From an uncultured Acidimicrobiaceae bacterium (GTDB lineage: Bacteria > Actinomycetota > Acidimicrobiia > Acidimicrobiales > RAAP-2): a DNA stretch of 64,000 nucleotides. Of this stretch, positions 1 through 64,000 are shown one piece after another. The stretch covers positions 3,980 through 67,979 of the forward strand of contig CAWITA010000034.1 of assembly GCA_963838835.1 (NCBI GenBank), read 5' to 3'. Made by a program: the position numbers and the translations under genes. A model generated the notes under the pieces. It had not been told where the DNA came from. It did not search any database and worked only from the letters and a program-made list of their open reading frames with translations. How positions within the stretch are numbered: position 1 is the stretch's first letter; each line of letters opens with the position of its first letter.

Positions 1-60
1 GGCTGCGCCGGCAGCTCCGGCTGCGCCGGCAGCTCCGGCTGCGCCGGCAGCTCCGGCTGC
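1..60 (+). repeat. 18-bp in-frame tandem repeat (GGCTGCGCCGGCAGCTCC x3 plus a degenerate copy) encoding the Ala-Pro linker of Kgd
   Basis: Three identical 18-mers start at base 1. In the kgd frame they translate as AAPAAP..., a typical flexible linker of E2-type domains. Confidence 0.85.
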
Positions 61-3000
61 GTCCGCCGCCGCCCCGGTTGCCGCTCGCACCACCCCGGCG
101 GTGAACGAAGAGGCCACTCCGCTGCGCGGGGCCGCCTCTCGGATCGTGGCCAACATGGAGGCCAGTTTGACCGTGCCCACCGCGACCAGCGTGCGCACCG
201 TCCCGGCCCGTCTCCTCGAGGTCAACCGGCTCATCCTCAACAACCAGTTGGCGCGGACGACCGGGGCCAAGGTCAGCTTCACGCACATCATCGGCTACGC
301 CGTCGTCCGCGCCCTGCATGACGTGCCGGCCCTCAATTCGGCCTTCGTGGCCGACGCCGACGGGACGGGCAAGCCCGGAGTCGTGCACCACAAGCACGTC
401 GGGCTCGGACTTGCCGTCGACCAGGAGAAGAGCGACGGCAGCCGCACCCTGCTCGTGCCGGTCATCAAGGACGCGGACACGCTGGACTTCCGCTCGTTCG
501 TGCTGGCCTACGAGGATCTCATCCGCAAGATCGCGACGAACAAGATCGCGCCCGACGACTTCGCCGGGGCCACCGTGTCGCTCACCAACCCCGGGACGCT
601 CGGCACCGTGCAGTCGGTGCCCCGCTTGATGCCGGGCCAGGGCGCCATCATCGGGGTCGGCGCGCTCGGCTACCCGGCCGGCTTCGAGGCGGCCGATCCG
701 CGGATCGTCGCCCAACTCGGCCTGGGCAAGGTGGTCACGCTCACCTCCACCTACGACCACCGCATTATCCAGGGGGCCGAGTCGGGCCTGTTCCTGGCCC
801 GGGTGGCCGCACTCTTGACCGGCACCGACGGCTTCTACGACGACTTGTTCGAGTCCATGGGCGTGCCCTACGAACCCGTGCGCTGGCGGGTGGACAACAA
901 CGCCACTGACGGCACCGAGGAGGGCGAGCACCTGCGCCTGATCAAGCAGGTGCACGTGGGGACGCTGATCAACATGTACCGGGTGCGCGGCCACCTCATC
1001 GCACACCTCGACCCGCTCGACGCCGAGCCGCCGCACATCCACCCCGAGCTCGACCCGCTGACCTACGGCCTCACCATCTGGGACCTGCCCCGCCAGTTCG
1101 TCGCCGACGGCCTGGCGGGGCGCGACGTCGCCACCCTCGACGAGATCCTCCATGTGTTGCGCGACGCCTACTGCCGGACCCTAGGCATCGAGTACATGCA
1201 CATCCAGGACCCCGAGCAGAAGCGTTGGATCCAGCAGCACGTCGAGGGCCAGCCGACCACGCTCAACCTCGAGGAGCAGCGCCACATCCTCGACCGTCTC
1301 AACGCGGCCGAGGTCTTCGAGCGGTTCCTCCACACGCGCTACGTGGGGCAGAAGCGGTTCGGCCTCGAGGGCTCCGAATCAGCCATCGTTCTGCTCGACG
1401 CGTTGCTGGACTCCGCGGCCGGCTCCGGCGTGGCCGAGGTCGTCATGGGAATGGCGCACCGCGGCCGGCTCAACGTGTTGGCCAACATCGTCGGGAAGTC
1501 CTACAGGGAGATCTTCGAAGAGTTCGAGGGCAACCTCGACCCCGAGTCGGTCCAGGGCTCGGGCGACGTGAAGTACCACAAGGGGGCCCGGGGCGTGTTC
1601 CACGGGAGCGCCGGCGAGGAGCTGCCGATCACCCTGGCCTCGAACCCGTCGCACCTTGAGGCGGTCGACCCCGTCGTCGAGGGCATGACGCGGGCGAAGC
1701 AGGACCGGCTCTCGCCACCCACCGACGGCACCCCCGCGGCGGCGGCGGAGGGTGCGTACGGCTTCCCCTGCATGTCCGTCCTCGTCCACGGCGACGCCGC
1801 CTTCGCCGGGCAGGGGGTCGTGGCCGAGACGCTCAACCTGTCCGGGCTGTCGGGCTACCGCACCGGCGGCACCGTGCACCTGGTGATCAACAACCAGCTG
1901 GGCTTCACCACGGCCCCGGCGTCCGCGCGCACGTCCGTGTACCCGACCGACGTAGCGAAGATGGTCCAGGCGCCCATCTTCCACGTGAACGGTGACGACC
2001 CCGAGGCCTGCGTGCGAGCGGCGCGGCTCGCCTTCGCCTTCCGGCAGACCTTCCACAAGGACGTCGTCATCGACCTGGTGGTCTACCGCAAGCACGGGCA
2101 CAACGAGGGTGACGACCCCAGCTACACCCAGCCGCTGATGTACCAGCGGATAGAGGCGAAGCGCTCTGTGCGCAAGCTCTACACCGAGACTCTGGTCCGC
2201 CGCGGCGACATCACCCTCGAAGAGGCCGAGGCCGCGCTCGACGACTTCAACGCCAAGTTGCAGGACGTGCTCGACGAGGTGCGCGCCGAGCCCTCGCTCG
2301 CCCCGACCGAGTTGCCGGCGCCGGAAGTCGGTCCCAAAGACGCCCTGTCCCCGGAGACCGGCGTGGCACCCGACGTCTTGCACGCGCTCTCGTCCGTCGT
2401 GCGCTCGGTGCCCGAGGGTTTCACCATCCACCCGAAGCTCGAGCGCCAGTTCGCCCAACGCGACGAGCTCGTCGCGAGCGGGGAGGTCGACTGGGCGTTG
2501 GCCGAGGCGCTCGCCATCGGCTCGCTGATGTACGAGGGCGTCAACGTGCGCCTCACCGGCCAGGACACCCGGCGCGGCACCTTCAGCCACCGCCACGCCG
2601 TCCTGGTTGACTACGCCAACGGCGAGGAGTACGTCCCGCTCTCGCATATTCGCGACGGGCTGCGGCGCATCGGGGCGGGATCGCTCGAGCCACCGGGGGA
2701 GATGGGCAACTTCACCGTGCGCGACTCGCTGCTCTCGGAATACGCCGCCCTCGGCTTCGAGTACGGGTATTCGGTCGAGGCTCCCGAGGCCCTGGTGGCA
2801 TGGGAGGCGCAGTTCGGCGACTTCGTCAACGGCGCCGAGATCATCATCGACAATTTCTTGGTCGCAGCAGAGGTCAAGTGGGGACAGCACGCGGGACTCG
2901 TCCTACTGCTGCCGCACGGGTACGAGGGTCAGGGCCCCGAGCACTCGTCGGCGCGGATCGAGCGGTTCCTCTCACTGGGCGCCCGCGGCAACATGCGGGT

Positions 3001-3562
3001 CACCGTGCCTTCGACCTCGGCCCAGTACTTCCACCTCCTACGCTCCCAGGCCGTGATCAGCCCGAAGCGTCCCCTCGTGGTGGTGACGCCCAAGTCCATG
3101 TTGCGGGCGCACGCGTCGCGTTCGCCGCTCGCGGAGCTCGAGGCCGGCTCGTTCCGGCACGTGATCGACGACGACTCCATTGAGAACCCCTCGACCGTCC
3201 GCCGCATCGTGCTGGCCAGCGGGAAGATCGGCCACGAGGCGCACCAGTACCGGGCCAACCTCGCGCCGGAGGAGGCGGCTCGGGTCGCCCTCGTCTGGGT
3301 AGAGCAGCTCTACCCTTGGCCCGAGCAGCTGCTTACCGGCATCTTCGAGCGCTACGACGAGGCGACGGAGGTGGTGTGGCTCCAGGAGGAGCCCGAGAAC
3401 ATGGGCGCCTGGTCCTTCGTCCACGCCCGGCTCCACGCGTGCCTGCCCACGCGCCTGCGGCTCCGCCACGTGAGCCGACCCGAGTCCTCCAGCCCTGCCA
3501 TCGGAAGTGCCGCCCTGCATCAGTTGGAGCAGGCTGATCTCTTGCGACGCGCCATTGGCTGA
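2..3562 (+). CDS. kgd: Multifunctional 2-oxoglutarate dehydrogenase/decarboxylase (fused E2o acyltransferase + E1o), 5' end outside the window
   Basis: The frame is open from the window edge and the Ala-Pro linker continues upstream of the track start at 101. E2 catalytic motif DHRIIQGAESG is present. E1o/TPP region motifs are GDAAFAGQGVV, HGHNEGDDPSYTQP and LPHGYEGQGPEHSSAR. The fused layout is the actinobacterial Kgd/OdhA type. Confidence 0.93.
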   Translation, partial: AAPAAPAAPAAPAAPAAPAASAAAPVAARTTPAVNEEATPLRGAASRIVANMEASLTVPTATSVRTVPARLLEVNRLILNNQLARTTGAKVSFTHIIGYAVVRALHDVPALNSAFVADADGTGKPGVVHHKHVGLGLAVDQEKSDGSRTLLVPVIKDADTLDFRSFVLAYEDLIRKIATNKIAPDDFAGATVSLTNPGTLGTVQSVPRLMPGQGAIIGVGALGYPAGFEAADPRIVAQLGLGKVVTLTSTYDHRIIQGAESGLFLARVAALLTGTDGFYDDLFESMGVPYEPVRWRVDNNATDGTEEGEHLRLIKQVHVGTLINMYRVRGHLIAHLDPLDAEPPHIHPELDPLTYGLTIWDLPRQFVADGLAGRDVATLDEILHVLRDAYCRTLGIEYMHIQDPEQKRWIQQHVEGQPTTLNLEEQRHILDRLNAAEVFERFLHTRYVGQKRFGLEGSESAIVLLDALLDSAAGSGVAEVVMGMAHRGRLNVLANIVGKSYREIFEEFEGNLDPESVQGSGDVKYHKGARGVFHGSAGEELPITLASNPSHLEAVDPVVEGMTRAKQDRLSPPTDGTPAAAAEGAYGFPCMSVLVHGDAAFAGQGVVAETLNLSGLSGYRTGGTVHLVINNQLGFTTAPASARTSVYPTDVAKMVQAPIFHVNGDDPEACVRAARLAFAFRQTFHKDVVIDLVVYRKHGHNEGDDPSYTQPLMYQRIEAKRSVRKLYTETLVRRGDITLEEAEAALDDFNAKLQDVLDEVRAEPSLAPTELPAPEVGPKDALSPETGVAPDVLHALSSVVRSVPEGFTIHPKLERQFAQRDELVASGEVDWALAEALAIGSLMYEGVNVRLTGQDTRRGTFSHRHAVLVDYANGEEYVPLSHIRDGLRRIGAGSLEPPGEMGNFTVRDSLLSEYAALGFEYGYSVEAPEALVAWEAQFGDFVNGAEIIIDNFLVAAEVKWGQHAGLVLLLPHGYEGQGPEHSSARIERFLSLGARGNMRVTVPSTSAQYFHLLRSQAVISPKRPLVVVTPKSMLRAHASRSPLAELEAGSFRHVIDDDSIENPSTVRRIVLASGKIGHEAHQYRANLAPEEAARVALVWVEQLYPWPEQLLTGIFERYDEATEVVWLQEEPENMGAWSFVHARLHACLPTRLRLRHVSRPESSSPAIGSAALHQLEQADLLRRAIG

Positions 3563-3575
3563 ACCGCATCACGTC

Positions 3576-4991
3576 GTGGTGGATGGGTCCAACCTGGCCA
3601 CCGAAGGACGAACCTCCCCCAGTCTGAAGCAGCTCGACGAGGCTGTCCGCGCGTACGCCGCGGAGGACCCGGGCTCGAGCATCATCGTGGTCGTCGACGC
3701 GACCTTCGAGCACCGGGTCTCCGAGGCCGAGCGCGACGAAGTGCGCGAGGCCATGCTTAATGGGGAAATCATCTCCCCGCCGGCGGGCGCCATCGGCCGG
3801 GGAGACGCGTTCGTGCTGCGGATCGCGGAGCGGACCGGCGCCATCGTGCTCTCCAACGACTCCTTCCAGGAGTTCCACGGGGAGCACCCTTGGCTCTTCG
3901 ACGATGGGCGGCTGATCGGCGGGAAGCCGGTCCCGGGCGTGGGATGGATCTTCACGCCCCGGCTGCCCATCCGGGGGCCGAAGAGCCGCGCCGCCACCGC
4001 GGAGGCCCAGGCGGCCAAGAAAGACCCCGAGTCGGCGCCGGCCAAAGCCGCGGAGCTGGCCCGGGCGGCCAAGAAGGCGGCGAAGAAGGCGACCAAGGCC
4101 AAGAAGGCGGCGAGGGTCAAGGCGCCCTCCGTCGACACGTCCTGGCCGATCACACCCGCCACGCCGCCGCCGGGTCGGGCCAAGGTCGATCCTGTGTTCT
4201 CCAGCGCCATCGACGAGGCCGTCGAGGAGGCACTGCACCCTCCGAAGGCCCAGAAGTCGAGGGACTCGGCCAAGAAACAGGCGCCCAAGAAGGCGGCACC
4301 GCAGAAGAGCGCCAAGGCCAAGAAGGACGCCCCGGCGGGGACGCAGGCGGAGGTCAACACCCACGACAAGGCTGAGCAACGGAGCGCTTCACAGGGTGGC
4401 GGCGCCAAGCCGAAGGGTTCGACCCCGCCGCCGGCGGTGAACGAGCCGCTGGCCTTCATCAACTTCGTGGCCGCCTTCCCGGTCGGGAGCATCGTCGAAG
4501 GTGAGGTGGTCTCGTTCACGTCGCACGGCGCCATGGTCGACGTGTCCATGCCCGGCGGGGGAGTGCTGCACTGCTACATCCCGCTGACCGCCATGGGCAC
4601 CCCGCCCCCGACGAAAGCGCGGCAGGTGCTCAAGAAGGGTGAGATGCGTCCCTTCGTCCTCGCCGGCTTGGATCCGCCGCGTCGGGTGGCCGAGTTGGCC
4701 GTCCCGACGCTCCCGGTGCGTGCGAAGGAGCGCGCCGACACCGAGTCGGCGCCGGCCGCGAAGAGGGCCACGACCACGAAGAGCGCGGCACCGGCGAAGA
4801 AGGCCACGGCGAAGAAGGCCACGGCGAAGAAGGCCACGGCGAAGAAGGCTTCGGGGAAGAAGGCAGCGGCGCCGGCGAAGAAGGCGAGCAAGAAGGCGAC
4901 CGCACCGGCCAAGAAGGCAGCCGCGACGAAAGCAACGAAGGCCAAGAAGGCGCAGGCGACCAAGAAGACTGCCAAAGGGCGGGCCCGATGA
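3576..4991 (+). CDS. NYN/PIN-like nuclease domain + S1/OB RNA-binding domain protein with Lys/Ala-rich histone-H1-like tracts
   Basis: The N-terminus (VVVDGSNLA...GDAFVLRIAER...VLSNDSFQEF) resembles the Zc3h12a/NYN fold. An S1-like segment is VGSIVEGEVVSFTSHGAMVDV. Two AKKA/PAKKA tracts are present. The start is placed at GTG 3576, just after the kgd stop; the track start at 3507 would overlap kgd. Confidence 0.7.
   Translation: MVDGSNLATEGRTSPSLKQLDEAVRAYAAEDPGSSIIVVVDATFEHRVSEAERDEVREAMLNGEIISPPAGAIGRGDAFVLRIAERTGAIVLSNDSFQEFHGEHPWLFDDGRLIGGKPVPGVGWIFTPRLPIRGPKSRAATAEAQAAKKDPESAPAKAAELARAAKKAAKKATKAKKAARVKAPSVDTSWPITPATPPPGRAKVDPVFSSAIDEAVEEALHPPKAQKSRDSAKKQAPKKAAPQKSAKAKKDAPAGTQAEVNTHDKAEQRSASQGGGAKPKGSTPPPAVNEPLAFINFVAAFPVGSIVEGEVVSFTSHGAMVDVSMPGGGVLHCYIPLTAMGTPPPTKARQVLKKGEMRPFVLAGLDPPRRVAELAVPTLPVRAKERADTESAPAAKRATTTKSAAPAKKATAKKATAKKATAKKASGKKAAAPAKKASKKATAPAKKAAATKATKAKKAQATKKTAKGRAR
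4794..4868 (+). repeat. 15-bp in-frame tandem repeat (GCGAAGAAGGCCACG x3 plus 2 degenerate copies) encoding AKKAT repeats
   Basis: Read directly from the sequence. It encodes ...AKKATAKKATAKKATAKKASGKKAA... in the C-terminal tail of the NYN/S1 protein. Confidence 0.85.
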
Positions 4992-5007
4992 AGACCGGTG
5001 CGCTCTC

Positions 5008-5445
5008 GTGACCGCGCTGCCTCAGCCGGCCGACGTGCTGCCGCACCGACCACCGTTCCTCTTCGTCACGGAACTGAGCGCGGTCGAACCCGGGGTCTCG
5101 GCGCGAGGCCATTGGCAGCTCACGGGTGATGAGGACTTCTTCGCCGGGCACTTTCCGGGTCGTCCGACGCTCCCCGGAGTCTTGATGGTGGAGTCGCTCG
5201 CGCAACTCGGTGGCATCGCGGTTCTGCTCGATCCGCGCTATGCGGGCAGGCTCCCCCTGTTCGGGGGGATCGAGCGCGCCCGTTTCCGTCGCCAGGTCGT
5301 CCCGGGGGAGCGGCTCGAGCTCGAGGTCACCATGGACCGCCTCTCCGCCCGGGCCGGGAAGGGCCATGGGACCGCTTCAGTGGGGGAGCACACCGCCTGC
5401 GAGGCGGAGCTGCTGTTCGTCATCGTCGACGGAGGAACGAGCTGA
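5008..5445 (+). CDS. fabZ: 3-hydroxyacyl-ACP dehydratase
   Basis: Hot-dog fold signature FFAGHFPGRPTLPGVLMVESLAQ. GTG start at 5008; the upstream part of the track ORF is Arg/Pro-rich read-through. The stop overlaps the xthA ATG (TGATG). Confidence 0.88.
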   Translation: MTALPQPADVLPHRPPFLFVTELSAVEPGVSARGHWQLTGDEDFFAGHFPGRPTLPGVLMVESLAQLGGIAVLLDPRYAGRLPLFGGIERARFRRQVVPGERLELEVTMDRLSARAGKGHGTASVGEHTACEAELLFVIVDGGTS

Positions 5446-6212
5446 TGCGCCTGGCTACCTGGAACGTAAACTCCCTCACCGCCCGCATGCCCCGGGTGAC
5501 CGACTGGGTCGAGTCGCAACAGCCCGACGTGCTCTGCATGCAAGAGACCAAGCAGGCCGACGACAAGTTTCCCGAGAAGGCGTTCGCAGAGCTCGGCTAC
5601 GAGTCCGCCCACTACGGCGACGGTCGCTGGAACGGCGTGGCCATCATCAGCAGGGTCGGGCTCGCGAGCATCACCCGCGGCTTCGGCACGTCAGACGACG
5701 ACCACGGCCGTCGCATCGTGTCAGCCGTGTGTGGCGGCACCCGCGTGTTCTCGGTCTACGTCCCCAACGGCCGCGCACTCGACAACGAGTTCTACGCCGT
5801 GAAGCTGGCGTGGTTGGCCCGCCTGCGGTCCACCCTCGACCAGATGTGCCCGCCCGGTTCCTCGGTTGCGGTGTGTGGCGACTTCAACGTGGCGCCCGAC
5901 GATGGCGACGTGTGGGACCCGGCTGCTTTCGTCGGCGCGACGCATGTGAGCGAGCCTGAGCGTGCAGCTCTACTTGAGGTTGAGGGTTGGGGCCTCGACG
6001 ACGTCTTCCGGCACTTCAACGACCCCGGCACCTTCACGTGGTGGGACTACCGGGCGGGGGACTTCCACGAGGGTCGTGGCCTGCGCATCGATCTGGTCTT
6101 GGTGAGCCACGACCTGACCGCCCGCGCCACCGGCGCTTTTCGCGACCGGGACGCCCGCAAGGGTCAGAAGCCTTCCGACCACGCGCCCGTCGTGGTGGAC
6201 TTCGCCGACTGA
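5445..6212 (+). CDS. xthA: Exodeoxyribonuclease III (AP endonuclease)
   Basis: MRLATWNVNSL...DVLCMQETK...GDFNVAPDD...SDHAPVVVDF, the canonical EEP/ExoIII motifs over full length (255 aa). Confidence 0.93.
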   Translation: MRLATWNVNSLTARMPRVTDWVESQQPDVLCMQETKQADDKFPEKAFAELGYESAHYGDGRWNGVAIISRVGLASITRGFGTSDDDHGRRIVSAVCGGTRVFSVYVPNGRALDNEFYAVKLAWLARLRSTLDQMCPPGSSVAVCGDFNVAPDDGDVWDPAAFVGATHVSEPERAALLEVEGWGLDDVFRHFNDPGTFTWWDYRAGDFHEGRGLRIDLVLVSHDLTARATGAFRDRDARKGQKPSDHAPVVVDFAD

Positions 6213-6498
6213 GCAACCTCGGCTCGATTTCGTGCGCTGGCGACGACAACGAGGATGAATTGATCAGAAGTTGAGCAGTGCGGAACGGGTCGGATGCACA
6301 CACCAATGCGGTGGTTCGTGCCCCAAGAAGCGCTCGGATATCACGGTTGGGCTGGACTTTTTCGCTGACCCGACGCGCGCCGTGGGCTCAGCGTGTCATG
6401 GTCGTCGAGTCTCCTCCCCACAGCACAACGCCTTCTCTCAACAGGGACTTTGCGGATAAGTTAACTACGTCACTGTTGGACGAGGTCCGGCCGTGGCG

Positions 6499-6562
6499 GG
6501 CGGAGGCGGTCCGCTCACAGGAGCGTGAATCTTGGCGAAGTGGCGAATTGGCGCAGCTGCAC
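6499..6562 (+). promoter_or_regulatory. Conserved 64-nt element upstream of pilin-like gene A1 (paralog at 17319-17382)
   Basis: A gap-free hand alignment to 17319-17382 gives 52/64 identical positions. It contains a 5-bp stem hairpin (6512-6525, CGCTC-ACAG-GAGCG). The three stem substitutions in the paralog all become G-U pairs. Confidence 0.45.
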
Positions 6563-6615
6563 ATTCCGGCAGCGATCAACGGGTGTTGCCGCGCGCCTGT
6601 GCGACAGCGGGGCGT

Positions 6616-8143
6616 GTGTCTCGTGCGCGCCGCCAGGCTGATCACACTGTACGGCGATCGAACGAATCGAACGCCGGATTCACGCTCATAGAACTGGTCA
6701 TCGTGACGGCGGTCCTGCCCATCGTCATCGGCGCCCTCGCGGTAGGCATCATCTCAGTCTTCTCGTTGCAGTCCAGCGTTTCGAATCGTCTGACCGATTC
6801 GGGTGACGCGGCAGGTGATCTCCATCGACTTCGACAGGGACGTCCAGAGCGCGATCTTGCTGACGACAAGCAGCAATCCACCAAGTCCAGGTCAATGTGG
6901 GACGGGTTTTGCGATCTTGGGACTGCAGCTCGGAAATTCCACAGAAGTCACCTACGCCGCAGCACAAAACGGAAACTCCTACACCCTGTCGAGAAACCTC
7001 TGCACAGTAAGCGGCGGGGCCACCACCCTCCAGAGTTCAGTCGTGGTCGGACGGGACCTGCCGGCATCCATACTCAGTGCGACTCCTCCGACCACCAGCA
7101 ACGTGGCGACATTTCCGGTGTCAATCCCGCAGTGTCTACAGACTCCTACTCCACAGATAGCCGCCTGCGACGCCATCGGACCCAGTTTCGCCTATCAGAC
7201 GAATTGGGTCAGCGCTCTCGGCATCACGGCAGTCAATTTCAGTACCGGACCGAACGGGGAACCCGGGAGCAAGTACTCGTACCAACTCACAGCGGTCCCG
7301 AATGCGGCCGTTGGCACGGCGAGTCCGCCACCGCTGACACCAGGCGTTGGAGGTGGCTTCGCCGTACCCGGCACCGGCACATACTCGAAGACCCTTTTCT
7401 TCGTGAGTTTCGCCAACTGGAACACGCAGACCAAGGCGAGTGGCGTCAGTTGTACCGGGACGGCGCTGCCCGTGGCGGCACCGATCGCCAACAGCCCCGA
7501 CACCCTGTCCTTTTGCCTGAACGTCAGCGCAACCGGAAGCAATGGTAAGACAATCACGGGTGTTACATCGGGGCCAGGGACAGCCTGCGGCGTGGCGGCC
7601 AATGTCGGCTACAACGACATCGCCGCGGTGGCGTTGCCCACCTACACCTGCCCCCCGGGCAGCGAGGCTTTTCTTGGCAACAACGGTTTCTACACCGGCG
7701 TACAGGGCGACCCCGCTCTCTACACACAGGCAGAGGGGTCGACCGCTGTCCTGACGTTCACGAACATCCAAGTTGTGAGCGCAGCCGGCCTGCCGGCCAC
7801 CGGCTGGAACCTGGTGACCGGCGACGCGGAGTCGACCGACGGCGGTGAAAGTTTGACATGGCAGTCTACTCCCTCATCGTCGGTCTTCACCCTGATTCCG
7901 AACAGCGTGAATTCCTCCACGGGCGCGGTCATCTCGGACATTGGCAACGCCTGTAACGGAGCGCCGCCCACGAACCTGGGAACGCTGACCGGACTTGGTA
8001 CGACGAAGGTCGAGTGCACCGCGTCCTACTCCCGGGACAAGACGGGCACGCCCATGCTCGAGGTAACAACACCTCAATCGCTGACCATGACCCTGGTGGG
8101 CACCGGCCTTCAGGCCGTCTTCCTCGGGATCCTCCTGTCATGA
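6616..8143 (+). CDS. Prepilin-type protein A1 (about 508 aa), frame broken by one extra G at 6811
   Basis: Class III signal ...SNAG|FTLIELVIVTAVLPIVIGALAV with Glu5. Tracks 6532..7548 (frame 1) and 6803..8143 (frame 2) join exactly if G6811 is removed: GAC GCG [G] CAG GTG gives ...DSGDAQVISIDF, matching paralog A2 ...DSADAQVVSVNY. The start at GTG 6616 is inferred from the A2 ATG position. Confidence 0.8.
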
Positions 8144-11100
8144 GACGGTCGAAGCCCGTGGAACAGAGCAAAGGTCCGAAGGGCCCGCGACCTTCTCAAG
8201 ATCGGCGACGATCGGAGGCCGGCGACACTCTCGTCGAGATCCTGATCGCACTTTCCATCATCGGGATAGCGGCCACTGCGATCCTCCTCGCGTTCGCCAC
8301 CACCATTTCCGGGTCGGGCGCTCACCGCAACGAGGTCACCCTCGACACTATGTTGAGGACGGCGTCAACCGAAGTCTCGGCTGCCATTGAGCAGCAGTCG
8401 ACCGCAACCTTCTCGAGCTGCGCGGGAGCGTACGTTTACCACACACCTGGCTCCATTCCCCTGCCGAATCCTGCCTACTCGGCCTACATCTCGGCGGTCC
8501 AGTACGAGAGCGCAAACCCGGCCGCCAGCGGAGACACCTACGCCCTGTCTGCTCCGCAGGCGCCGAGCACGACGTGCCCGACGGGATCCACGCCCAACCC
8601 GTACGCCGATTCGCCGCAGATGCTCACGATCTCGGTCACGTACACCGGCCAAGGCGGAGGAACCCCCTCAACGATCCAGACCGTCGTTGACGATCCGAAT
8701 TCACCTCCGAGCGCAACGTCGTGCACCTCTCCCTACCAATTGGTCTTTTTGGAACAACCAACCGACGGCCCCAACGGCTCTGCGGGGAGCGTGGGATCGG
8801 CGCTCTACCCGCCCGCAATCGTACAAATCGAGGACAAGAACGGTAACCCTTGCCAGAACGACTTCGCCACGGTCAAGCTGAGCATCACGGCCGGCACTGG
8901 GGCGAGTGGTGCGAGCTTGCAAAATTGCACGCCTTCGTCACAGTACGGGGAGACGATCTACGCGGGCTGCGAGATCAACGAGCCCAATCAGCCGGGGGAC
9001 GGCTACACGCTTACGGCGACCGACGCCGTTGATGGTCTCTCGGTGACCTCCAACCCCTTCGACGTCAGTGCCGGTGCCGCGGCCCAGCTCGTTTTCACGA
9101 CGGAACCAGGCAATGGGACCGGCGGAAGCGCGTTTGGGCAGCCGGTCGTGTGGATCGAGGACTCGCAGGGAGATCTCCTGACCAATGACACCAGCCCAGT
9201 GACGCTGGCCATCCAAACGAACCCCGGAGGCGGCACCCTGTCTGGCTGCAGCGAGACCACCGACGGAGGCATCGCGACGTTCACAGGCTGCACCATCAAC
9301 AAGGTCGGGACCGGCTACACCCTCGCGGCGACCGACGCGGTCGACAACCTGACGACACCGTCGGTGAGCAAACCGTTCAACATCACACCGGGTCAGCCGG
9401 TCGCGCTCACGTTCACCAATTCACCCGGGACGACTGTGGCAGGGGACCCGTTTGGGTCCCAACCCGTGGTCACACTGTTGGACGCAGGCGGCAACACCGC
9501 GAGCGTCGCGCCCGGCAGCACCGACACAGTGGGACTGGCGATCGGCACCAACGCCGGGGGCAGCGGAACTGCCCTGTCGGGCTGCACCGAGACGACGACG
9601 GCGGGCGTCGCCATCTTCGCCGGTTGCTCCATCAATAACCCCGGAAACGGCTACACGCTGGTGGCGACCGACACCACCGAGCCAACGAAAGTCCTGCCGG
9701 CGACCAGCAATGCGTTCAATATCGTGACTCCGACACTGACCTCGTTCAAGGTCGCTCCTGCAACCACGACCCCGACGGCCGGCACAGCCTTCAATGTCAC
9801 GATCACGGCCCTCGACCAGTCCGGCTACACCTTTACTGGCTTCACGGGGACGCAAAACATCACCTTCAGCGGCCCGGCGAACGCGCCCAACGGCACCGCG
9901 CCGACCTACCCCGGTTCGGTTACCTTCACTGGCGGCGTGGGCACGGCCTCCGTCACCCTGGTGGACGCCCAGACCACCACGCTGACGGCTGCTCAAGGCT
10001 TGGTCACCGGCACCTCGGGCAACATCACCGTGAGCAGCACCGGCACGGTCACCAAGTTCTCGCTCTCGACCCCGGCGCCGACGGCCGGGTCGCCCTTCAC
10101 CGAGACCATCACCGCCGTCGACACCTACGGCAACACGGTGACCGGCTACACCGGGACCAAGACCATGACCTTTAGCGGTCCGGCGAGCTCGCCCAACGGC
10201 ACCGCCCCGACCTACCCAACTCACCTGACCTTCACGGCCGGGTCGGCCACCGCGACCATCACCTTGACCGACGTCCAGACCACGACGCTCACCGCCTCGA
10301 CTACCACCGGCGGCACCGTCAGCGGCACCTCGGCCAGCTTCACGGTCGCCCCGGGAGCCGCCTCGACGTTCACCGTGTCGAACCCGAGCCCCCAGGTGGC
10401 GGGCACGGCGTTCAACGTCACGATCACCGCCGTCGACGCCGATGGCAACACGGCCACGGGCTACACCGGGACCAAGACGATGACCTGGAGCGGCCCGGCG
10501 AACTCGCCCAACGGCACCGCCCCGACCTACCCGGCCACGCTCAGTTTTGCCGCCGGATCGGCCACGGCCTCGGTGACCCTGGTCGACGCCCAGACCACGA
10601 CGCTCACCGCCAGCTCCACCACGACGGGCACGGTCAGCGGCACCTCGGGCAACATCGTGGTGAACGGGACCGGCACGGTCACCAAGTTCTCGCTCTCGAC
10701 CCCGGCGCCGACGGCCGGGTCGCCCTTCACCGAGACCATCACCGCCGTCGACACCTACGGCAACACGGTGACCGGCTACACCGGGACCAAGACCATGACC
10801 TTTAGCGGTCCGGCGAGCTCGCCCAACGGCACCGCCTCGACCTACCCGGCGGCGCTCACCTTCACGACCGGGTCGGCCACCGCGACCATCACGCTCACCG
10901 ACGTCCAGACCACGACGCTCACCGCCACGACTACCACCGGCGGCACCGTCAGCGGCACCTCGGCCAGCTTCACGGTGGCCCCGGGGGTCGCAATCAAGTT
11001 CACCGTGGCGAACCCGAGCCCCCAGGTGGCAGGCACGGCGTTCAACGTGACGATCACCGCCGTCGACGCCGATGGCAACACGGCCACGGGCTACACCGGG

Positions 11101-14100
11101 ACCAAGACGATGACCTGGAGCGGCCCGGCGAACTCGCCCAACGGCACCGCCCCGACCTACCCGGCCACGCTCAGTTTCGCCGCCGGATCGGCCACGGCCT
11201 CGGTCACCTTGGTCGACGTCCAGACCACGACGCTCACCGCCAGCTCCACCACGACGGGCACGGTCAGCGGCACCTCGGGCAACATCGTGGTCGGTCCGGG
11301 CTCCCCGCACAGCCTTACGGTGGCCAACCCAGGTCCCCAGGTGGCGGGCACGCCCTTCAACGTGACCATCACCGCTGTCGATGCCGACGGCAATACGGCA
11401 CCCACCTACACCGGATCTCAGACCATCACGTTCTCGGGTCCGTCGAACGCGCCCAACGGAACCGCCCCGACCTACCCGGCCAACGTCACCTTCACCGGAG
11501 GCGTGGGCACGGCCTCGATCACGTTGGTCGACGCCCAGACCACGACGTTGTCAGCCGCACAGGGCCTTCTTGTCCCCGTGCCGTCTCCTAGCTTCGTGGT
11601 CAGCAGCACCGGCACGGTCACCAAGTTCTCGCTCTCGACCCCGGCGCCGACGGCCGGGTCGCCCTTCACCGAGACCATCACCGCCGTCGACACCTACGGC
11701 AACACGGTGACCGGCTACACCGGGACCAAGACCATGACCTTTAGCGGTCCGGCGAGCTCGCCCAACGGCACCGCCCCGACCTACCCGGCGGCGCTCACCT
11801 TCACGACCGGGTCGGCCACCGCGACCATCACGCTCACCGACGTCCAGACCACGACGCTCACCGCCACGACTACCACCGGCGGCACCGTCAGCGGCACCTC
11901 GGCCAGCTTCACGGTGGCCCCGGGGGTCGCAATCAAGTTCACCGTGGCGAACCCGAGCCCCCAGGTGGCAGGCACGGCGTTCAACGTGACGATCACCGCC
12001 GTCGACGCCGATGGCAACACGGCCACGGGCTACACCGGGACCAAGACGATGACCTGGAGCGGCCCGGCGAACTCGCCCAACGGCACCGCCCCGACCTACC
12101 CGGCCACGCTCAGTTTCGCCGCCGGATCGGCCACGGCCTCGGTCACCTTGGTCGACGTCCAGACCACGACGCTCACCGCCAGCTCCACCACGACGGGCAC
12201 GGTCAGCGGCACCTCGGGCAACATCGTGGTCGGTCCGGGCTCCCCGCACAGCCTTACGGTGGCCAACCCAGGTCCCCAGGTGGCGGGCACGCCCTTCAAC
12301 GTGACCATCACCGCTGTCGATGCCGACGGCAATACGGCACCCACCTACACCGGATCTCAGACCATCACGTTCTCGGGTCCGTCGAACGCGCCCAACGGAA
12401 CCGCCCCGACCTACCCGGCCAACGTCACCTTCACCGGAGGCGTGGGCACGGCCTCGATCACGTTGGTCGACGCCCAGACCACGACGTTGTCAGCCGCACA
12501 GGGCCTTCTTGTCCCCGTGCCGTCTCCTAGCTTCGTGGTCAGCAGCACCGGCACGGTCACCAAGTTCTCGCTCTCGACCCCGGCGCCGACGGCCGGGTCG
12601 CCCTTCACCGAGACCATCACCGCCGTCGACACCTACGGCAACACGGTGACCGGCTACACCGGGACCAAGACCATGACCTTTAGCGGTCCGGCGAGCTCGC
12701 CCAACGGCACCGCCCCGACCTACCCGGCCACGCTCAGTTTTGCCGCCGGATCGGCCACGGCCTCGGTGACCCTGGTCGACGTCCAGACCACGACGCTCAC
12801 CGCCTCGACTACCACCGGCGGCACCGTCAGCGGCACCTCGGCCAGCTTCACGGTCGGCCCGGGAGCCGCCTCGACGTTCACCGTGTCGAACCCGAGCCCC
12901 CAGGTGGCGGGCACGGCGTTCAACGTCACGATCACCGCCGTCGACGCCGATGGCAACACGGCCACGGGCTACACCGGGACCAAGACGATGACCTGGAGCG
13001 GCCCGGCGAACTCGCCCAACGGCACCGCCCCGACCTACCCGGCCACGCTCAGTTTCGCCGCCGGATCGGCCACGGCCTCGGTGACCCTGGTCGACGCCCA
13101 GACCACGACGCTCACCGCCAGCTCCACCACGACGGGCACGGTCAGCGGCACCTCGGGCAACATCGTGGTGAACGGGACCGGCACGGTCACCAAGTTCTCG
13201 CTCTCGACCCCGGCGCCGACGGCCGGGTCGCCCTTCACCGAGACCATCACCGCCGTCGACACCTACGGCAACACGGTGACCGGCTACACCGGGACCAAGA
13301 CCATGACCTTTAGCGGTCCGGCGAGCTCGCCCAACGGCACCGCCCCGACCTACCCGGCGGCGCTCACCTTCACGACCGGGTCGGCCACCGCGACCATCAC
13401 GCTCACCGACGTCCAGACCACGACGCTCACCGCCACGACTACCACCGGCGGCACCGTCAGCGGCACCTCGGCCAGCTTCACGGTGGCCCCGGGGGTCGCA
13501 ATCAAGTTCACCGTGGCGAACCCGAGCCCCCAGGTGGCAGGCACGGCGTTCAACGTGACGATCACCGCCGTCGACGCCGATGGCAACACGGCCTCCACCT
13601 ACACCGGGACCCAGACCATGACCTTCTCCGGCCCGGCGAACTCGCCCAACGGCACCGCCCCGACCTACCCCGGTTCGGTCACCTTCACCGCCGGCGTGGG
13701 CACGGCCTCGATCAAGCTGGTCGACGTCCAGACCACCACATTGACCGCCGCACAGGGCTCGATCACCGGCACCTCGGGCAACATCGTGGTCGGCCCGGGA
13801 GCCGCCTCGACGTTCACCGTGTCGAACCCGAGCCCCCAGGTGGCGGGCACGGCGTTCAACGTGACCATCACCGCCTTCGACGCCGATGGCAACACGGCCA
13901 CGGGCTACACCGGGACTAAGACGATGACCTTCAGCGGCCCGGCGAACTCGCCCAACGGCACCGCCCCGACCTACCCGGCCACGCTCACCTTCACGGCCGG
14001 GTCGGCCACGGCCTCGATCAAGCTGGTCGACGCCCAGACCACGACGCTCACCGCCAGCTCCACCACGACGGGCACGGTCAGCGGCACCTCCGGCAACATC

Positions 14101-14755
14101 GTGGTGAACGGGACCGGCACGGTCACCAAGTTCTCGCTCTCGACCCCGGCGCCCACGGCCGGGTCGCCCTTCACCGAGACCATCACCGCCGTCGACACCT
14201 ACGGCAACACGGTGACCGGCTACACCGGGACCAAGACCATGACCTTTAGCGGTCCGGCGAGCTCGCCCAACGGCACCGCCCCGACCTACCCGGCGGCGCT
14301 CACCTTCACGACCGGGTCGGCCACCGCGACCATCACGCTCGACCGACGCCCAGACCACGACCCTCACCGCCTCGACTACCACCGGCGGCACCGTCAGCGG
14401 CACCTCGGCCAGCTTCACAGTGAGCACAGGAACCGCTACGTCGATTGCCGCAACCTCTGGCTCGGGGCAGTCAGTCCGTCACAACCGAGCGTTTCCGAAT
14501 CCTCTCGTCGCAACCGTGACCGACGCTTATGGGAACGACGTCTCAGGGGTGTCGGTCACATTCAGCGCGCCAACCACGGGTGCCTCGCTCACCTTTGCCG
14601 GTAGCGGTACCACCTATGTGACGACGACCACTGCGACCGGCGTGGCCACGTCCGCGCCCATGACCGCCAACGGCACCGCGGGGGCTAATTACGTCGTGAC
14701 AGCTTCGATTACCGGCACTGGTACAGAGACGACTTACACGGAGACCAACACATGA
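8140..14755 (+). CDS. Giant prepilin-type protein B1 (about 2204 aa) with about 19 Ig-like modules; frame broken by one extra G at 14341
   Basis: ATG 8140 overlaps the A1 stop (ATGA). The 28-aa basic leader ends ...RRRSEAG|DTLVEILIALSIIGIAATAILLAF (Glu5 present). Three modules of about 105 aa (QLVF..P..G..FG.QPVV...D..GN type) are followed by about 15 modules of about 104 aa (GTAFNVTITAVDADGNTATGYTGTKTMT.SGPANSPNGTAPTYP type). At 14341 the sequence ATCACGCTC[G]ACCGAC shifts into the frame of track ORF 14420..14755, which supplies the last module and the stop. Confidence 0.85.
10672..12549 (+). repeat. Two tandem near-identical 939-bp units (three Ig-like modules each) inside B1; a third partial copy runs to about 12720
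   Basis: Antisense track ORFs recur identically at an offset of 939 (10842/11781, 11157/12096, 11381/12320, 11472/12411). I saw one mismatch, TCG at 10838-10840 versus CCG at 11777-11779. A further copy of part of the unit lies at an offset of 2508 (10527/13035). Confidence 0.9.
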
Positions 14756-16326
14756 TCGTCAGTGTCAGACGTTGGCTGAAGCGCGAAGCCTCATGCGTCG
14801 CGTCGCGCCGCCGCGACGAAGCCGGTGCCTCCCTTGTGCTGGCTCTGCTGTTCCTCGTGGTGATCGGCCTGATCGTGGGTGGCTTGGCGTCGTGGACCGC
14901 CAACGATCTCTCTGATGCGGTGGTGTTCCAGAATGCCCGGTCCGCGGAATTCGCCCTCAACAGCGCGACGCAGTTGGCGGTCCAGAACATCCGGTACGTG
15001 CCCCTGATCAGTTCGAACTCTGTTTTAGGGACCGACGAGACCTTGAACGCCAGCCCCCCTGAATACTGTTGGGATCCTGGCCCTGCTGGCCCGGGCGGGA
15101 ATGCTGGCACGGAACTCACCACCCAAGGCGACACCGTCGCGGTCTGGTGCAGCACGCAATGGAATCCCGCATCGACCGCGACGCGCAAGGTGACCATCGA
15201 CGCGTGCCTTATTTCCCCAAGCGTGTCGATCACCACCTCGAATTGGCAAGGTCTGTCGACCGGCTGTGCACAAAGCCCGAACCTCCAGACGGTGGTGTCG
15301 TTCGACGACTACCAGTCCAATCTGAGCTCTACGAGCCCTTGTACGTCGACGTGTGGAACAGGTATGACGATCGACAGTTCGAGCGCGGGTCCGACGAACC
15401 CGACCGTGACGGGACTCTCGACCGCACCCGTGACGTCACCGCCTAGTGGACTGGTGACAGGTGGGACAGCTTTAACGATTACAGGGTCGGGCTTCGTCAA
15501 CGGTTTGACGACGGTATTCCTCGTTGACCCGTTGGTAGCCAATCTGGTCATCACGATCCCGTCCAGCAGTGTGACGTTCAATTCCTCGACTTCGATCTCG
15601 GTCACGACGCCTGGCGTGACCACCTCAGCGAACTACGACGTCGCGGTCTCGACACCCAACGGCAACAGCCTCGACGGCCCCCAGTTCGCATACCAGCCGG
15701 TAATTCCGACGATCAGTAGCATGACGCCGACTACTGGATCTGCCAACGGCGGAACCGCGCTGACCATCGACGGGACGGGCTTCCTTGCCAACGGCAACGG
15801 TGACCTCACGAAGGTGACTTTCACGGACACCGCGAACTCGGCCATCACGGCGACGGCACCGGACCTGTCCGTCAATTCGACGGGCACCGTCATCACCGCC
15901 ACGACACCGTCAATCACGACTGAAGCGACCTACTACGTCACAGTGACAACCACACCTGGCGGCACCACCGCGCAAAGCGCAAACTTCGAATTCACCTTCC
16001 AGCCGTACTACCCGGTGGCTGACTCCATCACTCCGGCGTCGGGTAGCAGCGGGACTGTGACCGTCACCGGCTTGGGGTTTCTGAGTGGGGGAACGACGGT
16101 CACCCTCATCCCGACAGCCGGTGGAAACGGTTTCAGCCTGACCAACGTCTCGGTGTCGTCATCGACGAACTTGACCGCGCAAATTCCAACAGGCGAGCCC
16201 GTTGCAACGTACTACGTCTCAATCACCACGACATGGAACGGGACGCAATACCAGAGTTGTAACTCCAACGGAAGCGGCGGTATACCGAGCTGCTCGTCAG
16301 AGGGAGCTCCCACTTACCAGTACTGA
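14752..16326 (+). CDS. PilX/GspK-like minor-pilin-type protein C1 with three IPT/TIG domains (524 aa)
   Basis: ATG 14752 overlaps the B1 stop (ATGA). The N-terminus ...RRRDEAG|ASLVLALLFLVVIGLIVGGLASWTANDL...ARSAEFALNSA resembles PilX_N and has no Glu5. Three TIG-like units are PSGLVTGGTALTITGSGF, TGSANGGTALTIDGTGF and SGSSGTVTVTGLGF. Confidence 0.8.
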   Translation: MIVSVRRWLKREASCVASRRRDEAGASLVLALLFLVVIGLIVGGLASWTANDLSDAVVFQNARSAEFALNSATQLAVQNIRYVPLISSNSVLGTDETLNASPPEYCWDPGPAGPGGNAGTELTTQGDTVAVWCSTQWNPASTATRKVTIDACLISPSVSITTSNWQGLSTGCAQSPNLQTVVSFDDYQSNLSSTSPCTSTCGTGMTIDSSSAGPTNPTVTGLSTAPVTSPPSGLVTGGTALTITGSGFVNGLTTVFLVDPLVANLVITIPSSSVTFNSSTSISVTTPGVTTSANYDVAVSTPNGNSLDGPQFAYQPVIPTISSMTPTTGSANGGTALTIDGTGFLANGNGDLTKVTFTDTANSAITATAPDLSVNSTGTVITATTPSITTEATYYVTVTTTPGGTTAQSANFEFTFQPYYPVADSITPASGSSGTVTVTGLGFLSGGTTVTLIPTAGGNGFSLTNVSVSSSTNLTAQIPTGEPVATYYVSITTTWNGTQYQSCNSNGSGGIPSCSSEGAPTYQY

Positions 16327-16339
16327 GAGCACCTCGATA

Positions 16340-16825
16340 ATGCCCAGCACGTCTCGTACAATCAACCGCGCTTTCTTGGGCGGTCTCACCTCTATCGTCC
16401 TAGCTCTTGGACTGACGGCGTGTGCCGTATCTAGCGGCAACGACGGCAGTCTGGCTGGGACAAGCGGCGCTTCGAGTCGCTGCCTTGGTACGTACACATT
16501 CCGGAGCTCCGATCAGCATGTGAATCTCCCCGGCCTTCCCAATCTGGCCGACAACTCCATGAACTCCACCGTGACGCCTACCCCCGTCAACGCTACCGGG
16601 TGCGCGAGCACCGACCCGAATGTCAGGTCTTGCATCTACGTCGCGGCCGACCAACTGCGAGTCGTCGTCCGGAATGGACATGTGACAATCAGTAATCCGA
16701 CCGGTCACCCGCTGCTCGCAACTGGTCGCGCGAAAGGCGACGAGCTTGACCTCATTTGGATGACCTACGGCGTTGGTTCTCGCTCCGTCGTATTCGACTT
16801 TCGATGCGGAGAAGTCGTGCGCTAA
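16340..16825 (+). CDS. Putative lipoprotein (161 aa), present only after cassette 1
   Basis: Signal peptide with lipobox: MPSTSRTINRAFLGGLTSIVLALGLTAC|AVSSGN. ATG lies at 16340, 14 nt after the C1 stop. No recognisable family. Confidence 0.6.
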   Translation: MPSTSRTINRAFLGGLTSIVLALGLTACAVSSGNDGSLAGTSGASSRCLGTYTFRSSDQHVNLPGLPNLADNSMNSTVTPTPVNATGCASTDPNVRSCIYVAADQLRVVVRNGHVTISNPTGHPLLATGRAKGDELDLIWMTYGVGSRSVVFDFRCGEVVR

Positions 16826-17318
16826 CGCGTAGCGAGTTTCTCGCATTTTCGTTGTCGTGCGTCAGCACCACCAACACGCTTCAGATGTGAGATTGGCCTC
16901 GATGCCGGCCCCGGCTCCGTGAAAAGCCTGGCTCGTCGAGAGATCCATCCGGCAGTCTCAGTCCCCGATGATGGAGGGCGGTACTGTCCCCCCGTGTCCA
17001 CCATGCGAGCTAGACCGTGCTCGGCAAGGAGGCACATCCGCCCCCTCGTGGTCACGCCCCCAGTCGTGGTGAACTCAAAACGGGCGTAACCCTGCCCCCA
17101 GGGCGCAGCTGCTTTCCACACCATCGCTTTGCCCCTGCGCTCCCCGGGTTGAGCACGAAATTGTTCACAAGTTGAACATCAAGATCCATGCACCGCGTGC
17201 CGACATTAACGGTGATTCCTTCGCTCTGGACCAGCGGAGATCCCGGTTCGGCGGGACCTCCCGACCTGGGGCGTTGGAGCGAATCACCCTGGCTGAAGGG
17301 TCAGACACGGGCCGCCTA

Positions 17319-17382
17319 GGCGGAGGCGGTCTGTTCACGGGAGTGTGAGTTTTGGCGAAACGGCATATTGGCGAGGCTGCAC
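17319..17382 (+). promoter_or_regulatory. Conserved 64-nt element upstream of pilin-like gene A2 (paralog of 6499-6562)
   Basis: 52/64 identity to 6499-6562 without gaps. The equivalent hairpin lies at 17332-17345 with G-U pairs. Confidence 0.45.
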
Positions 17383-17429
17383 GGTCGGGAACCGGCCAAC
17401 GCGGGTTGCGTCGCGCCTTCGCGCCTGTC

Positions 17430-18944
17430 ATGCGGCGTGCCCGCGTGGCACGCCCCGACCGTGCCACCAGGCCCCAGGCGGACGCGTCGAACGCGGGGTT
17501 CACACTCATCGAGCTGGTGATCGTGACGGCGATCATGCCAATGGTGATCGGTGCCCTCGCGGTGGGCATTCTCTCGGTTTTCAATCTGCAGTCGAGTGTG
17601 TCGAATCGCCTCACTGACTCCGCCGACGCGCAGGTGGTCTCGGTCAATTACCAGAACGACGTCGAAGGCGCGGCATACATCACCACAGCCAGTGCCCCGG
17701 TGAGCGTGCCGGGTTCTCCGGCGAACACGCCAGCGCCCTGCGGATCGGGCCACCAGATTCTGGGTCTGGAGCTCGGCAACGGGACTGTGATCTCGTACAC
17801 CGTGAGCCAAGCCTCGAGCGGAACCGCTTACGACCTCTATCGGAACGTCTGCAGTGGCGGAAACGCCCCCAGCTCGACCGTCGTTTCGCGTGACAGCCCT
17901 GCCTCGATGCTCAACCCGGCCACTCCGCCGGTGACGGTCACGTGCACCAACCCGGCGACGTCGACGACCTGCAACCTTGTGGCACCGAGCAATGCGCCCG
18001 CCTACTCGCTGGGCTGGCAACCGACACTCGGGGTCACCGGGGTCACCTTCAAGACAACGGAAAAGCAGAGCAACTACAGCTACCAACTGGTTGCTGTGCC
18101 GACAGCAGCAGCAAGCTCTACGCAGCTGGCTCAAGTCTCGAGCTCGTCGACAGGATGTGGCTTTGCCCTGCCTTCCACCGGTACGTACGCGGGCACCCTG
18201 TGTTTCGTGAACTTCGCACCGTGGAACACCCAGACAGCCGCGAAGAACATCACGTGTAACGCGGCAGGCGCTGGGTTCTCGACGCCGATAGCCATGTCGG
18301 CCGCCCTCGCCAACACTCCCTTCACCCTCGACTTCTGCGTCAGCGTGAGCGCCACCACCAGCGGAGGACAGGCCATCACCGGTCAAACGTCGGCAGGCTC
18401 AGCTTGCGGAGTCGCCGCCAGGAACGGCTATGACGACATCACCGCGGTCCCGCTGCCAACGTATACATGTCCTCCCGGTAGTGAGGCGTTCCTGGGCAAC
18501 AACGGCTTCTATACGGGTGTGCCCGGCGATCCGGCGCTCTACACGGTGGACCAGGGTTCAACCGCGACCGTTGCCATCACGAACATCCAGTTGTTGAGCT
18601 CGAACGGTGTTGCCACGGGCTGGCAGCTGGCAACGGGTGACGCCGAGTCGACTGACGCGGGTGAATCGATCACGTGGACGTCCAACCAGAACCTAAACCT
18701 CATTCCAAATAGCCCGACGTCGCCGGTGGGCAACGCGTGCATGAGCACCGGATCGTACGCCCCCCCGAGCTACAACACGAACTACCTGACCGGAATCGGC
18801 ACCAAGACGGTCGAATGCTCGGCCACCGCGAGCTTCGACAAAACGGGCATGGCCATGCTTGCGGCCAGTACACCTTCGTCGCTCACGGTCACCATGGTCG
18901 GCGGGGGGCTTCAGGCCATGTTCATGGGAGTTCTGCTGCCATGA
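17430..18944 (+). CDS. Prepilin-type protein A2 (504 aa), intact paralog of A1
   Basis: ATG 17430 gives a 23-aa basic leader MRRARVARPDRATRPQADASNAG|FTLIELVIVTAIMPMVIGALAV with Glu5. The body is collinear with A1, sharing CPPGSEAFLGNNGFYTGV.GDPALYT, TGDAESTD.GESITW and a hydrophobic C-terminus GGLQAMFMGVLLP. Confidence 0.85.
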   Translation: MRRARVARPDRATRPQADASNAGFTLIELVIVTAIMPMVIGALAVGILSVFNLQSSVSNRLTDSADAQVVSVNYQNDVEGAAYITTASAPVSVPGSPANTPAPCGSGHQILGLELGNGTVISYTVSQASSGTAYDLYRNVCSGGNAPSSTVVSRDSPASMLNPATPPVTVTCTNPATSTTCNLVAPSNAPAYSLGWQPTLGVTGVTFKTTEKQSNYSYQLVAVPTAAASSTQLAQVSSSSTGCGFALPSTGTYAGTLCFVNFAPWNTQTAAKNITCNAAGAGFSTPIAMSAALANTPFTLDFCVSVSATTSGGQAITGQTSAGSACGVAARNGYDDITAVPLPTYTCPPGSEAFLGNNGFYTGVPGDPALYTVDQGSTATVAITNIQLLSSNGVATGWQLATGDAESTDAGESITWTSNQNLNLIPNSPTSPVGNACMSTGSYAPPSYNTNYLTGIGTKTVECSATASFDKTGMAMLAASTPSSLTVTMVGGGLQAMFMGVLLP

Positions 18945-21900
18945 GGCGCCGGCGAGCTGACGTTGATCGTTTGACCGGGCCGCCCCAGAACGAGGACAGG
19001 CGCCGCTCGGAGGCAGGCGACACCCTGGTCGAGATCCTGATCGCCCTCGCGGTGATCGGCATCGCGGCGACGGCTCTCCTCCTCGCCTTTGCCACGTCCA
19101 TCTCGGGCTCGGGAGAGCACCGCAACCTGGCGACCTTCGACACCATGCTGAGGACGGCGTCCGCGGAGGCCTCCTCACTCATTCAGCAGCAGTCACTCGC
19201 GGACTTCACCAGCTGTTCGGGGGCGTACCTGGTGAACCAGCAGGGCATCCCTCTCCCGAACGCCGCAGCCCCCGCGGCCAACCCCTACTCCGCCAGCATC
19301 ACCGGTGTGCAGTACTGGAATTCCGCCGCCAACCCGCCCGCTTTCACCACATTGCCCTGGACTCCCACCACCACGTGCCCGCCCGGAGTGACCGGAGGAG
19401 GTCCCCAGCTACTCACGGTGACGGTCTCGTTCCACGGCGGCAGCGGTAACACGAGCTCCTCCCTGACGACCGCGGTCGACAACCCCATTCCTCCGCCGCC
19501 CGCATCGAGTTGCGTCGGCGGCGCCACCCAATTGGTTTGGGTGTCGCAACCCGGCAACGGAAGTGCCGGATCGGCGCTCTACCCAGCACCGACATTGGTG
19601 CTCGAAAACTCGACCGGCTGCATCGAGCAGACCGATGCCTCCAGCGTCACCCTCAGCGTCGCGTCGGGTCCGGGCACGCTGACGAACTGCGTGCCCAATC
19701 TGCTCTACGGCGAGACTACGTTCCAGGATTGCACGCTCGGCACCCCCGGGACCTACACGCTGGGCGCAACCGATGCCACCGATGGCATCACGAAGCCCGT
19801 ATTGAGCAACTCCTTCGTCATTTCCCAGGGTGCTCCCGCCAAACTGGTCTTCTCCACGCAACCCGGAAACGGGACCGGTGGGTCTCCGCTCAGTACGCAG
19901 CCCGTCGTGTCCATCGAGGACGCGAACGGCAACCTCGTTCCGGGCGACAGCAGCATGGTCACGCTGGCGATCGGGACGAACCCGGGTGGCGGGACTCTCT
20001 CTGGATGCACCGGTACTTCGAACGGGAATGGCATCGTCTCCTTCGCCGGGTGCAAGATCGACAAAATTGGGACCGGGTACACCCTGACCGCGACCGACGC
20101 CGCGGACAACCTGACGACAGCGTCGGCCCCGAGTAATCCGTTCAACATCACGCCCGGCCCGGCGTACCAGCTCGCATTCACGACGTCGCCAGGGACAAGC
20201 GTGGCTCAGGACCCGTTCGGGACCCAGCCCGCCGTCACCCTGCTGGATGCGGGGGGCAACGTCGCCACTGGAAGCACCGATGCCGTCAAACTGGCAATCG
20301 GCAACAACCCAGGCGCGGGCACTCTCTCCGGTTGCTCAGAGACGACGAGCGCCGGAGTGGCCAACTTCAGCGGTTGCTCCATCAATAATCCTGGAACCGG
20401 CTACACGCTCGTAGCGACCGACACGACCAACCCTGCGGTGCTGTCCTCAACGAGCGGCGCGTTCAATGTCGTGGCACAGGCGCTGACCTCGTTCCAGGTC
20501 TCTAACCCGGGAACCCAGACGGCCGGGCACCAGTTCAGCGTGACGATCACGGCCGAAGACCAGGCTGGGTTCAAGTTCACCGGCTACACGGGCGCCCAGA
20601 CGCTCACATTCACCGGCCCGTTGAGCTCACCCAATCCTGTGACCGCCCCCGTCTACCCCTCTGGTGGCACGGTCACCTTCTCGGGTGGCACGGGTACGGC
20701 ATTGGTCACCCTCTACAACGCCTCGAACACGACCAACCTGACGGTCGCCCAGGGTGGAGCGACCGGCAGCACGGGCAACTTCATCGTGCACCCGGCCGGC
20801 GCCTCGAGCTTCACCGTGACCGGTTACCCCAGCCCGACCACGGCCGGGGCGTCCCACAACGTGACGGTCACCGCCTATGACACCTATGGCAACGTGGCCA
20901 CCGCCTACGCCGGCACCGTCCACTTCACGAGCAGCGACGCCCAGGCCACGCTGCCGGCCAACGCCACCCTCACCAACGGGACCGGCACCTTCTCGGCCAC
21001 GCTCAAGACGGCGGGGACCCAGTCGATCACGGCCACCGACACGGTGACGAGCTCCATCACCGGCAGTCAAAGCGGCATCACGGTGCACCCGGCCGGTGCC
21101 TCGAGCTTCACCGTCGCCGGCTTCACCAGCCCGACCACGGCCGGCGCGTCCCACAACGTGACGGTCACCGCCTATGACACCTATGGCAACGTGGCCACCG
21201 CCTACGCCGGCACCGTCCACTTCACCAGCAGCGACGCCCAGGCCACGCTGCCGGCCAACGCCACTCTCACCAACGGGACCGGGACCTTCTCGGCCACGCT
21301 CAAGACGGCGGGGACCCAGTCGATCACCGCCACCGACACGGTGACGAGCACGATCAACGGTTCGCAGTCCGGCATCACGGTGAACCCGGCCGGCGCGAGC
21401 AAGCTGGGCTTCGTCCAGCAGCCCACCACGACGCAGGCCGGAGGTGTCATCACCCCGTCGGTGACCGTCCAGGTCCAAGACACCTATGGCAACGCGGTGG
21501 CCGACTCGGGGGCGACGGTGACCATGAGCGTCAACACCGGACCCGGGTCCTTCACCGGTGGTTCGACGACGAGTGCCACGACGAGCGCAGCCGGGCTGGC
21601 CACGTTCAACAACCTGGTCCTCGACACCTCGGGCAGCTACACGCTCCAGGCGGCCTCGAGCCCCCTCACCTCGGTCACCTCGAACTCCGTGACGGTGAAC
21701 CCGGCCCCGGCGACCCACTTCACCGTGACCGGTTACCCCAGCCCGACCACGGCCGGCGCGTCCCACAACGTCACGGTCACCGCCTATGACACCTATGGCA
21801 ACGTGGCCACCGCCTACGCCGGCACCGTCCACTTCACCAGCAGCGACGCCCAGGCCACGCTGCCGGCCAACGCCACCCTCACCAACGGGACCGGCACCTT

Positions 21901-24900
21901 CTCGGCCACGCTCAAGACGGCGGGGACCCAGTCGATCACGCGCCACCGACACGGTGACGAGCACGATCAACGGTTCGCAGTCGCGGCATCACGGTGAACC
22001 CGGCCGGCGCGAGCAAGCTGGGCTTCGTCCAGCAGCCCACCACGACGCAGGCCGGAGGTGTCATCACCCCGTCGGTGACCGTCCAGGTCCAAGACACCTA
22101 CGGCAACGCGGTGGCCGACTCGGGGGCGACGGTGACCATGAGCGTCAACACCGGACCCGGGTCCTTCACCGGTGGTTCGACGACGAGTGCCACGACGAGC
22201 GCAGCCGGGCTGGCCACGTTCAACAACCTGGTCCTCGACACCTCGGGCAGCTACACGCTCCAGGCGGCCTCGAGCCCCCTGTTCGGCACGTCGGGCAGCT
22301 TCACCGTGAACCCGGCCCCGGCGACCCACTTCACCGTGACCGGTTACCCCAGCCCGACCACGGCCGGGGCGTCCCACAACGTCACGGTCACCGCCTATGA
22401 CACCTATGGCAACGTGGCCACCGCCTACAGCCGGCACCGTCCACTTCACGAGCAGCGACGCCCAGGCCACGCTGCCGGCCAACGCCACCCTCACCAACGG
22501 GACCGGCACCTTCTCGGCCACGCTCAAGACGGCGGGGACCCAGTCGATCACCGCCACCGACACGGTGACGAGCACGATCAACGGCATCGCAGCGGGCATC
22601 ACGGTGAACCCGGCCGGCGCCTCGAGCTTCACCGTCGCCGGTTACCCCAGCCCGACCACGGCCGGAGGGGCCCACAACTTCACGGTCACCGCCTATGACG
22701 CCTACGGCAACGTGGCCACCGGCTACGCCGGCACCGTCCACTTCACCAGCAGCGACGCCCAGGCCACGCTGCCGGCCAACGCCACCCTCACCAACGGGAC
22801 CGGCACCTTCTCGGCCACGCTCAAGACGGTCGGGACCCAGTCGATCACGGCCACCGACACGGTGACGAGCACCATCACCGGCGCCCAGTCCATCTCGGTC
22901 CTCTCGTCGACGGCGACCCACTTGACCGTCAGCGGCTTCACCAGCCCGACCACGGCCGGCGCGCCCCACAACGTCACCGTGACCGCCTACGACGCCTACG
23001 GCAACGTGGCCACCGGCTACACGGGCACCGTCCACTTCACGAGCAGCGACGCCCAGGCCACCTTGCCCGCCAACTACACCTTCACCAGCGGCGTCAGCGC
23101 GGACAACGGGGTCCACACCTTCACCAACGGGGCCACGCTCGCGACGGCGGGGACCCAGTCGATCACCGCCACCGACACGGTGACCAGCTCCATCACCGGC
23201 GTCCAAAGCGGCATCACCGTGCACCCGGCCGGCGCCTCGAGCTTCACCGTGACCGGTTACCCCAGCCCGACCACGGCCGGGGCGTCCCACAACGTGACGG
23301 TCACCGCCTATGACACCTACGGCAACGTGGCCACCGCCTACAGCCGGCACCGTCCACTTCACGAGCAGCGACGCCCAGGCCACGCTGCCGGCCAACGCCA
23401 CCCTCACCAACGGGACCGGCACCTTCTCGGCCACGCTCAAGACGGCGGGGACCCAGTCGATCACCGCCACCGACACGGTGACGAGCTCCATCACCGGTGT
23501 CGCAGTCCGGCATCACGGTGAACCCGGCCGGCGCCTCGAGCTTCAACGTCACCGGCTTCACCAGCCCGACCACGGCCGGCGGGGCCCACAACTTCACGGT
23601 CACCGCCGACGACGCCTACGGCAACGTGGCCACCGGCTACGCCGGCACCGTCCACTTCACGAGCAGCGACGCCCAGGCCACGCTGCCGGCCAACGCCACC
23701 CTCACCAACGGGACCGGCACCTTCTCGGCCACGCTCGAGACGGCGGGGACCCAGTCGATCACGGCCACCGACACGGTGACGAGCTCCATCACCGGCAGTC
23801 AAACCGGCATCACGGTGAACCCGTCGACGGCGACCCACTTGACCGTCGGCGGCTTACCCCAACCCGACCACGGCCGGGGCGTCCCACAACGTGACGGTGA
23901 CCGCCGACGACGCCTACGGCAACGTGGCCACCGGCTACGCCGGCACCGTCCACTTCACGAGCAGCGACGCCCAGGCCACGCTGCCGGCCAACGCCACCCT
24001 CACCAATGGGACCGGCACCTTCTCGGCCACGCTCAAGACGGCGGGGACCCAGTCGATCACGGCCACCGACACGGTGACGAGCTCCATCACCGGCAGTCAA
24101 AGCGGCATCACGGTGCACCCGGCCGGCGCCTCGAGCTTCACCGTCGCCGGCTTCACCAGCCCGACCACGGCCGGCGCGTCCCACAACGTGACGGTCACCG
24201 CCTATGACACCTATGGCAACGTGGCCACCGCCTACGCCGGCACCGTCCACTTCACGAGCAGCGACGCCCAGGCCACGCTGCCGGCCAACGCCACTCTCAC
24301 CAACGGGACCGGCACCTTCTCGGCCACGCTCAAGACGGCGGGGACCCAGTCGATCACCGCCACCGACACGGTGACGAGCACGATCAACGGTTCGCAGTCC
24401 GGCATCACGGTGAACCCGGCCGGCGCGAGCAAGCTGGGCTTCGTCCAGCAGCCCACCACGACGCAGGCCGGAGGTGTCATCACCCCGTCGGTGACCGTCC
24501 AGGTCCAAGACACCTATGGCAACGCGGTGGCCGACTCGGGGGCGACGGTGACCATGAGCGTCAACACCGGACCCGGGTCCTTCACCGGTGGTTCGACGAC
24601 GAGTGCCACGACGAGCGCAGCCGGGCTGGCCACGTTCAACAACCTGGTCCTCGACACCTCGGGCAGCTACACGCTCCAGGCGGCCTCGAGCCCCCTCACC
24701 TCGGTCACCTCGAACTCCGTGACGGTGAACCCGGCCCCGGCGACCCACTTCACCGTGACCGGTTACCCCAGCCCGACCACGGCCGGGGCGTCCCACAACG
24801 TCACGGTCACCGCCTATGACACCTATGGCAACGTGGCCACCGCCTACGCCGGCACCGTCCACTTCACCAGCAGCGACGCCCAGGCCACGCTGCCGGCCAA

Positions 24901-26644
24901 CGCCACCCTCACCAACGGGACCGGCACCTTCTCGGCCACGCTCAAGACGGCGGGGACCCAGTCGATCACCGCCACCGACACGGTGACGAGCACGATCAAC
25001 GGTTCGCAGTCCGGCATCACCGTGAACCCGGCCGGCGCCTCGAGCTTCACCGTCGCCGGTTACCCCAGCCCGACCACGGCCGGAGGGGCCCACAACGTCA
25101 CGGTCACCGCCTATGACGCCTACGGCAACGTGGCCACCGGCTACGCCGGCACCGTCCACTTCACGAGCAGCGACGCCCAGGCCACGCTGCCGGCCAACGC
25201 CACCCTCACCAACGGGACCGGCACCTTCTCGGCCACGCTCAAGACGGCCGGGACCCAGTCGATCACGGCCACCGACACGGTGACGAGCACCATCACCGGC
25301 GCCCAGTCCATCTCGGTCCTCTCGTCGACGGCGACCCACTTGACCGTCAGCGGCTTCACCAGCCCGACCACGGCCGGCGCGCCCCATACCGTCACCGTGA
25401 CCGCCTACGACGCCTACGGCAACGTGGCCACCGGCTACACGGGCACCGTCCACTTCACGAGCAGCGACGCCCAGGCCACCTTGCCCGCCAACTACACCTT
25501 CACCAGCGGCGTCAGCGCGGACAACGGGGTCCACACCTTCACCAACGGGGCCACGCTCGCGACGGCGGGGACCCAGTCGATCACCGCCACCGACACGGTG
25601 ACCAGCTCCATCACCGGCGTCCAAAGCGGCATCACGGTGCACCCGGCCGGCGCCTCGAGCTTCACCGTGACCGGTTACCCCAGCCCGACCACGGCCGGGG
25701 CGTCCCACAACGTGACGGTCACCGCCTATGACACCTACGGCAACGTGGCCACCGCCTACGCCGGCACCGTCCACTTCACGAGCAGCGACGCCCAGGCCAC
25801 GCTGCCGGCCAACGCCACCCTCACCAACGGGACCGGCACCTTCTCGGCCACGCTCAAGACGGCGGGGACCCAGTCGATCACCGCCACCGACACGGTGACG
25901 AGCTCCATCACCGGTTCGCAGTCCGGCATCACGGTGAACCCGGCCGGTGCCTCGAGCTTCAACGTCGCCGGTTTCACCAGCCCGACCACGGCCGGAGGGG
26001 CCCACAACTTCACGGTCACCGCCGACGACGCCTACGGCAACGTGGCCACCGGCTACGCCGGCACCGTCCACTTCACGAGCAGCGACGCCCAGGCCACGCT
26101 GCCGGCCAACGCCACCCTCACCAACGGGACCGGCACCTTCTCGGCCACGCTCGCGACGGCGGGGACCCAGTCGATCACGGCCACCGACACGGTGACGAGC
26201 TCCATCACCGGCAGTCAAACCGGCATCACGGTGAACCCGGGGGCAGTCGCGGGCATCGGCTTGACCAATATCACCAACCAGCCGATCCCGGCCCTGACCT
26301 GCACCGGTGCCGTCGGCAGCATCACCTGCACGTCGACGGGTGAAGGCAACCTCAACGGCAGCGGCAACGCCTCGGCTCGGACGGCGACGGCCAACATCGA
26401 GTTGCAGGACGAGTACGGCAACGCAGTCACCAACACTGGGGCCAGCATCTCCATCGCCCTGTCGGTCGGTACAACGGCCGGCACGGTCAATGGGGGAACG
26501 ACGGCAACGTTGACGATACCGAATGGTTCGTCGAAGTCGTCGACCCAGTTCACCTTGGTTCGTACCAGCGGCTCGAATAAGACCGCCACCATGACCGCCT
26601 CGGTAAGCGGGACCACCGAGCTCACCGTCACACTGTCGAGTTGA
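18941..26644 (+). CDS. Giant prepilin-type protein B2 (about 2565 aa) with about 23 Ig-like modules; six single-base frame breaks between 21939 and 23862
   Basis: ATG 18941 overlaps the A2 stop (ATGA). The 26-aa leader ends ...DRRRSEAG|DTLVEILIALAVIGIAATALLLAF. The first ~500 residues are collinear with B1. One B1-type module follows, then about 18 modules of about 100 aa (GASHNVTVTAYDTYGNVATAYAGTVHFTSSDAQATLPANATLTNGTGTFSATLKTAGTQSITATD type, with three interspersed KLGFVQQPTTTQAGG type). Track ORFs 18737, 21994, 22397, 23310, 23497 and 23891 join when single extra bases are removed (see findings). Confidence 0.8.
20789..26220 (+). repeat. Array of about 300-bp Ig-like module repeats in B2, with kb-scale near-identical blocks at offsets of 3030 and 2418 bp
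   Basis: Antisense track ORFs recur identically at 21202/24232 (offset 3030) and nearly identically at 22723/25141 (offset 2418). The segment around 21082 matches the one around 24112 with isolated mismatches. Confidence 0.9.
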
Positions 26645-28467
26645 TGATGCGGAGTCCGATGCCTTACACAGACATGCAATCCGCCAAGGCGAGGGTGCCG
26701 AGGCCGAGGCGGCCCGGTAAGAGCCTGCCTCCGTCGGGTCGGGACACGGTGGCCGTCCGTTGGCAGGAGCAAGGCCGCGACGAGGCGGGAGCCGTCCTCG
26801 TCCTGGCCCTCCTCTTCCTCGTGGTGATCGGACTGATCGTGGGCGGGTTGGCGTCGTGGACAGCGAACAGCCTTACCGACACCCTCACATTCCAACAGTC
26901 CCGTTCCGCCCAGTACGCCCTCACCAGTGCGTCCCAGGTGGCAATCCAGAACATGCGGTACACCCCGCTCCTGTTCACGGCAGGTCCGCCTCAGTCGTTC
27001 CAGACGCTTAACGCCAACCCGCCGTCGTATTGCTGGGGATCGAGCGGGGATCCCACCTATGGCGGGTCCACGTTTGCCACCCAGGGCAACCCGAACGTGA
27101 ACGTGTACTGCAGCACGGTGTGGAATCCGACCAGCTCCGCGACGCGGGTCGTGACGATTTCTGCCTGCCTCGAGAGCGCTCTACCGCAGAATCCCTCCAC
27201 TGCCCCGGGGGTGTGTGCCGCCAATCCAGGTCTCCAGACGATCGTGACCTTCGATGACTACTCCGCGAACACCCCGGTGGTCAGCGCCGCGATTTGCAGC
27301 GCGACCTGCGGAAACGGAATGACGATCGACAGTTCGACGTTCCACCTGGTGGCGCCGACGGTCACCGCGCTTTCGACCGTCCAAGGGCCCGTCACCGGAG
27401 GGACCGCATTGACCGTGACCGGATCTGGCTTCGTGAGCGGCTCGACCACGGTGAACTTCGTCTCGACGAATGCCTCCCAGAACCTGATTGTTCCTGCGGG
27501 GACCGTTGTCGCGGACGGCGTGACGGTCAGCGGCTCGCCGAACATCGCAAGTGCGACGGCGAACTTCACACAGTCCGACATCGGCCAACCGATCTCCGGC
27601 GCTGGGATCCCGGCTGGCACGAACATCCTCTCCGTGACGAGCGCAACGGCAGCGGTCATGTCGAACAACGCGACTGCGAGCGCGAGCGGCGTCACGCTCA
27701 CGCTCCCGGTCACCGTGAACTCCGCCACGTCGCTCTCGCTGACGACACCCGCGGTGACCACAGCCACCAGTTACTACGTCATCGTGACCACTCCCAACGG
27801 CTCGAACACGGGCGGCCCTTCGTTCGCCTATCAGCCGGTTGTGCCAACGGTCAGCGGCGTCACTATCCCGAGCGGACTCACACCACCGTCGGGTTCGGCC
27901 GCAGGCGGCACGTCGATCACCGTCACCGGAACGGGTTTCCTCAGCAACCTCCACGGCAACTCATCGACCGTCAACTTCGTGGACGTCGCGAACCCAGCCG
28001 TCACCTTTCAAGCGCCCAGTCAGTCGGTGTCGGTGAACGCAAGCGGCACCGTGCTCACGGCAGTCACGCCCGGCATCACGTCGACGGACACGAACTTCTA
28101 CGTCACTGTCACGACGGCACCGGGCGGGACGAGCGCCCAACAGGCATCCGTCGTGTTCACATTCCAGCCGCTCTACCCCGTTGTCTCCGGCATCACTCCG
28201 ACGTCCGGTTCCCTCAACAGCACCACCGCGGTGACCATCACGGGCATCGGGTTCGTGAGCGGTGCAACCACGGTCCAACTCATTCCCCAGTCGGGTTTCG
28301 GCACGACGGTCAACATCCCTGCCACGAATGTCTCCGTTTCGTCCTCGACGACCCTCACCACGACCATTCCGGCGATCGGCGGCACGGCTCAGCAGTACTA
28401 CGTTCAGGTGACGACGACGACGGGCGGCGCAAGCGGCACCAGCGGAGCTCCCGTCTTCACCAATTAG
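26644..28467 (+). CDS. PilX/GspK-like minor-pilin-type protein C2 with three IPT/TIG domains (about 607 aa)
   Basis: ATG 26644 overlaps the B2 stop by 1 nt (TGATG); a later in-frame start is possible. The N-terminus ...GRDEAG|AVLVLALLFLVVIGLIVGGLASWTANSL is nearly identical to C1. TIG-like units are QGPVTGGTALTVTGSGF, SGSAAGGTSITVTGTGF and SGSLNSTTAVTITGIGF. Confidence 0.8.
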   Translation: MMRSPMPYTDMQSAKARVPRPRRPGKSLPPSGRDTVAVRWQEQGRDEAGAVLVLALLFLVVIGLIVGGLASWTANSLTDTLTFQQSRSAQYALTSASQVAIQNMRYTPLLFTAGPPQSFQTLNANPPSYCWGSSGDPTYGGSTFATQGNPNVNVYCSTVWNPTSSATRVVTISACLESALPQNPSTAPGVCAANPGLQTIVTFDDYSANTPVVSAAICSATCGNGMTIDSSTFHLVAPTVTALSTVQGPVTGGTALTVTGSGFVSGSTTVNFVSTNASQNLIVPAGTVVADGVTVSGSPNIASATANFTQSDIGQPISGAGIPAGTNILSVTSATAAVMSNNATASASGVTLTLPVTVNSATSLSLTTPAVTTATSYYVIVTTPNGSNTGGPSFAYQPVVPTVSGVTIPSGLTPPSGSAAGGTSITVTGTGFLSNLHGNSSTVNFVDVANPAVTFQAPSQSVSVNASGTVLTAVTPGITSTDTNFYVTVTTAPGGTSAQQASVVFTFQPLYPVVSGITPTSGSLNSTTAVTITGIGFVSGATTVQLIPQSGFGTTVNIPATNVSVSSSTTLTTTIPAIGGTAQQYYVQVTTTTGGASGTSGAPVFTN

Positions 28468-28765
28468 CCCGTCTTCACCAATTGGTCGATCAATCTCAAC
28501 GAGCGTCGAACAATCTCATCTCGAAGATGTGACCGCGGCTGCTGCCGCAACTGCCTGAGGCCGACGCAGCTCGCCACCACATCGAACGGGATGTCGCGGC
28601 GCTCGCCGGCATGTACGCACCCCTCGGGTGAGCGGCCCTGTCGGCCTGCCATGCTCCCCTCGAACGGCGTCGCTTCGGGCCCACCGCCGCGACGGCCCAG
28701 GTCGCCGAGCCGGGGGGCTCGAGGGAGAAGGTGCCACCAGGTTCGCCAACGTACCGATCATCGCG

Positions 28766-28887
28766 GCGCTTGGCCGTCGCCAAGAGCAGCAGCCCATGCT
28801 GCTGCTCGGCCAAGCGCCTTACGTGGTGTCCTTGGAACGCGTGGCCGTCGCCAAGAGCAGCAGCCCACGCTGCTGCTCGGCCAAGCG
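28766..28887. repeat. Two tandem copies of an approximately 50-nt bipartite hairpin element (possible bidirectional terminator or REP-like element)
   Basis: Copy 1 (28766-28817) has an outer stem GCGCTTGGCC/GGCCAAGCGC, a bulge GTCGCCAA, an inner stem GAGCAGCAGC/GCTGCTGCTC and a loop CCAT. Copy 2 (about 28838-28887) has the same inner stem, loop CCAC and an imperfect outer stem. It lies between C2 (+) and the minus-strand gene ending at 28930. No U-tract. Confidence 0.5.
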
Positions 28888-28929
28888 CCGTCGAACTGTT
28901 CGGTGGTCGGGTTGCCCTGGCGACCGTCC

Positions 28930-29262
28930 TTACCTGAGGTCCAAGAGGAGGTCGCGCAACGGCATGCCGTCGCAGATGGAAACGATCTTGTCGAAGTCCT
29001 CTGGCGTCAGCGACTGCTGCACCTCAGGCCAACTCCGGGCGCCGTCGCGCATGTAGGTCATGAAGATGTCCCAGATCGCCAGGCGCTTGCGCATCCGCTC
29101 GACTTCGAACTCGAGCGACGCGTAGTCGATGGCATCGGGGCCGTCGTCGGGCACCTCGGAGACTTCGAGAGCAGGGGTGCCGAAGAGGTCGTGGCGCAGC
29201 CGCTCGAGCGCCGCGTCAATCGAGCGGGCGTCCGAGAGTGGGGTGTCCATCCCCATCACCAT
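28930..29262 (-). CDS. Hypothetical protein (about 105-110 aa)
   Basis: The composition looks like real protein (acidic, balanced, not Arg/Pro/Gly-rich): ...DARSIDAALERLRHDLFG...EFEVERMRKRLAIWDIFMTYMRDGARSWPEV.... No family recognised. The start may be the internal ATG (MDTPL). Confidence 0.5.
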   Translation of the reverse strand: MVMGMDTPLSDARSIDAALERLRHDLFGTPALEVSEVPDDGPDAIDYASLEFEVERMRKRLAIWDIFMTYMRDGARSWPEVQQSLTPEDFDKIVSICDGMPLRDLLLDLR

Positions 29263-29468
29263 GCGCTTCCTCCTCCATGGTCATCCGTCCCCGCGGGTGA
29301 TCATCTGTGCGAGCACCACCCGTTTCAAAAGCATGCTGACAAATCCCCACCGGGCGCTATAGATCCGTTTGTCACTAATCGGCCTGGACGGCCCGCTTTG
29401 TTGTCGACACATTGAGTTCGTTGTGAGTTCGTTGTGAATTGCACACCGCACGGACTGCAAACGGGTGC

Positions 29469-31016
29469 CTAGAGCGGGACCTCGATCAGCGTCGGACCCG
29501 ACTCGGCGAACCCCGCGTCGAGCGCCCTCGTGAGTTCCTCTGCGTTCTCCACCCGACGCGCCGGCACTCCCATGCCGCGCGCGAGGCCGCAGAAGTCGAG
29601 TTCTGGATCGGTCAGGTCGAGCAATCGGCGCGACAACGGGCCACCACCGTCTGCGCCCACCCGGTGCAGCTCCATGTTCAAGATCGCGTAGCTGCGATTG
29701 GACAGGACGACCGTGGTGACATTGAGCGCTTCGCGGGCTTGGGTCCAAAGCGCCTGCAGCGTGTACATCGCACTTCCGTCCGCCTCGAGGCAGAGCACCG
29801 GCCGGTCCGGTGCGGCCACGGCCGCGCCGGTGGCCATGGGAAGGCCGATCCCGATGGCGCCCCCCGTAAGCGTCAGCCAGTCATGCCGCGGCGCCCCGGC
29901 CGTCGCAGCCGAGACGAAGAGACCCGACGTGTTGCCCTCGTCCACCACGATGGTGCCCTCGGGCAGCGTGGCGCCCACCGCGGCGGCCAGTGACTCCGTG
30001 CTCAGTCCACCGGTGGGCCGCTCGGGCCGGACCGAGGGCGCCGGCACTCCGGCGTCCTCGCGGGCCCCGACGACCTCCGCCAGACTCTCCAGCGCGCTCG
30101 CCGCATCCTCGCCGGGTCGTACCAGGGTGTGCACGGTGCAGCCGGCAGGGACGAGGTCGCTCGCCTTGCCGGGATAGGCAAAGAACGAAACGGGGGATTT
30201 GGCGTCGACCAGCACCAGCTGGCGCACCCCATCGAGCTGGGCCTGGGCCATCTCGGCGAGGTAGGCCAACCGTTCGACCGCCGGGATGCCCGCCCCCCGC
30301 TCCAGGTTGGCCGGGAATGTCTCACCGAGGAGCGCGGCATCGGTCGTTGCGGCCACCCGACTGGCGGCGTGCAGGCCGTCGGCCCGCAGCGCGGCCCCGC
30401 CGAGTAACAGGGCCGCCTTCTCGCCCGAGCGCAGCGCCTTGGCCACCTCTTCGACGGTGTCGGACGGGACCACGGAGGGCCGGCCCCGCGGCCGCGGCGG
30501 GCAGGGGCCGGAGCGCGACTCCGACCACGATGCGTCCGCGGGCAACACCAGCGTGGCCACGCGGCCCGGCGGCCCCAGCGCGGCGGCGACCGCGTCGACC
30601 GCGTCGCCCGCCACGTCGTCGGCGCGGGCCGTCGAGCGGTACCACCCCGAGACTGCGCCGGCGATCGATGCGATGTCGGATTGGAGAGGTGCGTCGTAGC
30701 GAGCGTGGTACGTCGCGTGGTCACCCACGATGTTCACGATCGGCGTGCGAGCGCGCCGCGCGTTGTGCAAGTTGGCCAAGCCATTGCCGAGTCCCGGCCC
30801 GAGGTGGAGCAGCGTGGCCGCCGGCTGCGCTGCGACGCGCCCGTAGCCGTCGGCCGCGCCGGTGACCACTCCTTCGAAGAGACACAGGACCCCGCGCATG
30901 GCGGGGACGTCGTCGAGTGCGGCGACGAAGTGCATCTCGGAGGTCCCGGGGTTGGCGAAGCACACGTCGACGCCGGCATCGACGAGCGTCGAGAGGAGGG
31001 CGCGGGCGCCGTTCAC
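29469..31016 (-). CDS. Thiamine-pyrophosphate-dependent enzyme (acetolactate synthase large-subunit-like family)
   Basis: VNGARALLSTLVDAGVDVCFANPGTSEMHF...GPGLGNGLANLHNARRARTPIVNIVGDH...GGAIGIGLPMATGAAVA...CLEADGSAMYTLQALWT, the N- and C-terminal TPP-binding signatures. GTG 31016 overlaps the upstream stop (GTGA). The upstream 280 aa of the track ORF is read-through. Confidence 0.85.
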   Translation of the reverse strand: MNGARALLSTLVDAGVDVCFANPGTSEMHFVAALDDVPAMRGVLCLFEGVVTGAADGYGRVAAQPAATLLHLGPGLGNGLANLHNARRARTPIVNIVGDHATYHARYDAPLQSDIASIAGAVSGWYRSTARADDVAGDAVDAVAAALGPPGRVATLVLPADASWSESRSGPCPPRPRGRPSVVPSDTVEEVAKALRSGEKAALLLGGAALRADGLHAASRVAATTDAALLGETFPANLERGAGIPAVERLAYLAEMAQAQLDGVRQLVLVDAKSPVSFFAYPGKASDLVPAGCTVHTLVRPGEDAASALESLAEVVGAREDAGVPAPSVRPERPTGGLSTESLAAAVGATLPEGTIVVDEGNTSGLFVSAATAGAPRHDWLTLTGGAIGIGLPMATGAAVAAPDRPVLCLEADGSAMYTLQALWTQAREALNVTTVVLSNRSYAILNMELHRVGADGGGPLSRRLLDLTDPELDFCGLARGMGVPARRVENAEELTRALDAGFAESGPTLIEVPL

Positions 31017-32410
31017 TCGGACTCTCCCGAACGCACGACGCCGAGGACCCGGTCTGGCCCGAGAATCCCCTGCGGGTCGAAGACGCGCTTGATCGAGCGC
31101 ATCAGCTCGAGTGACACCGGGTCCTGCATCTCGATGAAGTAGGGCAGCTTCGCTGTCCCGATCCCGTGTTCGCCCGAGATGGCGCCGCCGGCGGCCAGGG
31201 CCAGCTCGAAGCTGGCGTGCATGAGCGCGTGCCGTCGCTCGTCGTCGGGCTGGAAGACCGAGATGTGGACATTGCCGTCCCCGATGTGCCCGCAGCCGGT
31301 GACCAGCGCGCCGTGCTCCTGGGCCAGAACGGCGACCTGGGCCAGGTAGTCGGGGATGGTCGCCCGGGGGATCACCGCGTCGATGAGGTCGTCGCAGCCG
31401 GCCGCCTTGCCCACGAAGAAGGCCCGCTCCCGTGCCGTAATGAGCTGGGAGCCCGACGCGGCCGGGAGAACGTAGACGTCGAGCGCCCCCAGCTCGTCGA
31501 GCAGCGTGCCCAACCGCTGGACGTCCTCTTCCACCCGGTCGGCCTCCATGCCTTCCAGCACGACGACGAGGTAGGCGAGCGTGCGCGCTCTGACGTCCTC
31601 GGGGACGCCGAGGTCGAGGCCGGCCGCTTTGGTGATACCGCCCATCACCATGACGTCCACGTACTCGAGGATGGAGGGGTCGATGCCGCTGTGCACGATG
31701 TGCGGCACGGCCCGCGCCACCTCGGCCAGGGTTGCGAAGGGGGCCAGGACGGTGGACGAAGCGCTGAAGCGGGGCTGGACCTTCACCGTGACCTCGGTGG
31801 TGATGGCGAGGGTGCCCTCGGAGCCGATGAGCAGTTGGGTGAGGTCGTAGCCGCTCGAGCACTTGACGAACTTGCCCCCCGTGCGCAGCACAGTGCCATC
31901 GGCCAGCACAACCTCGAGGCCAAGGACGTGGTGGCGGGTCACGCCGTAGCGGACGGCGCGCATGCCGCCGGCGTTGGTGGCCACGTTCCCGCCGAGCGAG
32001 CCGCTCTGCTCGCCTGGGGAGACCGGGTAAATGAGGCCGAGCGGTGCGAGCGCGCCGTTGAGCTGCTCGAGCGTCACGCCGGGCTCCACGACGGCGACCT
32101 GGTTCTCGGTGTCGATCTCGCGGATGCGCTTCATGCGGTCGAAGGCCAGCAGGATGCCGTCGGCTACCGGGACCGCCGCCCCGGAGAGGCCGGTGCCGCT
32201 GCCGCGGGCGACCACGGGCACCGCGTGTTCGCTCGCGAGCTTCAAGACCTCGGAGACCTCGTCGGTCGATCCCGGCAGCACGACGGCGAGGGGGACCACG
32301 GGCACCGTGGTGAGCGCCTCGTCGTGGGTGTAGTCCGCGTGGATTGACTCGCCGGCGACGACATGGTTTTCGCCGACCGCCTTGCGCAGCTGTTCCATGA
32401 GTTCCGACAT
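31013..32410 (-). CDS. FAD-linked oxidase (GlcD / D-lactate dehydrogenase family)
   Basis: MSELMEQLRKAVG...VVLPGSTDEVSEVLKLASEHAVPVVARGSGTGLSGAAVP...SGEHGIGTAKLPYF. This is the C-terminal 465 aa of the 1596-aa read-through track ORF. ATG at 32410. Confidence 0.88.
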   Translation of the reverse strand: MSELMEQLRKAVGENHVVAGESIHADYTHDEALTTVPVVPLAVVLPGSTDEVSEVLKLASEHAVPVVARGSGTGLSGAAVPVADGILLAFDRMKRIREIDTENQVAVVEPGVTLEQLNGALAPLGLIYPVSPGEQSGSLGGNVATNAGGMRAVRYGVTRHHVLGLEVVLADGTVLRTGGKFVKCSSGYDLTQLLIGSEGTLAITTEVTVKVQPRFSASSTVLAPFATLAEVARAVPHIVHSGIDPSILEYVDVMVMGGITKAAGLDLGVPEDVRARTLAYLVVVLEGMEADRVEEDVQRLGTLLDELGALDVYVLPAASGSQLITARERAFFVGKAAGCDDLIDAVIPRATIPDYLAQVAVLAQEHGALVTGCGHIGDGNVHISVFQPDDERRHALMHASFELALAAGGAISGEHGIGTAKLPYFIEMQDPVSLELMRSIKRVFDPQGILGPDRVLGVVRSGESE

Positions 32411-32508
32411 CGGACGGGCCACCCCCACCTCGGGTCGATCGAGCAGGACGACCTTACCGGTCGCGGCTCGTGGGATCCCCGAGGCCACCTCGCCCCCTCG
32501 CGGCCTGG

Positions 32509-34162
32509 CTAGGACGGGCCGGGTCCGGTGGCTTCCGCCGCCTCGGCGAGCCGGGCCCGCAGCTCGGCGACCCGGACCGAGACCTCCGCCGCCGCCGTCG
32601 GCGCCGCCTCCTTCTCGAGCTGTGCGATCGTCCGCTCGATGGGCGCCAGCCACGGGCTCGGCCCCTGCGCCGGGCCGCGCCGCCCCGCCTCGTCGGCGGA
32701 GGACTCGAACCAGCTGCACCACAGCTCTTCTTCGGAACGAGTCAACGCGACGTAGAGGAGTCGCCGCTCCTCGTCGATGGCCGCGGGCGTCTGGGCCGAC
32801 GCAATGGGCATCAGCCCGGCGCCGAGCCCGAGCACGATGACGGTCGGCCACTGCAGGCCCTTGGCGCGGTGGAAGGTGGTGAGCACCACACGGTCGCGGT
32901 CCGCTGGGTCCGCCCACGCGGTCAGTTCCTCGTCGTCGCGATCCTGACCCCGCCGCCCGCCCTCGGAGCGCAGGTCCGACGCCGGGCCCAGGTCCGCGCC
33001 GGCGATCATGCTCGGCACCCGCGCCCCGTCCATGGTCGCCTGCACCTTGGCCAGCTGCGCGTTGGTGCGCGTCAGCACGGCGATGCTCGACCACCGCCGC
33101 CCCGGCGCGCGCGACAGCTTCGCCCGTTGCGCCACCCAGGCCGCCTCGTCGTCGTCGGTGGCGTGCGAGACCACCTTCGGCACCGGCCCGTCGACGCGCG
33201 TCGTGCGGGGCGCCACCACCTCCTCGGCCGTGCCGAAGGCGCCGCCCTCTCGCAGCACCGCCGTCGCCACTGCCACCACCTGCGGCGTGCAGCGGTGGTT
33301 CTCGTCCAGGCGGATCACCTTGGTGCCCCGGAGGAGGTCGGGCAGCCGGTCGAGCAGGGTCGGATCGGCCCCGTTGAAGCCGTAGACCGATTGGTTGGGG
33401 TCGCCCACGACGAAGAGGTCGGGCTCGTCGGCCAGCATGGCGGTCAGTAAGCGGAACTGGGCCGGGTTCACGTCCTGCATCTCGTCGACGAAGAGGTGCC
33501 GGGTGCGCCAGCGGATGGAGTCGGCAAACTCGCGGTCGCCCGCCAAGGCGTCGGCGCAGGCGACGATCAGGTCGTCGAAGTCGAGCAGACGTCGCCGCGC
33601 CCGCTCCGCCTCGTAGCGCGGCGTACGCGTCGGCAACTTGTCCGGCGCTCATCCCGCTGCGGCGGCGCTGGCGCCGCGACTCGGATTCGTAGCGCTCGGG
33701 CGACACGAGGCGTGCCTTGGCCCAGCCGATCTCGCCGTCGAGGGCCCGGGTTCGGCGCGGGTCGCCGGTCATCACGTCAGCCAGCAGGCGTCGGCGGTCC
33801 GGCAGGAGTTGCGGTAGCGGGCGCCCCCGCAGTTCGCGGTGCTCGCGCAAGAGGCCGAGCGCCGTGCGGTGGAAGGTGCCCGCCTTCACCCCCGAGACGC
33901 CCAGCGAGTACAGGCGGGTGCGCAGCTCGTCGGCCGCCTTGCGGCTGAACGTGGTGACCAGGGTGCGATCGGGCTCGATGGTGGCCTCGCGTACCCGCCG
34001 CGCCACCCGCAAGGTCAGGACCCGCGTCTTGCCGGCCCCGGCCCCGGCCACGACGCAGAGCAGTGGTTCGTCCGACTCGATGGCTTCGCGCTGGGTCGGC
34101 GTGAGGCGATTGGCTCCAGGCAGGGCCTCCCAGGTGTCGCGCTCCAAGCCCTCGAACGTCAT
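32509..34162 (-). CDS. UvrD/PcrA-family (SF1) DNA helicase, about 550 aa, frame broken near 33616-33622
   Basis: Motifs in order: I AGAGAGKT, Ia TFSRKAADEL, II FVDEMQDV, III VVGDPNQSVYGF, V TFHRAKGLQWP, VI RRLLYVALTRS. The N-terminal part is in the 31013..35803 track frame and the C-terminal part in 32509..33636. The junction GCGTACGCCGCGCTACGAG reads AYARYEAERARRRLLDFDDL if one base is removed. Confidence 0.85.
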
Positions 34163-34270
34163 GACCACACTCCGCACGGTACAGAAGGGGTGCGCGCAGC
34201 ACCCGCCGGACCTGCGCCTATCGTGGCCGACCGAGGCCGCGGGCGCCCATCGTGGGGGAGGAGCAGGCAG

Positions 34271-35701
34271 ATGGCCCAGCTGGAGCGGGAGTGCGAGGTC
34301 GTCGTGGTCGGCGCCGGGTACTCGGGCCTGGCCGCCGCTCGTCTCCTGGCCCGGGCGGGTGTCGAGGTGCTGGTGCTCGACGCCCGCCACCGGGTCGGCG
34401 GGCGCTCCTTCACCGACGTGACGGCGGCCGGGTTCACCATCGACCGCGGCGGCCAGTGGATCGGCCCCACGCAAGAGCATCTGGCCGCGCTCGCCGCCGA
34501 ATTGGGTGTCGCCACTTTCCCCACCTACACCACCGGGCAGGGCGTGGAGCTGCGCGACGGAAAGCGGGAGCTCTACGTCGGCCTGATCCCGACTTCGGAC
34601 CCGCACGGTGCCGCCGACGGCATCGCCTGCATGCTCGACCTCGACCTCGCCGCCTTCGAGGTTCCCCTGCAGACACCGTGGGACGCCCCAGGCGCCGCCG
34701 GCCTCGATGCGCAGACGCTCGCCACCTGGCTCGACACCCACCTCGAGTCGCCCTCCGCCCGCGCCATCCTGGAGGTGGCCGTCAAGGCCATCTTCGGCAC
34801 CGGCTCCGGCGAGCTCTCGCTCCTGTTCACCCTCTTCTATCTGCACGCCGGGGGCGGGCTCACGAACCTCGCCCGCACGACCGGCGGCGCGCAAGAGGGG
34901 CGTTTCGCCGGCGGCTCGCAGCAGCTGGCCGAGGGCATGGCGGCCGAGCTGGGGCAGCGCGTCGTGCTGGGCGCGCCCGTCGAGACGGTCGCCCACGGCA
35001 ACGACCATGTGACCCTGGGGGCGCGGCTCGTCGCACCCGAAGCCGACCCAGCAGACCCAGCCGCCGCCCATCGGCCGCTGCGGGTGCGCGCCCGGCGCGC
35101 CGTCTTCGCCATGTCGCCAACGCTCTGCGCGCGCCTCACCTACACTCCGGCGCTGCCAGGGCGGCGGGACCAGCTCTGCCAGCGCATGCCCATGGGCGCG
35201 GTGACCAAGGTCCATGTGTTCTACGACGAGCCCTTCTGGCGTGACGAAGGGCTCAACGGTCAGATCGTCGCTCCCGGCGGGGTCATGGAGAGCACGTTCG
35301 ACAACTCGCCCGAGGACGGCTGGCACGGCGCCATCGTCGGCTTCATTGCCGGCGACGACTGCCGGCGCATGGAGGCCGCCGGGCCCGAGGCCCGCCGAAG
35401 CGCCATCCTGGCCGACCTCGAGCGTGCCTTCGGTCCGCGGGCACGCGCGCCGGTCGAGATCGTCGAGCAGCACTGGCCGGCCGAGCCTTTCACCCGCGGC
35501 GGTCCGGTCGCCGTGGGCGTCCCTGGCGCGCTCACGGCCCTGGGGCCGGCGCTGCGCGAGCCGGTGGGCCGTCTGCACTGGGCGGGTACGGAGACGGCGA
35601 CGCAGTGGTGCGGCTACCTCGACGGCGCGCTCTCGGCCGGCATGCGCGCCGCCGACGAGGTGCTGCACGCGCTGAACGGGGAGCCCGTTGGCGTCGACTG
35701 A
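34271..35701 (+). CDS. Flavin-containing amine oxidase (monoamine oxidase family)
   Basis: MAQLERECEVVVVGAGYSGLAAARLLARAGVEVLVLDARHRVGGR (dinucleotide fold plus the amine oxidase signature). The C-terminus has WAGTETATQWCGYLDGALSAG. ATG at 34271. Confidence 0.88.
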   Translation: MAQLERECEVVVVGAGYSGLAAARLLARAGVEVLVLDARHRVGGRSFTDVTAAGFTIDRGGQWIGPTQEHLAALAAELGVATFPTYTTGQGVELRDGKRELYVGLIPTSDPHGAADGIACMLDLDLAAFEVPLQTPWDAPGAAGLDAQTLATWLDTHLESPSARAILEVAVKAIFGTGSGELSLLFTLFYLHAGGGLTNLARTTGGAQEGRFAGGSQQLAEGMAAELGQRVVLGAPVETVAHGNDHVTLGARLVAPEADPADPAAAHRPLRVRARRAVFAMSPTLCARLTYTPALPGRRDQLCQRMPMGAVTKVHVFYDEPFWRDEGLNGQIVAPGGVMESTFDNSPEDGWHGAIVGFIAGDDCRRMEAAGPEARRSAILADLERAFGPRARAPVEIVEQHWPAEPFTRGGPVAVGVPGALTALGPALREPVGRLHWAGTETATQWCGYLDGALSAGMRAADEVLHALNGEPVGVD

Positions 35702-36047
35702 GGAGCTCCTCGAGGCATACGCCGAATGGCGCAGCCGCAGCAATGCCAACTCCCGCCTGACCAAGATGGTGCAGGGCTGGGACCGCGTCATCCACTTCAC
35801 CACGACCGATACCGCGCAGGGCTACACGATGCGCGTGGTGGACCAGCAGCTCTCCGAGCTCGCGGTCGGCCACGAAGATCGGCCCGACGTCGTGGTGACC
35901 GGGAGCAGCGAGGACTTCTGCGACATGTTCTGGGGAGACCTCAACCCTTCGGAGAAGTACATGTCGGGTGAGATCACGTTGTTGGGCTCCCAGCAGGATG
36001 TCATGCGGATCGACGCCATCTCTCTGGTGGCCTTCCTCGACAGCTGA
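35688..36047 (+). CDS. SCP2 sterol-carrier-like domain protein (119 aa)
   Basis: ...GYTMRVVDQQLSELAVGHEDRPDVVVTGSSEDFCDMFWGDLNPSEKYMSGEITLLGSQQDVMRI, a typical SCP2 C-terminal pattern. The TTG start overlaps the amine oxidase end by 14 nt, so the start is uncertain. Confidence 0.65.
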   Translation: MASTEELLEAYAEWRSRSNANSRLTKMVQGWDRVIHFTTTDTAQGYTMRVVDQQLSELAVGHEDRPDVVVTGSSEDFCDMFWGDLNPSEKYMSGEITLLGSQQDVMRIDAISLVAFLDS

Positions 36048-36060
36048 ACCACCCACGACT

Positions 36061-37446
36061 GTGACCGACAGCGCCCTCGCGTCCCGGGCCACGCTGCGCC
36101 GTGCGCTGGGCCTGCGCACCGTCGTCGCCACGTCGACCGGACTTGCCTTCGCCGCGCTGGAGTACCTGGCGGCCGCGGGCCTGGTGGCCTATGTGGGAGG
36201 CGACTCCGCCTACATCCCCATCATCGTCGCCGGAGTCCTCGCCTTGGTGGCCTACGGCTTCTTCGGCGAGCTGAACGGGATGTTCCCGACCGCCGCCGCC
36301 ATCCGGCTCTACATGAAACGGGCCATGGACGACCGCGCCGCGCTGACCATCACCTTTACCTACATGACGACGATCGTGCTCGTGATCGCCGCCGACGCCT
36401 TCATCGTCGGGAGTGCGCTGGCCCACGCGTTCGGCGAGCCGGCATGGGTCGCCTCCCTGTGGATCGTCGGGCTGCTCGCAGTCGCCGTGGTGACCAACCT
36501 GCGCGGCATCACCGTGGCCGGCCTCCTCCAGGACCTGGCCACTTCCGTCGTCGTGGTAGCCACGCTCGTCGTCGGCCTCCTGGCCCTGGTGCACAGCGGC
36601 CACGGCCTCCATACCCCGTTCCAGCCTCTCCGCGGCCACAGCCCCGGTGACTTCTTGGAGGCGGTCGCGCTCGGGGTGTTCCTCTACAGCGCGTTCGAGT
36701 GGGTGACGACGAGCGCCGAGGAGGTCCGGAAGCCGGCTTCGATCAACCGCGGCATGCTGATCGCCATCGCCATCCTCTGCGTCGTCTGCTCGGTGGCGAC
36801 CGTCGCCATGAGCCACACCCTGACCCACAACGAGCTCACGTCCTCCTACCCGCAGCTCTACCTCGGCATCGCGGCCATCGGGCACTCGGGGTTGTGGGTG
36901 ATGGCAGCCGTCACCGCGGTGACGGCCCTCAACACCTTCAACGGCGGGTTCATCACGGCGTCGCGCTTCATCTACGGCACCGCCCGCGAGGGTTCGCTGC
37001 CCCGCCAACTCGCGCGTCTGAACGACCGCGCCGTGCCGTGGGTGCCCGTCGTGGTGCTCGGCGCGGTCTCCGCCGTGGTTGCGCTGATCGTCGCGGTCAC
37101 CCACGCCTGGCAGGTCCTCGTCGCGGTGGGGGCGGCGCTCGAGGCGATGATCTACGGCGTGGCGGGCGTGTGCGCCCTGCGGTTGCGCAGACGCCAGCCC
37201 GACACCCCACGCCCGTTCCGGGTGCGCGGCCTGGCCGTCCTCGGTCCGCTCGGCATCGTGGTGTTCGGCCTGCTGGCGCTCACGGCGTCGTTCTCGGTGC
37301 AGGATCGCTTCAATCCCGCTCCGTTCGTGATCATCATCGTGGCCGCGGCATCGAGCGCGTTCTACGTCCTGCGGGTCCTGCCCGGCATCAAGAACCGAGA
37401 AGCGGCGCGCCGGGCCGCTCGGCCCCGTCGGCGCCCGCTTGGATGA
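36061..37446 (+). CDS. APC-superfamily amino acid/polyamine permease
   Basis: About 12 predicted TM segments. The N-terminus ...LGLRTVVATSTGLAFAALEYLAAAG...GELNGMFPTAAAIRLY is typical of APC transporters. GTG 36061. Confidence 0.8.
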   Translation: MTDSALASRATLRRALGLRTVVATSTGLAFAALEYLAAAGLVAYVGGDSAYIPIIVAGVLALVAYGFFGELNGMFPTAAAIRLYMKRAMDDRAALTITFTYMTTIVLVIAADAFIVGSALAHAFGEPAWVASLWIVGLLAVAVVTNLRGITVAGLLQDLATSVVVVATLVVGLLALVHSGHGLHTPFQPLRGHSPGDFLEAVALGVFLYSAFEWVTTSAEEVRKPASINRGMLIAIAILCVVCSVATVAMSHTLTHNELTSSYPQLYLGIAAIGHSGLWVMAAVTAVTALNTFNGGFITASRFIYGTAREGSLPRQLARLNDRAVPWVPVVVLGAVSAVVALIVAVTHAWQVLVAVGAALEAMIYGVAGVCALRLRRRQPDTPRPFRVRGLAVLGPLGIVVFGLLALTASFSVQDRFNPAPFVIIIVAAASSAFYVLRVLPGIKNREAARRAARPRRRPLG

Positions 37447-37617
37447 TCCGCAAAGACCATCGACACTACGCCGGCGAAGCAAGCCGCCGAGCTGCCCCGA
37501 GTTGTCCCGGAGTTGTGTGTAGTTGGATTCCAATGGCTCTACTGGGCTCCGACCGTCCACCGTCAGAGTTCTTGACATGGTGCGGCGGCGGGTGCGGCGG
37601 AAGGCCGCCCGGTAGAC

Positions 37618-38733
37618 GTGCCAGACGACGGTCACGGACCCGTCAACCCCTCGGACCGGGAAAGGGCCCCCGGTTGGTATGGGGTCGCGGGCAATCCCAA
37701 CCACCAGTCCTACTGGACGGGCGCCGGATGGTCCGGTCAGAGGCGATGGAGTGCCGGGGTCGGTTGGCACGACCTGAGCGTGCCCGTCGGTGACCCTGAA
37801 CCAGGAACGCCAGACGGACACCGGCCGTCCACGCGGAGAGGGGTTGGCCTGGGCATCCTTGGGAAGCCCTGGATCCTCACGACCGTTGGCCTGATTCTCA
37901 TCGCGATCGGCTGGGGAGGCGGTCACATCGCGCGCACCCAGAACAATCTGCCCGGACTGGTCGTGAACGCTCGTGCGTCGGGGATGGTCGCCACCGCCAC
38001 CGGTGACGGCAACGCCCAGCCATCCGAGGTGCTACCCGGGGCCTACGGGCTCTCCGGCCTCGGAAAATCCGCGGCGGTCTTTCCGACAACGCCGACGATC
38101 TTCCTCCCCCCCTTGGCTCTGACCAACTTTGGCATCGAGACGGGTACAGAGGCGGCCTACTGGAAGGTGTGGTGGAGCGCGTCAAGACAGGTCAAGGAAG
38201 TGGTCTCGCTGCAACAGGACACCTACTCCTCATCGGCGGAGACTGAGTTGCACGATCTGATCGGACAGATCGGCAACACCGCAAACTTCAACACCGCCTC
38301 AATCCGGTTCACTCGGTTCACGTCGTTCGAGCTACCCGGCATACCGGGCGCAACCGGCTACCTGTGGGAGGGGACCGAGCACCCGTCAAACGTCCCTCTG
38401 CCCATTGAGTTTCGTTTTGCCATGTTCGATCGGAACTCGGTCGTGGCATTGGTCTCGATGACCGCCTACAGGCGAACGACGGACCTCAACGCATTTCTGG
38501 CCTTCGCCTATTCGGAGTACGCCAGCATGTCCGCGCAGCCTGACATCGCAGCCGAGGTTGCTCTCTTCGTGGTGGTCGGCCTCTGCGGCTTCGGGCTGGT
38601 GACCTTGGGTATCGTCCTCGAGGTGCGGAACCGCCGCAAGCGCGCAAAAGACGCGCCGGGACTGCCACAGTGGGCCGCCCCCCGATCTCCTCAGGGCGCG
38701 CCGACCGCGCCGCAAGCTGGGCAGCTCGTGTAA
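37618..38733 (+). CDS. Membrane protein with N-terminal DUF2510-like motif
   Basis: PGWYGVAGNPNHQSYWTGAGWSG matches the GWY.DP....RYWDG..W pattern of DUF2510. There are two TM segments, WILTTVGLILIAIGW and VALFVVVGLCGFGLVTLGIVL. Confidence 0.6.
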   Translation: MPDDGHGPVNPSDRERAPGWYGVAGNPNHQSYWTGAGWSGQRRWSAGVGWHDLSVPVGDPEPGTPDGHRPSTRRGVGLGILGKPWILTTVGLILIAIGWGGGHIARTQNNLPGLVVNARASGMVATATGDGNAQPSEVLPGAYGLSGLGKSAAVFPTTPTIFLPPLALTNFGIETGTEAAYWKVWWSASRQVKEVVSLQQDTYSSSAETELHDLIGQIGNTANFNTASIRFTRFTSFELPGIPGATGYLWEGTEHPSNVPLPIEFRFAMFDRNSVVALVSMTAYRRTTDLNAFLAFAYSEYASMSAQPDIAAEVALFVVVGLCGFGLVTLGIVLEVRNRRKRAKDAPGLPQWAAPRSPQGAPTAPQAGQLV

Positions 38734-38879
38734 ATCGAAGGACCGGCCCGGCCCGGCCCGGGGCGATGGCGATGGCGATGGCGAGATGGCTGCCAAGATC
38801 GTCGGACGGTGAAGTCGGCGGAGTCCGTTTCGGGCTGCATCACCGGGCCTCGCCGCGCGGCTGGGTGATACGGGGGACG

Positions 38880-39963
38880 CTAGGGGTCCGGGACCACCCG
38901 GTGGGTCCGGAGCATCCGCCGCCGGGCGTGCCGGGCTCGGGCCAGGGCGACCAATTCCTCGAGGACCGTCTGGAATGCCAGGCCGTCGGCCTCCCAGAGC
39001 ATGGGGAACATGGAGATGGGAGTGAAGCCCGGCATCGTGTTGACCTCGTTGACCACGATCTCGTCGTCATCGGCCAGGAACAGGTCGACACGCGCCAGTC
39101 CTTCCACTCGTAAGGCCCGGTAGGCGGCGGACGCCACGCGCTGGGCGTGGGCCAGCTGCGTGTCCGTGAGGTCGGTTGGTGCGACGATCTCGGCGGCCCC
39201 CAGTACGTATTTGTCGTCGTAGTCGTAGAACTCCCGGCTCGCGATGATCTCGCCGGCGAGCGACACACGGACCTCTTCGTTGCCCATGAGCGCGAGCTCG
39301 AGCTCGCGGCCCCGAACGAACTCCTCGAGGATCACGTGGTCGTCGAACTCGAAGGCCGAGAGCACCGCGTCGCCCAGAGCCGCGGCGTCGAAAACCTTGG
39401 CGACGCCGATCGACGACCCGAGGTTGGCCGGTTTCACGAAGACCGGCAGGCCGAGCGCCGCCACCGCCTCCTCCCTCACCTGGGCCGACCACGCGGGGCG
39501 GGCCGCCACTCGCCACGCTGCGACCGGGAGCCCGTGGTCGTGCAACACCGCCTTGGCGATCCCCTTGTCCATGCAGATGGCGGAGGAGAGCACGCCGGCC
39601 CCGACGTAGGGCACCTGCAGCGACTCGAGGTGTCCCTGGATCACGCCGTCCTCACCGAAAGGCCCGTGGAGCACGGGGAACACGACGGCGCCTGGTGGGA
39701 GCGCGTCGACGAGATGCGCGAGCGCAGTGCCAGGATGATGCCGGACGAGATCGTCGGGGGAGGCCAGCGCGTCGACGTCGTCGATGTCGGCGAGGACCTG
39801 TTCGGCGTCGACGAACTGCTTGTCGTGGGTGAGCCCGATCACCTTCACCGCGAACCCGGCCTCGAGCGCGGCTGCGTACGATGCGGCGCGCCGAGATGCA
39901 CGAGATCTCGTGCTCTGCCGACGGCCCCCCGTAGACGACGGCCAACACTCCCGGACCAGGCAT
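38880..39963 (-). CDS. ddl: D-alanine--D-alanine ligase, frame broken near 39876-39890
   Basis: The N-terminus MPGPGVLAVVYGGPSAEHEISCISARR (track 39652..39963) continues in track 38880..40085 as ...AAALEAGFAVKVIGLT...VFPVLHGPFGEDGVIQG...LPVFVKPANLGSSIGV...EVNTMPGFTPISMFP. The two frames join with one base removed. Confidence 0.88.
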
Positions 39964-39996
39964 CGACCGAGGCTACAATCGGTCCCGAGGGCATGC

Positions 39997-41373
39997 GTGC
40001 GATTCTCTACATCTGAACTCGCCGTCCAGCTCGGTGGGGAGTTGGTCGGCCCCGACGTCTGCGTCGAGGGTGCGAGCATCGACACGAGGACCTTGGTGCC
40101 CGGACAGCTCTATGTGCCCATCGTGGCCGAGCGCGACGGGCACGAGTTCATTCCCGCCGCCATCGAGGCCGGCGCACCCGCCTATCTGTGCGGCCGGGAA
40201 CCACGCGGCGCAACGGCGATCATCGTCCCCGACACCGCCGCCGCATTGATGCGCCTGGGGCGGGTCGCACGCGATCGCGTCGATGGCGGCGTCGTCGGGA
40301 TCACCGGATCGGTGGGCAAGACGACCACGAAGGATCTCGTGCGCGGCTGCCTGGCGTCGTCCTTCCGGGTGTCGGCCAGCGAGCGCTCCTTCAACAACGA
40401 GCTGGGCCTGCCACTGACCCTCCTCAACGCACCCGACGATGCCCAGTGGGTCGTCGTCGAGATGGGTGCCCGTGGCACTGGGCACGTCAGCCGTTTGGCC
40501 GAGGTGGCGCGCCCGGTCGTCGGGATCGTGACCAGCGTCGCCATGGCCCACGTGGAGTACTTCGGCGACCTCGACGGGGTGGCGCGGGCGAAGGGCGAGC
40601 TGGTGACGGCGTTGCCCGCCTCGGGCGTCGCGGTCCTCAACTTCGACGATCCCCGTGTGGCCGCCATGGCCTCGCGCAGCCCGTGCCCGGTCGTGGGCTA
40701 CGCCGTGGACTCCGACGCCGAGGTGCGTGCCGACGCCGAGGTGCGTGCGAACGCGGAGGTGCGTGCCGAAGGGGTCTCGCTCGACGGCGAACTGCGACCG
40801 AGATTTTGGCTCACGACACCGTGGGGCAAGGGCGACGTCGAGCTCGCCCTGCGCGGAGTCCAGCAGGTCCCGAACGCGCTCGCAGCAGCGGCGGCGGCGC
40901 TGTGGTGTGGCGTCCCCTTCGACGGCGTCGTGTCAGCCCTCGCGTCCGTGATCGGGGCCCCGCTCCGCATGGAGGTGCATCACGTCCCGGGCGGCGGTCC
41001 CGTTCTCCTCGTGGACTGCTACAACGCCAACCCGGCGTCGACCGAGGCCGCGCTGCGCTCGCTGGCCGCGCTCGGCGCCGGAAGGAAGGTCGCGCTGCTG
41101 GGGCTCATGGCCGAGCTTGGCGGCGAGACCGAGGCAGAACACCGGTACATCGCGCGACTCGCCGAAGGGCTCGGGATCGAGGTCGTGGGCTACCAGACCG
41201 ACCTCTACGGCTCCGCCCAGGTGCTCGGGACCGATGACGCCGTGGCGTGCATGCAGACGGTCGGACCCGGGGGCGCACTCCTCGTGAAGGGCAGCCGGGT
41301 GGCGCGTCTCGAGGACGTGGCGCGCGCCTACGGCGCGGCGACCGGCGTTCAGTCGTTGGCTGCCGATGCGTAG
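39997..41373 (+). CDS. murF: UDP-N-acetylmuramoyl-tripeptide--D-alanyl-D-alanine ligase
   Basis: VRFSTSELAVQLGGELVG...IDTRTLVPGQLYVPI...GITGSVGKTTTKDL...SFNNELGLPLTLL...DCYNANPAS. GTG 39997 is preceded by GAGGG. It is divergent from ddl with a 33-bp spacer. Confidence 0.9.
   Translation: MRFSTSELAVQLGGELVGPDVCVEGASIDTRTLVPGQLYVPIVAERDGHEFIPAAIEAGAPAYLCGREPRGATAIIVPDTAAALMRLGRVARDRVDGGVVGITGSVGKTTTKDLVRGCLASSFRVSASERSFNNELGLPLTLLNAPDDAQWVVVEMGARGTGHVSRLAEVARPVVGIVTSVAMAHVEYFGDLDGVARAKGELVTALPASGVAVLNFDDPRVAAMASRSPCPVVGYAVDSDAEVRADAEVRANAEVRAEGVSLDGELRPRFWLTTPWGKGDVELALRGVQQVPNALAAAAAALWCGVPFDGVVSALASVIGAPLRMEVHHVPGGGPVLLVDCYNANPASTEAALRSLAALGAGRKVALLGLMAELGGETEAEHRYIARLAEGLGIEVVGYQTDLYGSAQVLGTDDAVACMQTVGPGGALLVKGSRVARLEDVARAYGAATGVQSLAADA
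40714..40767 (+). repeat. In-frame 18-bp tandem repeat x3 inside murF (DAEVRA DAEVRA NAEVRA)
   Basis: GACGCCGAGGTGCGTGCC / GACGCCGAGGTGCGTGCG / AACGCGGAGGTGCGTGCC, read directly. Confidence 0.9.
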
Positions 41374-43826
41374 CGCGGCCGCCGCGCATCGAGCTGTGGC
41401 TCCGTCACGCGGACGCGTCGGCTGAGCTCGCCGTAGAGCGACTCGGTCTGCGGCGAGGGCGAACTGCCGGGATCGAGGGCGTCGACCCTTCGCTGGCATT
41501 CGCGCCATTCGAAGCGGAGCCGGTCCGTGTCGCCCTCGGCCGCCGCCACCTGCATGGCGGCCCGGGAGAGGGTCTCGCTGTAGGGCTCCACCAGGCGCGC
41601 CCGTTCCAGGCCCCAGCGCGCCAGATCGAAGTGACCGGTCGCGGACGCCAGCGCGGCGAGAGTGCAGGCGGCGTCGACGAGCCGGGCGGCGATGTGACCG
41701 AGGTGCCCTTCGGTTTCCCACCACGCGTACCCGGACAGTGCGTTGGCCAGCGGCTCGCCCTCGACCAGGTCGAGCGCGGCGCGCAGGTACGCGATGGCCA
41801 GATCACCTTCACCCTGTGCCTTGCCCTCGGCGGCCAGGGCGATCGCTCGGCGCACGTCGACCGTCACCAAGGGCGAGACCTGGTACAGGCCGTTGCGTGT
41901 GCCCGCGGGAAAGAGGAGCTCGCCGTGCCCGTCGACGCCCATCGCGCGCCGGGCTGCGTACGCCGTGTTGAACAGCGTCTTGGACGCGGCGTCGGTGTCG
42001 GTCGACCCGAGCACGCGCGTGCGCAGCCGGTCGCTCGTAATGACGTCGGGGTGGTGCAGGGCCAGGTAGGCAACCAGTTCGACCGCCCGGCGGGTCCGAT
42101 TCGGGGGCAACGCCGCATTGAGCCCATCCAACCGCGGCGTCATGGTGAGGAGCCGCACCTCCACAGGGCCCGGCGCGAGGGCCGCGGGAGACACAGCGGA
42201 GGGGCGCTGAGTTGCGCTCGGCGGCACGGCGGCTGCGCCCACGAGTTGCGGGGCGGGCGCAGGGGGAGACGTCAGCAGTTCCTCGATCTGCCGAGACGTC
42301 TCGGCCGACTGGAGATGGGGACGCACGACGCGGCCCATCGGGTGCAAGGTGGCGCCGTGACGGTCAACCAGGATCGTCAGGTCGCTGGCGGCGACCGCAG
42401 TCGCGGTGACGACGGCAGCGCGCCGTGCTGCCGTCGGTGGCAGCGACGCCGGGTCCCCGAAGAAGAGAAGGTGGCGAGCGACCGAAGGATCCGCCGCCAC
42501 GTCGGACAGGAGCTGTGGGTCGTCCGGTTCTTCGGTCACCAGAACGGTGTCGGCCCACGCCCACGCGCCCAGCGCTGCCCGCGCCGCCCGCCACAACGAC
42601 GCGGCCGACTCACCGAGGAGCGGCAGCACGTCGCCCGGACCGAGCGGGACCAGCCAGGTGCCCGCCCCGTCGTCCCCGACGGGGAGGACGACGGGGCAGT
42701 AGGGCGAGAAGGGCTCCTGGCCGTCGAGCGTGGCGTGATCCACGTGCCAGGCCGCGCCCTCACTCACCGGGACGAACCCCTCGGGCGCATCCCGGTGCAG
42801 TGGCCGAGTGAGCCAGAACGAGACGCCCGAGGAGGACACGCAGATGGCGCGGATCGAGGGGCCGGCACGGCCCTGCAGCGAGCGAGCCAACAGGCAGTTG
42901 GCGGCTTCGAACGACGCCAAAGCCGGGACGCCTTCGAAGCGGTGCAGGAGGGTCGCCGTATCCACGACTGCCTCGGACAACGGACCCCTGACGTCCAGGT
43001 CTCCGGTGAACTGGCTGCCCCGCCGGTGCCTCCTGGCACGCCGGGCGAGCGCCGCACACGCGAGCGAGCCCATGCCGAGGGCGACGAGTTCGGGCAGGTG
43101 GCTCGTCAGAGCCGGGGTCGGACCGACCGGCGGGCGTCCGGGCGGCTCGCGGGCCTGCCGCGCGTCCGCGGGGAGGAGCAGGGACCAGCCCGCCTCGATG
43201 TGATCGGGATCGACGAGCCGCGAGCCCCCGGGCATGTCCCGGCCCAGGTTGAGTGCCGCGAGCGCCGTCCACTCCGCCCCGTCGGCCAGACGATCGTCCG
43301 CGATGCTCCAGAGCGTGTCCCCGGGCTGGACGGCATGGGTCGCCGCCGCGGACGGCAGTCGAAGCCTGGCCGGCACCGTGCCGACGTGCCGCGCGACGGC
43401 CCCTGACATGACGACGCCTGACCCCGCGCCCGCCGGGGGCGCACTGGCGCCCGCACCCGACGAGAGCGCGAGGGGTGCGCCCATGCTGCTCAGCGCAAGC
43501 ACCCCGAGGGCAATCCGTGCCGCCACCCGGTCCACCACAGAGGTGCCGCCCAGCGCCGTGATCTCGCCCCGCTTGACGTGAGCCACCACGGCGCGTACCA
43601 GCTGGGCACAGCACGCGGCCCAGGCCAACCAGGCGGCGAGCGCCAGGACGCAGAGTACGTCGCGCGGCGCGGGCCGCCATGCGTGCCCGAGCCCGCCCGC
43701 CAGAGGGTTGCCGACGGCGACGACGAGCACGGCCGGGACGGCGGTGAAGGCCAGAAGGGCGGCGACGGCGGCGCCGACAACGTCGAGGATCGCGTGCAGA
43801 CTCCTGCGTCCGCCGCTCCTATCCAC
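41349..43826 (-). CDS. Membrane-anchored LysM domain + BTAD (SARP-type transcriptional activator domain) protein, 825 aa
   Basis: Three N-terminal hydrophobic segments. LysM-like HAVQPGDTLWSIADDRLADGAEWTALAALN. The C-terminus carries a winged-helix/BTAD-like region (RRAVELVAYLALHHPDVITSDRL...YLRAALDLVEGEPLA...LRFEWRECQRRV). GTG 43826 overlaps the upstream stop by 8 nt. Confidence 0.7.
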   Translation of the reverse strand: MDRSGGRRSLHAILDVVGAAVAALLAFTAVPAVLVVAVGNPLAGGLGHAWRPAPRDVLCVLALAAWLAWAACCAQLVRAVVAHVKRGEITALGGTSVVDRVAARIALGVLALSSMGAPLALSSGAGASAPPAGAGSGVVMSGAVARHVGTVPARLRLPSAAATHAVQPGDTLWSIADDRLADGAEWTALAALNLGRDMPGGSRLVDPDHIEAGWSLLLPADARQAREPPGRPPVGPTPALTSHLPELVALGMGSLACAALARRARRHRRGSQFTGDLDVRGPLSEAVVDTATLLHRFEGVPALASFEAANCLLARSLQGRAGPSIRAICVSSSGVSFWLTRPLHRDAPEGFVPVSEGAAWHVDHATLDGQEPFSPYCPVVLPVGDDGAGTWLVPLGPGDVLPLLGESAASLWRAARAALGAWAWADTVLVTEEPDDPQLLSDVAADPSVARHLLFFGDPASLPPTAARRAAVVTATAVAASDLTILVDRHGATLHPMGRVVRPHLQSAETSRQIEELLTSPPAPAPQLVGAAAVPPSATQRPSAVSPAALAPGPVEVRLLTMTPRLDGLNAALPPNRTRRAVELVAYLALHHPDVITSDRLRTRVLGSTDTDAASKTLFNTAYAARRAMGVDGHGELLFPAGTRNGLYQVSPLVTVDVRRAIALAAEGKAQGEGDLAIAYLRAALDLVEGEPLANALSGYAWWETEGHLGHIAARLVDAACTLAALASATGHFDLARWGLERARLVEPYSETLSRAAMQVAAAEGDTDRLRFEWRECQRRVDALDPGSSPSPQTESLYGELSRRVRVTEPQLDARRPRYASAAND

Positions 43827-44571
43827 CGGCAGGTCCGATCGTGATCGTATATGTCAGCGACGCGGATTCCGACGACGGCTCGTTCACCGTCGCCCGGCAA
43901 CTTCCCTCCGCGCCGGGGAGGGTGGCCGCCATGGCGGACGTCCCGCCGACGCTCTGACTCCCACTGGGGCAACTGACCTCCATGGTCAGATACGTCGTGC
44001 CCGACCACAGCACGGAGATCTCCATCGTTCCGGTGCCGGTGAACCCGAAGGAATTGGAGGTCTGCAGCGGCGGGTCGAGATAGCCCTGCGTCTGCGTCCT
44101 TTCCGCCGGTACCGACGCGCTGGCGCTCGTCGTGGTCGTCGTCGGCACCGTGGTCGTGGTGACGACGGGAGTCGTGGCAGGCGCGGTCGCTGTGGCGCTC
44201 AGCGTGCGCGTCGAGAGCAAGGAGGCGCCGGAGACGGCCCCGGCCGGGGTGCCTGTGGAGGGTGTGGTCGTCGTGGTCGTCGTGGGCGTCGTGGTCGTCG
44301 TGGTCGTCGGCACGGTCGTCCTCGGGGGCTCGCCCGCGTCAGCGGCACCGGCCGGTCGTCCGGAGTGACTGGTCGGTGCACTGGCCAGCGCCCGACCATG
44401 TCGGTTCGCCCGCGGGGGGCCGCCGGCGGTCGCGACGAGGAGTGCCATGAGAGCCAGCGAGACCGCCAGGATCACCCACCAGTTAGGGCGGCCCCGAGTC
44501 ACCGGCGAGCGCGTACCCTTGGTGGCGTCGGTCCCTGCACCAACCACCGGCACACCATACGCAGGCCCCAC
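43819..44571 (-). CDS. Single-pass membrane protein with Thr/Pro-rich linker and C-terminal beta-rich domain (anti-sigma-like position)
   Basis: TM segment WWVILAVSLALMALLVATAG, then TTVPTTTTTTTPTTTTTTTPST and TTPVVTTTTVPTTTTTS tracts. It lies 18 nt downstream of the sigma-like gene and overlaps the LysM-BTAD gene. Confidence 0.6.
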   Translation of the reverse strand: MGPAYGVPVVGAGTDATKGTRSPVTRGRPNWWVILAVSLALMALLVATAGGPPRANRHGRALASAPTSHSGRPAGAADAGEPPRTTVPTTTTTTTPTTTTTTTPSTGTPAGAVSGASLLSTRTLSATATAPATTPVVTTTTVPTTTTTSASASVPAERTQTQGYLDPPLQTSNSFGFTGTGTMEISVLWSGTTYLTMEVSCPSGSQSVGGTSAMAATLPGAEGSCRATVNEPSSESASLTYTITIGPAGG

Positions 44572-44589
44572 TCCCGCCGCGCTCGGTGC

Positions 44590-45363
44590 TCAGGCGCACA
44601 GACGCCGCTGGCCCCGGTCCCGGCGGGCGTAGAGGGCACGGCGATCTCGGCCGGTCAGGGTGGCCAGCTCGGCCATGGAGTAGCCCAGGACGTGGTGCGC
44701 GTAGAGGACCTGGACCTCCTCTCGACGCATGCCTTCGCGGTGCAGCTCGATGAGCAGGCGAGCCAGTTCCTCGAGGTCCGTCCCGGTGCGGGCGGGTCCC
44801 TCGTCGGCCTCTTCGGGGCCGAACGGCGCGGACCTCTCGCCAAGCTCCTTCGAGCGGAAGAGCTGGCGTCGCAGGCGGCAGCGGATGGCGGAGAGCAGAT
44901 CGAGCGCGGCGTAGGGGCGGTCCTGCCCCGACCATTCCCGCAGCACCAGCCACGTCGTGGACAAGAGCTCGGCAAAGAACTCCTCGCCGTCCCGCCACTC
45001 GCCGCCGCGTCCCCACTGCAGCTTCCCGGCGACCACGACGAGCCCCGGGAGCAGCACCTGCACGAGCATCCGGCAGATGAAGGGGTCGGCGTCCGCCTCC
45101 CGAAGCAGGATCCTGACCCAGCGGGCCGCCTCCTCCCGCTGGACCCGGCCCGAGGCGCGCCGCATGCGCTCGAGGAGGTCGCAGGGGGTGGGGCAGGACG
45201 GCGGGTCGGCGCCGGTCCCCAGCACCAGGAGCGACAGGCCCGGGTCGCGGCGGGCGGCTTCCCGCAAGGCCAGAACAGCGACACGGGACCGGCCGATCGA
45301 CAGCCACTCGGCGGTCATCTGGTCGATGAGAGCGACACGTTGTTCCGACGCGGTGGAGCGCAT
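44590..45363 (-). CDS. Putative sigma-70/ECF-like or HTH regulator (about 257 aa)
   Basis: The C-terminal region-4-like HTH is EEVQVLYAHHVLGYSMAELATLTGRDRRALYARRDRGQRRL. The region 2 match is weak. The ATG at 45363 (MRSTASEQ) was chosen; the track ORF extends to 45480. Confidence 0.45.
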   Translation of the reverse strand: MRSTASEQRVALIDQMTAEWLSIGRSRVAVLALREAARRDPGLSLLVLGTGADPPSCPTPCDLLERMRRASGRVQREEAARWVRILLREADADPFICRMLVQVLLPGLVVVAGKLQWGRGGEWRDGEEFFAELLSTTWLVLREWSGQDRPYAALDLLSAIRCRLRRQLFRSKELGERSAPFGPEEADEGPARTGTDLEELARLLIELHREGMRREEVQVLYAHHVLGYSMAELATLTGRDRRALYARRDRGQRRLCA

Positions 45364-45442
45364 GGCGTCACGGTGACGAACGTCGCTCCCCCGACCGCTC
45401 CCACCGCACCGGAAGGGGTCGGCGCACCCACCGGAAGGGGCG

Positions 45443-45859
45443 ATGGCCCAGGTGGGCGGTAGTGTGCCGCCGATGGACATCGACGAGTTCTACGAAGCCG
45501 ACCCCCGCCGGCGCGCCTCCGCCGAGCTCGAGCTGGGCACCGAGTGGCTGGACAGGGACGGGGTGCGGCACGAGCTGAACTACGTCGAGGACACCGGCGA
45601 GCTCTACGTGCTGCGGGAACCCGTGGCGCACGTCACCGAGGACCCTTTCGGCGGCATGCACGTCTCGGCGCCCCCGGGGTACGAGGACAGGATGACGGTG
45701 CACGTGATCGCCAAGGTCGGCTCGGTGGGCGACCTGCACCGCATCCTCGACGGCTGGCAGGAGGCCATGCAGGGCAAGAACGGCGCCGACTGGCTGGGCC
45801 AGCGGCTCCGGGAGTCCGGCGTCGCGGTTGGGCCGTCCGGGGACCCGATCGCCGATTAG
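45443..45859 (+). CDS. Conserved hypothetical protein (128-138 aa)
   Basis: Clean, non-biased composition: MDIDEFYEADPRRRASAELELGTEWLDRDGVRHELNYVEDTGELYVLREP.... The real start may be ATG 45473. No family named with confidence. Confidence 0.6.
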   Translation: MAQVGGSVPPMDIDEFYEADPRRRASAELELGTEWLDRDGVRHELNYVEDTGELYVLREPVAHVTEDPFGGMHVSAPPGYEDRMTVHVIAKVGSVGDLHRILDGWQEAMQGKNGADWLGQRLRESGVAVGPSGDPIAD

Positions 45860-45875
45860 CCGATCGAGCAGAGGC

Positions 45876-45896
45876 CGATCGCCGATGAGGCGATCG
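45876..45896. terminator. Stem-loop between convergent genes (CGATCGCC-GATGA-GGCGATCG) within a cluster of GATCGCCGA-like motifs
   Basis: An 8-bp perfect stem read from the sequence, 17 nt after the + strand stop and 35 nt after the - strand stop. No U-tract. Confidence 0.4.
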
Positions 45897-45930
45897 CGTG
45901 CTCGCCCATCGCCGACCTGCCGGTCGCCGA

Positions 45931-47007
45931 TCAGACCGGTGGGTCGAGCTCGAGTAACTTCGCCAGCAACTGGGTCGCGATGTTGTCGGTCGCCATGCCG
46001 CTCTCCTCGTCCATCATGTTGCCGGGGAAGGCGAGCTTCGAGAGCCGGTACATGACGACGGCGAAGCGGAAGCCGGAGAACACCTCATAGAAGAAGATGT
46101 CCTTCATCGGCCTTCCCATCAGCTCGGAGTAGCGCTCGACCGTCTCCTCGTGCGACCCGAATCCCGCTGGTCGGTCGACGCCCAGGCCCTCGGCGAACTG
46201 GCGGTCGAAGTAGAGCCACCAGCCCAGGTCGAGCTCGGGCTGGGCCAGTGAGGCCATCTCCCAGTCGATGACTGCCGCCGCACGGAAGTCGTCCCAGATG
46301 ATGTTGCCGATGCGGCTGTCACCCCAACTGATGACTACGTCGCCCACCTCGGGCGGCCGGTGCTCGACCAGCCAGCGCCAGGTCGACTCGATCACGGGCA
46401 CCTGCTCCCCTTCGGTGGCCCAGTCGAGGAAGTCTCGGTAGTACGAGAGCTGCTGCTCGAGCCCGGGCTTGCCCCGGGCGGGGTTCCCGAGCCAGTCCAG
46501 GCCGAGGGCGCGCCAGTCGGTCCGGTGCACCGCCGCCAGCGCGTCGATCCCGCTCCACCACATGCGCTCCTGCTCCTCGGGTGTCGCTTCCATCACCCAG
46601 CCCCCGAGGGTGTAGGGGATGTTGTCCGAGGGGACCAGCCCCTCGACGTGGTCCATGGTGAAGAAGGGGACGCCGAGGTACTGCGGGTCTTCCTCGTAGG
46701 GGCCGAGTTTCGGCAGCGGGACCGCCGAGCCGCCGTCGGCGAGGGCCCGCATCGCCCGGTACTGGGTCGAGAACTCGGCGTCCAAGAAGAGAAGGTGTTT
46801 GGTCGGGGCCACCCGGACCACGAGGCGCCGCTCGACCCCGGCGGCCGAACGGGTCCGGCACAGGATCGTCTCGTTGGAGAACCCGTTGGCGGCGGGGGCC
46901 TGGACGTCGAAGACCTCGGGGGCGGACCCGTCGTCGGACTTGGTGGCCAGCCAGCGCGAGAGGGCGGCGGCCACCTCGAGAGGGTCACGCTGGCTGAGGT
47001 CGGGCAC
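45931..47007 (-). CDS. Aminoglycoside-phosphotransferase-fold (APH/ChoK family) kinase
   Basis: ...NGFSNETILC...RLVVRVAP...VISWGDSRIGNIIWDDFRAAAVIDWEMASL, the catalytic loop plus DxD-type motif of the APH fold. GTG 47007 was chosen; the upstream 105 aa of the track ORF is Pro/Arg-rich read-through. Confidence 0.8.
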   Translation of the reverse strand: MPDLSQRDPLEVAAALSRWLATKSDDGSAPEVFDVQAPAANGFSNETILCRTRSAAGVERRLVVRVAPTKHLLFLDAEFSTQYRAMRALADGGSAVPLPKLGPYEEDPQYLGVPFFTMDHVEGLVPSDNIPYTLGGWVMEATPEEQERMWWSGIDALAAVHRTDWRALGLDWLGNPARGKPGLEQQLSYYRDFLDWATEGEQVPVIESTWRWLVEHRPPEVGDVVISWGDSRIGNIIWDDFRAAAVIDWEMASLAQPELDLGWWLYFDRQFAEGLGVDRPAGFGSHEETVERYSELMGRPMKDIFFYEVFSGFRFAVVMYRLSKLAFPGNMMDEESGMATDNIATQLLAKLLELDPPV

Positions 47008-47320
47008 AGGGCCGAACTCTAGTGACGGCGCCCGAGCGGTTGGGCGAGAGCGGCACAGATTGGCTCGGGGCCGCGCGCTGGCGGGGCCCGCCGCGACCCC
47101 GGAGTGGGACGAGGGCTTCTCCGGCACGGGCGCGTACGCCGCCGGAAAGGGCTGGGTGGAGGCTGACGGCGGCGTCGTGGCCCATGTCGAGCGACGCGAC
47201 GAGACGGGCTGAGGCCCGGTACGACGTGTCCCGGACGGGTGGGCCGCAGCTAGCCTTGGAGCGCCGCCCGGCGCGTCCGGCGGCGGGGGCACCAGCCCTC
47301 TGAGCCTTCGGGAGGGACGC

Positions 47321-48794
47321 ATGGCGATTCGGGACTACGACCGCTTGTTCATCGGCGGCGACTGGGTGGCCCCGGAGGGCACCGACACCATCGGCGTGGT
47401 CTCGCCGGTGACCGAGGAGGTCATCGCCCGGGTGCCCGACGGCACCGAGGCCGACATCGACAAGGCCGTGGCGGCGGCGCGTACCGGCGTTCGACCACGG
47501 GCCCTGGCCGCGCCTGGCGCCGGCCGAGAGGGCCGAGATCCTCCGCGCGGTGGCGGCGCAGGTCACGGCGGAGATGGGCGACATGGCCGAGATCATCACG
47601 CGGGAGATGGGCTCGCCCATCACCTTCTCGGGCATGGGCCAGGTGCTGGCGCCCACGATGATCTTCAATTACTACGCCGACCTTGCGGCGACCTACGCCT
47701 TCGACGAGGTGCGCGCCGGGCTGTTGAACCCGCAGGTGCTCGTCGCCAAGGAGCCCGTGGGCGTGGTGGGCGCCATCGCCCCGTGGAACGTGCCGCTCTT
47801 CATCGCCGCCGCCAAGCTGGCGCCGTCGCTGATTGCCGGGTGCACCGTCGTGTACAAGCCGGCGCCCGAGACACCCCTCGACGCGTTCCGGCTGGCCGAG
47901 ATCTTCACCGAGGCGGGACTGCCCAAGGGCGTGCTGTCCGTGGTGCCGGCCGGTCGCGCCGTCTCCGAGCACCTGGTGACCCATCCGGGCGTGGACAAGA
48001 TCTCGTTCACCGGCTCGGGGGTCGGCGGCAAGCGCATCGGCGGGCTGTGCGGCGAGCGGCTCAAGCGTTGCACGCTCGAGCTGGGCGGCAAGTCGGCCGC
48101 CATCATCTTGGACGACGCCGACCTGGCGACGACGATCCCGACGCTGCTGCCCAACTCGATCATGAACAACGGGCAGGCCTGCATCGCGCAGACGCGTATC
48201 CTCGCGCCGCGGGCCCGCTACGCCGAGGTCGTCGACGCCGTCGTCTCCGGGGTCGCCGCCATGCACGTGGGCGACCCCATGGACCCGGCCACCGAGGTTG
48301 GCCCGGTGGTGGCCGAGCGGCAGCGCAGCCGGATCGAGGGGTATCTCGACAGCGGGCGCGAAGAGGGAGCGACCGTCGCGCTGGGCGGTGGCCGGCCCTC
48401 AGGGTCGGACTTCGCCAAGGGTTGGTACGTCGAGCCGACCGTGTTCTCCGACGTCGACAACAAGATGAGGATCGCCCAAGAGGAGATCTTCGGCCCGGTC
48501 CTGGTGGTGATCCCCTACGACGGCGACGACAACGCGGTCGAAATCGCCAACGACTCGAGCTACGGGCTCTGCGGCTCCGTCTGGACGGCGGACAACGACC
48601 GCGGGCTCGGCGTGGCCCGGCGGGTGCGCACCGGCACCTACATGCTCAACTCGTTCTCGCCCATCGACTTCTCCACGCCCTTCGGCGGTTACAAGGAGTC
48701 GGGCGTCGGGCGTGAGTTCGGTCCGGAGGGCCTGGAGAGCTTCTTGGAGATGAAGTCGATCGGGCTCCCGGCCGGGTACACGCCGGGAGGCTGA
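47321..48794 (+). CDS. NAD(P)-dependent aldehyde dehydrogenase, frame broken by one extra G at 47486
   Basis: MAIRDYDRLFIGGDWVAP...DKAVAAART[A]FDHGPWPRLAPAERAEILRAVA...ELGGKSAAIILDDAD...EEIFGPVLVVIPY, including the catalytic Cys region NNGQACIAQTR. CGT ACC [G] GCG TTC GAC joins tracks 47321 and 47550. Confidence 0.9.
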
Positions 48795-48839
48795 GGTCCA
48801 GACGGGGGGCTCCGGCGGGCGGCGGGCGAGGAGCCGGTC

Positions 48840-50391
48840 GTGAGCACGGCGGAGGTGGGCCGGACGCCCGAGGGCGCCCCGGCCGCGGGCTCCACGGGCA
48901 TGGGCGACGCGCGGTCGGCACCAGGGGTGGGGGCGCCCCGGCGCATGCTGGTCACCAACTGGCCCATGTGGGTCATCGGGTTCACCCTCTTCATCGACGG
49001 GATGGACCAGTACATCGTCCGGGGGAGCAGCGACCAGATCAAGGCGGCCTTCGGGGTGGGCGACACCGCCATCGGGCTGCTCTTCTCGGCCTTCATCCTC
49101 GTCAACGGGATCGTGACCATGCCGGCCGGTTACCTGGCCGACCGCTGGAACCGGACCCGGGCGATGGCGGTGACCATCGTGTTGTGGTCGATCATCAGTG
49201 CCCTGGGCGGCCTGGTGCCGACCACCGCCTTCGGTCTCTTGGTGGTGATCCGGGCGTCGCTCGGCTTCGGGCAGGCGGTCACCGACCCGTCGGGCAGCAG
49301 CGTCGTCGCCGACTACTACGGGACGGAGCGCCGCGGCCGGGCCTTCTCCGTGCAGCAGTGTCTGAGCTACGTCGGGTTGGGCATGGGCCTGGCCATCGGC
49401 GGCGCCATTGGGCCGCTCTTCGACGGCCACGGCTGGCGTCTCGCCTTCTTCGTCTCGCTGTTCCCCGGCCTCTTGGTGGCCTACCTCTGCTGGCGGCTCC
49501 CCGAGCCCAGCCGCGGGACGGCGGACCGCGCCCACGTGACACACAGCGAGGCAGATGGAGTTGGCCGAAGGCGGGCCGCCGCTGTTCCCGCAAGGTTTCG
49601 GCCACTTCCTCGGCGACATGGTGGACGGGTTGCGCAGGGACGTGGGGACCATCTTGCGGATCCCCACCATGCGCTACGCGCTGGTGGGCGTGTCGACCGT
49701 CGGCTTCGTGGTCACGGCGGTCGCCACCTGGATGCCCAACTTCTACCAGAACCAGCTGCACCTGACGCAGCAGGGAGCGAACGGAGCATTCGGCGCGTTG
49801 GCCATCCTGGGCGGGATCCCGGGAACGATACTCGGTGGGCGCATCGCGGACCGCTGGGTGGACCGCTTCCTGGGAGCCCGGGTGGTGATCCCCGCTGTCT
49901 GCATCGTCATCAGTGCTGCGCTTTTCATGATCTCGTTCATCCCGATGGCGTTCGCGCTGGTGTTCGTCGTGCAGTTGGCCGGATTCCTCGCCGCCACCGC
50001 CTGCGTCCCGGCGCTGCGGGCCGGCTTGTCGGACGCGGCGCCCGCCCACGTGCGCGGGGCGGGGTTCGGGGCCTTCAACCTCGCGTCAGTCGTGTTCGGC
50101 TCAGCGGCGGCGCCACTCGTCACCTCCGCCATCGCCGGGCAGTTCGACGACAACTACCGCACGGCCTTCCTTCTCATCTTGCCCATCGCCTTCCTCGGCG
50201 CCGGCTGCCTGCTGCTGGCGCGCACCCACATCGAGCGCGATGCCGCCAGGGTCTTCGAGGCGGTTGTCACGGCCCTGGCGGCCCAGGAGGCCGAGGAGGC
50301 GGCCTGGAACGCCGGCGCGGGGCCTAGTCGGGCCGAGGCGGGTCAGGACGTCGACGAGGACACCGCCGCCGGAGAGGACGGGGAGACGTAG
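48840..50391 (+). CDS. MFS transporter, frame broken near 49530-49556
   Basis: The N-half (track 48840) has MPAGYLADRWNRTRAM and the C-half (track 49555) has GGRIADRWVDRFLGAR, the duplicated MFS loop 2-3 and 8-9 motifs. The frame moves +1 between the halves. The start is uncertain (GTG 48840 or the later ATG). Confidence 0.8.
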
Positions 50392-50991
50392 CCCGAGAGG
50401 AGCGCACCGTTGCCTTTCACGTCGGCGTCGGCCTGGTGGGTACCGACCTCGACCACGCTGTAACCGGTGCGGTCGCCGTCGCCGTTGACGACGTCCGGTG
50501 CGTCGTCGTTGCCGGTGGCTGCCGTGACGACCGCCACGTGCACCGCGGTGAGGGCCGCGGTGTCGAGCCCGTAGACCGCCACGTCGCCCGGCCGCGGCTG
50601 GTAGCCCGGAGCCCACCGGGTGCCAGGTGCCGTGGTCCATCCCCCACACGTAGAAGCTCGCCGAGTCGGAGTTGAGATAGCCCGGCGCCAACTGGTAGTC
50701 GACCTGGGCGCCGGCCTCCTTCCAAACCCAGGCCGCGAAGTCCGCGCACCACTCCTCGTCGAGGTTCTCGTTGCCACAGTCGTCGATGCCGGCGTTCCAA
50801 TAGGCGCTGAACTTGTTGCAATAGGTGTCGGCGGGGTCGGTGCGGTATCCCACCTGACCCTCGGCGATGGCGACGATCCGGGCCCGCAGCGGGCTGAGGC
50901 CCGGGCCCCGCTCGAGGTAGGCCACCGCGGCGGTGCCGGCGCCCAACAGAGCGATGACCAGGAGAAACGTCACGAAGCGACGGCGGCGCAC
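50343..50991 (-). CDS. Secreted CHAP-domain peptidoglycan amidase/peptidase, frame broken near 50604-50607
   Basis: Signal/TM segment RRRRFVTFLLVIALLGAG. The catalytic Cys context is NLDEEWCADFAAWVWKEAG. After removing one base (GGCTCCGGG[C]TACCAG) the sequence continues YQPRPGDVAVYG...AVHVAVV, the His region. It overlaps the MFS gene's 3' end convergently. Confidence 0.75.
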
Positions 50992-51167
50992 CGGGGCGCG
51001 GCCGCGGCGCGGGAGGGGAACGGCCAGGGGTCGGGTCGGGCTCAGGAGGCTTCAGGGTAGCGAGCCGGCGCTGCGCTGAGGTGGCGGGCGGATTCTGAGA
51101 CAATGGCGGGTCGGCCGACACGCAGGCGGCGGTGCCGACGCGAGCGCAACCAGGAGGGATGGGCCCG

Positions 51168-53254
51168 ATGCAGGACGACGAGAGCGCGATCTCGCACACT
51201 CGTCTCGCCTACCTCCCGGCGCTCGACGGGGTCCGCGCCTGCGCGGTCCTGGCCGTGATGATGTTCCACGGGGGGATCCCCCACATGGACGGCGGGTTCA
51301 TGGGAGTCGACGCCTTCTTCGTGTTGTCGGGGTTCCTCATCACCTCGCTCCTGGTGGGCGAGTGGCGCCAGACCCTGACCATCAAGCTCGGGGCGTTCTG
51401 GGCCCGACGCGCGCGCCGCCTGTTGCCCGCCCTGTTCCTGATGCTGCTCTTCGTCGCCTTCTTTGCCTCGGTGATCGTCCCCAAGGGGACCTACGGGGCG
51501 CTCCGGCTCGACGCGCTCGCCACTCTGCTGTACGTGAGCAATTGGCACTTCATTCTGGTCAACTCGAACTACTTCAACGAGACGGCGGCCTCCTCGCCCC
51601 TCCTGCACACTTGGTCGCTCGCCGTCGAGGAACAGTTCTACGTGATCTGGCCGCTCGTGGTGCTCGGCATCCTGCACTTCACGCGGAACCTGCGGGTGCT
51701 GTTCGCGCTGTGCTGTGCCGCAGCGATCGCGTCGGCGACCTGGATGTACGTACTCTACGACGGCGGCCTGAACACGAACCGGGCCTACCTGGGCACCGAC
51801 ACCCGCTCCCAGTGCCTGTTCATCGGGTGCGCCCTCGCCGTCGGGCTCGTCATCGCGACGCAGCGCAGCCACGAGGACGGCCGCCTGGCCAAGGGAGAGC
51901 TCTGGCAGCCGGCGGGCGACACGGGCAAGGCGCTCTGCGGTGCTGATCGGCGTGGTCGGCGCCATCGGCGCCGTCGCGCTCTGGGTGCTCACCACGTCGA
52001 CCTCGTCGTTCCCCTACTCGGGCGGGTTCTTCCTCATCGGCCTCGCGGTCGCCGGCGTCATCCTGGCCGCCGTCGCGGCACCACGCAGCATCGTGCCGCG
52101 CCTTTTGTCGCTGACGCCGGTGCGCTACGTCGGGCGGATCTCCTACGGCCTCTACATCTGGCACTGGCCGATCTTCATCTGGCTCGACCACGCCCGCACC
52201 GGGCTCTACGGCTACGAGCTCTTCGCCGTGCGCGTCCTCGTCACCTTCGCGGTCTCGGTGGCGTCCTTCCACCTCGTCGAGCGTCCCATCCGCATGGGGA
52301 CCTTCGTCCGGCAGTGGAAGGCATGGGTGGCGGTGCCCGTCGGCGTCGGCGTCGTGCTGGTCGCGGTGGTCGCCGCCACCACCGGCACGTCGGCCGTGGC
52401 CAGCACCACGATCCCGGCCGCTATCGGTACGACGGGAATCAGCACCACCACGACCACGACGACGGCATCGGGTGCTCCGGCGCCGGCGCAACCGGTACGG
52501 GTGTTGCTCTTCGGCGATTCGGTGGCGTTGACCCTCGGACTGGGCCTGTCGTACACGTCGGAACAGGACAAGTACGGCTACGTCCTCGCCGACAAGGGGA
52601 TCCTCGGCTGTGGCGTCGTGGACGGGCCCGAAGTCGAGCTCATGGGCGACGCTCGACACCACGCCGTCCGCCTGCAACGGGTCACCGCTCGTGCCCGGTG
52701 AGGCGCCAAACGACCAGCCCTGGCCGGACCAGTGGCTGGCCGCCATCGACGCGGACAAGCCGAACGTCGTCGTGCTCCTGGCGGGGCGCTGGGAGGTGGT
52801 CGACCGCGAGTACCACGGCACCTGGACCAACATCTTGAGCCCGACCTATGCCGCGTACGTGAAGGAGCAGCTCGACTCGGCCTCGAATCTGGTGACGTCG
52901 ACGGGCGCCCGCATGGTGTTCCTGACCGCGCCCTGTACCGACTCGGGCGAACAACCCGACGGCGCACCCTGGCCGGAGGACAACCCGGCGCGCCTGGCGG
53001 TCTACAACAAGCTGGTGCGGGAGGTGGCGGCCGAGCACCCGCAGACCGATTCGGTGGTCGATCTCAACGCCGCGGCGTGCCCCAAGGGCAAGTACGCCAG
53101 CACGGTGGACGGCGTCGTGCTCCGGCGCAACGACGGCGTCCACTTCACCAACGCCGGAGGAGAATTCCTGGCGCCCAAGATCATGCCGCCCATCGTGGCG
53201 GCCGGGAGGGCACAAGCGGCCAGCGGCGTCGCGGTGCCGTCAGCCGGCGGGTGA
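51168..53254 (+). CDS. Acyltransferase-3 (OafA-like) membrane protein with C-terminal SGNH domain; two frame breaks (about 51930-51942 and 52640-52652)
   Basis: LAYLPALDGVRACAVLAVMMFHGG...GVDAFFVLSGFLIT...HTWSLAVEEQFY (AT3 motifs). The sequence then continues ISYGLYIWHWPIF and then VRVLLFGDSVALTLG...DGVHFT (SGNH blocks I and V). Tracks 51132, 51940 and 52610 are successive +1 frames. ATG 51168 lies 10 nt after AGGAGG. Confidence 0.85.
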
Positions 53255-53708
53255 GGCCGGGTTGGGGTTCACGTTCTGCGGGGTGGTCGCGCCGACGCCG
53301 CTGTTCCCGGGGCTCTGCGGATTGACGTTGGGATTCGTGTCGGCCACGACGCACTGCGCCCGTCAGCGCGGGGACGAGGTGCCCTTCGTCGACGACGGAG
53401 ATCTCCGAGATCGTGGTCATCAGCGAGTTCCACGAGCCGTCGTCGGAATTCGCCTGAGCCGCCAGAGGGAGCGCGGCCCGCAGCTCCTGATCGGCCTCCG
53501 CCTGGAGCTGCGCCGCGGCGGCGGGGGACATGCCGGCGCGGGTCGAGCGGAGGTACTCCGAAACGGAGCGGTGGACGTGCACACACGCCTGTTGGGCCAG
53601 GGCTTGACCGCCGCCGTTGGCGCAGGCGCTCAGTGCGACGACCGAGCCGGCGATCGTGAACGCCACCGCGGCGACGCGACCTGCACCGGGGCGGCGGGTC
53701 CGCCCCAC
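53240..53708 (-). CDS. Putative lipoprotein, frame broken near 53357-53364
   Basis: Signal plus lipobox: RVAAVAFTIAGSVVALSAC|ANGG. After LVPALT[G] the plausible continuation AQCVVADTNPNVNPQSPGNSGVGATTPQNVNPNPASPAG* is in the +1 frame. The track frame instead gives an Arg-rich tail. Confidence 0.55.
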
Positions 53709-53709
53709 C

Positions 53710-54267
53710 TCAACCGAGCCAGCGTTCGGCGGACTCGAGGAGGAAGCGGCTGACCGCGAGGGCGCGATCGAAGACGTCGCAGAGCAGCTCCTCGCCGCTG
53801 AGGACGCGGGCCAGCGACACCGGATGCCGGGCCACGATGCTCAACCGTCGCTCCGAGCCGTCGGTGGCGTTGGCGAAGGAGTCGATGGCCGAGACCTCGA
53901 GCGGGAGCTCGATGCCGCCGACGCCGGCGAGGTCGATGGCCAGGCGGAGCAGGTCGGGCCCGCTCGGCAGGGGCGGGAGCGCCCAGGTGAAGGTCAGCGG
54001 GAAGTGGTACTCGTCGGGCGGCTCCTCGTCCTCGGAGAGCAACACGACGGCGTCCTCGAAGGAGAGGAGGACGCGGGGGTCGACGTCGAGGGCGAGATGG
54101 AGGTCCAGCGGGCCGCCACAGCCCTCCTCGGGATGCAGGTCGACCTCCCAGACCTGGCGCAACGAGTAGGTCTCGACGAAGTGCCGCTCGTCGTGCACGT
54201 GGAACCCGTGGTCGACGGAGTGGTCCTTCAGGTCGGCGACGTAGCCGGCGACGTCTATGGCAGCCAC
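53710..54267 (-). CDS. Hypothetical acidic protein (185 aa)
   Basis: Non-biased composition, full-length ORF, and its stop lies 1 nt from the start of the downstream lipoprotein gene (operon-like). No family recognised. Confidence 0.55.
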   Translation of the reverse strand: MAAIDVAGYVADLKDHSVDHGFHVHDERHFVETYSLRQVWEVDLHPEEGCGGPLDLHLALDVDPRVLLSFEDAVVLLSEDEEPPDEYHFPLTFTWALPPLPSGPDLLRLAIDLAGVGGIELPLEVSAIDSFANATDGSERRLSIVARHPVSLARVLSGEELLCDVFDRALAVSRFLLESAERWLG

Positions 54268-54347
54268 AACCGAGTCAGCCTACTGGGATCCGACCGGCGG
54301 CCAGCCAAGCGGGCCGACGTGACCGCGGCCGATAGGGTTCGTCTCCC

Positions 54348-55088
54348 GTGGATGACGCCCGCCTTCTCGAGGTGCTCGACGACGCCGTGCTGGCCGTGCG
54401 TGACGCGCTCGACCGACTGGAGGACTGGGGGCCGACGGGGGACAAGGCGGGTCAGTACCGGCTCGACCTGGCGGCCGACGGCGCGGCGCTGCTCGTCCTG
54501 CACGGCGCGGGCCTGGCGGTGCTCTCCGAGGAGTCGGGCATGACCGGTGATGGGTCCGGCGGGCTGTTGGCGGTCCTCGACCCCGTCGACGGCTCCACCA
54601 ACGCGCACCGGGGCGTGCCCTTCTACGCCACGAGCATCTGCGTGCTCGACGCCGCAGGGCCACGGGTGGGCGTCGTGGTCAACCAGGCGACGGGGGAGCG
54701 GTACGCCGCCGTGCGGGGCGGCGGCGCGGAAAAGGACGGCGTCCGCATCGCGCCGTCGGGCTGCGAGGAACTCGGACTCGCCATCGTGGGTATCTCGGGT
54801 TTTCCCGGCCGCTACCCGGGATGGGCCCAGTATCGGGCGCTCGGCGCGGCCTCGCTCGAGTGTTGCGCGGTCGCCGAGGGCATGCTGGACGCCTACCTGG
54901 TGGCCGGGCGAAGCACGCTGTACGGGTGGGACTATCTCGCCGGCCTGTTGCTCTGCCGCGAGGCGGGCGCGGCGGAGGGAGAACGCGAGGGCCGGGACCT
55001 GGTGGTGCGCGACGCGTCGACGCGGCGACCGATCGTGGCGGCGACCGGCCCTCTGGCCCACCGTCTCGGAGAGGAGACGCGACTATGA
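54348..55088 (+). CDS. Inositol monophosphatase family protein (SuhB/CysQ-like)
   Basis: Motifs AVLSEESG, LDPVDGSTNAHRG and WDYLAG, in the canonical order and spacing. Confidence 0.88.
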   Translation: MDDARLLEVLDDAVLAVRDALDRLEDWGPTGDKAGQYRLDLAADGAALLVLHGAGLAVLSEESGMTGDGSGGLLAVLDPVDGSTNAHRGVPFYATSICVLDAAGPRVGVVVNQATGERYAAVRGGGAEKDGVRIAPSGCEELGLAIVGISGFPGRYPGWAQYRALGAASLECCAVAEGMLDAYLVAGRSTLYGWDYLAGLLLCREAGAAEGEREGRDLVVRDASTRRPIVAATGPLAHRLGEETRL

Positions 55089-55936
55089 ACGACGCCGGGC
55101 CCGACGGAGCCCTGCGGGCGCGCAAGACCTGGCGCACGCTCGAGCCGCTCCACGGCATGGTGTACTTCGTGCCCGAGGCGGCGGAGGCGTACGAGCGTCT
55201 CGGTATCACGGGGCGGGCCGGCTACTTCGCGTCGCGGGCGGCACCCATGGGTGCGGTGCAGGCGGACGTGGTGGTCTCGACGTTCTTCAACTTCAACCCC
55301 GAACTCGTGCACGCGGCGATTCCCTCGTCATGGGCCATCGCGGCGCCCGCAGCGCTCGTGACCGCCCGCTTCGGTGCCGTCGACGTGGCCTGCCGGCGGC
55401 TGCTGGGCGACGACGTGCTGGCGTCCGCGGAGATGCGCCGCGCCGCCGACCTGGCGCGCCGGGTGGCGGAGGAGGCGAGCCGTCGGACCGAGGGGAGGCC
55501 GTTGGCCGCGGCGCACGCCGACGTGGCCTGGCCGGCCGAAGCGCACCTCGTGCTGTGGCACGCCCAGTCCATTCTGCGTGAGTACCGCGGTGACGGCCAC
55601 ATCGCGCTCCTCGTCGTGCACGGCCTGTCCGGCCTCGAGGCGTTGGTCACCCACGCAGCGGCCGGCGACGTGCCGGCGCAGCTGTTGCGCTCGACCCGGG
55701 GTTGGTCCCAAGAGGCGTGGGATGCGGCGGTCGATGCGTTGCGCGGGCGGGGCTGGCTCGAGCGCGGCGACCAGCTCCGTTTGAGCGAGTGGGGCGGGGC
55801 CCAGCGCCGGACCATCGAGGACCGCACCGACGCACTCGCGGCCCCGCCCTACGACGCCCTCGGAGAGGAGGACTGCGCGACGCTACGCGCGCTCGTCCGA
55901 CCCTGGAGCACGGTCTTCGCCGAACAGCTGCGCTGA
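55085..55936 (+). CDS. Conserved hypothetical protein (283 aa)
   Basis: ATG 55085 overlaps the IMPase stop (ATGA). Well-behaved composition: MNDAGPDGALRARKTWRTLEPLHGMVYFVPEAAEAYERLGITGRAGYFASRAAPMG.... Function unknown to me. Confidence 0.65.
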   Translation: MNDAGPDGALRARKTWRTLEPLHGMVYFVPEAAEAYERLGITGRAGYFASRAAPMGAVQADVVVSTFFNFNPELVHAAIPSSWAIAAPAALVTARFGAVDVACRRLLGDDVLASAEMRRAADLARRVAEEASRRTEGRPLAAAHADVAWPAEAHLVLWHAQSILREYRGDGHIALLVVHGLSGLEALVTHAAAGDVPAQLLRSTRGWSQEAWDAAVDALRGRGWLERGDQLRLSEWGGAQRRTIEDRTDALAAPPYDALGEEDCATLRALVRPWSTVFAEQLR

Positions 55937-55937
55937 G

Positions 55938-55991
55938 GGTGCAAGCGGCGGGCCTGCACCGTACGCTGAGCGGGCCCGACTCGTAGGGCCC
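55938..55991 (+). terminator. Two GC-rich hairpins directly after the 55085..55936 gene
   Basis: GGTGCA(55938-55943)/TGCACC(55955-55960) and GGGCCC(55972-55977)/GGGCCC(55986-55991). No U-tract, so this is only a candidate. Confidence 0.3.
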
Positions 55992-56032
55992 GGTGGGAGC
56001 ACAATCTTGAGCCACGTAACGCACGGACGACC

Positions 56033-57832
56033 ATGGCCTGGCGCGCCCCCGGCCGGTTGCCGCGGGGGCCCCCGATGAGCCCCGCCTCGACCCGCCGCGG
56101 CCTTCCCGTACGCGAGGCGCTCCGTGGCCGAGGGTTGAACCTCTACGACCTGCTGCTCGCCGTGGCGATCATCGCGCTCCTCTACGTCGTGGTGAAGCTG
56201 GGCCAGGCGATGGCGGTCAACTACGCCCCGGGCCGGACGTTTGTCAAGCTGAACACGAGCATCTCGAACGTCCCGTACTACGCGGCTCGCTCGCTCCTCC
56301 GGATGTTCATCGCGTTGTTCCTCTCAACGGTCTTCACGCTGGTCTACGGCACCGCGGCGGCACGCCTGCGCCGGGCCGAGAAGGTGCTCGTCCCGATCCT
56401 CGACGTCCTGCAGTCGATCCCCATCCTGGTCTTCCTGCCCGTGGCACTGACCTTCTTCATCAAGTTGTTCCCCAACAACCTGCTCGGCCTCGAGGCGGCG
56501 TCCATCTTCGTGATTTTCACCTCGCAGGCGTGGAACATGACGTTCAGCTTCTATCACTCCCTCATCGCCCAGCCCACCGAGTTGGACGAGGCGGCCCGCA
56601 TGTACCGCCTCACCAAGTGGCAGCGGTTCTGGAAGCTCGACGTCCCGAGCTCCATGATCGGGCTGGTCTGGAACATGATGATGTCGATGGGCGGCGGCTG
56701 GTTCTTCCTCACCGCGTCCGAAGCTGTCACCGTGTTCATCGGGGGCAAGGGCCTCACCGAGAGCCTCCCGGGGATCGGGAGCTACATGGGCGCCGCTGCG
56801 GCCGCGGGCTCCTACACCAAGGTGACGATTGCCATCGTCACCTTGGTGATCCTGGTCGTGGGTACCAACTTCTTCGTCTTCCGCCCGCTGGTCGCCTGGG
56901 CGGAGCGGTTCCGCTTGGAGACGTCGGAATCGGCCGAGAAGCCCAAGAGCGTCGTGCTCGACGTGCTGCGCCGTTCGGCGATCCCCCACGCGCTGGCCCG
57001 GCTCACCCGGCCCATCGGTCGTTTCCTGGACCGGGTCACCCGTCCGTTCGGCCTCGCCGAGTACCCCCTGCACCAGGACGAGCGCCGGCGCCGACTCGGT
57101 GATCTCATCTTCTGGACCGTCATCGTCGCCGCGTCGGGCGTGGTGGCCGTGACCGGGATCGTCTATCTCAACGCGCATCTCGGATTCTCACGCTTCCCGT
57201 CGCTCATCGCACTGGGGTTCGCCACCTTCGCCCGGGTCGTCGTCCTCCTCGTCATCTCCACGATCATCTGGGTGCCGGTGGGAGTGAAGATCGGGATGAG
57301 TCCCCGCCTCTCCCGGTACGCCCAGCCCATCGTGCAGGTGCTCGCCAGCTTCCCGGCCATCGTGCTCTTCCCGTTCATCACCGCCATCTTCCTGGGCCTC
57401 GGCGTGCCCTTGGATTACGGCGCCATCCTCCTCATGATGCTCGGAGCCCAGTGGTACATCCTGTTCAACGTGATCGCCGGGGCGAGCGCAATCCCCAACG
57501 ACATGCGCGAGATGATGACCGTGATGCAGCTCACCCGGCGGCAGCGCTGGCAGCGGGTCATCCTGCCCGCCATCTTCCCGGCCTACGTCACCGGTGGGAT
57601 CACGGCGGCTGGCGGAGCATGGAACGCGTCCATCGTCGCGGAGCTCGTGGCGTGGCACCACCAGACCCTCGACGCGTATGGGCTCGGCAATTACATCTCG
57701 ACGGCCTCGATCGAGGGGAAGTTCGCGCTGTTGATCGGCGGCGGCATCGTCATGAGCGTGTTCGTGGTGACCGTCAACCGGCTCTTCTGGCGACGCCTCT
57801 ACCGCCTGGCCGAGAGCAGATTCTCGCTGTGA
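56033..57832 (+). CDS. ABC transporter permease, fused double TM domain (NitT/TauT nitrate/sulfonate/bicarbonate family)
   Basis: 599 aa with two repeats of the binding-protein-dependent permease fold, including EAA-like loops (LDEAARMYRLTKWQRFWKLDVP and MREMMTVMQLTRRQRWQRVILP). The start may be the internal ATG (MSPAST). Confidence 0.85.
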   Translation: MAWRAPGRLPRGPPMSPASTRRGLPVREALRGRGLNLYDLLLAVAIIALLYVVVKLGQAMAVNYAPGRTFVKLNTSISNVPYYAARSLLRMFIALFLSTVFTLVYGTAAARLRRAEKVLVPILDVLQSIPILVFLPVALTFFIKLFPNNLLGLEAASIFVIFTSQAWNMTFSFYHSLIAQPTELDEAARMYRLTKWQRFWKLDVPSSMIGLVWNMMMSMGGGWFFLTASEAVTVFIGGKGLTESLPGIGSYMGAAAAAGSYTKVTIAIVTLVILVVGTNFFVFRPLVAWAERFRLETSESAEKPKSVVLDVLRRSAIPHALARLTRPIGRFLDRVTRPFGLAEYPLHQDERRRRLGDLIFWTVIVAASGVVAVTGIVYLNAHLGFSRFPSLIALGFATFARVVVLLVISTIIWVPVGVKIGMSPRLSRYAQPIVQVLASFPAIVLFPFITAIFLGLGVPLDYGAILLMMLGAQWYILFNVIAGASAIPNDMREMMTVMQLTRRQRWQRVILPAIFPAYVTGGITAAGGAWNASIVAELVAWHHQTLDAYGLGNYISTASIEGKFALLIGGGIVMSVFVVTVNRLFWRRLYRLAESRFSL

Positions 57833-57881
57833 GGTCCGTCACGTTGACCGCGACGGGGCGCAGGGACCAGAGTGAGGGCCT

Positions 57882-59237
57882 GTGACACTGTCCACGGGCC
57901 GGCGAGACGGCAGTGCCAACGGAGAGCGGGCGATCATTCAGGTGTCGCACCTCTTCAAGACGTTCACGTCGCCGGACGGGAGCCCGCTCCCGGTGCTCGA
58001 GGACATCACGCTGAACCTCGACGAGGGCGAGATCGTGGCACTGCTGGGCCGTTCGGGCTCGGGGAAGAGCACGCTGCTCCGCTGTATCGCCGGTCTCATC
58101 GAGCCCACCGCGGGGGAGATCTCCTACCGGGGCGAGATCCTCAATGGTGCCTGCCACGGGGTCTCGATGGTGTTCCAGAGTTTCGCGCTGCTGCCGTGGC
58201 TCACGGTGCGCCAGAACGTGGAGCTGGGACTCGAAGCGAGGGGGGTGCCCCCCGCGGAGCGGCTCGACCGGGCCGAGCGCGCCATCGACACCATCGGCCT
58301 CGACGGGTTCGAATCGGCCTACCCCAAGGAATTGTCCGGTGGGATGCGCCAACGGGTCGGTTTCGCGCGGGCGCTCGTGGTCGAGCCCGACGCGCTGCTC
58401 ATGGACGAGCCCTTCTCGGCGCTCGATGTCCTGACGGCGCAGAACCTGCGGGCCGAGCTTCTCCGGTTGTGGACGCAGTCGAACTTCCCGACCAAGGCGA
58501 TGCTGATCGTGACGCACAACATTGAGGAGGCGGTGATCCTGGCCGACCGGATCTTCGTCCTCGGCGCCAACCCCGGCCGCATCCGGGCGGAGATCCCGGT
58601 GAAATTCCCTCAGCCCCGGGATCGACACGACCCGGCATTCGAGGCGCTCGTCGACGAGATCTACGGCTTCATGACCGGTGGGGACTCCAGGGCGCCCTCG
58701 CACGTGTGGACGGTGGCCTCGCCGGGGGAGGGATCCCCGGTCGACACGCCCCTCCCGGCGGCGACGGTCGGAGGCATGGCGGGCCTGCTCGAGATCCTGG
58801 CGGCCCGAGGCGGCCGGGAGGATCTCCCAGAGCTGGCCAGCGACCTGACCTTCGAGGTGGACGATCTGCTTCCGCTGGTCGACGCGGCCCAGCTGCTCGG
58901 CCTGGCCGGGGTGGAGGACGCCGACCTTCAGATCAGCGACGACGGCCAGGTGTTCGTGGCGGCCGACATCCACGAGTCGAAGCAGATCTTTGCGCGGCGG
59001 GCGCGCGAGCGCGCGCCCCTGGTGCGCGCCATCTACAACGCGCTGATGACCACCAAGGACGGCACCTTGGGCGAGAGCTTCTTCCTCGACCTGCTCCGCC
59101 GTGGCTTTACCGAGGACGAGGCGCGCGAGCAGCTCCGTATCGCGGTCGACTGGGGCCGCTACGGCGAGCTGTTCGACCTCGATGCCCACACGGGCCAGCT
59201 CACCTTGGACCACTCCCTCAATACTGGAGCGGCCTGA
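57882..59237 (+). CDS. ABC transporter ATP-binding protein (NitT/TauT family) with about 190-aa C-terminal extension
   Basis: Walker A GRSGSGKST, Q-loop MVFQSFALLPW, signature LSGGMRQRV, Walker B LLMDEPFSALD, H-loop VTHNIEEA. The C-terminal part resembles the AAA-associated domain seen in this family. Confidence 0.9.
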   Translation: MTLSTGRRDGSANGERAIIQVSHLFKTFTSPDGSPLPVLEDITLNLDEGEIVALLGRSGSGKSTLLRCIAGLIEPTAGEISYRGEILNGACHGVSMVFQSFALLPWLTVRQNVELGLEARGVPPAERLDRAERAIDTIGLDGFESAYPKELSGGMRQRVGFARALVVEPDALLMDEPFSALDVLTAQNLRAELLRLWTQSNFPTKAMLIVTHNIEEAVILADRIFVLGANPGRIRAEIPVKFPQPRDRHDPAFEALVDEIYGFMTGGDSRAPSHVWTVASPGEGSPVDTPLPAATVGGMAGLLEILAARGGREDLPELASDLTFEVDDLLPLVDAAQLLGLAGVEDADLQISDDGQVFVAADIHESKQIFARRARERAPLVRAIYNALMTTKDGTLGESFFLDLLRRGFTEDEAREQLRIAVDWGRYGELFDLDAHTGQLTLDHSLNTGAA

Positions 59238-59335
59238 ACGGCGGTTCGTTTGTTGCCGCCGCACGCTCGCCCGCCCGGTTGCAGAGGGCTAGCGTGGGAC
59301 GCCCTCTTACGAGGGGACTTCATGAGAGATCGCAC

Positions 59336-59409
59336 GGGCGCTTAGCTCAGTTGGTTAGAGCAGCTGGCTTACAACCAGCAGGCCGGGGGTTCGAGTCCCT
59401 CAGCGCCCA
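59336..59409 (+). tRNA. tRNA-Val (anticodon TAC)
   Basis: Cloverleaf read by hand: acceptor GGGCGCT/AGCGCCC, D-arm GCTC..GAGC, anticodon stem GCTGG/CCAGC with loop CTTACAA, T-arm GGGGG-TTCGAGT-CCCTC, discriminator A. CCA is not encoded. Confidence 0.9.
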
Positions 59410-59912
59410 CTATTCCAACTAGACACCAAGGAAGGCAGGGAGGACAGAAGCGGCCGGAAGCCGGACAAGGGAGGGAGGGCGACCCCACAGGGAGCCCGAC
59501 CGACCGGCTTGGGGAAGGGCGGGCGTGATTGCCGGGATGCAAGCCGGACACGCGTCAGCGATAGAGCTGCGCCACTAGGGCTGACGACAAGCGGAGCACC
59601 CTGGGGATGCGAGCGCTCCGCAGTCGGCCCGAGAGCCGTGCACGGAGGCGGGCGACCCCACGTGGAGCCCGAACGACCAGGTCCGTGCGGGACGTCGATC
59701 CGATCAGGATCTCGGCCTCGGCGATCTGCAACCAGACCAGCGTCTGTGCCCTCCGACACACAACGGGTGTCTCCATCGACACGGTCACCGGAGTCGGTCC
59801 GCACAGAGGCTGGTCTGGTTTGCGGCTCAGGCGGCGGATCTTGCGTCCAGGTGCGCCAGTGCCCGCCGCCGTGGCGACAGGCACTGGCACGGTCAACTTC
59901 GTCCGGACTTAC

Positions 59913-59975
59913 TTAGTAGCTGTGGCTCCGAGTAAGGCGGCGGATCTTGCGGATCTTGCGGATGCGGTTCTTCAT
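59913..59975 (-). CDS. Candidate 20-codon Arg/Lys-rich mini-ORF (MKNRIRKIRKIRRLTRSHSY)
   Basis: ATG is preceded by AAGAGAGGAACGACC (GAGAGGA core, 7-nt spacer), an unusually good SD for this window. The stop is TAA. An inverted repeat CCAGTGCC/GGCACTGG (59853-59886) lies downstream. It could instead be the tail of a longer ORF (possible MTEIDSF start near 60273). Confidence 0.3.
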   Translation of the reverse strand: MKNRIRKIRKIRRLTRSHSY

Positions 59976-60395
59976 GGTCGTTCCTCTCTTTTGCTCACAC
60001 CGACCGTTTGTCGGTGTAGTTGCCAGCATGAGCGGATCCGACGGCTCTGTCTGTCCCGTCCGACACACAACGGGTGTCCCCGTCGACACGGTCGCGGTGG
60101 AGTCGTTCGGCACGGACGAATGGTCTTGTTTTTGGATTGCGGTGTGCACCGCACGGTTGTCCCCTCGGGCGTACGCCTCCAAGAGCAACGTGGCCGCACG
60201 ATGGACCCCAAACCGGAATCGACGACCCTGCACAGTCTCCAGACTGCTGGAGTCTTGGAAGCTGTCGATCTCGGTCATCGGGCCGAACCACACGGCGAAC
60301 CGGCCAGTTCCGAGAATCGCCAGCGCCGCTGACAACCTCCTGAGCAACAATCCGCTGGACCTGCAAAAATCCCGTCGACGACCAAGGACCAACCG

Positions 60396-60515
60396 ATGGC
60401 CGACGACGGGTTCATTTCTTACAGCCACGCAGCCGATGTAAGGCTCGCTCCCGCCCTCGAACGGGGCCTGCAGACAATCCAGACCGTCCCCGCGTCGGAG
60501 GGTGTCCGTGTCTGA
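60396..60515 (+). pseudogene. Vestigial TIR-domain N-terminus (39 codons), immediately upstream of and overlapping the intact TIR gene
   Basis: It translates as MADDGFISYSHAADVRLAPALERGLQTIQTVPASEGVRV*. The FISYSH....LA.AL.RGLQ pattern is the first beta-strand/helix of bacterial TIR domains. It is truncated after about 25 residues of TIR-like sequence. Confidence 0.5.
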
Positions 60516-63373
60516 CGCCTTCATCAGCTATTCACATCGTGACCGGGATTTCGCGGTTCGCCTCCAACGGGCTCTCAAGGATTCCGGCAAAGCGATCTGG
60601 GTGGATGAGTCTGGCATCCCCTCGGGTGCCAGCTGGGCCGAGGACCTCAAGGGGGCAATCGAGGATGCCGACAGCTTTGTGTTTGTCATCAGCCCGAACT
60701 CGGTCGCATCCGAGGAGTGCAAGCGGGAACTCTCCTACGCAGCGCAACTCCACAAGCGGATCATTCCCCTCAACCTCAGTCCTACCCCATTAGACGATCT
60801 CCCTGAGACACTCAAGGCCGTCCAGTTCGTACCACCAAGGGGTTTGTTCGAAAATGACCCCGACCCCAAGTCCGAAAACACCTTCGAGAACTCGCTACCC
60901 CTCCTGATCACCACCATTGATACCGACTTAGACGCAACACGTGAGCACACTGAGTGGGCCAAGAAGGCGCTCGAGTGGGACAAGCACACGCGGGATCGCA
61001 GTTTCTTGCTGTCCGGCAGTGAGCTTGACGCGGCTGAGCAATGGCTTGTTCGGAGGACAGACAAAGGCCCCGAGCCGACGGACCTTCAAAAGTCGTACCT
61101 ACTGGCCAGCCGCCAAGGTGCCACTCGCCGTCAGCGTCGGTTACTGGCTGGGGTAAGTATCGCACTCGTGATAGCCCTCGTGCTCGGAGGGCTGGCACTT
61201 GTAGCGCGAAGTGAAGCCATCGCTCAGCGAAACAATGCCATCAAGCAATCACACCTCTCCCAGTCCGAAGACATGGCAGCCGAGGCTACGAATCTGCTCT
61301 CAACTGATGCTCCCCTCGGAATGCTTGTCAGTCTGCAAGCCTACAAACGCGCTCCCTACGCTTCAAGCTCGAAACGCACTCATCCAAGCCGCCGAACAAC
61401 CCTTAAACGCCACCCTGTCCGAGGGCAGCTCGGTCTTAAGCGTGGCCTTCAGCCCGAACGGCCAGACCCTCGCGGTCGGGGACTTAGGCGGTGACGTCGG
61501 GCTGTGGAGCACGGCCAGCGGGGAGAAGACGGCCACCCTGTCCGAGGGCAGCGAGGTCTTGGGCGTCGCCTTCAGCCCGAACGGCCAGACCCTCGCGGTC
61601 GGGGACTTACGCGGTGACGTCGGGCTGTGGAGCACCGCTAGCGAGAAGAGGACGGCGACCTTGTCCGAGGGCTTCGGAGTCTCTACCGTCGCGTTCAGCC
61701 CGAACGGCCAGACGCTCGCGGTCGGGGACTTACGAGGTGACGTCGGGCTGTGGAGCACGGCCAGCGGGGAGAAGACGGCCACCCTCTCTGAGCGCGGCCA
61801 GGTCTCAAGCGTCGCCTTCAGCCCGAACGGCCAGACCCTCGCGGTCGGGGACTACGGCGGTGACGTCGGGCTATGGAGCACGACCAGCGGGGAGAGGACT
61901 GCCACCCTGTCCGAGGGCAGCTCGGTCAATAGCGTCGCCTTCAGCCCGAACGGCCAGACCCTCGCGGTCGGGGACTTAGGCGGTGACGTCGGGCTGTGGA
62001 GCACGACCAGCGGGGAGAGGACGGCCACCCTGTCCGAGGGCAGCCCGGTCGGCAGCGTCGCCTTCAGCCCGAACGGCCAGACCCTCGCGGTCGGGGACCA
62101 CGGCGGTGAGGTCGCTCTGTGGAGCACGTCCAGCGGGGAGAGGACTGCCACCCTGCCCGAGGGCAGCGAGGTCGATAGTGTCGCCTTCAGCCCGGACGGC
62201 CAGACTCTCGCGGTCGGGGACTACGGCGGTGAGGTCGCTCTGTGGAGCACGGCCAACGGGGAGAAGACGGCCACGCTGTCCGAGGGTAGCGAGGTCTCAA
62301 GCGTCGCCTTCAGCCCGAACGGCCAGACCCTCGCGGTTGGGGACCAGGGCGGTGACGTCGGGCTGTGGAGCACGGCCAGCGGGGAGAAGACGGCCATCTT
62401 GTCCGAGGGTAGCTCGGTCGATAGTGTCGCATTCAGCCCGAACGGCCAGACCCTCGCGGTCGGGGACCAGGGCGGTGACGTCGGGCTGTGGAGCACGGTC
62501 AGCGGGGAGAGGACGGCCACGCTGTCCGAGGGCAGCGAGGTCTCAAGCGTCGCCTTCAGCCCGAACGGCCAGACCCTCGCAGTCGGGGACTTAGGCGGTC
62601 CCGTCGGGCTGTGGAGCATGGTCACCGGGAAGAATACGGCCAAGCTGTCCCAGGACGGCTCGGTCAATAGCGTCGCCTTCAGCCCGAACGGCCAGACCCT
62701 CGCGGTCGCGGACTTAGGCTTCGATAACGTCGGACCGCAGGGAGCGCAGGGAGACGAGGTTACTCTGTGGCGCACGGCCAGCGCGGAGAAGACGGCCAAC
62801 CTATCGGAGGGCAGCAAGGTCGATAGCGTCGCCTTCAGCCCGAACGGCGAGACGCTCGCGGTCGGGGACTACGGCGGTGACGTCGGGCTGTGGAGCACGG
62901 TCAGCGGGAAGAAAACGGCCACCCTGTCCGAGGGCAGCGAGGTCTATAGCGTCGCCTTCAGCCCGAACGGCCAGACCCTCGCGGTTGGGGACTTAGGCGG
63001 TGACGTCGGGCTGTGGAGCACGGTTAGCGGGAAGAAGACGACCACCCTGTTCGAGGGCAGCCCGGCCGGCAGTGTCGCCTTCAGCCCGAACGGCCAGACC
63101 CTCGCGGTCGGTGAATCCATTGGTGTCGTAGAGCTCCTTCGACAGGGCTTTTGGGACTGGAACTTCAATTCGTTCTTGCATCTTCTCTGCGGTGAGATGA
63201 GAAAGAACATGACACAGGCCCAATGGTTGGCAAACGTACCTAACCAGCCTTACCAGAAAACCTGCCCCGCCTACTCGGTGCCTCGGCCCGGTCGAAACCC
63301 GGCAGGACTTGAGCTGCATCAGGTCAAACCGCCTCGTCAGGGCGTACTTGGCTCCGGAGGCGCGGCGGGTTAG
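60502..63373 (+). CDS. TIR domain - single TM helix - 14x WD40 repeat protein (about 956 aa), frame broken near 61346-61352
   Basis: TIR: SDAFISYSHRDRDFAVRLQRAL...IWVDESGIPSGASW...ADSFVFVISPNSVASEECKRELSYA. TM: RRQRRLLAGVSIALVIALVLGGLALVARS. Then come 14 units of LSEGS.V.SVAFSPNGQTLAVGD.GGDVGLWST.SGEKTAT. Tracks 60502 and 61211 join as ...LQAYK[.]ALPTLQARNALIQAAEQPL with one base removed. Confidence 0.85.
61415..63120 (+). repeat. 14 tandem 123-bp WD40-blade repeats (one carries a 33-bp insertion), highly similar at nucleotide level
   Basis: Read directly. The GTCGCCTTCAGCCCGAACGGCCAGACCCTCGCGGTCGGGGAC core recurs every 123 bp. Antisense track ORFs are also repetitive. Confidence 0.9.
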
Positions 63374-63546
63374 CGGCGCTTGAGCGGCCTCAATCTCCTG
63401 ACCTACCGGTTTGACCCATCGCACGCGACCTTGAATCACCCCCGTTGACACGCAACAAGGCCAGCGCGACGCCATACACGGTTTCTGGAGGATCATGCCG
63501 CGTTCCTCGGGCGCGTTGGACAACAGACCAGCACAAAGAAGCGGCA

Positions 63547-64000
63547 ATGAAGTGGCTGACCAAACCCTCCGGTTTCTCCGCCTCTCGATCTCCAGGTCAG
63601 ATGCGGAAGGAAAGCACCCTCCGCCGACGCCGACCTCGCCTGGTCGTCGTCACGTTGCTCGCCGTGATGGGAGCTTCCTTGGCGCCCGAGCTGGTCCTCG
63701 GGCCCGGCGTCGGCGCTTCCGAGCGCCCGAGTACCACGCATCCAAGAGTCCACGTCTTTCCGAATTTCAATCCCAAGCTGCCACCGGCGACTTCGGGTTG
63801 CCACGGTGCAACAGCCTTGCCCGGGGGAGGTGAGAAGTTGCCGCTGACGATCAGTAGCGGGGAGGGGGGCAGGCTGCGGCGACGGTCAATGTGTGCGTGG
63901 ACGGAAACGGCCCATTCCCCTTCCTACTCGACTCTGGTGCTGGCCAGACGATCATCGATGCCGGGCTGACCCATCGGCTCCACCTGGCTACGATCGGCCG
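63547..64000 (+). CDS. Secreted retropepsin-like aspartic protease (partial, 3' end outside the window); frame changes at the G6 run 63864-63869
   Basis: ATG 63547 (MKWLTKP...), basic region plus TM/signal RRRRPRLVVVTLLAVMGASLA. After the G-run another frame reads QAAATVNVCVDGNGPFPFLLDSGAGQTIIDAGL, carrying the D-S/T-G-A active-site motif of clan AA proteases. Confidence 0.6.

Follow-up and report, generated by a model that had tools for sequence, protein, structure and literature searches.

Two paralogous cassettes of three prepilin-type genes (A-B-C) were identified in the same orientation at positions 6532-16326 and 17352-28467 of the analyzed window, i.e., the whole 64-kb stretch of Acidimicrobiaceae DNA. 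Each cassette is probably an operon for three minor pilins that form the tip or priming complex of a type IVa-like pilus in uncultured soil/peat Acidimicrobiaceae, with two alternative copies unlinked to the pilus machinery being located here. Since the triad is found inside the type IV pilus (T4P) gene cluster of related Acidimicrobiaceae, the cassettes most likely supply a pilus with alternative adhesive tips, the motor of this pilus being encoded elsewhere. The first-pass annotation had proposed prepilin tip or fibre modules for a type IV filament, and this idea is supported by profile matches, helices predicted by AF2 and pil-linked triads in relatives.

Cassette 1 consists of A1 (6532..8143, + strand), a modular prepilin gene with a beta-sandwich head whose frame is broken as deposited, B1 (8140..14755, +), encoding a giant prepilin, and C1 (14752..16326, +), whose intact frame encodes a pilin-like protein of 524 aa without Glu5 and with three IPT/TIG domains. 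Cassette 2 comprises the modular prepilin gene A2 (17352..18944, +; frame intact), the giant prepilin gene B2 (18941..26644, +) and C2 (26641/26644..28467, +; frame intact), encoding a pilin-like protein of 607-608 aa, likewise without Glu5 and with IPT/TIG domains. As read directly in the sequence, genes are joined by ATGA overlaps at 8140, 14752 and 18941, and by TGATG at 26642, where the ATG of C2 (26644) overlaps the stop codon of B2. GC content amounts to 0.60-0.65 in A, C and the spacer versus 0.68-0.74 in the flanks. Thus, the two cassettes, their coordinates, junctions, N-termini and lower GC content were confirmed in the sequence as first annotated. Homologues of A and C number in the hundreds (E-values reach 0 for public entries of identical sequence and 1e-261 for the nearest relative), and the cassette families are far beyond chance.

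Both cassettes are preceded by a conserved upstream element (6498..6562, +, containing TTG 6532; second copy at 17317..17382, +, containing TTG 17352). Its layout is GGCGGAGGCGGTCCGCTCAC-AGGAG-N-TTGGCGAAGTGGCGAATTGGCG..GCTGCA, which includes a Shine-Dalgarno-like GGAG. Of 58 regions upstream of A, 34 share the element, among them those of loci with only about 35% identity between the A proteins; an RNA structure was looked for in it and was not supported. Following cassette 1 only, as noted before, a small lipoprotein-like ORF (16340..16825, +) encodes a signal peptide with the lipobox LTAC; it has no Pfam or NCBIfam match and no homologue in 81 loci. Downstream of it, a terminator-like hairpin with a T-rich tail (16832..16854, +; GCGAGTTTCTCGC ATTTTCGTTG), recognized by consensus match only, may end the cassette 1 transcription unit.

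In A1, B1 and B2, the frame becomes continuous only when eight single-base insertions are removed (near 6811, 14341, 21940, 21983, 22429, 23342, 23499 and 23856), which results in 536 aa for A1 (from TTG 6532), 2204 aa for B1 and 2565 aa for B2, the latter two values being equal to the lengths given in the first-pass annotation. In A1, one extra G at about 6811 causes the frame switch, as shown by tblastn with A2 as query (A1 GACGCGGCAGG versus A2 GACGCGCAGG at the switch), and in B1 the extra G at about 14341 was placed by comparison with four intact repeat copies. Eight frameshifts within 22 kb, confined to three of the six cassette genes, together with the public annotation of A1 as a truncated 446-aa call (P0107), could be read as real lesions in decaying pseudogenes A1, B1 and B2 of a duplicated pilin operon that is non-functional as a whole. 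This reading is quite unlikely: all lesions are single-base insertions, deletions or stop codons have not built up, and deleting each inserted base restores perfect continuity with the neighbouring repeat copies. Moreover, two insertions are identical in change and context (TACGCCGG -> TACAGCCGG), C1, A2 and C2 are intact, and many related contigs originate from a Nanopore-based MAG project. The UvrD and AT3-SGNH genes of the same window are likewise split, and since housekeeping genes are thus affected too, the eight insertions are probably assembly errors.

The two cassettes are diverged paralogs and not an assembly duplicate, as previously stated: amino acid identity is 53% for A1/A2, 48% for C1/C2 and 57% for the N-terminal 640 aa of B, and the repeat regions of B1 and B2 are only about 36-37% identical. 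Closer relatives occur in other genomes (74% for A1 and 83% for A2, versus 53% between A1 and A2), and C2 is 91% identical to P0145 on the contig of the closest relative. That relative keeps cassette 2 (85-87% nucleotide identity), and its upstream cassette is 33-37% identical. In CAVVPG010000004, the left flank, cassette 1 and a second cassette are kept. Other genomes, too, contain cassettes that are arranged in tandem and strongly diverged.

Protein A carries the N-terminus ...SNAG/FTLIELVIV with Glu5 (the slash marks the putative cleavage site). It scored above the TIGR02532 cut-off of 16.3 bits in both cassettes (A1, 18.7 bits; A2, 17.3 bits), which indicates a prepilin signal; this profile is also matched by 16 of 20 A relatives, and the A family profile matches solved type IV pilins (7tgg, E=3.8e-5). 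A2 is identical (100%) to the public protein P0001, for which the start ATG 17430 gives 504 aa. The AF2 model of A2 (pLDDT 69) predicts a helix at residues 26-80, a beta domain at 83-222 and a separate beta-sandwich at 243-502. The pilin 'lollipop', a helix of about 50 residues on a beta-sheet, is thus recognizable in the prediction, with pLDDT of about 70-80 over helix and strands, and the predicted N-terminal helices of A and C are pilin-like, spanning 55-59 residues. The head of A2 matches PF18651 (CshA_NR2) with 25.3 bits against a cut-off of 24 (model positions 16-195 of 196); the same search gave no match for A1. A 'lectin-like' head is therefore suggested by one Pfam match just over threshold, in A2 only. 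Precomputed PF18651 matches exist in many A relatives, one of which is named 'CshA/CshB family fibrillar adhesin-related' at NCBI, and some A relatives have the pilin module alone in common. Foldseek returned no significant match for the A2 model (best E=3e-3); CBM6/CBM61-like jelly-rolls appeared at E of about 0.03.

Protein B starts with ...RRRSEAG/DTLVEILIAL, in which Glu5 is present. With Asp at +1, B departs from what is usual in methylated pilins. PF07963 is matched with 22.4 bits by the N-terminal 267 aa of B1 and with 22.7 bits by an N-terminal fragment of B2 (cut-off 21.2). The prepilin N-terminus is followed by about 20-24 Ig-like domains. In B1, a tandem array with a period of 315 nt (105 aa) comprises 14.6 copies (9838-14416, TRF) and is accompanied by further Ig-like domains; its repeats weakly resemble CshA_repeat (PF19076; 19.3 bits versus a cut-off of 27). 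In B2, about 18 copies of 297 nt (99 aa) were found by TRF, the repeats being Big_1/Invasin_D3-like (Big_1, 7.8e-24; Invasin_D3, 2.6e-18), and an internal 2.1-kb duplication (21692-23823 versus 24110-26239) shows a 97.6% match. Across loci, the length of B varies between about 300 and about 3250 aa. With the largest pilin noted in a survey of modular pilins having 860 aa (PMC8179133), B is far larger than any characterized pilin, and the passage of a protein of 220-260 kDa through the cell wall represents a difficulty for the pilin reading.

Protein C (...RDEAG/A.LVLALLFLVVIGLIVGGLASW; in C1, ...RDEAG/ASLVLALLFLVV...) lacks Glu5. Pfam TIG was detected in three stretches of C1 (2e-16). Its AF2 model (pLDDT 75.7) shows a helix at 24-82, a small beta domain of low confidence with strands at 122-212 and three Ig domains, and Foldseek matched the model to plexin and Met IPT arrays. 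None of the pilin profiles searched (TIGR02532, PF07963, PilX_N and others) was passed by C, and TadE remained sub-threshold. For PF14341 (PilX_N; cut-off 25.5 bits), C2 reached 7.5 bits and the C protein of locus L001 12.2 bits, and only four of 26 C relatives matched at E<=1 (best 0.022). Hence, the comparison of C with PilX or GspK made in the first-pass annotation holds for the missing Glu5 and not for the profile: C may resemble these proteins in function, and membership in their family is unsupported by profile. Its pilin nature is suggested by the motif, a medium-confidence model and the gene context. Among the profile searches proposed earlier, those with TIGR02532 (A), PF07963 (B), TIG (C1) and Big_1 (B2) were thus positive and that with PilX_N for C was negative.

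In the 64 kb, no pilB, pilC, pilT, pilD or small pilin gene was detected by tblastn with Acidimicrobiaceae proteins of L001 (E<=1e-5) or by Pfam scans of the larger high-GC3 ORFs, which agrees with the earlier statement that pilus machinery is missing here. The A-B-C synteny, proposed for a search in related genomes, was recovered in 78 non-duplicate loci, all from uncultured Acidimicrobiaceae/Acidimicrobiales MAGs. The B N-terminus directly follows A in 77 of these loci, and C is located downstream in 62; in most others, the contig or flank ends first. Furthermore, in 27 of the 78 loci, T4P genes (pilB, pilC, pilT, pilD or the gene of a small major pilin) are located at a distance of up to 10 kb from the triad, while most cassettes (51) are not beside pil genes. 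The compact form is represented by locus L020, with the order pilB (MshEN+T2SSE), GT87-like, pilC, A, B, C, small pilin (N_methyl, 29 bits), pilT, DUF429, response regulator and pilD; here, the start of A overlaps the stop of pilC, and no further minor pilin was found among the ORFs scanned. In L001, the triad is divergent from pilB-pilC-pilin-pilT, with pilD nearby. Genes for A24 peptidases were observed near the triad in L001, L020, L022, L025, L037, L042, L051 and L067, and one contig carries both a machinery-linked cassette (L018) and another one lacking machinery genes over a distance of 10 kb (L055/L052). PilM/N/O were not seen in the linked loci examined. Since PilT and a PilB with MshEN domain are present, the linked machine is T4a-like.

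Type IVb systems combine a long leader with a T4b-type machine, typically with no PilT and with bundle-forming pilus loci. The leaders of A, B and C are long (21-48 aa) and had been compared with those of type IVb pilins. This assignment was rejected: the small major pilin of the clade has a long leader too (MFEKYKEIQQRKAAGELEESG/FTLIELLIV), and the linked machine possesses PilT and MshEN-PilB.

The size of B, well beyond the survey maximum for pilins, also fits a different reading, in which the prepilin signal serves as an anchor only: PilD would cut the proteins, which would stay in the membrane or in a short pseudopilus-like stub, and B would be a free-standing CshA-like Ig-repeat fibrillar adhesin that the pil machine merely extracts or exports. 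The CshA_NR2-type domain of A, known from a fibrillar adhesin, the occurrence of the A head module in giant proteins that are not pilins (P0503, 2174 aa) and the many cassettes apart from pil genes point in the same direction. This reading is nevertheless considered unlikely, as the order pilC-A-B-C-major pilin with its pilC overlap is the classic place of minor pilins, Glu5 is retained in A and B, and the constant association of A, B and C is more readily reconciled with a heteromeric complex of bundled helices than with adhesins acting independently. It is very improbable that the triad serves another type IV filament, i.e., a Com-like one for DNA uptake or a T2SS-like endopilus for secretion, instead of an adhesive retractile pilus. 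Weak N-terminal likeness to GspH, GspI and ComGF models and JGI names such as PulG and PulJ would favour such a function; these matches, however, cover only the shared N-terminal helix and are far below family cut-offs, the linked loci encode PilT and a MshEN-type PilB, and the added modules (Ig, IPT, beta-sandwich) are of the adhesin type.

The first-pass annotation did not recognize the triad as a described system. No paper on the A-B-C triad was indeed found in the literature search, but three-minor-pilin tip complexes with two modular subunits and one without Glu5 have been described in Streptococcus sanguinis (PMC9934059, PMC8179133), and modular pilins are widespread (PMC8179133). The closest systems are S. 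sanguinis PilA/B/C and GspI/J/K. S. sanguinis is also a monoderm with a T4aP including PilT and has exactly three minor pilins (PMC9934059, PMC8179133): PilA, corresponding to C in its degenerate signal without Glu5, and the large modular PilB and PilC, which carry vWA and lectin plus Ig-like domains where the triad has a beta-sandwich head and an Ig array. These proteins were modelled as a tip-only complex (PMC9934059). Sequence homology between the two sets is undetectable, leaders have 7-8 aa there versus 21-48 here, B exceeds PilB or PilC in size by a factor of 4-6, the subunit without Glu5 has modules of its own here (three IPT domains), and diverged cassettes of the triad exist in multiple copies, often away from the pil locus.

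GspH-I-J-K and FimU-PilV-W-X with PilY1 (T2SS and diderm T4aP) are likewise co-transcribed minor pilins acting as priming or tip complexes, with GspK/PilX as a capping subunit lacking Glu5, as C does, and with a presented tip adhesin. They differ in having four genes instead of three and show no family-level profile match, the likeness being limited to the N-terminal helix, far below cut-offs; PilY1 is absent here, and the adhesive modules form part of the pilin polypeptides. CofB/TcpB of type IVb share a large, tip-predicted minor pilin, beta-rich domains on a pilin module and long leaders (PMC8179133). CofB, encoded by one gene, has been described as trimeric (PMC8179133), unlike the triad with its T4a-like machine with PilT and a ten-fold longer Ig array. 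With CshA of Streptococcus gordonii, the likeness is the A2 head match barely over threshold; the module is fused here to a class III signal peptide and a pilin module, and CshA was not recovered by Foldseek. CshA is a sortase-anchored wall protein and is not known as a pilin. The Verru_Chthon cassette proteins A-D (TIGR02596 and neighbours) share with the triad a prepilin-type cassette in multiple copies, one very large protein and a scattered location away from pilus machinery; they differ in forming a four-gene cassette of Verrucomicrobia. Membership in this group was rejected: the window proteins have no TIGR02596 match at E<=0.1, and only six of 20 A relatives touch the model (E>=0.0085), via the N-terminal helix.

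From sequence features, profile matches, predicted folds, conservation of the triad and its pil linkage in relatives, we infer processing, tip location, adhesion and interchangeability of the minor pilins. Class III signal peptides would insert A, B and C into the membrane, where prepilin peptidase would cut after the conserved Gly. Their N-terminal helices may then associate into a small complex, which would prime the filament and finally occupy the pilus tip, with C as the likely capping subunit, because it has no Glu5, as is the case for GspK, PilX and S. sanguinis PilA. A would contribute its beta-sandwich head (CshA_NR2/lectin-like) and B a stalk of about 20-24 Ig-like domains, so that both could display adhesive modules beyond the cell wall. 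The major pilin would polymerize beneath the triad via PilB/PilC, and PilT would retract the filament. Two anciently diverged operon copies with their own upstream elements may thereby allow one machine, encoded elsewhere, to be equipped with alternative tips that differ in specificity or length.

Three-minor-pilin tip complexes being already known, the new aspects are the giant pilin and the diversification into multiple cassettes. It is tentatively proposed, as a possibility rather than the expected outcome, that a three-pilin tip employs a pilin of 2,000-3,000 residues as an Ig-domain fibre at the pilus end, roughly 80-100 nm long as estimated from the domain count, and that a single machine can be loaded from several strongly diverged cassettes, all of which have a conserved control element of their own. 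If true, this would represent a cassette-based system by which soil bacteria change the specificity or reach of their pilus tips.

Two co-oriented three-gene units encoding the prepilin-type proteins A, B and C were located between 6.5 and 28.5 kb of the window, and coordinates and gene order confirm the two cassettes described in the first-pass annotation. Cassette 1 comprises A1 (6532-8143), B1 (8140-14755) and C1 (14752-16326) and is followed by a lipoprotein-like ORF (16340-16825). Cassette 2 consists of A2 (17352-18944), B2 (18941-26644) and C2 (26641/26644-28467). The four start/stop overlaps between cassette genes were read in the sequence exactly as annotated before. Within the high-GC, actinobacterial window (GC about 0.69), A, C and the spacer show values of 0.60-0.65 vs. 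0.68-0.74 in the flanks, in agreement with the lower GC noted earlier for A and C. Left-flank housekeeping genes encode 2-oxoglutarate dehydrogenase, an NYN RNase, a FabA-like protein and an Exo_endo_phos protein, those on the right a TPP enzyme, FAD oxidase, UvrD, amine oxidase, permease, Ddl, Mur ligase and others. A single tRNA gene was found at 59336-59409, and near the right end a 722-aa protein of many WD40 repeats is encoded (61205-63373), which is unrelated to the cassettes. The lipoprotein-like gene had no homologue among 81 fetched loci and no family match; a terminator-like hairpin, the only one in the region, is located 3' of it. Tblastn searches of the 64-kb window with PilB, PilC, PilT, PilD and small pilin proteins of Acidimicrobiaceae returned no match, and the pilus machinery is indeed missing from this stretch.

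The prepilin-type N-termini proposed for A and B were recovered by profile searches. Protein A (about 500 aa; SNAG↓FTLIELVIV) scored above the TIGR02532 threshold, and a profile built from 20 relatives matched solved type IV pilins. In its AF2 prediction, an N-terminal helix of 55 residues leads into a beta-sheet pilin module, and a beta-sandwich forms a separate domain, which in A2 was assigned to CshA_NR2 by Pfam, barely over threshold; a Foldseek fold search with this head gave no significant PDB match. Protein B (RRRSEAG↓DTLVEILIAL) passed PF07963 and retains Glu5, with an unusual Asp at position +1. After frame correction, it measures 2204 aa (B1) and 2565 aa (B2), beginning with some 200 aa of pilin module and continuing as a chain of Ig-like domains. 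There are 14.6 repeat units of 105 aa in B1 and 18 of 99 aa, Big_1/Invasin_D3-like, in B2, and the two repeat families share only 36-37% identity. Moreover, B is rich in Thr (21-23%) and Ser (10-11%). For protein C (524 and 607 aa; RDEAG↓A(S/V)LVLALLFLVV), the absence of Glu5 noted in the first-pass annotation was confirmed; no pilin profile matched, PilX_N and TadE both remaining sub-threshold. In the AF2 prediction for C, a helix of 59 residues precedes a small beta domain of low confidence and three IPT/TIG domains modelled with confidence; the IPT domains were the sole matches in a PDB profile search, which returned nothing for the N-terminal module.

Homologues of the triad are numerous. 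For A, more than 535 word-sharing homologues and, in an exhaustive search (E<=1e-30), 352 clusters at 50% identity were obtained, and for C more than 705 homologues. The search with B returned only fragments of up to 750 aa and, for the non-pilin part, generic Ig-repeat proteins. Scanning GTDB species genomes yielded 78 distinct A loci, all from uncultured Acidimicrobiaceae/Acidimicrobiales of Danish soils, Stordalen palsa and bog, SPRUCE peat and similar sites. The B N-terminus directly follows A in 77 of the 78 loci and C is located downstream in 62, the contig or flank ending earlier in most others. Type IV pilus genes lie within 10 kb in 27 of the 78 loci, where two arrangements recur. The compact form, represented by L020 from an Illumina MAG, has the order pilB (MshEN+T2SSE), an oppositely oriented GT87-like gene, pilC, A, B, C, small major pilin, pilT, DUF429, OmpR-type response regulator and pilD, and the pilC stop overlaps the start of A. 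In the divergent form (L001), the triad is directed away from pilB-pilC-pilin-pilT, with pilD close by. Since no further minor-pilin gene was present among the scanned ORFs of L020, A-B-C likely provides the minor pilins of the T4aP-like system in this clade. PilM/N/O were not seen among ORFs scanned near linked loci. The long leaders had earlier been compared with those of type IVb pilins; a leader of 21 aa is found on the clade's small major pilin as well, so this feature is a clade trait, and a type IVb affiliation of the triad was rejected.

Further features of the pil loci were recorded. Beside the pil cluster, two distant genomes encode a GT87-like membrane glycosyltransferase (about 505 aa; L001 1049-2563, minus strand; L020 6797-8329, minus strand); together with the Thr/Ser-rich composition of B, this makes pilin glycosylation possible. 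In another locus, L021, the small major-pilin gene occurs in three copies (6054, 17812 and 18395), and genes for Ig-domain (He_PIG) proteins lie upstream of pilB.

The two cassettes were considered diverged paralogs before, and this interpretation holds: identity between them is 48-57% and each has orthologues in other genomes, by which an assembly duplicate is rejected. As A1 and A2 are each closer to relatives elsewhere than to each other, the duplication is old. Other genomes share the cassette site that directly follows the Exo_endo_phos gene, L003 carrying a single cassette there. Contig CAVVPG010000004 shares the left flank and a cassette 1 orthologue (77% nucleotide identity over 10.6 kb), with a second cassette 14 kb downstream. 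In the closest relative, L004, cassette 2 is retained together with the right flank (85-87% nucleotide identity); cassette 1 is replaced by a very different upstream A-B-C cassette (1-9800; A 33-37% and C 31-35% identical), suggesting cassette turnover at one site. Furthermore, CAVTTR010000002 harbors three cassettes, two beside pilB/pilC and one without machinery within 10 kb. Across loci, B length, estimated from the distance between B start and C start, spans a range of about 300-3250 aa. Some relatives of A share only its pilin module (profile positions 16-224) and carry other heads or C-terminal parts, as seen within the set P0464, P0475, P0481, P0503 and P0377, and the A head module also occurs within proteins of 1027 and 2174 aa, which suggests module shuffling. 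As read from these comparisons, the overall picture is that of a conserved carrier with rapidly diversifying putative display modules.

A common element spanning about 65 nt marks the start of A in stand-alone A-B-C operons; it is composed of GGCGGAGGCGGTCCGCTCAC, GGAG, 7-9 nt and TTGGCGAAGYGGCGAATTGGCGA.GCTGCA. It was found in 34 of 58 A-upstream regions, including the window (6498-6562 and 17317-17382), L001 (about 9900-9965), L005, L007, L012, L045, L061, L063, L078 and others; operons with A coupled to pilC (L020) lack it. Its conservation exceeds that of the following leader. GGAG and TTG resemble a Shine-Dalgarno sequence and an initiation codon, in which case the A leader would comprise about 48 aa, beginning MAKWRIG.AA; an operator function of the upstream box is possible. 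A structured RNA or riboswitch was rejected: in an Rfam gathering scan, the window yielded one tRNA and nothing else, RNAalifold gave -0.46 kcal/mol for 25 copies, and two hand-drawn hairpins were 80% paired vs. 77% in shuffles, without an excess of compensatory pairs. The conservation is better explained by the Shine-Dalgarno site, start codon, conserved N-terminal peptide and upstream box.

Comparative genomics supports the working hypothesis of tip or fibre modules loaded onto a type IV filament machine encoded elsewhere. The cassettes are probably alternative, independently controlled tip sets of processed prepilins. A, B and C would be processed as prepilins, and their N-terminal helices would form a priming and tip complex in which the Glu5-less C is the cap and A and B display adhesive modules. 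Below A-B-C, the major pilin would polymerise on PilB/PilC, the filament being retracted by PilT, and both window cassettes may serve one machine encoded elsewhere. Alternatively, A-B-C may be membrane-anchored fibrillar adhesins that borrow only the pilin signal, which we regard as unlikely. A Com- or T2SS-like role is very improbable.

A further reading takes the interrupted cassette genes as real pseudogenes, as A1 (about 6811), B1 (14341) and B2 (21940, 21983, 22429, 23342, 23499 and 23856) contain +1 frameshifts, mapped against A2 or intact neighbouring repeat copies. Deletion of eight bases restored uninterrupted proteins of 536 (A1), 2204 (B1) and 2565 aa (B2). All eight are single-base insertions outside long homopolymers, two showing the identical change in identical context (TACGCCGG to TACAGCCGG), and this pattern resembles a base-calling or polishing error that is systematic and context-dependent. 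UvrD (33636-34105, minus strand; helicase model positions 1-98 in one ORF, 174 onward in another) and an AT3-SGNH (acyltransferase_3/SGNH) fusion (51772-53254, plus strand) are also split between frames, so ORF-based annotation of this contig is unreliable. Since, moreover, many related contigs derive from the Nanopore-based Microflora Danica MAG set, the frameshifts were treated as probable assembly errors, and real pseudogenes are quite unlikely.

T4aP in Actinobacteria are known at genome-survey level (PMC6668835), and modular pilins are reported to be widespread, with an extreme size of 860 aa (PMC8179133). The nearest functional parallel of the predicted tip sets is S. sanguinis PilA (without Glu5, degenerate signal), PilB (vWA) and PilC (lectin and Ig-like), modelled as a tip-only complex (PMC9934059), which has no sequence relation to the triad. 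The triad also fails the family tests for GspH/I/J/K, PilX_N and Verru_Chthon. No description of A-B-C was found in literature on Acidimicrobiia T4P, actinobacterial minor pilins or CshA-prepilin fusions, although its parts carry public labels such as 'prepilin-type...', 'PulG', 'CshA/CshB family fibrillar adhesin-related' and 'IPT/TIG'. Modular minor pilins at the pilus tip are established logic and the triad's features are predictions that extend it, offering no new principle. New relative to known systems are a predicted pilin of 2,000-3,000 residues, modularity of all three subunits and multiple diverged, often machinery-unlinked cassettes. If true, no other type IV pilin would come close to B in size, which raises the question of how a filament machine primes on and extrudes a 220-260 kDa subunit through a monoderm wall. 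With the triad, a third monoderm lineage would offer a naturally occurring tip complex of three subunits, each of them modular, in which the general view of minor pilins as a tip-located priming and adhesion complex could be tested. Cassettes that recur, have diverged and are in part unlinked from the machinery also suggest diversified surface attachment in abundant uncultured soil and peat Actinomycetota.

Follow-up and report, generated by a model that had tools for sequence, protein, structure and literature searches.

In the modular pilins of Streptococcus sanguinis, PilA, PilB and PilC form a pilus-tip complex in which PilB carries a vWA module and PilC a lectin module (PMC8179133; PMC10191384, Pelicic 2023), and the most extreme multi-domain case in a published survey of modular pilins was a protein of 860 residues (PMC8179133, Raynaud et al. 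2021). Four minor-pilin tip clusters are interchangeable on the Tad-like Kil pilus of Myxococcus xanthus (Herrou et al. 2025, PMC12075869). Co-encoded minor-pilin sets are also found in type II secretion (GspI-J-K) and in T4aP (PilH/I/J/K, FimU-PilVWX); with or without PilY1 they are believed to prime assembly and occupy the tip, which in diderms bears a large adhesin. A different family of elongated surface proteins, the giant Ig-repeat stalk adhesins, includes the invasin/intimin proteins with their Big_1 arrays as well as SiiE, Bap/Lap-type proteins and the S-layer SbsC-like Ig chains.

The window analysed here, a 64-kb stretch of Acidimicrobiia DNA, holds two tandem cassettes of three genes each, A, B and C. 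The B genes of these soil actinobacteria, B1 and B2, encode a pilus-subunit head followed by a stalk of 19 to 23 Ig-like domains, about 2200 and 2565 residues in all. In both, a class III (prepilin) signal leads into a hydrophobic helix, next comes a pilin-sized head of about 170 aa, and the Ig-like modules follow. On balance we think it likely that they are giant modular minor pilins of an Acidimicrobiia type IV pilus system, each the stalk-bearing member of a three-subunit tip complex. The design is already known from modular pilins; the novelty of B1 and B2 is a striking extreme of size. The features, in window coordinates, are as follows.

6532 to 8143, forward strand: A1, modular pilin-like gene of cassette 1, with SNAG/FTLIELV (Gly codon at 6676); the A family occurs in 34 of 35 related loci
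8140 to 14755, forward strand: B1, giant modular pilin-like gene, 2204 aa once an inserted G at 14341 is removed
8140 to 8307, forward strand: class III signal peptide of B1 (N_methyl match, alignment of 30 homologues, PDB profile search, AF2)
8224 to 8739, forward strand: pilin-sized head module of B1, mature residues 1 to about 172 (alignments, AF2)
8740 to 9732, forward strand: three proximal Ig-like modules of B1, 'QLVFTTQPG...' type, aa 201-531 (HMM domain matches)
9742 to 14431, forward strand: fifteen tandem Ig-like modules of B1, about 105 aa each with a 315-bp period (HMMs, AF2)
14432 to 14752, forward strand: distal (C-terminal) module of B1, unlike the repeats (weak Big_1 match, 19.7 bits, under cut-off)
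14752 to 16326, forward strand: C1, pilin-like gene without Glu5 (RDEAG/ASLVL...), with three IPT/TIG domains
17352 to 18944, forward strand: A2, intact modular pilin-like gene of cassette 2, with SNAG/FTLIELV and a CshA_NR2-like C-terminal domain
18941 to 26644, forward strand: B2, second giant modular pilin-like gene, 2565 aa and 23 modules once six inserted bases are removed
26641 to 28467, forward strand: C2, Glu5-less pilin-like gene with IPT/TIG domains, its start overlapping the B2 stop

One close parallel is with S. sanguinis: a presumably monoderm host from a Gram-positive phylum, a T4aP-type locus that includes pilT, three minor pilins encoded together in place of PilHIJK, one of them without Glu5, and small pilin modules onto which non-pilus domains of adhesin character are grafted. 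Members of the B family are 2200-3240 aa long, with between 19 and about 30 Ig-like modules, whereas the bimodular PilB and PilC of S. sanguinis are far smaller and the surveyed extreme is 860 aa; the size comparison drawn in the sequence-only reading of this DNA is fair. Moreover, A, B and C are all modular here, B has Asp rather than a hydrophobic residue at +1 and lacks a recognisable vWA or lectin effector domain, and the cassettes form tandem duplicates that often are not linked to the machinery. The Kil Tip complexes likewise come as several paralogous three-gene minor-pilin clusters per genome, each predicted to form a heterotrimer through alpha1N helices, with variable C-terminal domains exposed at the pilus end and the large subunit as backbone; however, Kil comes from a diderm predator and is of the Tad (T4c) class with Flp-type pilins, not of T4aP type with PilB/PilC/PilT, and its subunits are far smaller than B and carry no long Ig array. 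With GspI-J-K and PilH/I/J/K the A-B-C trio shares a co-encoded set that includes a Glu5-less cap, but no sequence membership in those families is detectable (only weak N-terminal matches to GspH and GspI, E ~3e-4, far under their cut-offs), and the adhesin-like mass is fused to the pilins rather than supplied as a separate PilY1 protein. The stalk itself resembles that of invasin and intimin, in which long tandem arrays of bacterial Ig-like domains act as a spacer projecting a distal module. Unlike those adhesins, B is anchored by an N-terminal pilin module and not by an outer-membrane beta-barrel, a T1SS retention module, an LPXTG motif or an SLH domain, and it has no C-terminal sorting signal.

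The frame of B1 from the ATG at 8140 begins with MRRSKPVEQSKGPKGPRPSQDRRRSEAG before the predicted cleavage site and continues with DTLVEILIALSIIGIAATAILLAF after it. This places Gly28 at -1, Asp29 at +1 and Glu33 at +5, with a leader of M1-G28, cleavage between G28 and D29 (8221-8226) and a hydrophobic alpha1N helix extending to about residue 56; B2, read from 18941, has the same motif (Gly26, Asp27, Glu31). The hallmark residues and helix noted earlier are thus present in both translations. Profile matches to this signal are marginal, at threshold: residues 24-49 of B1 match Pfam N_methyl at 21.9 bits (gathering score 21.2), falling to 21.1 bits with a longer query, and TIGR02532 gives 14.9 on the B N-terminus against a cut-off of 16.3. 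The motif G-D-T-L-x-E is without variation in an alignment of 30 B homologues, and a profile built from 30 family N-terminal modules, run against all PDB sequences, retrieved type IV pilins and nothing else; G-1 aligned with G-1 and Asp with Phe1, as the correct register requires. The Asp at +1, already singled out as unusual, is atypical for pilins; A and the major pilin of related loci have Phe. AF2 places helices at 27-56 and 60-85 and models the head, in which Cys94 and Cys146 are conserved in alignments, as a helix leading into three strands, with a low pLDDT of 59.6; a fold search with this model returned no pilin among its matches.

Module counts, derived from HMMs built on the repeats themselves, were 3 + 15 + 1 = 19 for B1 and 3 + 16 + 3 + 1 = 23 for B2. 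Each of the three proximal B1 modules contains a Cys pair; this repeat type is also present in many non-pilin giant proteins, and the equivalent module of one homologue (L026) passes NCBIfam CoaZ_rpt_PGGG at 33.9 bits. The tandem modules of B1 are grouped as 939-bp three-module super-repeats and include a 952-bp exact repeat at a 939-bp offset (duplicate from 10838), so the B1 count may err by one three-module block. A single B1 module was modelled as a 9-strand beta-sandwich (pLDDT 90.7); its matches are Ig-like domains in S-layer proteins (SbsC/SbsB), filamin, intimin (D00-D0) and GH2 enzymes. B2 modules score above the Pfam gathering thresholds of Invasin_D3 (58.5 bits) and Big_1 (54.6 bits). 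A module length of 3.5-4.5 nm would give a stalk of about 70-100 nm. The B1 C-terminus has no LPXTG or other C-terminal anchor, and the distal end of B no recognisable ligand-binding domain such as a lectin or vWA.

The pilin reading holds by virtue of sequence and, above all, gene context. Within each trio, A, B and C are joined by overlapping stop and start codons (ATGA; the start of C1, for instance, overlaps the stop of B1), and B is translationally coupled to two pilin-like genes, one canonical with GFTLIE and the other lacking Glu5. A2 scores 17.5 bits against N_methyl, 17.3 against TIGR02532 (cut-off 16.3) and 25.3 against CshA_NR2 (gathering score 24); comparison with A2 at the DNA level shows that a single additional G near 6811 breaks A1, a gene whose start codon is also uncertain. 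Every C examined has Gly at -1 and Leu, never Glu, at +5. Absence of Glu5 is the hallmark of the tip-capping subunit (PMC10191384), and C would therefore be the capping subunit here. The trio is kept in 29-34 of 35 related loci, with B always between A and C. At about 10 of these it adjoins pilB (T2SSE + MshEN, >400 bits), pilC (T2SSF), a gene for a PilT-like ATPase and the gene of a canonical small major pilin (111-176 aa); pilD is also adjacent in the closed genome L005, the sole locus checked for it. No PilB, PilC, PilD, PilT or small major pilin is encoded in the 64-kb window, and in about 9 syntenic loci that adjoin a 2-oxoglutarate dehydrogenase gene the cassettes lie, as here, away from the pilus machinery. 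The PDB profile search, the coupling to A and C and the pilus loci of relatives together support the pilin interpretation, from which we infer cleavage by a prepilin peptidase and incorporation into a pilus.

Alternatively, B could be an Ig-repeat stalk anchored in the membrane by its N-terminus, cleaved or uncleaved, whose prepilin-type signal is merely an export and anchor device; the stalk would cross the wall and present its distal module at the surface, unpolymerised. Archaeal non-pilin proteins with class III signals exist, and such a stalk would resemble them. The invariant Asp(+1), unlike all canonical pilins in these loci, the threshold profile scores and the remoteness from the machinery of the cassettes in the window and in those syntenic loci all suit this explanation, and a length of 70-100 nm would fit the range of known cell-surface stalk adhesins. 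We nevertheless regard it as unlikely: a plain anchor would hardly account for the strict conservation of Glu(+5) within the membrane helix, and of Thr2, Leu3 and Gly(-1), B is always flanked by, and coupled to, two pilin-like genes, one of the cap type, other genomes embed the trio in complete pilus loci, and a pilin-sized head with conserved cysteines is retained between helix and stalk.

Although the proposal of a pilin N-terminus on a protein of more than 2000 aa with 19-23 modules stands, neither 8140-14755 nor 18941-26644 is one open reading frame as assembled, and the sequence-only reading had silently read across seven frameshifts. B1 comprises an ORF at 8140-14604 with an out-of-frame tail and another at 14420-14755, and the first ORF of B2 stops at 21997 (1018 aa), followed by four further frame segments. 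Each break is a single base inserted relative to paralogous copies of the repeat: the one in B1 and six in B2 (~21940, 21983, 22429, 23342, 23499 and 23856). The reconstructions without them, which account for the lengths of about 2200 and 2565 quoted earlier, have zero internal stops. Other genes of the window (UvrD, MFS and AT3-SGNH) are likewise split between frames; the seven frameshifts therefore most probably reflect consensus errors in a long-read assembly.

The indel density in A1, B1 and B2 is about 4 times that in the rest of the window and could also signal decay, in which case the insertions would be real and the products truncated (1018 aa for B2; 2154 aa with a scrambled tail for B1). 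Eight insertions fall within the ~16 kb of A1, B1 and B2 compared with zero in ~11 kb of neighbours (KGD, NYN, FabA, an Exo_endo_phos gene, C1, A2 and C2), none lies in a homopolymer, and two B2 repeat copies share the same inserted A. Pseudogene status is nonetheless improbable in our assessment. Once the insertions are removed, ~4800 codons are free of stops or other lesions, unlike long-standing pseudogenes, and all eight events are +1 insertions, which resembles a systematic consensus artefact in repeats. In P0001, an independently assembled version of the same B1 N-terminus, the break is at a different place. Homologues on contigs with megahit/SPAdes names are uninterrupted, and B is fragmented in many sister long-read MAGs of Flye type but in no short-read contig.

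Uninterrupted B homologues of 1329-3240 aa, the longest being 3211-3240 aa, occur in more than 15 independent genomes or assemblies of Acidimicrobiia, some probably short-read. Among them are proteins on JGI/IMG contigs (2684 and 1751 aa) and one of 2042 aa that ENA and Logan assemblies give in identical form; the giant size is therefore real. Expansion of a shorter repeat gene during assembly, named earlier as an outcome that would overturn the proposal, is accordingly very improbable: the exact duplicate in B1 and the many modules at 90-100 % identity do make the arrays prone to mis-assembly, but inter-copy identity ranges from 60 to 100 % and three module types follow one another in an ordered, non-periodic succession.

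If B1 and B2 are indeed giant minor pilins, the class III signal would insert B into the membrane, a PilD-type prepilin peptidase would cut it after Gly(-1), and the mature protein would join A and C through its alpha1N helix and small pilin head. In this complex A would be the pilin bearing a CshA-like adhesin domain and C, with its IPT/TIG domains, the cap. The A-B-C complex may then prime a filament of the small major pilin and end at its tip, the machinery and major pilin having to be encoded beyond the window. B1 and B2 are probably very long adhesins displayed on a type IV pilus, their modules forming a flexible, unbranched stalk that ends in the distinct distal module. Such a stalk would lengthen the reach of the pilus tip, or cross the cell wall prior to pilus extension, for adhesion to a ligand, and the tandem A-B-C cassettes may provide alternative tips of different specificity.

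The window has a G+C content of ~68 % and starts with a gene for a fused E2/E1 2-oxoglutarate dehydrogenase of actinobacterial type. Between 6.5 and 28.5 kb, on the + strand, we identified two tandem copies of a three-gene cassette, in which a giant Ig-repeat pilin-like gene (B) is flanked by modular pilin-like genes (A and C):

~6532-8143, + strand: A1, cassette 1
8140-14755, + strand: B1, cassette 1
14752-16326, + strand: C1, cassette 1
17352-18944, + strand: A2, cassette 2
18941-26644, + strand: B2, cassette 2
26641-28467, + strand: C2, cassette 2

ATGA stop/start overlaps join A1 to B1, B1 to C1 and A2 to B2, and the B2/C2 junction reads TTGATGATG; such overlaps point to a probable translational coupling of the cassette genes. 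A, in the window, includes an adhesin domain resembling CshA_NR2, and C has IPT/TIG domains. Genes for PilB, PilC, PilD and a major pilin were absent from the 64-kb window. A small ORF between the cassettes (16340-16825, + strand) begins with a lipoprotein-type signal (...LALGLTAC, a lipobox-like motif) and had no family match.

The sequence-only reading had placed a prepilin-type Gly(-1), Glu(+5) and hydrophobic helix at the N-termini of B1 and B2, and all three are present in both genes, with Gly and Glu invariant in homologues. The B1 frame from ATG 8140 translates as MRRSKPVEQSKGPKGPRPSQDRRRSEAG↓DTLVEILIALSIIGIAATAILLAF... (arrow, predicted cleavage), giving a predicted class III signal with Gly28 at -1, Asp29 at +1 and Glu33 at +5; the motif in B2 is identical. 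Provided that ATG 8140 is the true start, the leader is long, at ~26-28 aa, and in both proteins this charged leader ends ...DRRRSEAG↓D. Glu(+5) and the ~20-residue hydrophobic alpha1N behind it lie within DTLVEILIALSIIGIAATAILLAF. The motif residues G, D, T, L, E, L and I are invariant across the B family (30 homologues), Gly(-1) being kept in 30/30. A Tat signal, as the RRR of the leader might indicate, was rejected: RRRSEAG is unlike RRxFLK, and the downstream helix has Glu5 and aligns with pilins.

Judged by profiles alone, the putative pilin signal is borderline. The N_methyl profile PF07963, the check proposed by the earlier reading, scored 21.9 bits against a gathering score of 21.2 when the query was 520 aa of B1, and fell just under it (21.1 bits) with an 843-aa query; TIGR02532 stayed below its cut-off (14.9 vs 16.3), and GspH and GspI matched weakly. 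Stronger evidence came from a profile built from 30 family heads: run against all PDB sequences, it returned six matches, all of them type IV pilins (best E = 0.004), and these alignments were in register, with G-1 on G-1 and the family Asp on Phe1. The AF2 model of B1 1-337 was poor (pLDDT 59.6); it placed helices at 27-56 and 60-85, a long helix, as expected of a pilin, being followed by a small three-strand sheet and then a beta domain. A Foldseek search of this low-confidence model against the PDB gave nothing below 1e-3 and only weak Fab-type Ig matches, which are uninformative about the pilin head. The B-family head has one invariant and a second, nearly invariant cysteine. In B1 the head cysteines are Cys94 (8419-8421) and Cys146 (8575-8577), and each proximal module (8740-9732) has a cysteine pair; the cysteines of head and proximal modules are consistent with disulphide-stabilised extracytoplasmic domains.

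Gene context probably settles most of the question of whether the B N-terminus is a pilin signal. We scanned one genome per species and obtained 35 loci, nearly all from Acidimicrobiaceae/Acidimicrobiales MAGs; a single Danish long-read soil survey contributed most of them. Between 29 and 34 of the 35 loci retain the A-B-C trio. Every A begins G↓FTL(I/V)EL. In C the -1 residue is always Gly and the +1 residue Ala or Ser, and position +5 is occupied by Leu in every case, never by Glu. Lack of Glu5 is the recognised signature of the subunit that caps tip-located minor-pilin complexes (PMC10191384). In ~10 loci the trio adjoins PilB (T2SSE + MshEN, >400 bits), PilC (T2SSF), a PilT-like ATPase and a canonical small major pilin of 111-176 aa (G↓FTLIELLIVI..., TIGR02532 33 bits). 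On the closed chromosome OY969891.1 (locus L005) the order is pilD (1250-2056; A24_N_bact + Peptidase_A24), DUF429, pilT-like, major pilin, pilC, pilB, A, B, C. In two independent pilus loci of this lineage, a DUF429 gene has the pilT-like gene as its neighbour (L005 2093-2887, - strand, where it lies between pilD and pilT; L026 14574-15281, + strand), and it may encode an accessory component. In the window and ~nine syntenic loci, the cassettes are found behind dehydrogenase-NYN-FabA-nuclease genes, apart from the machinery. Tandem cassettes recur in other genomes.

The residue following the predicted cleavage sets the B family apart. Asp(+1), which had been singled out as unusual for pilins, is indeed so: it occurs in B1, B2 and all 35 loci, while A and the major pilins of the same loci keep Phe(+1). 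More distant B relatives have Glu or Ser at this position. B lacks the hydrophobic +1 residue, typically Phe or Met, that is the usual N-methylation site in pilins. In the Pseudomonas pilin mutagenesis of Strom and Lory, +1 substitutions were reportedly tolerated for cleavage but affected methylation; by analogy, Asp need not block processing. An acidic N-terminus would lie next to the salt bridge between Glu5 and the N-terminal amine, and its role there is the most interesting question that the family poses. The significance of pilin N-methylation itself was called a mystery in a recent review (PMC10191384).

To place module borders we used HMMs made from the repeats, and the resulting counts bear out the ~19-23 Ig-like modules of the first reading:

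B1: head, aa 29-~200; 3 proximal 'QLVFTTQPG' modules (201-531); 15 array modules of ~105 aa each (535-2097); 0 interspersed proximal-type; 1 distal; total 19
B2: same head plan; 3 proximal; 16 array; 3 interspersed proximal-type; 1 distal; total 23

B2 modules exceed Pfam gathering scores (Invasin_D3 58.5 bits, Big_1 54.6 bits). B1 modules had no Pfam match and are homologous to those of B2 at 43-50 % identity. The structure predicted for a single B1 module is a nine-strand sandwich (pLDDT 90.7) that matches Ig-like domains of GH2 enzymes, SbsC/SbsB, filamin and intimin D00-D0 (probability 1.0, TM 0.5-0.68), and this model confirms the Ig fold of the module. The distal modules of B1 and B2 are unlike each other, and the B2 type is conserved in two homologues (P0058, P0085). 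NCBIfam assigned no family to the stalk, the distal modules or the A head, and we found no sortase/LPXTG or other anchoring signal at the C-terminus of B1 or B2. Because modules of the proximal type also occur in many giant non-pilin proteins from other bacteria, the B family looks like a pilin head joined to a widely used Ig-repeat stalk. Within B1, a 952-bp exact direct repeat (10838-12728) with a 939-bp offset corresponds to a three-module block, which suggests either a very recent three-module duplication or one block of copy-number uncertainty in the assembly.

Homologues with the same leader exist, and their lengths vary from ~190 to 3240 aa across the relatives. A search of a 5.8-billion-protein catalogue with the N-terminal 217 aa returned 18 matches (P0001-P0018) of 125-346 aa, giving a first impression of small homologues. 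This was rejected: all 18 are fragments, many finishing in out-of-frame Arg/Pro-rich tails, and the genome scan and an exhaustive search yielded long proteins. Lengths in the scanned loci were taken as the uninterrupted ORF downstream of the GDTL motif:

L036: 3211 aa
L009: 2545 aa
L018: 2511 aa
L005: 2455 aa, closed chromosome
L030: 2305 aa
L013: 2042 aa, close relative of B2
L015: 1948 aa
L033: 1649 aa, SPAdes-named contig
L014: 1329 aa, megahit-named contig

The exhaustive representative search added full-length members of 3240, 2684, 2542, 2133, 2042, 1751 and 1597 aa, one database member being named only 'hypothetical protein'. Short JGI/IMG contigs encode the 2684- and 1751-aa proteins, and the ENA and Logan assemblies agree exactly on the 2042-aa protein. 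Assembly expansion, given these uninterrupted and independently assembled proteins, is not the explanation of the length of B, and the giant size proposed from the sequence holds. Several members are 500-930 aa (L026, L020 and L031, ~500-545 aa), and a ~190-aa copy in L028 (499-1443) is seemingly a bare pilin head lacking Ig modules. This bare head and the 190-3240 aa span together suggest that an ordinary minor pilin gained its modules step by step.

As assembled, neither B1 nor B2 is one ORF. Translation of the B1 frame from 8140 reaches a stop at 14604, its tail being out of frame after ~14341 and the true C-terminus lying in ORF 14420-14755; B2 meets a stop at 21997 and continues in other frames. 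Compared with paralogous repeat copies, every frame break is a single inserted base. At the B1 break CTCGACC replaces the CTCACC of three other copies, B2 has six single-base insertions, and A1 carries a single G that A2 lacks. The +1 insertions (five G, three A) lie at ~6811, 14341, 21940, 21983, 22429, 23342, 23499 and 23856; two B2 copies share the same extra A, in the context TAC[A]GCCGGC. Without the inserted bases (one in B1, six in B2) the frames are free of internal stops over 2204 and 2565 codons, so the lengths first quoted stand for the corrected genes and not for the ORFs as assembled.

The assembly is indel-prone throughout, and three non-repetitive genes in the window are also split by frame:

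31013-35803, - strand: UvrD-helicase gene, profile positions 1-98 and 174-265 in different ORFs
48840-50391, + strand: MFS_1 gene, profile positions 2-183 and 199-345 in different ORFs
51132-53254, + strand: Acyl_transf_3/SGNH gene, profile positions 2-197 and 204-301 in different ORFs, SGNH in a third

In addition, a second public assembly of the B1 5' end (P0001, 100 % over 217 aa) breaks at another point, and B homologues are often fragmented in Flye-type long-read MAGs of the same project and unbroken on contigs with megahit/SPAdes-style names. Since unrelated genes are split, P0001 breaks elsewhere and B is unbroken on the megahit/SPAdes-named contigs, the frameshifts are probably not real. 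The eight insertions in A1, B1 and B2, all of the +1 type, look like a systematic consensus artefact in repeats. That some of them are genuine is unlikely, and we keep a small probability for it because they are ~four times denser in repeats than elsewhere and none of the eight falls in a homopolymer. Programmed frameshifting at the seven B1/B2 breaks was rejected, as these share no slippery motif, differ in context and are accompanied by breaks in unrelated genes. Near the end of the window, a TIR_2-domain ORF (60502-61494, + strand, 86 bits) is overlapped and closely followed by a large WD40-repeat ORF (61205-63373, + strand, 722 aa); the two may be one frame-broken TIR-WD40 gene, of a kind seen in bacterial defence/signalling proteins. 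B genes are systematically fragmented in long-read MAGs and hence vanish from protein catalogues, a practical warning that gene calling on such MAGs hides the true proteins.

Among known systems, B shares its plan with the modular pilins (Raynaud et al. 2021), a ~170-aa pilin head being followed here by 19 or 23 Ig-like modules. A survey of >1200 modular pilins in 264 architectures had 860 residues as its most extreme multi-domain case (PMC8179133), whereas the B family reaches 2200-3240 residues and 19-~30 modules. The A-B-C set resembles S. sanguinis PilABC in comprising three minor pilins (PMC8179133, PMC10191384), and resembles tip priming complexes more generally (GspIJK, PilHIJK, S. sanguinis PilABC) in being co-encoded minor pilins of which one is without Glu5. 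Use of two cassettes as alternative tips would have a precedent in the four tip clusters of the Myxococcus Kil pilus (PMC12075869). Membership of the invasin/intimin family was rejected, only the repeat type being in common: Big_1/Invasin_D3 repeats pass in B2 and B1 modules match by fold only, and the N-terminal LysM and beta-barrel and the C-type-lectin-like tip of that family contrast with a pilin module at the N-terminus of B, Pfam and NCBIfam giving nothing beyond this module at either end. Full-text literature searches on giant or large pilins and on Acidimicrobiia pili returned no description of the B family or of Acidimicrobiia pili.

What is established comprises the sequence features, the fold of the module, the conservation of the trio and its linkage in relatives to a complete T4aP-type gene set; the mechanism is a proposal. 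B would be inserted via Sec/SRP and cut by PilD; an A-B-C helix bundle, with C topmost, would then prime a filament of the small pilin, and the B stalk would project from the pilus tip. With each Ig module taken as 3.5-4.5 nm, a stalk of 19-23 modules would span ~70-100 nm, and before pilus extension it might bridge the cell wall. An adhesive role could be expected from the CshA-like domain in A, from modules of Big_1 type and from the precedents, and the two cassettes, with their different distal modules, may supply alternative tips.

It is possible, although we hold the idea only tentatively and think it somewhat improbable, that the Asp(+1) giant pilins form a functional class of their own among type IV filament subunits. 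If so, in each of them one pilin anchor would hold an Ig-domain tether 70-120 nm long, and the invariant acidic residue, conserved together with the unusually constant RRSEAG leader, would dictate a special processing or docking step, which could be the lack of N-methylation and a fixed place right beneath the Glu5-less cap. What the pilus motor extends and retracts would then be a long adhesin line in place of a bare tip, and the tether could be quickly remodelled by module gain and loss and swapped between tandem cassettes.

Modular pilins account for the acquisition of new functions by simple pili, but those described so far are bimodular and have a few hundred residues. A pilin of 2000-3200 residues, if confirmed, would mean that a pilin module can carry cargo ten to twenty times its own size, that the assembly machinery can prime on such cargo, and that a pilus 'tip' can be a ~100-nm flexible fibre. 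The invariant Asp(+1) offers a clean handle on what the first pilin residue, and the methylation of it, contribute to processing and docking. These loci also give a first view of type IV pilus genes in the Acidimicrobiia, a widespread and almost uncultured soil class.

What the first reader, a model, noticed from the sequence alone, without database searches (positions are those of the whole stretch)
60502..63373. TIR - transmembrane helix - 14-blade WD40: a Toll-like-receptor-style topology without an NTPase
Most bacterial TIR-WD40 proteins I know of are STAND/NLR-like, with a central NACHT or NB-ARC ATPase. Here the TIR (residues about 1-130) and a helical linker of about 80 aa are followed directly by one hydrophobic helix (LLAGVSIALVIALVLGGLALVA). 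That helix is flanked by RRQRR on the N side.

By the positive-inside rule, the TIR would be cytoplasmic and the two predicted 7-bladed propellers would be outside the membrane. This parallels actinobacterial kinases such as PknD, which have a cytoplasmic catalytic domain, a TM segment and an extracellular beta-propeller sensor.

The protein may therefore be a surface sensor, of phage or of cell-envelope ligands, that signals to an NADase-type TIR effector. This is speculative but testable.
Basis: inference. Interest (0 to 1): 0.7.

Follow-up and report, generated by a model that had tools for sequence, protein, structure and literature searches.

The report
Membrane TIR receptor with WD40 sensor
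This is a frame-shifted copy of a very common but unstudied bacterial protein that joins an inside-the-cell TIR immune enzyme, through one membrane helix, to a probably outward-facing 14-blade WD40 sensor, so the layout is real and Toll-like-receptor-like but neither rare nor intact here.

Summary
At 60502-63373 (+), two ORFs become one 956-aa protein once an extra T at 61357 is removed. The protein has a TIR domain, three linker helices, one hydrophobic helix (residues 214-235, preceded by RRQRR), juxtamembrane helices, 14 near-identical 41-aa WD40 blades and a C-terminal cap holding a Cys pair. No NTPase is present by Pfam, NCBIfam, PADLOC, Walker A motif or fold search. The TIR keeps the NADase active-site residues S9, D35, S70 and E76.

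The layout is not rare. A linker-TM profile finds 2,287 clusters (50% identity) at E<=1e-30, and intact 900-1000-aa copies occur in at least seven bacterial phyla or groups. Relatives with an NTPase (TIR-nSTAND1-TM-WD40) carry the same TM-WD40 module, so the helix does not replace the NTPase.

An N-in/C-out topology is supported only indirectly: charge bias, AlphaFold, homologues carrying CHASE3, SH3b or FGE domains, and the conserved Cys pair.

In relatives the gene sits beside SLOG-SLATT pore genes and RyR-domain genes. This points to a Thoeris-like cADPR signalling role rather than simple NAD+ depletion. No such partner is visible in this window. The copy is broken, either by sequencing error or by very recent decay.

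The parts
60502..60876 (+). TIR domain (residues 1-125). The catalytic Glu E76 is the codon at 60727-60729.
   Evidence: Pfam TIR_2 covers residues 7-110 at 83.9 bits. The AlphaFold model has a TIR fold, and the Foldseek PDB hits are all TIR domains. S9, D35, S70 and E76 are invariant in homologues and align with Cat1 active-site residues.
60883..61140 (+). Conserved helical linker (residues 128-213) ending in the basic stretch RRQRR. It carries the motifs TDLD..HT....A.EW, LL.G..L..AE.WL and P.PT.L...Y..ASR.
   Evidence: Helices 128-140, 143-161 and 172-184 in the model. T141, D142, H149, T150, A156, W159, L169 and R204 are invariant. The unit recurs after each TIR in tandem multi-TIR proteins. 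It has no Pfam, NCBIfam or PADLOC match.
61141..61206 (+). Single transmembrane helix LLAGVSIALVIALVLGGLALVA (residues 214-235).
   Evidence: Kyte-Doolittle mean 2.63. Hessa sum -2.8 kcal/mol, against at least +9.0 elsewhere in the protein. The position is conserved in homologues, with a positive-inside bias. It forms part of one continuous 75-residue helix (194-268) in the AlphaFold model.
61207..61414 (+). Juxtamembrane helical module (residues 236-304). It contains the frameshift site and is shared with nSTAND1-TM-WD40 proteins.
   Evidence: BLASTP of window residues 130-327 against P0094 residues 503-692 gives 44% identity, E 1e-38. P0124 matches similarly. Helices 234-268, 270-283 and 287-297.
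61357..61357 (+). One extra T that shifts the frame and splits the gene into a 330-aa and a 720-aa ORF.
   Evidence: DNA alignment with L001-L005. Homologues P0002-P0005 read through this site.
61415..63172 (+). 14 WD40 blades (residues 305-890) of the 'recently amplified' WRAP type. They are predicted to form two 7-bladed propellers, with a few hypervariable positions per blade.
   Evidence: PF00400 matches 13 stretches. There are 14 repeats. The DNA repeat unit is 123 bp at 87% identity. The top Foldseek hit is 2YMU at 39% identity, followed by tandem-propeller proteins. At repeat columns 6, 8, 24, 27, 34, 37 and 38, synonymous:non-synonymous differences are 16:307, against 250:201 elsewhere.
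63143..63373 (+). C-terminal helical cap with a conserved Cys pair (C896, C921; motif LLCGEMRKNMTQAQW...PYQKTCP), a disordered tail and the stop codon.
   Evidence: C896 is invariant and C921 is conserved in at least 90% of 22 full-length homologues. Exactly two Cys lie after the TM in 77 of 132 related proteins, and the count is even in 101 and odd in 31. Helices 881-911 in the model.
60396..60512 (+). 38-codon remnant of the 5' end of a second TIR gene (MADDGFISYSHAADVRLAPALERGLQ...), overlapping the start of the main gene.
   Evidence: Read directly from the sequence. The best BLASTP matches are the N-termini of the TIR-TM-WD40 proteins P0175 and P0185, at 61% identity over 23 aa.
59336..59410 (+). 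tRNA-Val(TAC) bounding the region. Housekeeping ABC-transporter genes lie upstream. A repeat-rich stretch of about 1.1 kb with no recognisable gene lies between the tRNA and the TIR gene, and G+C drops.
   Evidence: ARAGORN and Rfam. G+C is 0.58-0.63 at 60000-61500, against 0.65-0.74 upstream. Pfam on the neighbouring ORFs. Repeats.

Best explanation
The locus encodes a frame-shifted member of a very large family of single-pass (type II, N-in/C-out) bacterial membrane proteins. The family has never been studied experimentally.

Layout:
- The N-terminal TIR domain and its helical extension lie in the cytoplasm.
- One long helix crosses the membrane.
- Two 7-bladed WD40 propellers, built from 14 recently amplified blades, face the cell envelope or exterior.

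Proposed mechanism (inferred, not shown):
1. A ligand outside the membrane binds the hypervariable top face of the propellers. The ligand could be a phage particle protein, a foreign cell-surface component or an envelope-damage product.
2. Binding clusters the receptors.
3. The rigid TM and juxtamembrane helix brings the cytoplasmic TIR domains into the head-to-tail contacts that form TIR NADase active sites.
4. The TIR cleaves NAD+ and releases an ADP-ribose-derived signal, probably cADPR-type.
5. In many relatives that signal would open an adjacent SLOG-SLATT membrane pore. Adjacent RyR-domain proteins would bind or hydrolyse the signal.

In effect this would be a Thoeris-like system whose TIR sensor looks outward.

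In this window the gene is interrupted by one extra T between the membrane helix and the propellers. As written, it gives a TIR-TM stub and a propeller ORF with no start or export signal. This is either an assembly error or a very recent inactivation. No partner gene is visible, and the window ends 627 bp after the stop codon.
For: Shown by tools:
- Domain content and absence of an NTPase.
- Active-site residues S9, D35, S70 and E76 are conserved and align with the Cat1 NADase site, where D33A, S68A and E74A abolished toxicity in vivo. The Cat1 active site forms only between stacked TIR domains.
- One strongly hydrophobic helix, conserved in position, with a positive-inside bias, modelled as a continuous 75-residue helix.
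- Homologues on the same scaffold carry CHASE3 plus a second TM and a basic tail, SH3_3, TPR, or WG-repeat plus FGE-sulfatase.
- A conserved Cys pair is the only Cys in about 700 residues after the TM.
- Intact 900-1000-aa orthologues occur in Actinomycetota, Chloroflexota, Cyanobacteria, Gammaproteobacteria, Nitrospira, Myxococcales and Bacteroidota.
- Family size: 2,287 clusters at E<=1e-30.
- Propeller type and tandem 7+7 arrangement (PMC9218822; 10.1101/723619).
- Non-synonymous variation is concentrated at 7 of 41 repeat positions.

Neighbours in relatives:
- LSDAT_prok(SLOG)+SLATT_1 genes lie immediately upstream on the same strand in L020, L024 and L041.
- SLATT genes lie beside the gene in L026, L040, L014, L036 and L007.
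- RyR or TrkA_N-RyR genes are directly adjacent or nearby in L001, L003, L004, L008, L014, L022 and L036.

Literature:
- RyR-domain proteins bind or cleave 2'/3'cADPR (PMC13232231).
- TIR+SLATT is type VII Thoeris and signals with cADPR (10.64898/2025.12.03.692087).
- Cytoplasmic kinase-TM-periplasmic WD40/TPR/FGE arrays are predicted in Planctomycetota (PMC11032199).
Against: - No experimental topology exists, and no dedicated predictor (DeepTMHMM, Phobius) was available.
- The C-side flank still carries 3 K/R in 15 residues.
- WRAP-type propellers were first described in proteins taken to be cytoplasmic STAND sensors (PMC9218822).
- Export and folding of a 14-blade WD40 array outside an actinobacterial cell has never been demonstrated.
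- In the full-length AlphaFold model the helix has low confidence (pLDDT 45-54).
- The Cys-pair statistic counts related sequences, not independent events.
- A conserved Glu is necessary but not sufficient for NADase activity. TLR1 has it too.
- In this window no SLATT, SLOG or RyR gene exists within 64 kb.
- The gene is frame-shifted.
- A second frameshift at a G6 run lies 0.5 kb downstream, so the region may be decaying or poorly assembled.
- The neighbour associations come from about 14 of about 40 loci, not from a systematic enrichment test.
Confidence: 0.55

Rival explanations
1. This copy is a dead remnant. The frameshift is real, the gene no longer makes a full-length receptor, and the region next to tRNA-Val is a decaying, rearranged island. 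This concerns the copy, not the family.
For: - There is an extra T at 61357 relative to five homologues.
- A truncated second TIR start lies 106 bp upstream.
- A second frameshift sits in the next gene downstream.
- G+C drops and a repeat-rich 1.1 kb with no recognisable gene lies beside a tRNA.
- No partner genes are present.
- Disrupted propellers are reported as common in this class (PMC9218822).
Against: - The 2,016 nt downstream of the shift stay fully open, with 14 intact conserved blades and an intact C-terminal cap. Any inactivation is therefore very recent.
- The downstream frameshift is at a G6 homopolymer, a typical sequencing-error site.
- A related gene in a metagenome assembly with Flye-style contig names, P0046 in L050, is also split into three pieces.
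Confidence: 0.4
2. The family is an outward-facing receptor, but for self/non-self or kin recognition between cells of filamentous or aggregating bacteria rather than for phage defence. The TIR would then trigger growth arrest or death on contact with non-kin.
For: - Highly repetitive WD40 arrays with a few hypervariable positions resemble those of fungal allorecognition NLRs (own knowledge).
- The phyletic spread favours filamentous or multicellular groups: Actinomycetota, Chloroflexota and filamentous Cyanobacteria. Similar conflict systems are reported to be enriched in multicellular prokaryotes (PMC7159879).
- An external sensor would naturally meet neighbouring cells.
Against: - The neighbours SLATT, SLOG and RyR belong to systems shown experimentally to act against phages (10.64898/2025.12.03.692087; PMC13232231).
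- The family also occurs in unicellular symbionts such as Thiodiazotropha.
- No polymorphic partner ligand gene was seen.
Confidence: 0.15
3. The hydrophobic helix does not span the membrane, or only anchors the protein peripherally. The propellers would then be cytoplasmic, as in classical STAND sensors, and the protein an NTPase-less intracellular sensor.
For: - WD40 and TPR arrays of this type are typical of cytoplasmic STAND proteins (PMC9218822; PMC7159879).
- The AlphaFold full-length model gives low confidence for the helix.
- Some relatives with similar propellers show no hydrophobic segment.
Against: - A 21-23-residue uncharged segment with Kyte-Doolittle mean 2.6 and negative insertion free energy.
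- Hydrophobicity, not sequence, is conserved at the same position in nearly all homologues, with a basic N-flank.
- One homologue has a CHASE3 loop between two such helices followed by a basic tail.
- With a single span and an N-terminal domain of more than 200 residues without a signal peptide, C-in is topologically impossible.
Confidence: 0.1
4. The TIR acts as a scaffold that recruits other TIR proteins, as animal TLRs recruit adaptors, or as a stand-alone NAD+-depleting effector, with no diffusible signal.
For: - The closest solved-structure matches include receptor and adaptor TIRs: Hydra TRR-2, TLR1, TLR15 and MyD88.
- In L051 three Pkinase-TIR genes lie next to the homologue.
- In L052 a TIR-TPR gene lies nearby.
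- This window shows no effector gene.
Against: - Four NADase active-site residues are fully conserved.
- Signal-sensing (SLOG) and signal-degrading or -binding (RyR) neighbours recur in relatives from several phyla.
Confidence: 0.15

Closest known systems
TIR-nSTAND1-TM-WD40 and Trypsin-nSTAND1-TM-WD40 conflict-system proteins (nSTAND1 = Pfam PF20703; clade named in PMC8195603)
   Same: They share the same linker end, TM helix, juxtamembrane module, WRAP-type WD40 array and C-terminal Cys cap. Window residues 130-327 match P0094 residues 503-692 at 44% identity (E 1e-38), and overall identity is 52-62% over the C-terminal 70-85% of the protein.
   Different: Those proteins have a P-loop NTPase of about 400 residues between the effector and the TM. 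The window protein has none. Their TIR is also a different, distant subtype: only 38% identity over 76 aa.
WRAP propeller of Nostoc punctiforme Npun_R6612 (PDB 2YMU)
   Same: It is the best structural match, at 39% identity over about 590 columns. It also has 14 near-identical 41-42-aa WD40 blades, which fold as two 7-bladed propellers. Rapid turnover and frameshift disruption are reported for this class (PMC9218822; 10.1101/723619).
   Different: Npun_R6612 carries a STAND ATPase, and its TIR sits on a separate, co-transcribed protein. The window's blades are more diverged (87% nucleotide identity, with synonymous changes), so they were amplified less recently.
Thoeris systems, especially type VII (TIR ThsB + SLATT effector ThsH, cADPR signal; 10.64898/2025.12.03.692087)
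   Same: The TIR has intact NADase residues. In relatives a SLATT or SLOG-SLATT gene lies directly next to the TIR gene on the same strand.
   Different: Described ThsB proteins are soluble. In this family the TIR is tethered to a membrane helix and a 700-aa repeat array. No effector gene is visible in this window. No member of this family has been tested.
Animal Toll-like receptors
   Same: Both are single-pass membrane proteins with a repeat-built ectodomain and a cytoplasmic TIR. The top sequence and fold matches include TLR1, TLR6, TLR10, TLR15 and Hydra TRR-2 TIR domains.
   Different: The orientation is reversed: type II with an N-terminal TIR, against type I with a C-terminal TIR. The ectodomain is WD40, not LRR. 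The TIR probably acts as an enzyme rather than an adaptor platform. The resemblance is one of layout, not shared ancestry of the whole protein.
Bacterial Ser/Thr kinases with a TM helix and an external propeller or repeat array (PknD-type; Planctomycetota kinase-TM-WD40/TPR/FGE-sulfatase, PMC11032199)
   Same: Both have a cytoplasmic catalytic domain, one TM helix and a predicted periplasmic WD40, TPR or FGE-sulfatase array. These are the same three alternative ectodomains found on the TIR scaffold.
   Different: The output domain is a kinase rather than a TIR. The external location is likewise only predicted for the WD40 and TPR cases.
Filament- or oligomer-activated TIR NADases (Cat1, AbTir, SARM1)
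   Same: The active-site residues are conserved (S9, D35, S70, E76 against Cat1 S7, D33, S68, E74). Activation by TIR-TIR stacking is the established principle.
   Different: Those enzymes are driven by cytoplasmic ligands: cA4 for Cat1 and NMN/NAD for SARM1. Here the presumed driver is a ligand on the other side of the membrane.

Membership tests
TIR domain (Pfam TIR_2, PF13676), enzymatic NADase subclass | Profile match above the curated cut-off, and a TIR fold | tested here: met
   83.9 bits against a cut-off of 28, residues 7-110. AlphaFold model with pLDDT 83. All 48 Foldseek PDB hits at E<=1e-3 are TIR domains.
TIR domain (Pfam TIR_2, PF13676), enzymatic NADase subclass | Catalytic glutamate and the other NAD-site residues | tested here: met
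   E76, S70, D35 and S9 align with Cat1 E74, S68, D33 and S7 (Cat1 site residues and the D33A, S68A and E74A substitutions in PMC12162218). They are invariant in 18 and in 22 homologues.
TIR domain (Pfam TIR_2, PF13676), enzymatic NADase subclass | NAD+ cleavage activity and the identity of the product | not testable with these tools
   Requires an enzyme assay and LC-MS.
STAND / NLR-like NTPases (nSTAND1, NACHT, NB-ARC) | A P-loop NTPase domain between the effector and the repeats | tested here: not met
   No NTPase family at E<=1 in Pfam on residues 1-305. None in NCBIfam or PADLOC. No Walker A motif. Only about 85 residues of three helices lie between the TIR and the TM. Foldseek finds only TIR domains.
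WD40 / WRAP recently amplified propellers | Tandem blades of about 40 aa matching WD40, with high internal identity, folding as 7-bladed propellers | tested here: met
   PF00400 E 3.7e-70 over 13 stretches. There are 14 units of 41 aa. The 123-bp DNA unit has 87% identity. The propeller region of the model has pLDDT above 90. The top Foldseek hit is 2YMU, followed by tandem 7+7 propeller proteins. The 7+7 split itself was not read from coordinates.
Single-pass type II (N-in/C-out) membrane protein | One hydrophobic segment long and hydrophobic enough to span the bilayer | tested here: met
   Kyte-Doolittle mean 2.63. Hessa sum -2.8 kcal/mol over 21 residues. No other candidate segment (at least +9.0 elsewhere).
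Single-pass type II (N-in/C-out) membrane protein | Orientation: N-terminus in the cytoplasm, C-terminal domain outside | tested here: inconclusive
   Indirect support only:
- Positive-inside bias, with the N side above the C side in 43 of 48 homologues.
- Homologues carrying CHASE3 plus a second TM, SH3_3 or FGE-sulfatase.
- A conserved Cys pair.

No topology predictor or experiment was available.
Thoeris-type TIR signalling system | TIR gene in an operon with an effector gene that carries a signal-binding domain | tested here: not met
   In the window no SLATT, SLOG, RyR, SIR2 or Macro gene lies near the gene or anywhere in the 64 kb. The window ends 627 bp downstream, so a downstream partner cannot be excluded. 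The feature is met in relatives L020, L024, L041, L026 and L040.
Thoeris-type TIR signalling system | Phage-dependent signal production and protection against phage | not testable with these tools
   Requires experiments.
Toll-like receptors | Type I topology with an N-terminal LRR ectodomain and a C-terminal TIR | tested here: not met
   The TIR is N-terminal, the ectodomain is WD40, and there is no LRR match. This is an analogy of layout only.

The most novel reading that the evidence does not exclude
The TIR-linker-TM-repeat family may be a widespread class of outward-facing bacterial immune receptors. This includes the versions that carry an nSTAND1 NTPase. A hypervariable propeller, or a TPR or FGE array, outside the membrane would detect phage particles or foreign surfaces before or at genome entry. 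The event would be passed across the membrane by receptor clustering and turned by the TIR into a cADPR-type messenger. That messenger would be read by SLOG-SLATT pores and tuned by host RyR-domain proteins. If so, this would be a bacterial counterpart of both Toll-like-receptor topology and the animal link between cADPR and the ryanodine receptor.
Probability: 0.3. Interest if true: 0.85.

Novelty: new variant of a known kind. Interest (0 to 1): 0.55.

Why it matters
Nearly all characterised bacterial anti-phage sensors work inside the cell. This family has thousands of members whose TIR enzyme is tied by one membrane helix to a large, fast-evolving repeat array that is predicted to lie outside. 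That would mean bacteria also watch their surface and signal inward with NAD-derived messengers.

The recurring neighbours give concrete two- and three-gene systems to test: SLOG-SLATT pores, and RyR-domain proteins, whose fold was recently shown to bind or cleave cADPR isomers.

The work also shows that many 'NLR-like' nSTAND1-WD40 proteins carry the same membrane helix, which changes how that whole class should be drawn.

For this particular window the practical message is more modest. It holds one broken, partner-less copy of a common family.

Tried and rejected
- Hidden NTPase: rejected. Pfam at E<=1, NCBIfam, PADLOC, the Walker A pattern, AlphaFold plus Foldseek, and the short linker length all argue against it.
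- Programmed frameshift: rejected. There is no slippery or stop-codon context at 'CCC T ACG', and all homologues read through in one frame.
- One 14-bladed ring rather than two 7-bladed propellers: not favoured. The best fold matches are tandem 7+7 proteins (2YMU, Aip1, Utp21, Pwp2). Model coordinates could not be inspected.
- Exact look-ups of the window's two ORF products in the contig index found nothing. The cluster look-up of P0001 gave no accession. The source assembly and its sequencing technology therefore remain unknown.
- The first related-loci run, with a diverse alignment, failed for lack of conserved stretches. It was repeated with six closer sequences.
- Rfam found only the tRNA in 59000-64000.
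- PADLOC has no model for the RyR or TrkA_N-RyR neighbours or for the three conserved unknown genes.
- Full-text searches for 'TIR-WD40', 'TM-WD40', 'TIR-TM' and related terms found no description of this architecture. The key 2014 JMB paper on WRAP and TIR networks is not held.
- The search for homologous proteins returned no hit longer than about 1.7 times the query in either search. The many truncated or frame-shifted hits may therefore be a selection effect and were not counted as evidence of decay.
- The three conserved unknown genes next to L001, L003, L005 and L008 (556, 394 and 256 aa; one PrsW-like with zinc ribbons) were not pursued. Their linkage may only reflect synteny among close relatives.

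Full report
**1. What is in the sequence**

The stretch 60502-63373 (+) holds two overlapping ORFs in different frames: 60502..61494 (330 aa) and 61211..63373 (720 aa). The first ORF ends in nonsense after '...SLQAYKRAP'. The second becomes meaningful from 'TLQARNALIQAAEQPL' onward.

DNA alignment with the five closest homologues shows a single extra T at 61357 ('gctccc[t]acg'). Removing one base gives a 956-aa protein. Its junction is colinear with intact homologues at 76-81% identity. An identical 328-aa product is on record from one 89.7-kb contig, so the shift is in the deposited assembly.

There is no slippery or stop context at the site, and every homologue uses one frame. A programmed frameshift is therefore unlikely.

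**2. Anatomy**

- **TIR.** Pfam places TIR_2 at residues 7-110 (83.9 bits; cut-off 28) and WD40 in 13 stretches.
- **N-terminal model.** An AlphaFold model of residues 1-305 (pLDDT 83) shows four features:
  - a TIR fold;
  - three linker helices (128-140, 143-161, 172-184);
  - one continuous helix from 194 to 268;
  - two further helices.
- **Long helix.** The 194-268 helix runs through the basic stretch RRQRR, the hydrophobic segment 214-235 and the juxtamembrane region.
- **Hydrophobic segment.** The Kyte-Doolittle mean is 2.63. The summed Hessa free energy over 21 residues is -2.8 kcal/mol, and no other segment in the protein is below +9.0.
- **Repeats.** There are exactly 14 repeats of 41 aa, one of them with an 11-aa insert. 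They are encoded by a 123-bp tandem DNA repeat at 87% identity.
- **Propellers.** The full-length model (pLDDT 84; propeller region above 90) best matches PDB 2YMU, the 14-blade WRAP array of Nostoc Npun_R6612, at 39% identity. Other tandem-propeller proteins follow. In 2YMU the 14 blades form two 7-bladed propellers (PMC9218822; 10.1101/723619).
- **C-terminal cap.** After the last blade comes a helical cap with two Cys, C896 and C921. C896 is invariant and C921 is conserved in at least 90% of 22 full-length homologues.

**3. No NTPase**

- The N-terminal 305 residues match only TIR families in Pfam, even at E<=1.
- NCBIfam and PADLOC give only TIR and propeller hits.
- There is no Walker A motif.
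- All 48 Foldseek PDB matches of the N-terminal model at E<=1e-3 are TIR domains.
- About 85 residues of three helices is too little room for a P-loop domain.

**4. The TIR looks catalytic**

HMMER aligns residues 5-93 without gaps to Cat1 residues 3-95. In Cat1, S7, H8, N9, N10, D33, S68 and E74 line the NADase site. The D33A, S68A and E74A substitutions abolish toxicity in vivo, and the site forms only between stacked TIR domains (PMC12162218).

The equivalent window residues S9, D35, S70 and E76 are invariant in two independent family alignments. A conserved Glu is necessary but not sufficient for activity: TLR1 has it as well.

**5. How common is it, and what are the relatives?**

- **Family size.** A profile of the linker-TM-juxtamembrane region was searched against 1.84 billion cluster representatives.
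  - It finds 20,199 proteins at E<=1e-3, 9,366 at E<=1e-10 and 2,287 at E<=1e-30.
  - Of the top 146, 70 are 850-1100 aa with one TM at residues 150-320. Of these 70, 61 have at least 3 WD blades by a narrow model.
- **Phyletic spread.** A scan of one genome per species gave 49 loci.
  - The nearest are in Acidimicrobiaceae MAGs. L001 and L002, at 85% and 84% identity, are intact ORFs of 679 and 909 aa on one 2.8-Mb contig.
  - Intact 900-1000-aa versions occur in other Actinomycetota, Chloroflexota, Cyanobacteria, Gammaproteobacteria, Nitrospira, Myxococcales and Bacteroidota.
- **Alternative C-terminal modules.** The same TIR-linker-TM scaffold carries TPR arrays, or three TIRs plus WG repeats plus FGE-sulfatase. 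It also carries SH3_3, or CHASE3 followed by a second TM and a basic tail.
- **NTPase-containing relatives.** The closest WD40 arrays belong to 1,100-1,350-aa proteins with nSTAND1 (PF20703).
  - About a third of the 120 best hits are TIR(5)-P-loop(~190)-TM(~585-605)-WD40. Others are Trypsin_2-nSTAND1-TM-WD40.
  - Window residues 130-327 align to P0094 residues 503-692 at 44% identity (E 1e-38), and the juxtamembrane stretch is nearly identical.

The linker-end/TM/juxtamembrane/WD40 module is therefore a shared cassette. The window protein is the NTPase-less version. Its TIR is of a different subtype from that of the nSTAND1 proteins, so this is module shuffling rather than a recent deletion.

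**6. Topology**

Evidence for N-in/C-out:

- The N-terminal domain of about 210 residues has no signal peptide.
- K+R in the 15-residue flanks average 4.7 (N side) against 2.3 (C side). The N side exceeds the C side in 43 of 48 homologues.
- There is only one span.
- One homologue has a CHASE3 loop between two helices followed by a basic tail. Others carry SH3b or FGE-sulfatase.
- The roughly 700 residues after the helix contain exactly two Cys in 77 of 132 relatives. The count is even in 101 and odd in 31. The N-terminal parts show no such bias, at 47 even and 85 odd.
- The same trio of WD40, TPR and FGE arrays is predicted to be periplasmic in single-pass Planctomycetota kinases (PMC11032199).

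All of this is indirect. No topology predictor or experiment was available, and the sequences counted are related to one another.

**7. The sensor surface**

Among 12 regular blades, variation is concentrated at repeat positions 6, 8, 24, 27, 34, 37 and 38. At these positions, synonymous:non-synonymous differences between blades are 16:307. At the other 34 positions they are 250:201.

This is the pattern expected for a diversifying binding face on an otherwise homogenised repeat. Assigning these positions to the top face of the propeller rests on general WD40 knowledge and was not measured on the model.

**8. Neighbours in relatives**

*RyR-domain genes (PF02026)*, either small or fused to TrkA_N, lie next to or near the homologue at eight loci:

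| Locus | Position relative to the TIR gene |
|---|---|
| L001/L052 | divergent, about 0.4 kb upstream; a second copy 5 kb downstream |
| L003 | two copies on the same strand; the nearer ends 18 bp before the TIR gene |
| L004 | 1.4 kb downstream, convergent |
| L005 | fragments |
| L008 | 47 bp downstream, same strand |
| L014 | 50 bp downstream, same strand |
| L022 | convergent, adjacent |
| L036/L051 | divergent, adjacent |

*SLATT genes:*

- Immediately upstream on the same strand in L040 (E 1e-26) and in L026.
- As LSDAT_prok(SLOG)+SLATT_1 fusions immediately upstream in L020, L024 and L041 (E down to 2e-48).
- Downstream in L007/L053, L040 and L014.
- 6.7 kb upstream in L036/L051, beside three Pkinase-TIR genes.

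*What the literature says about these domains:*

- SLOG binds 3'cADPR in type I Thoeris.
- TIR+SLATT is type VII Thoeris and signals with cADPR (10.64898/2025.12.03.692087).
- RyR-domain proteins of phages bind or cleave 2'/3'cADPR (PMC13232231).

At least 14 of about 40 loci show one or both neighbour types. This is a pattern, not a statistical enrichment test.

**9. This window**

Upstream lie an ABC permease and ATPase, then tRNA-Val(TAC) at 59336-59410. Next comes about 1.1 kb with no recognisable gene, containing direct and inverted repeats. A 38-codon remnant of another TIR gene start follows at 60396-60512. G+C falls to 0.58-0.63 across 60000-61500.

Downstream, a membrane-anchored aspartyl-protease gene also seems frame-shifted, at a G6 run (63864-63869).

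No SLATT, SLOG or RyR gene is found anywhere in the 64 kb, but the window ends 627 bp after the stop codon.

The 2 kb after the shift is fully open and conserved. The lesion is therefore either an assembly error or very recent. Frameshift-disrupted propeller genes are a reported trait of this class (PMC9218822).

**10. Verdict**

The Toll-like-receptor-style reading is reasonable and supported by indirect evidence.

The architecture is, however, a common, automatically annotated and experimentally untouched family, not an oddity. Its NTPase-bearing cousins have the same membrane helix. The TIR probably signals to separate effectors. This copy is broken and isolated.

The interest lies with the family: a possible outward-facing, TIR-based sensing system linked to SLATT pores and RyR-domain proteins.

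Noticed in passing
window 60396-60512 (+): A 38-codon ORF, MADDGFISYSHAADVRLAPALERGLQ...*, is the 5' end of a second TIR gene of a different subtype. Its best matches are the N-termini of P0175 and P0185. It overlaps the GTG start of the main gene, which suggests a past rearrangement or deletion.
   Followed up: partly
window 59411-60400: About 1.1 kb between tRNA-Val and the TIR genes has no recognisable gene. It contains a 45-nt direct repeat (59742 and 60049, 91% identity), a 32-nt repeat (59474 and 59647), a 17-nt repeat, and a 28-nt inverted repeat (59730-59757 with 59793-59820). There is no Rfam match. Function is unknown; these could be island or att remnants.
   Followed up: partly
window 63445-64000 (+): The downstream gene has an N-terminal basic and hydrophobic anchor in one frame. 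An Asp_protease_2 (retropepsin-like) domain starts at about 63885 in another frame. The two frames would join at a G6 homopolymer (63864-63869). This second apparent frameshift, within 2.6 kb of the first, bears on whether the assembly or the region is degraded.
   Followed up: partly
L001/L052, L003, L004, L008, L014, L022, L036/L051 (relatives): RyR-domain genes (PF02026), either small or fused to a TrkA_N NAD-binding domain, recur directly beside TIR-TM-WD40 genes in Actinomycetota. A 2026 preprint shows that phage RyR-domain proteins bind or cleave cADPR isomers. I found no description of host RyR genes next to a TIR.
   Followed up: partly
L020 5987-7885, L024 1-1770, L041 6005-7888, L026 6744-7907, L040 7058-7957: LSDAT_prok (the SLOG domain of TRPM channels) fused to SLATT_1, or SLATT alone, lies immediately upstream of the TIR-TM-WD40 gene on the same strand. 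This is seen in Gammaproteobacteria, a cyanobacterium and an actinomycete. They look like two-gene operons.
   Followed up: partly
P0017, P0020, P0211-P0230 (database proteins): Proteins of 1,400-2,300 aa carry 5-7 tandem copies of the TIR plus helical-linker unit. Some end in a TM helix and repeats. The linker therefore travels with the TIR as one unit.
   Followed up: no
L001 and L002 (contig CAVSBE010000008.1, about 20 kb apart, opposite strands); L052 1014-5702: The closest genome has two paralogues, with 8 and 14 blades. Between and around them lie two transposase genes (DDE_Tnp_1, IS110), a TIR-TPR gene and a WD40 fragment. This is a dynamic cluster of TIR sensors.
   Followed up: no
L001 11274-14889; L003, L005, L008 (relatives): Three conserved genes without annotation accompany the TIR and RyR genes in Acidimicrobiia. 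They encode 556 aa (N-terminal anchor), 394 aa (zinc ribbons plus a weak PrsW-protease match) and 256 aa (TM). Their linkage may be functional or may only reflect synteny.
   Followed up: partly
window 17352-21997 (+): Two large adjacent ORFs carry prokaryotic N-terminal methylation (pilin-like) motifs. They also match adhesin and Ig-like domains (CshA_NR2, Big_1, Invasin_D3). This was seen while checking the window for other frameshifts.
   Followed up: no
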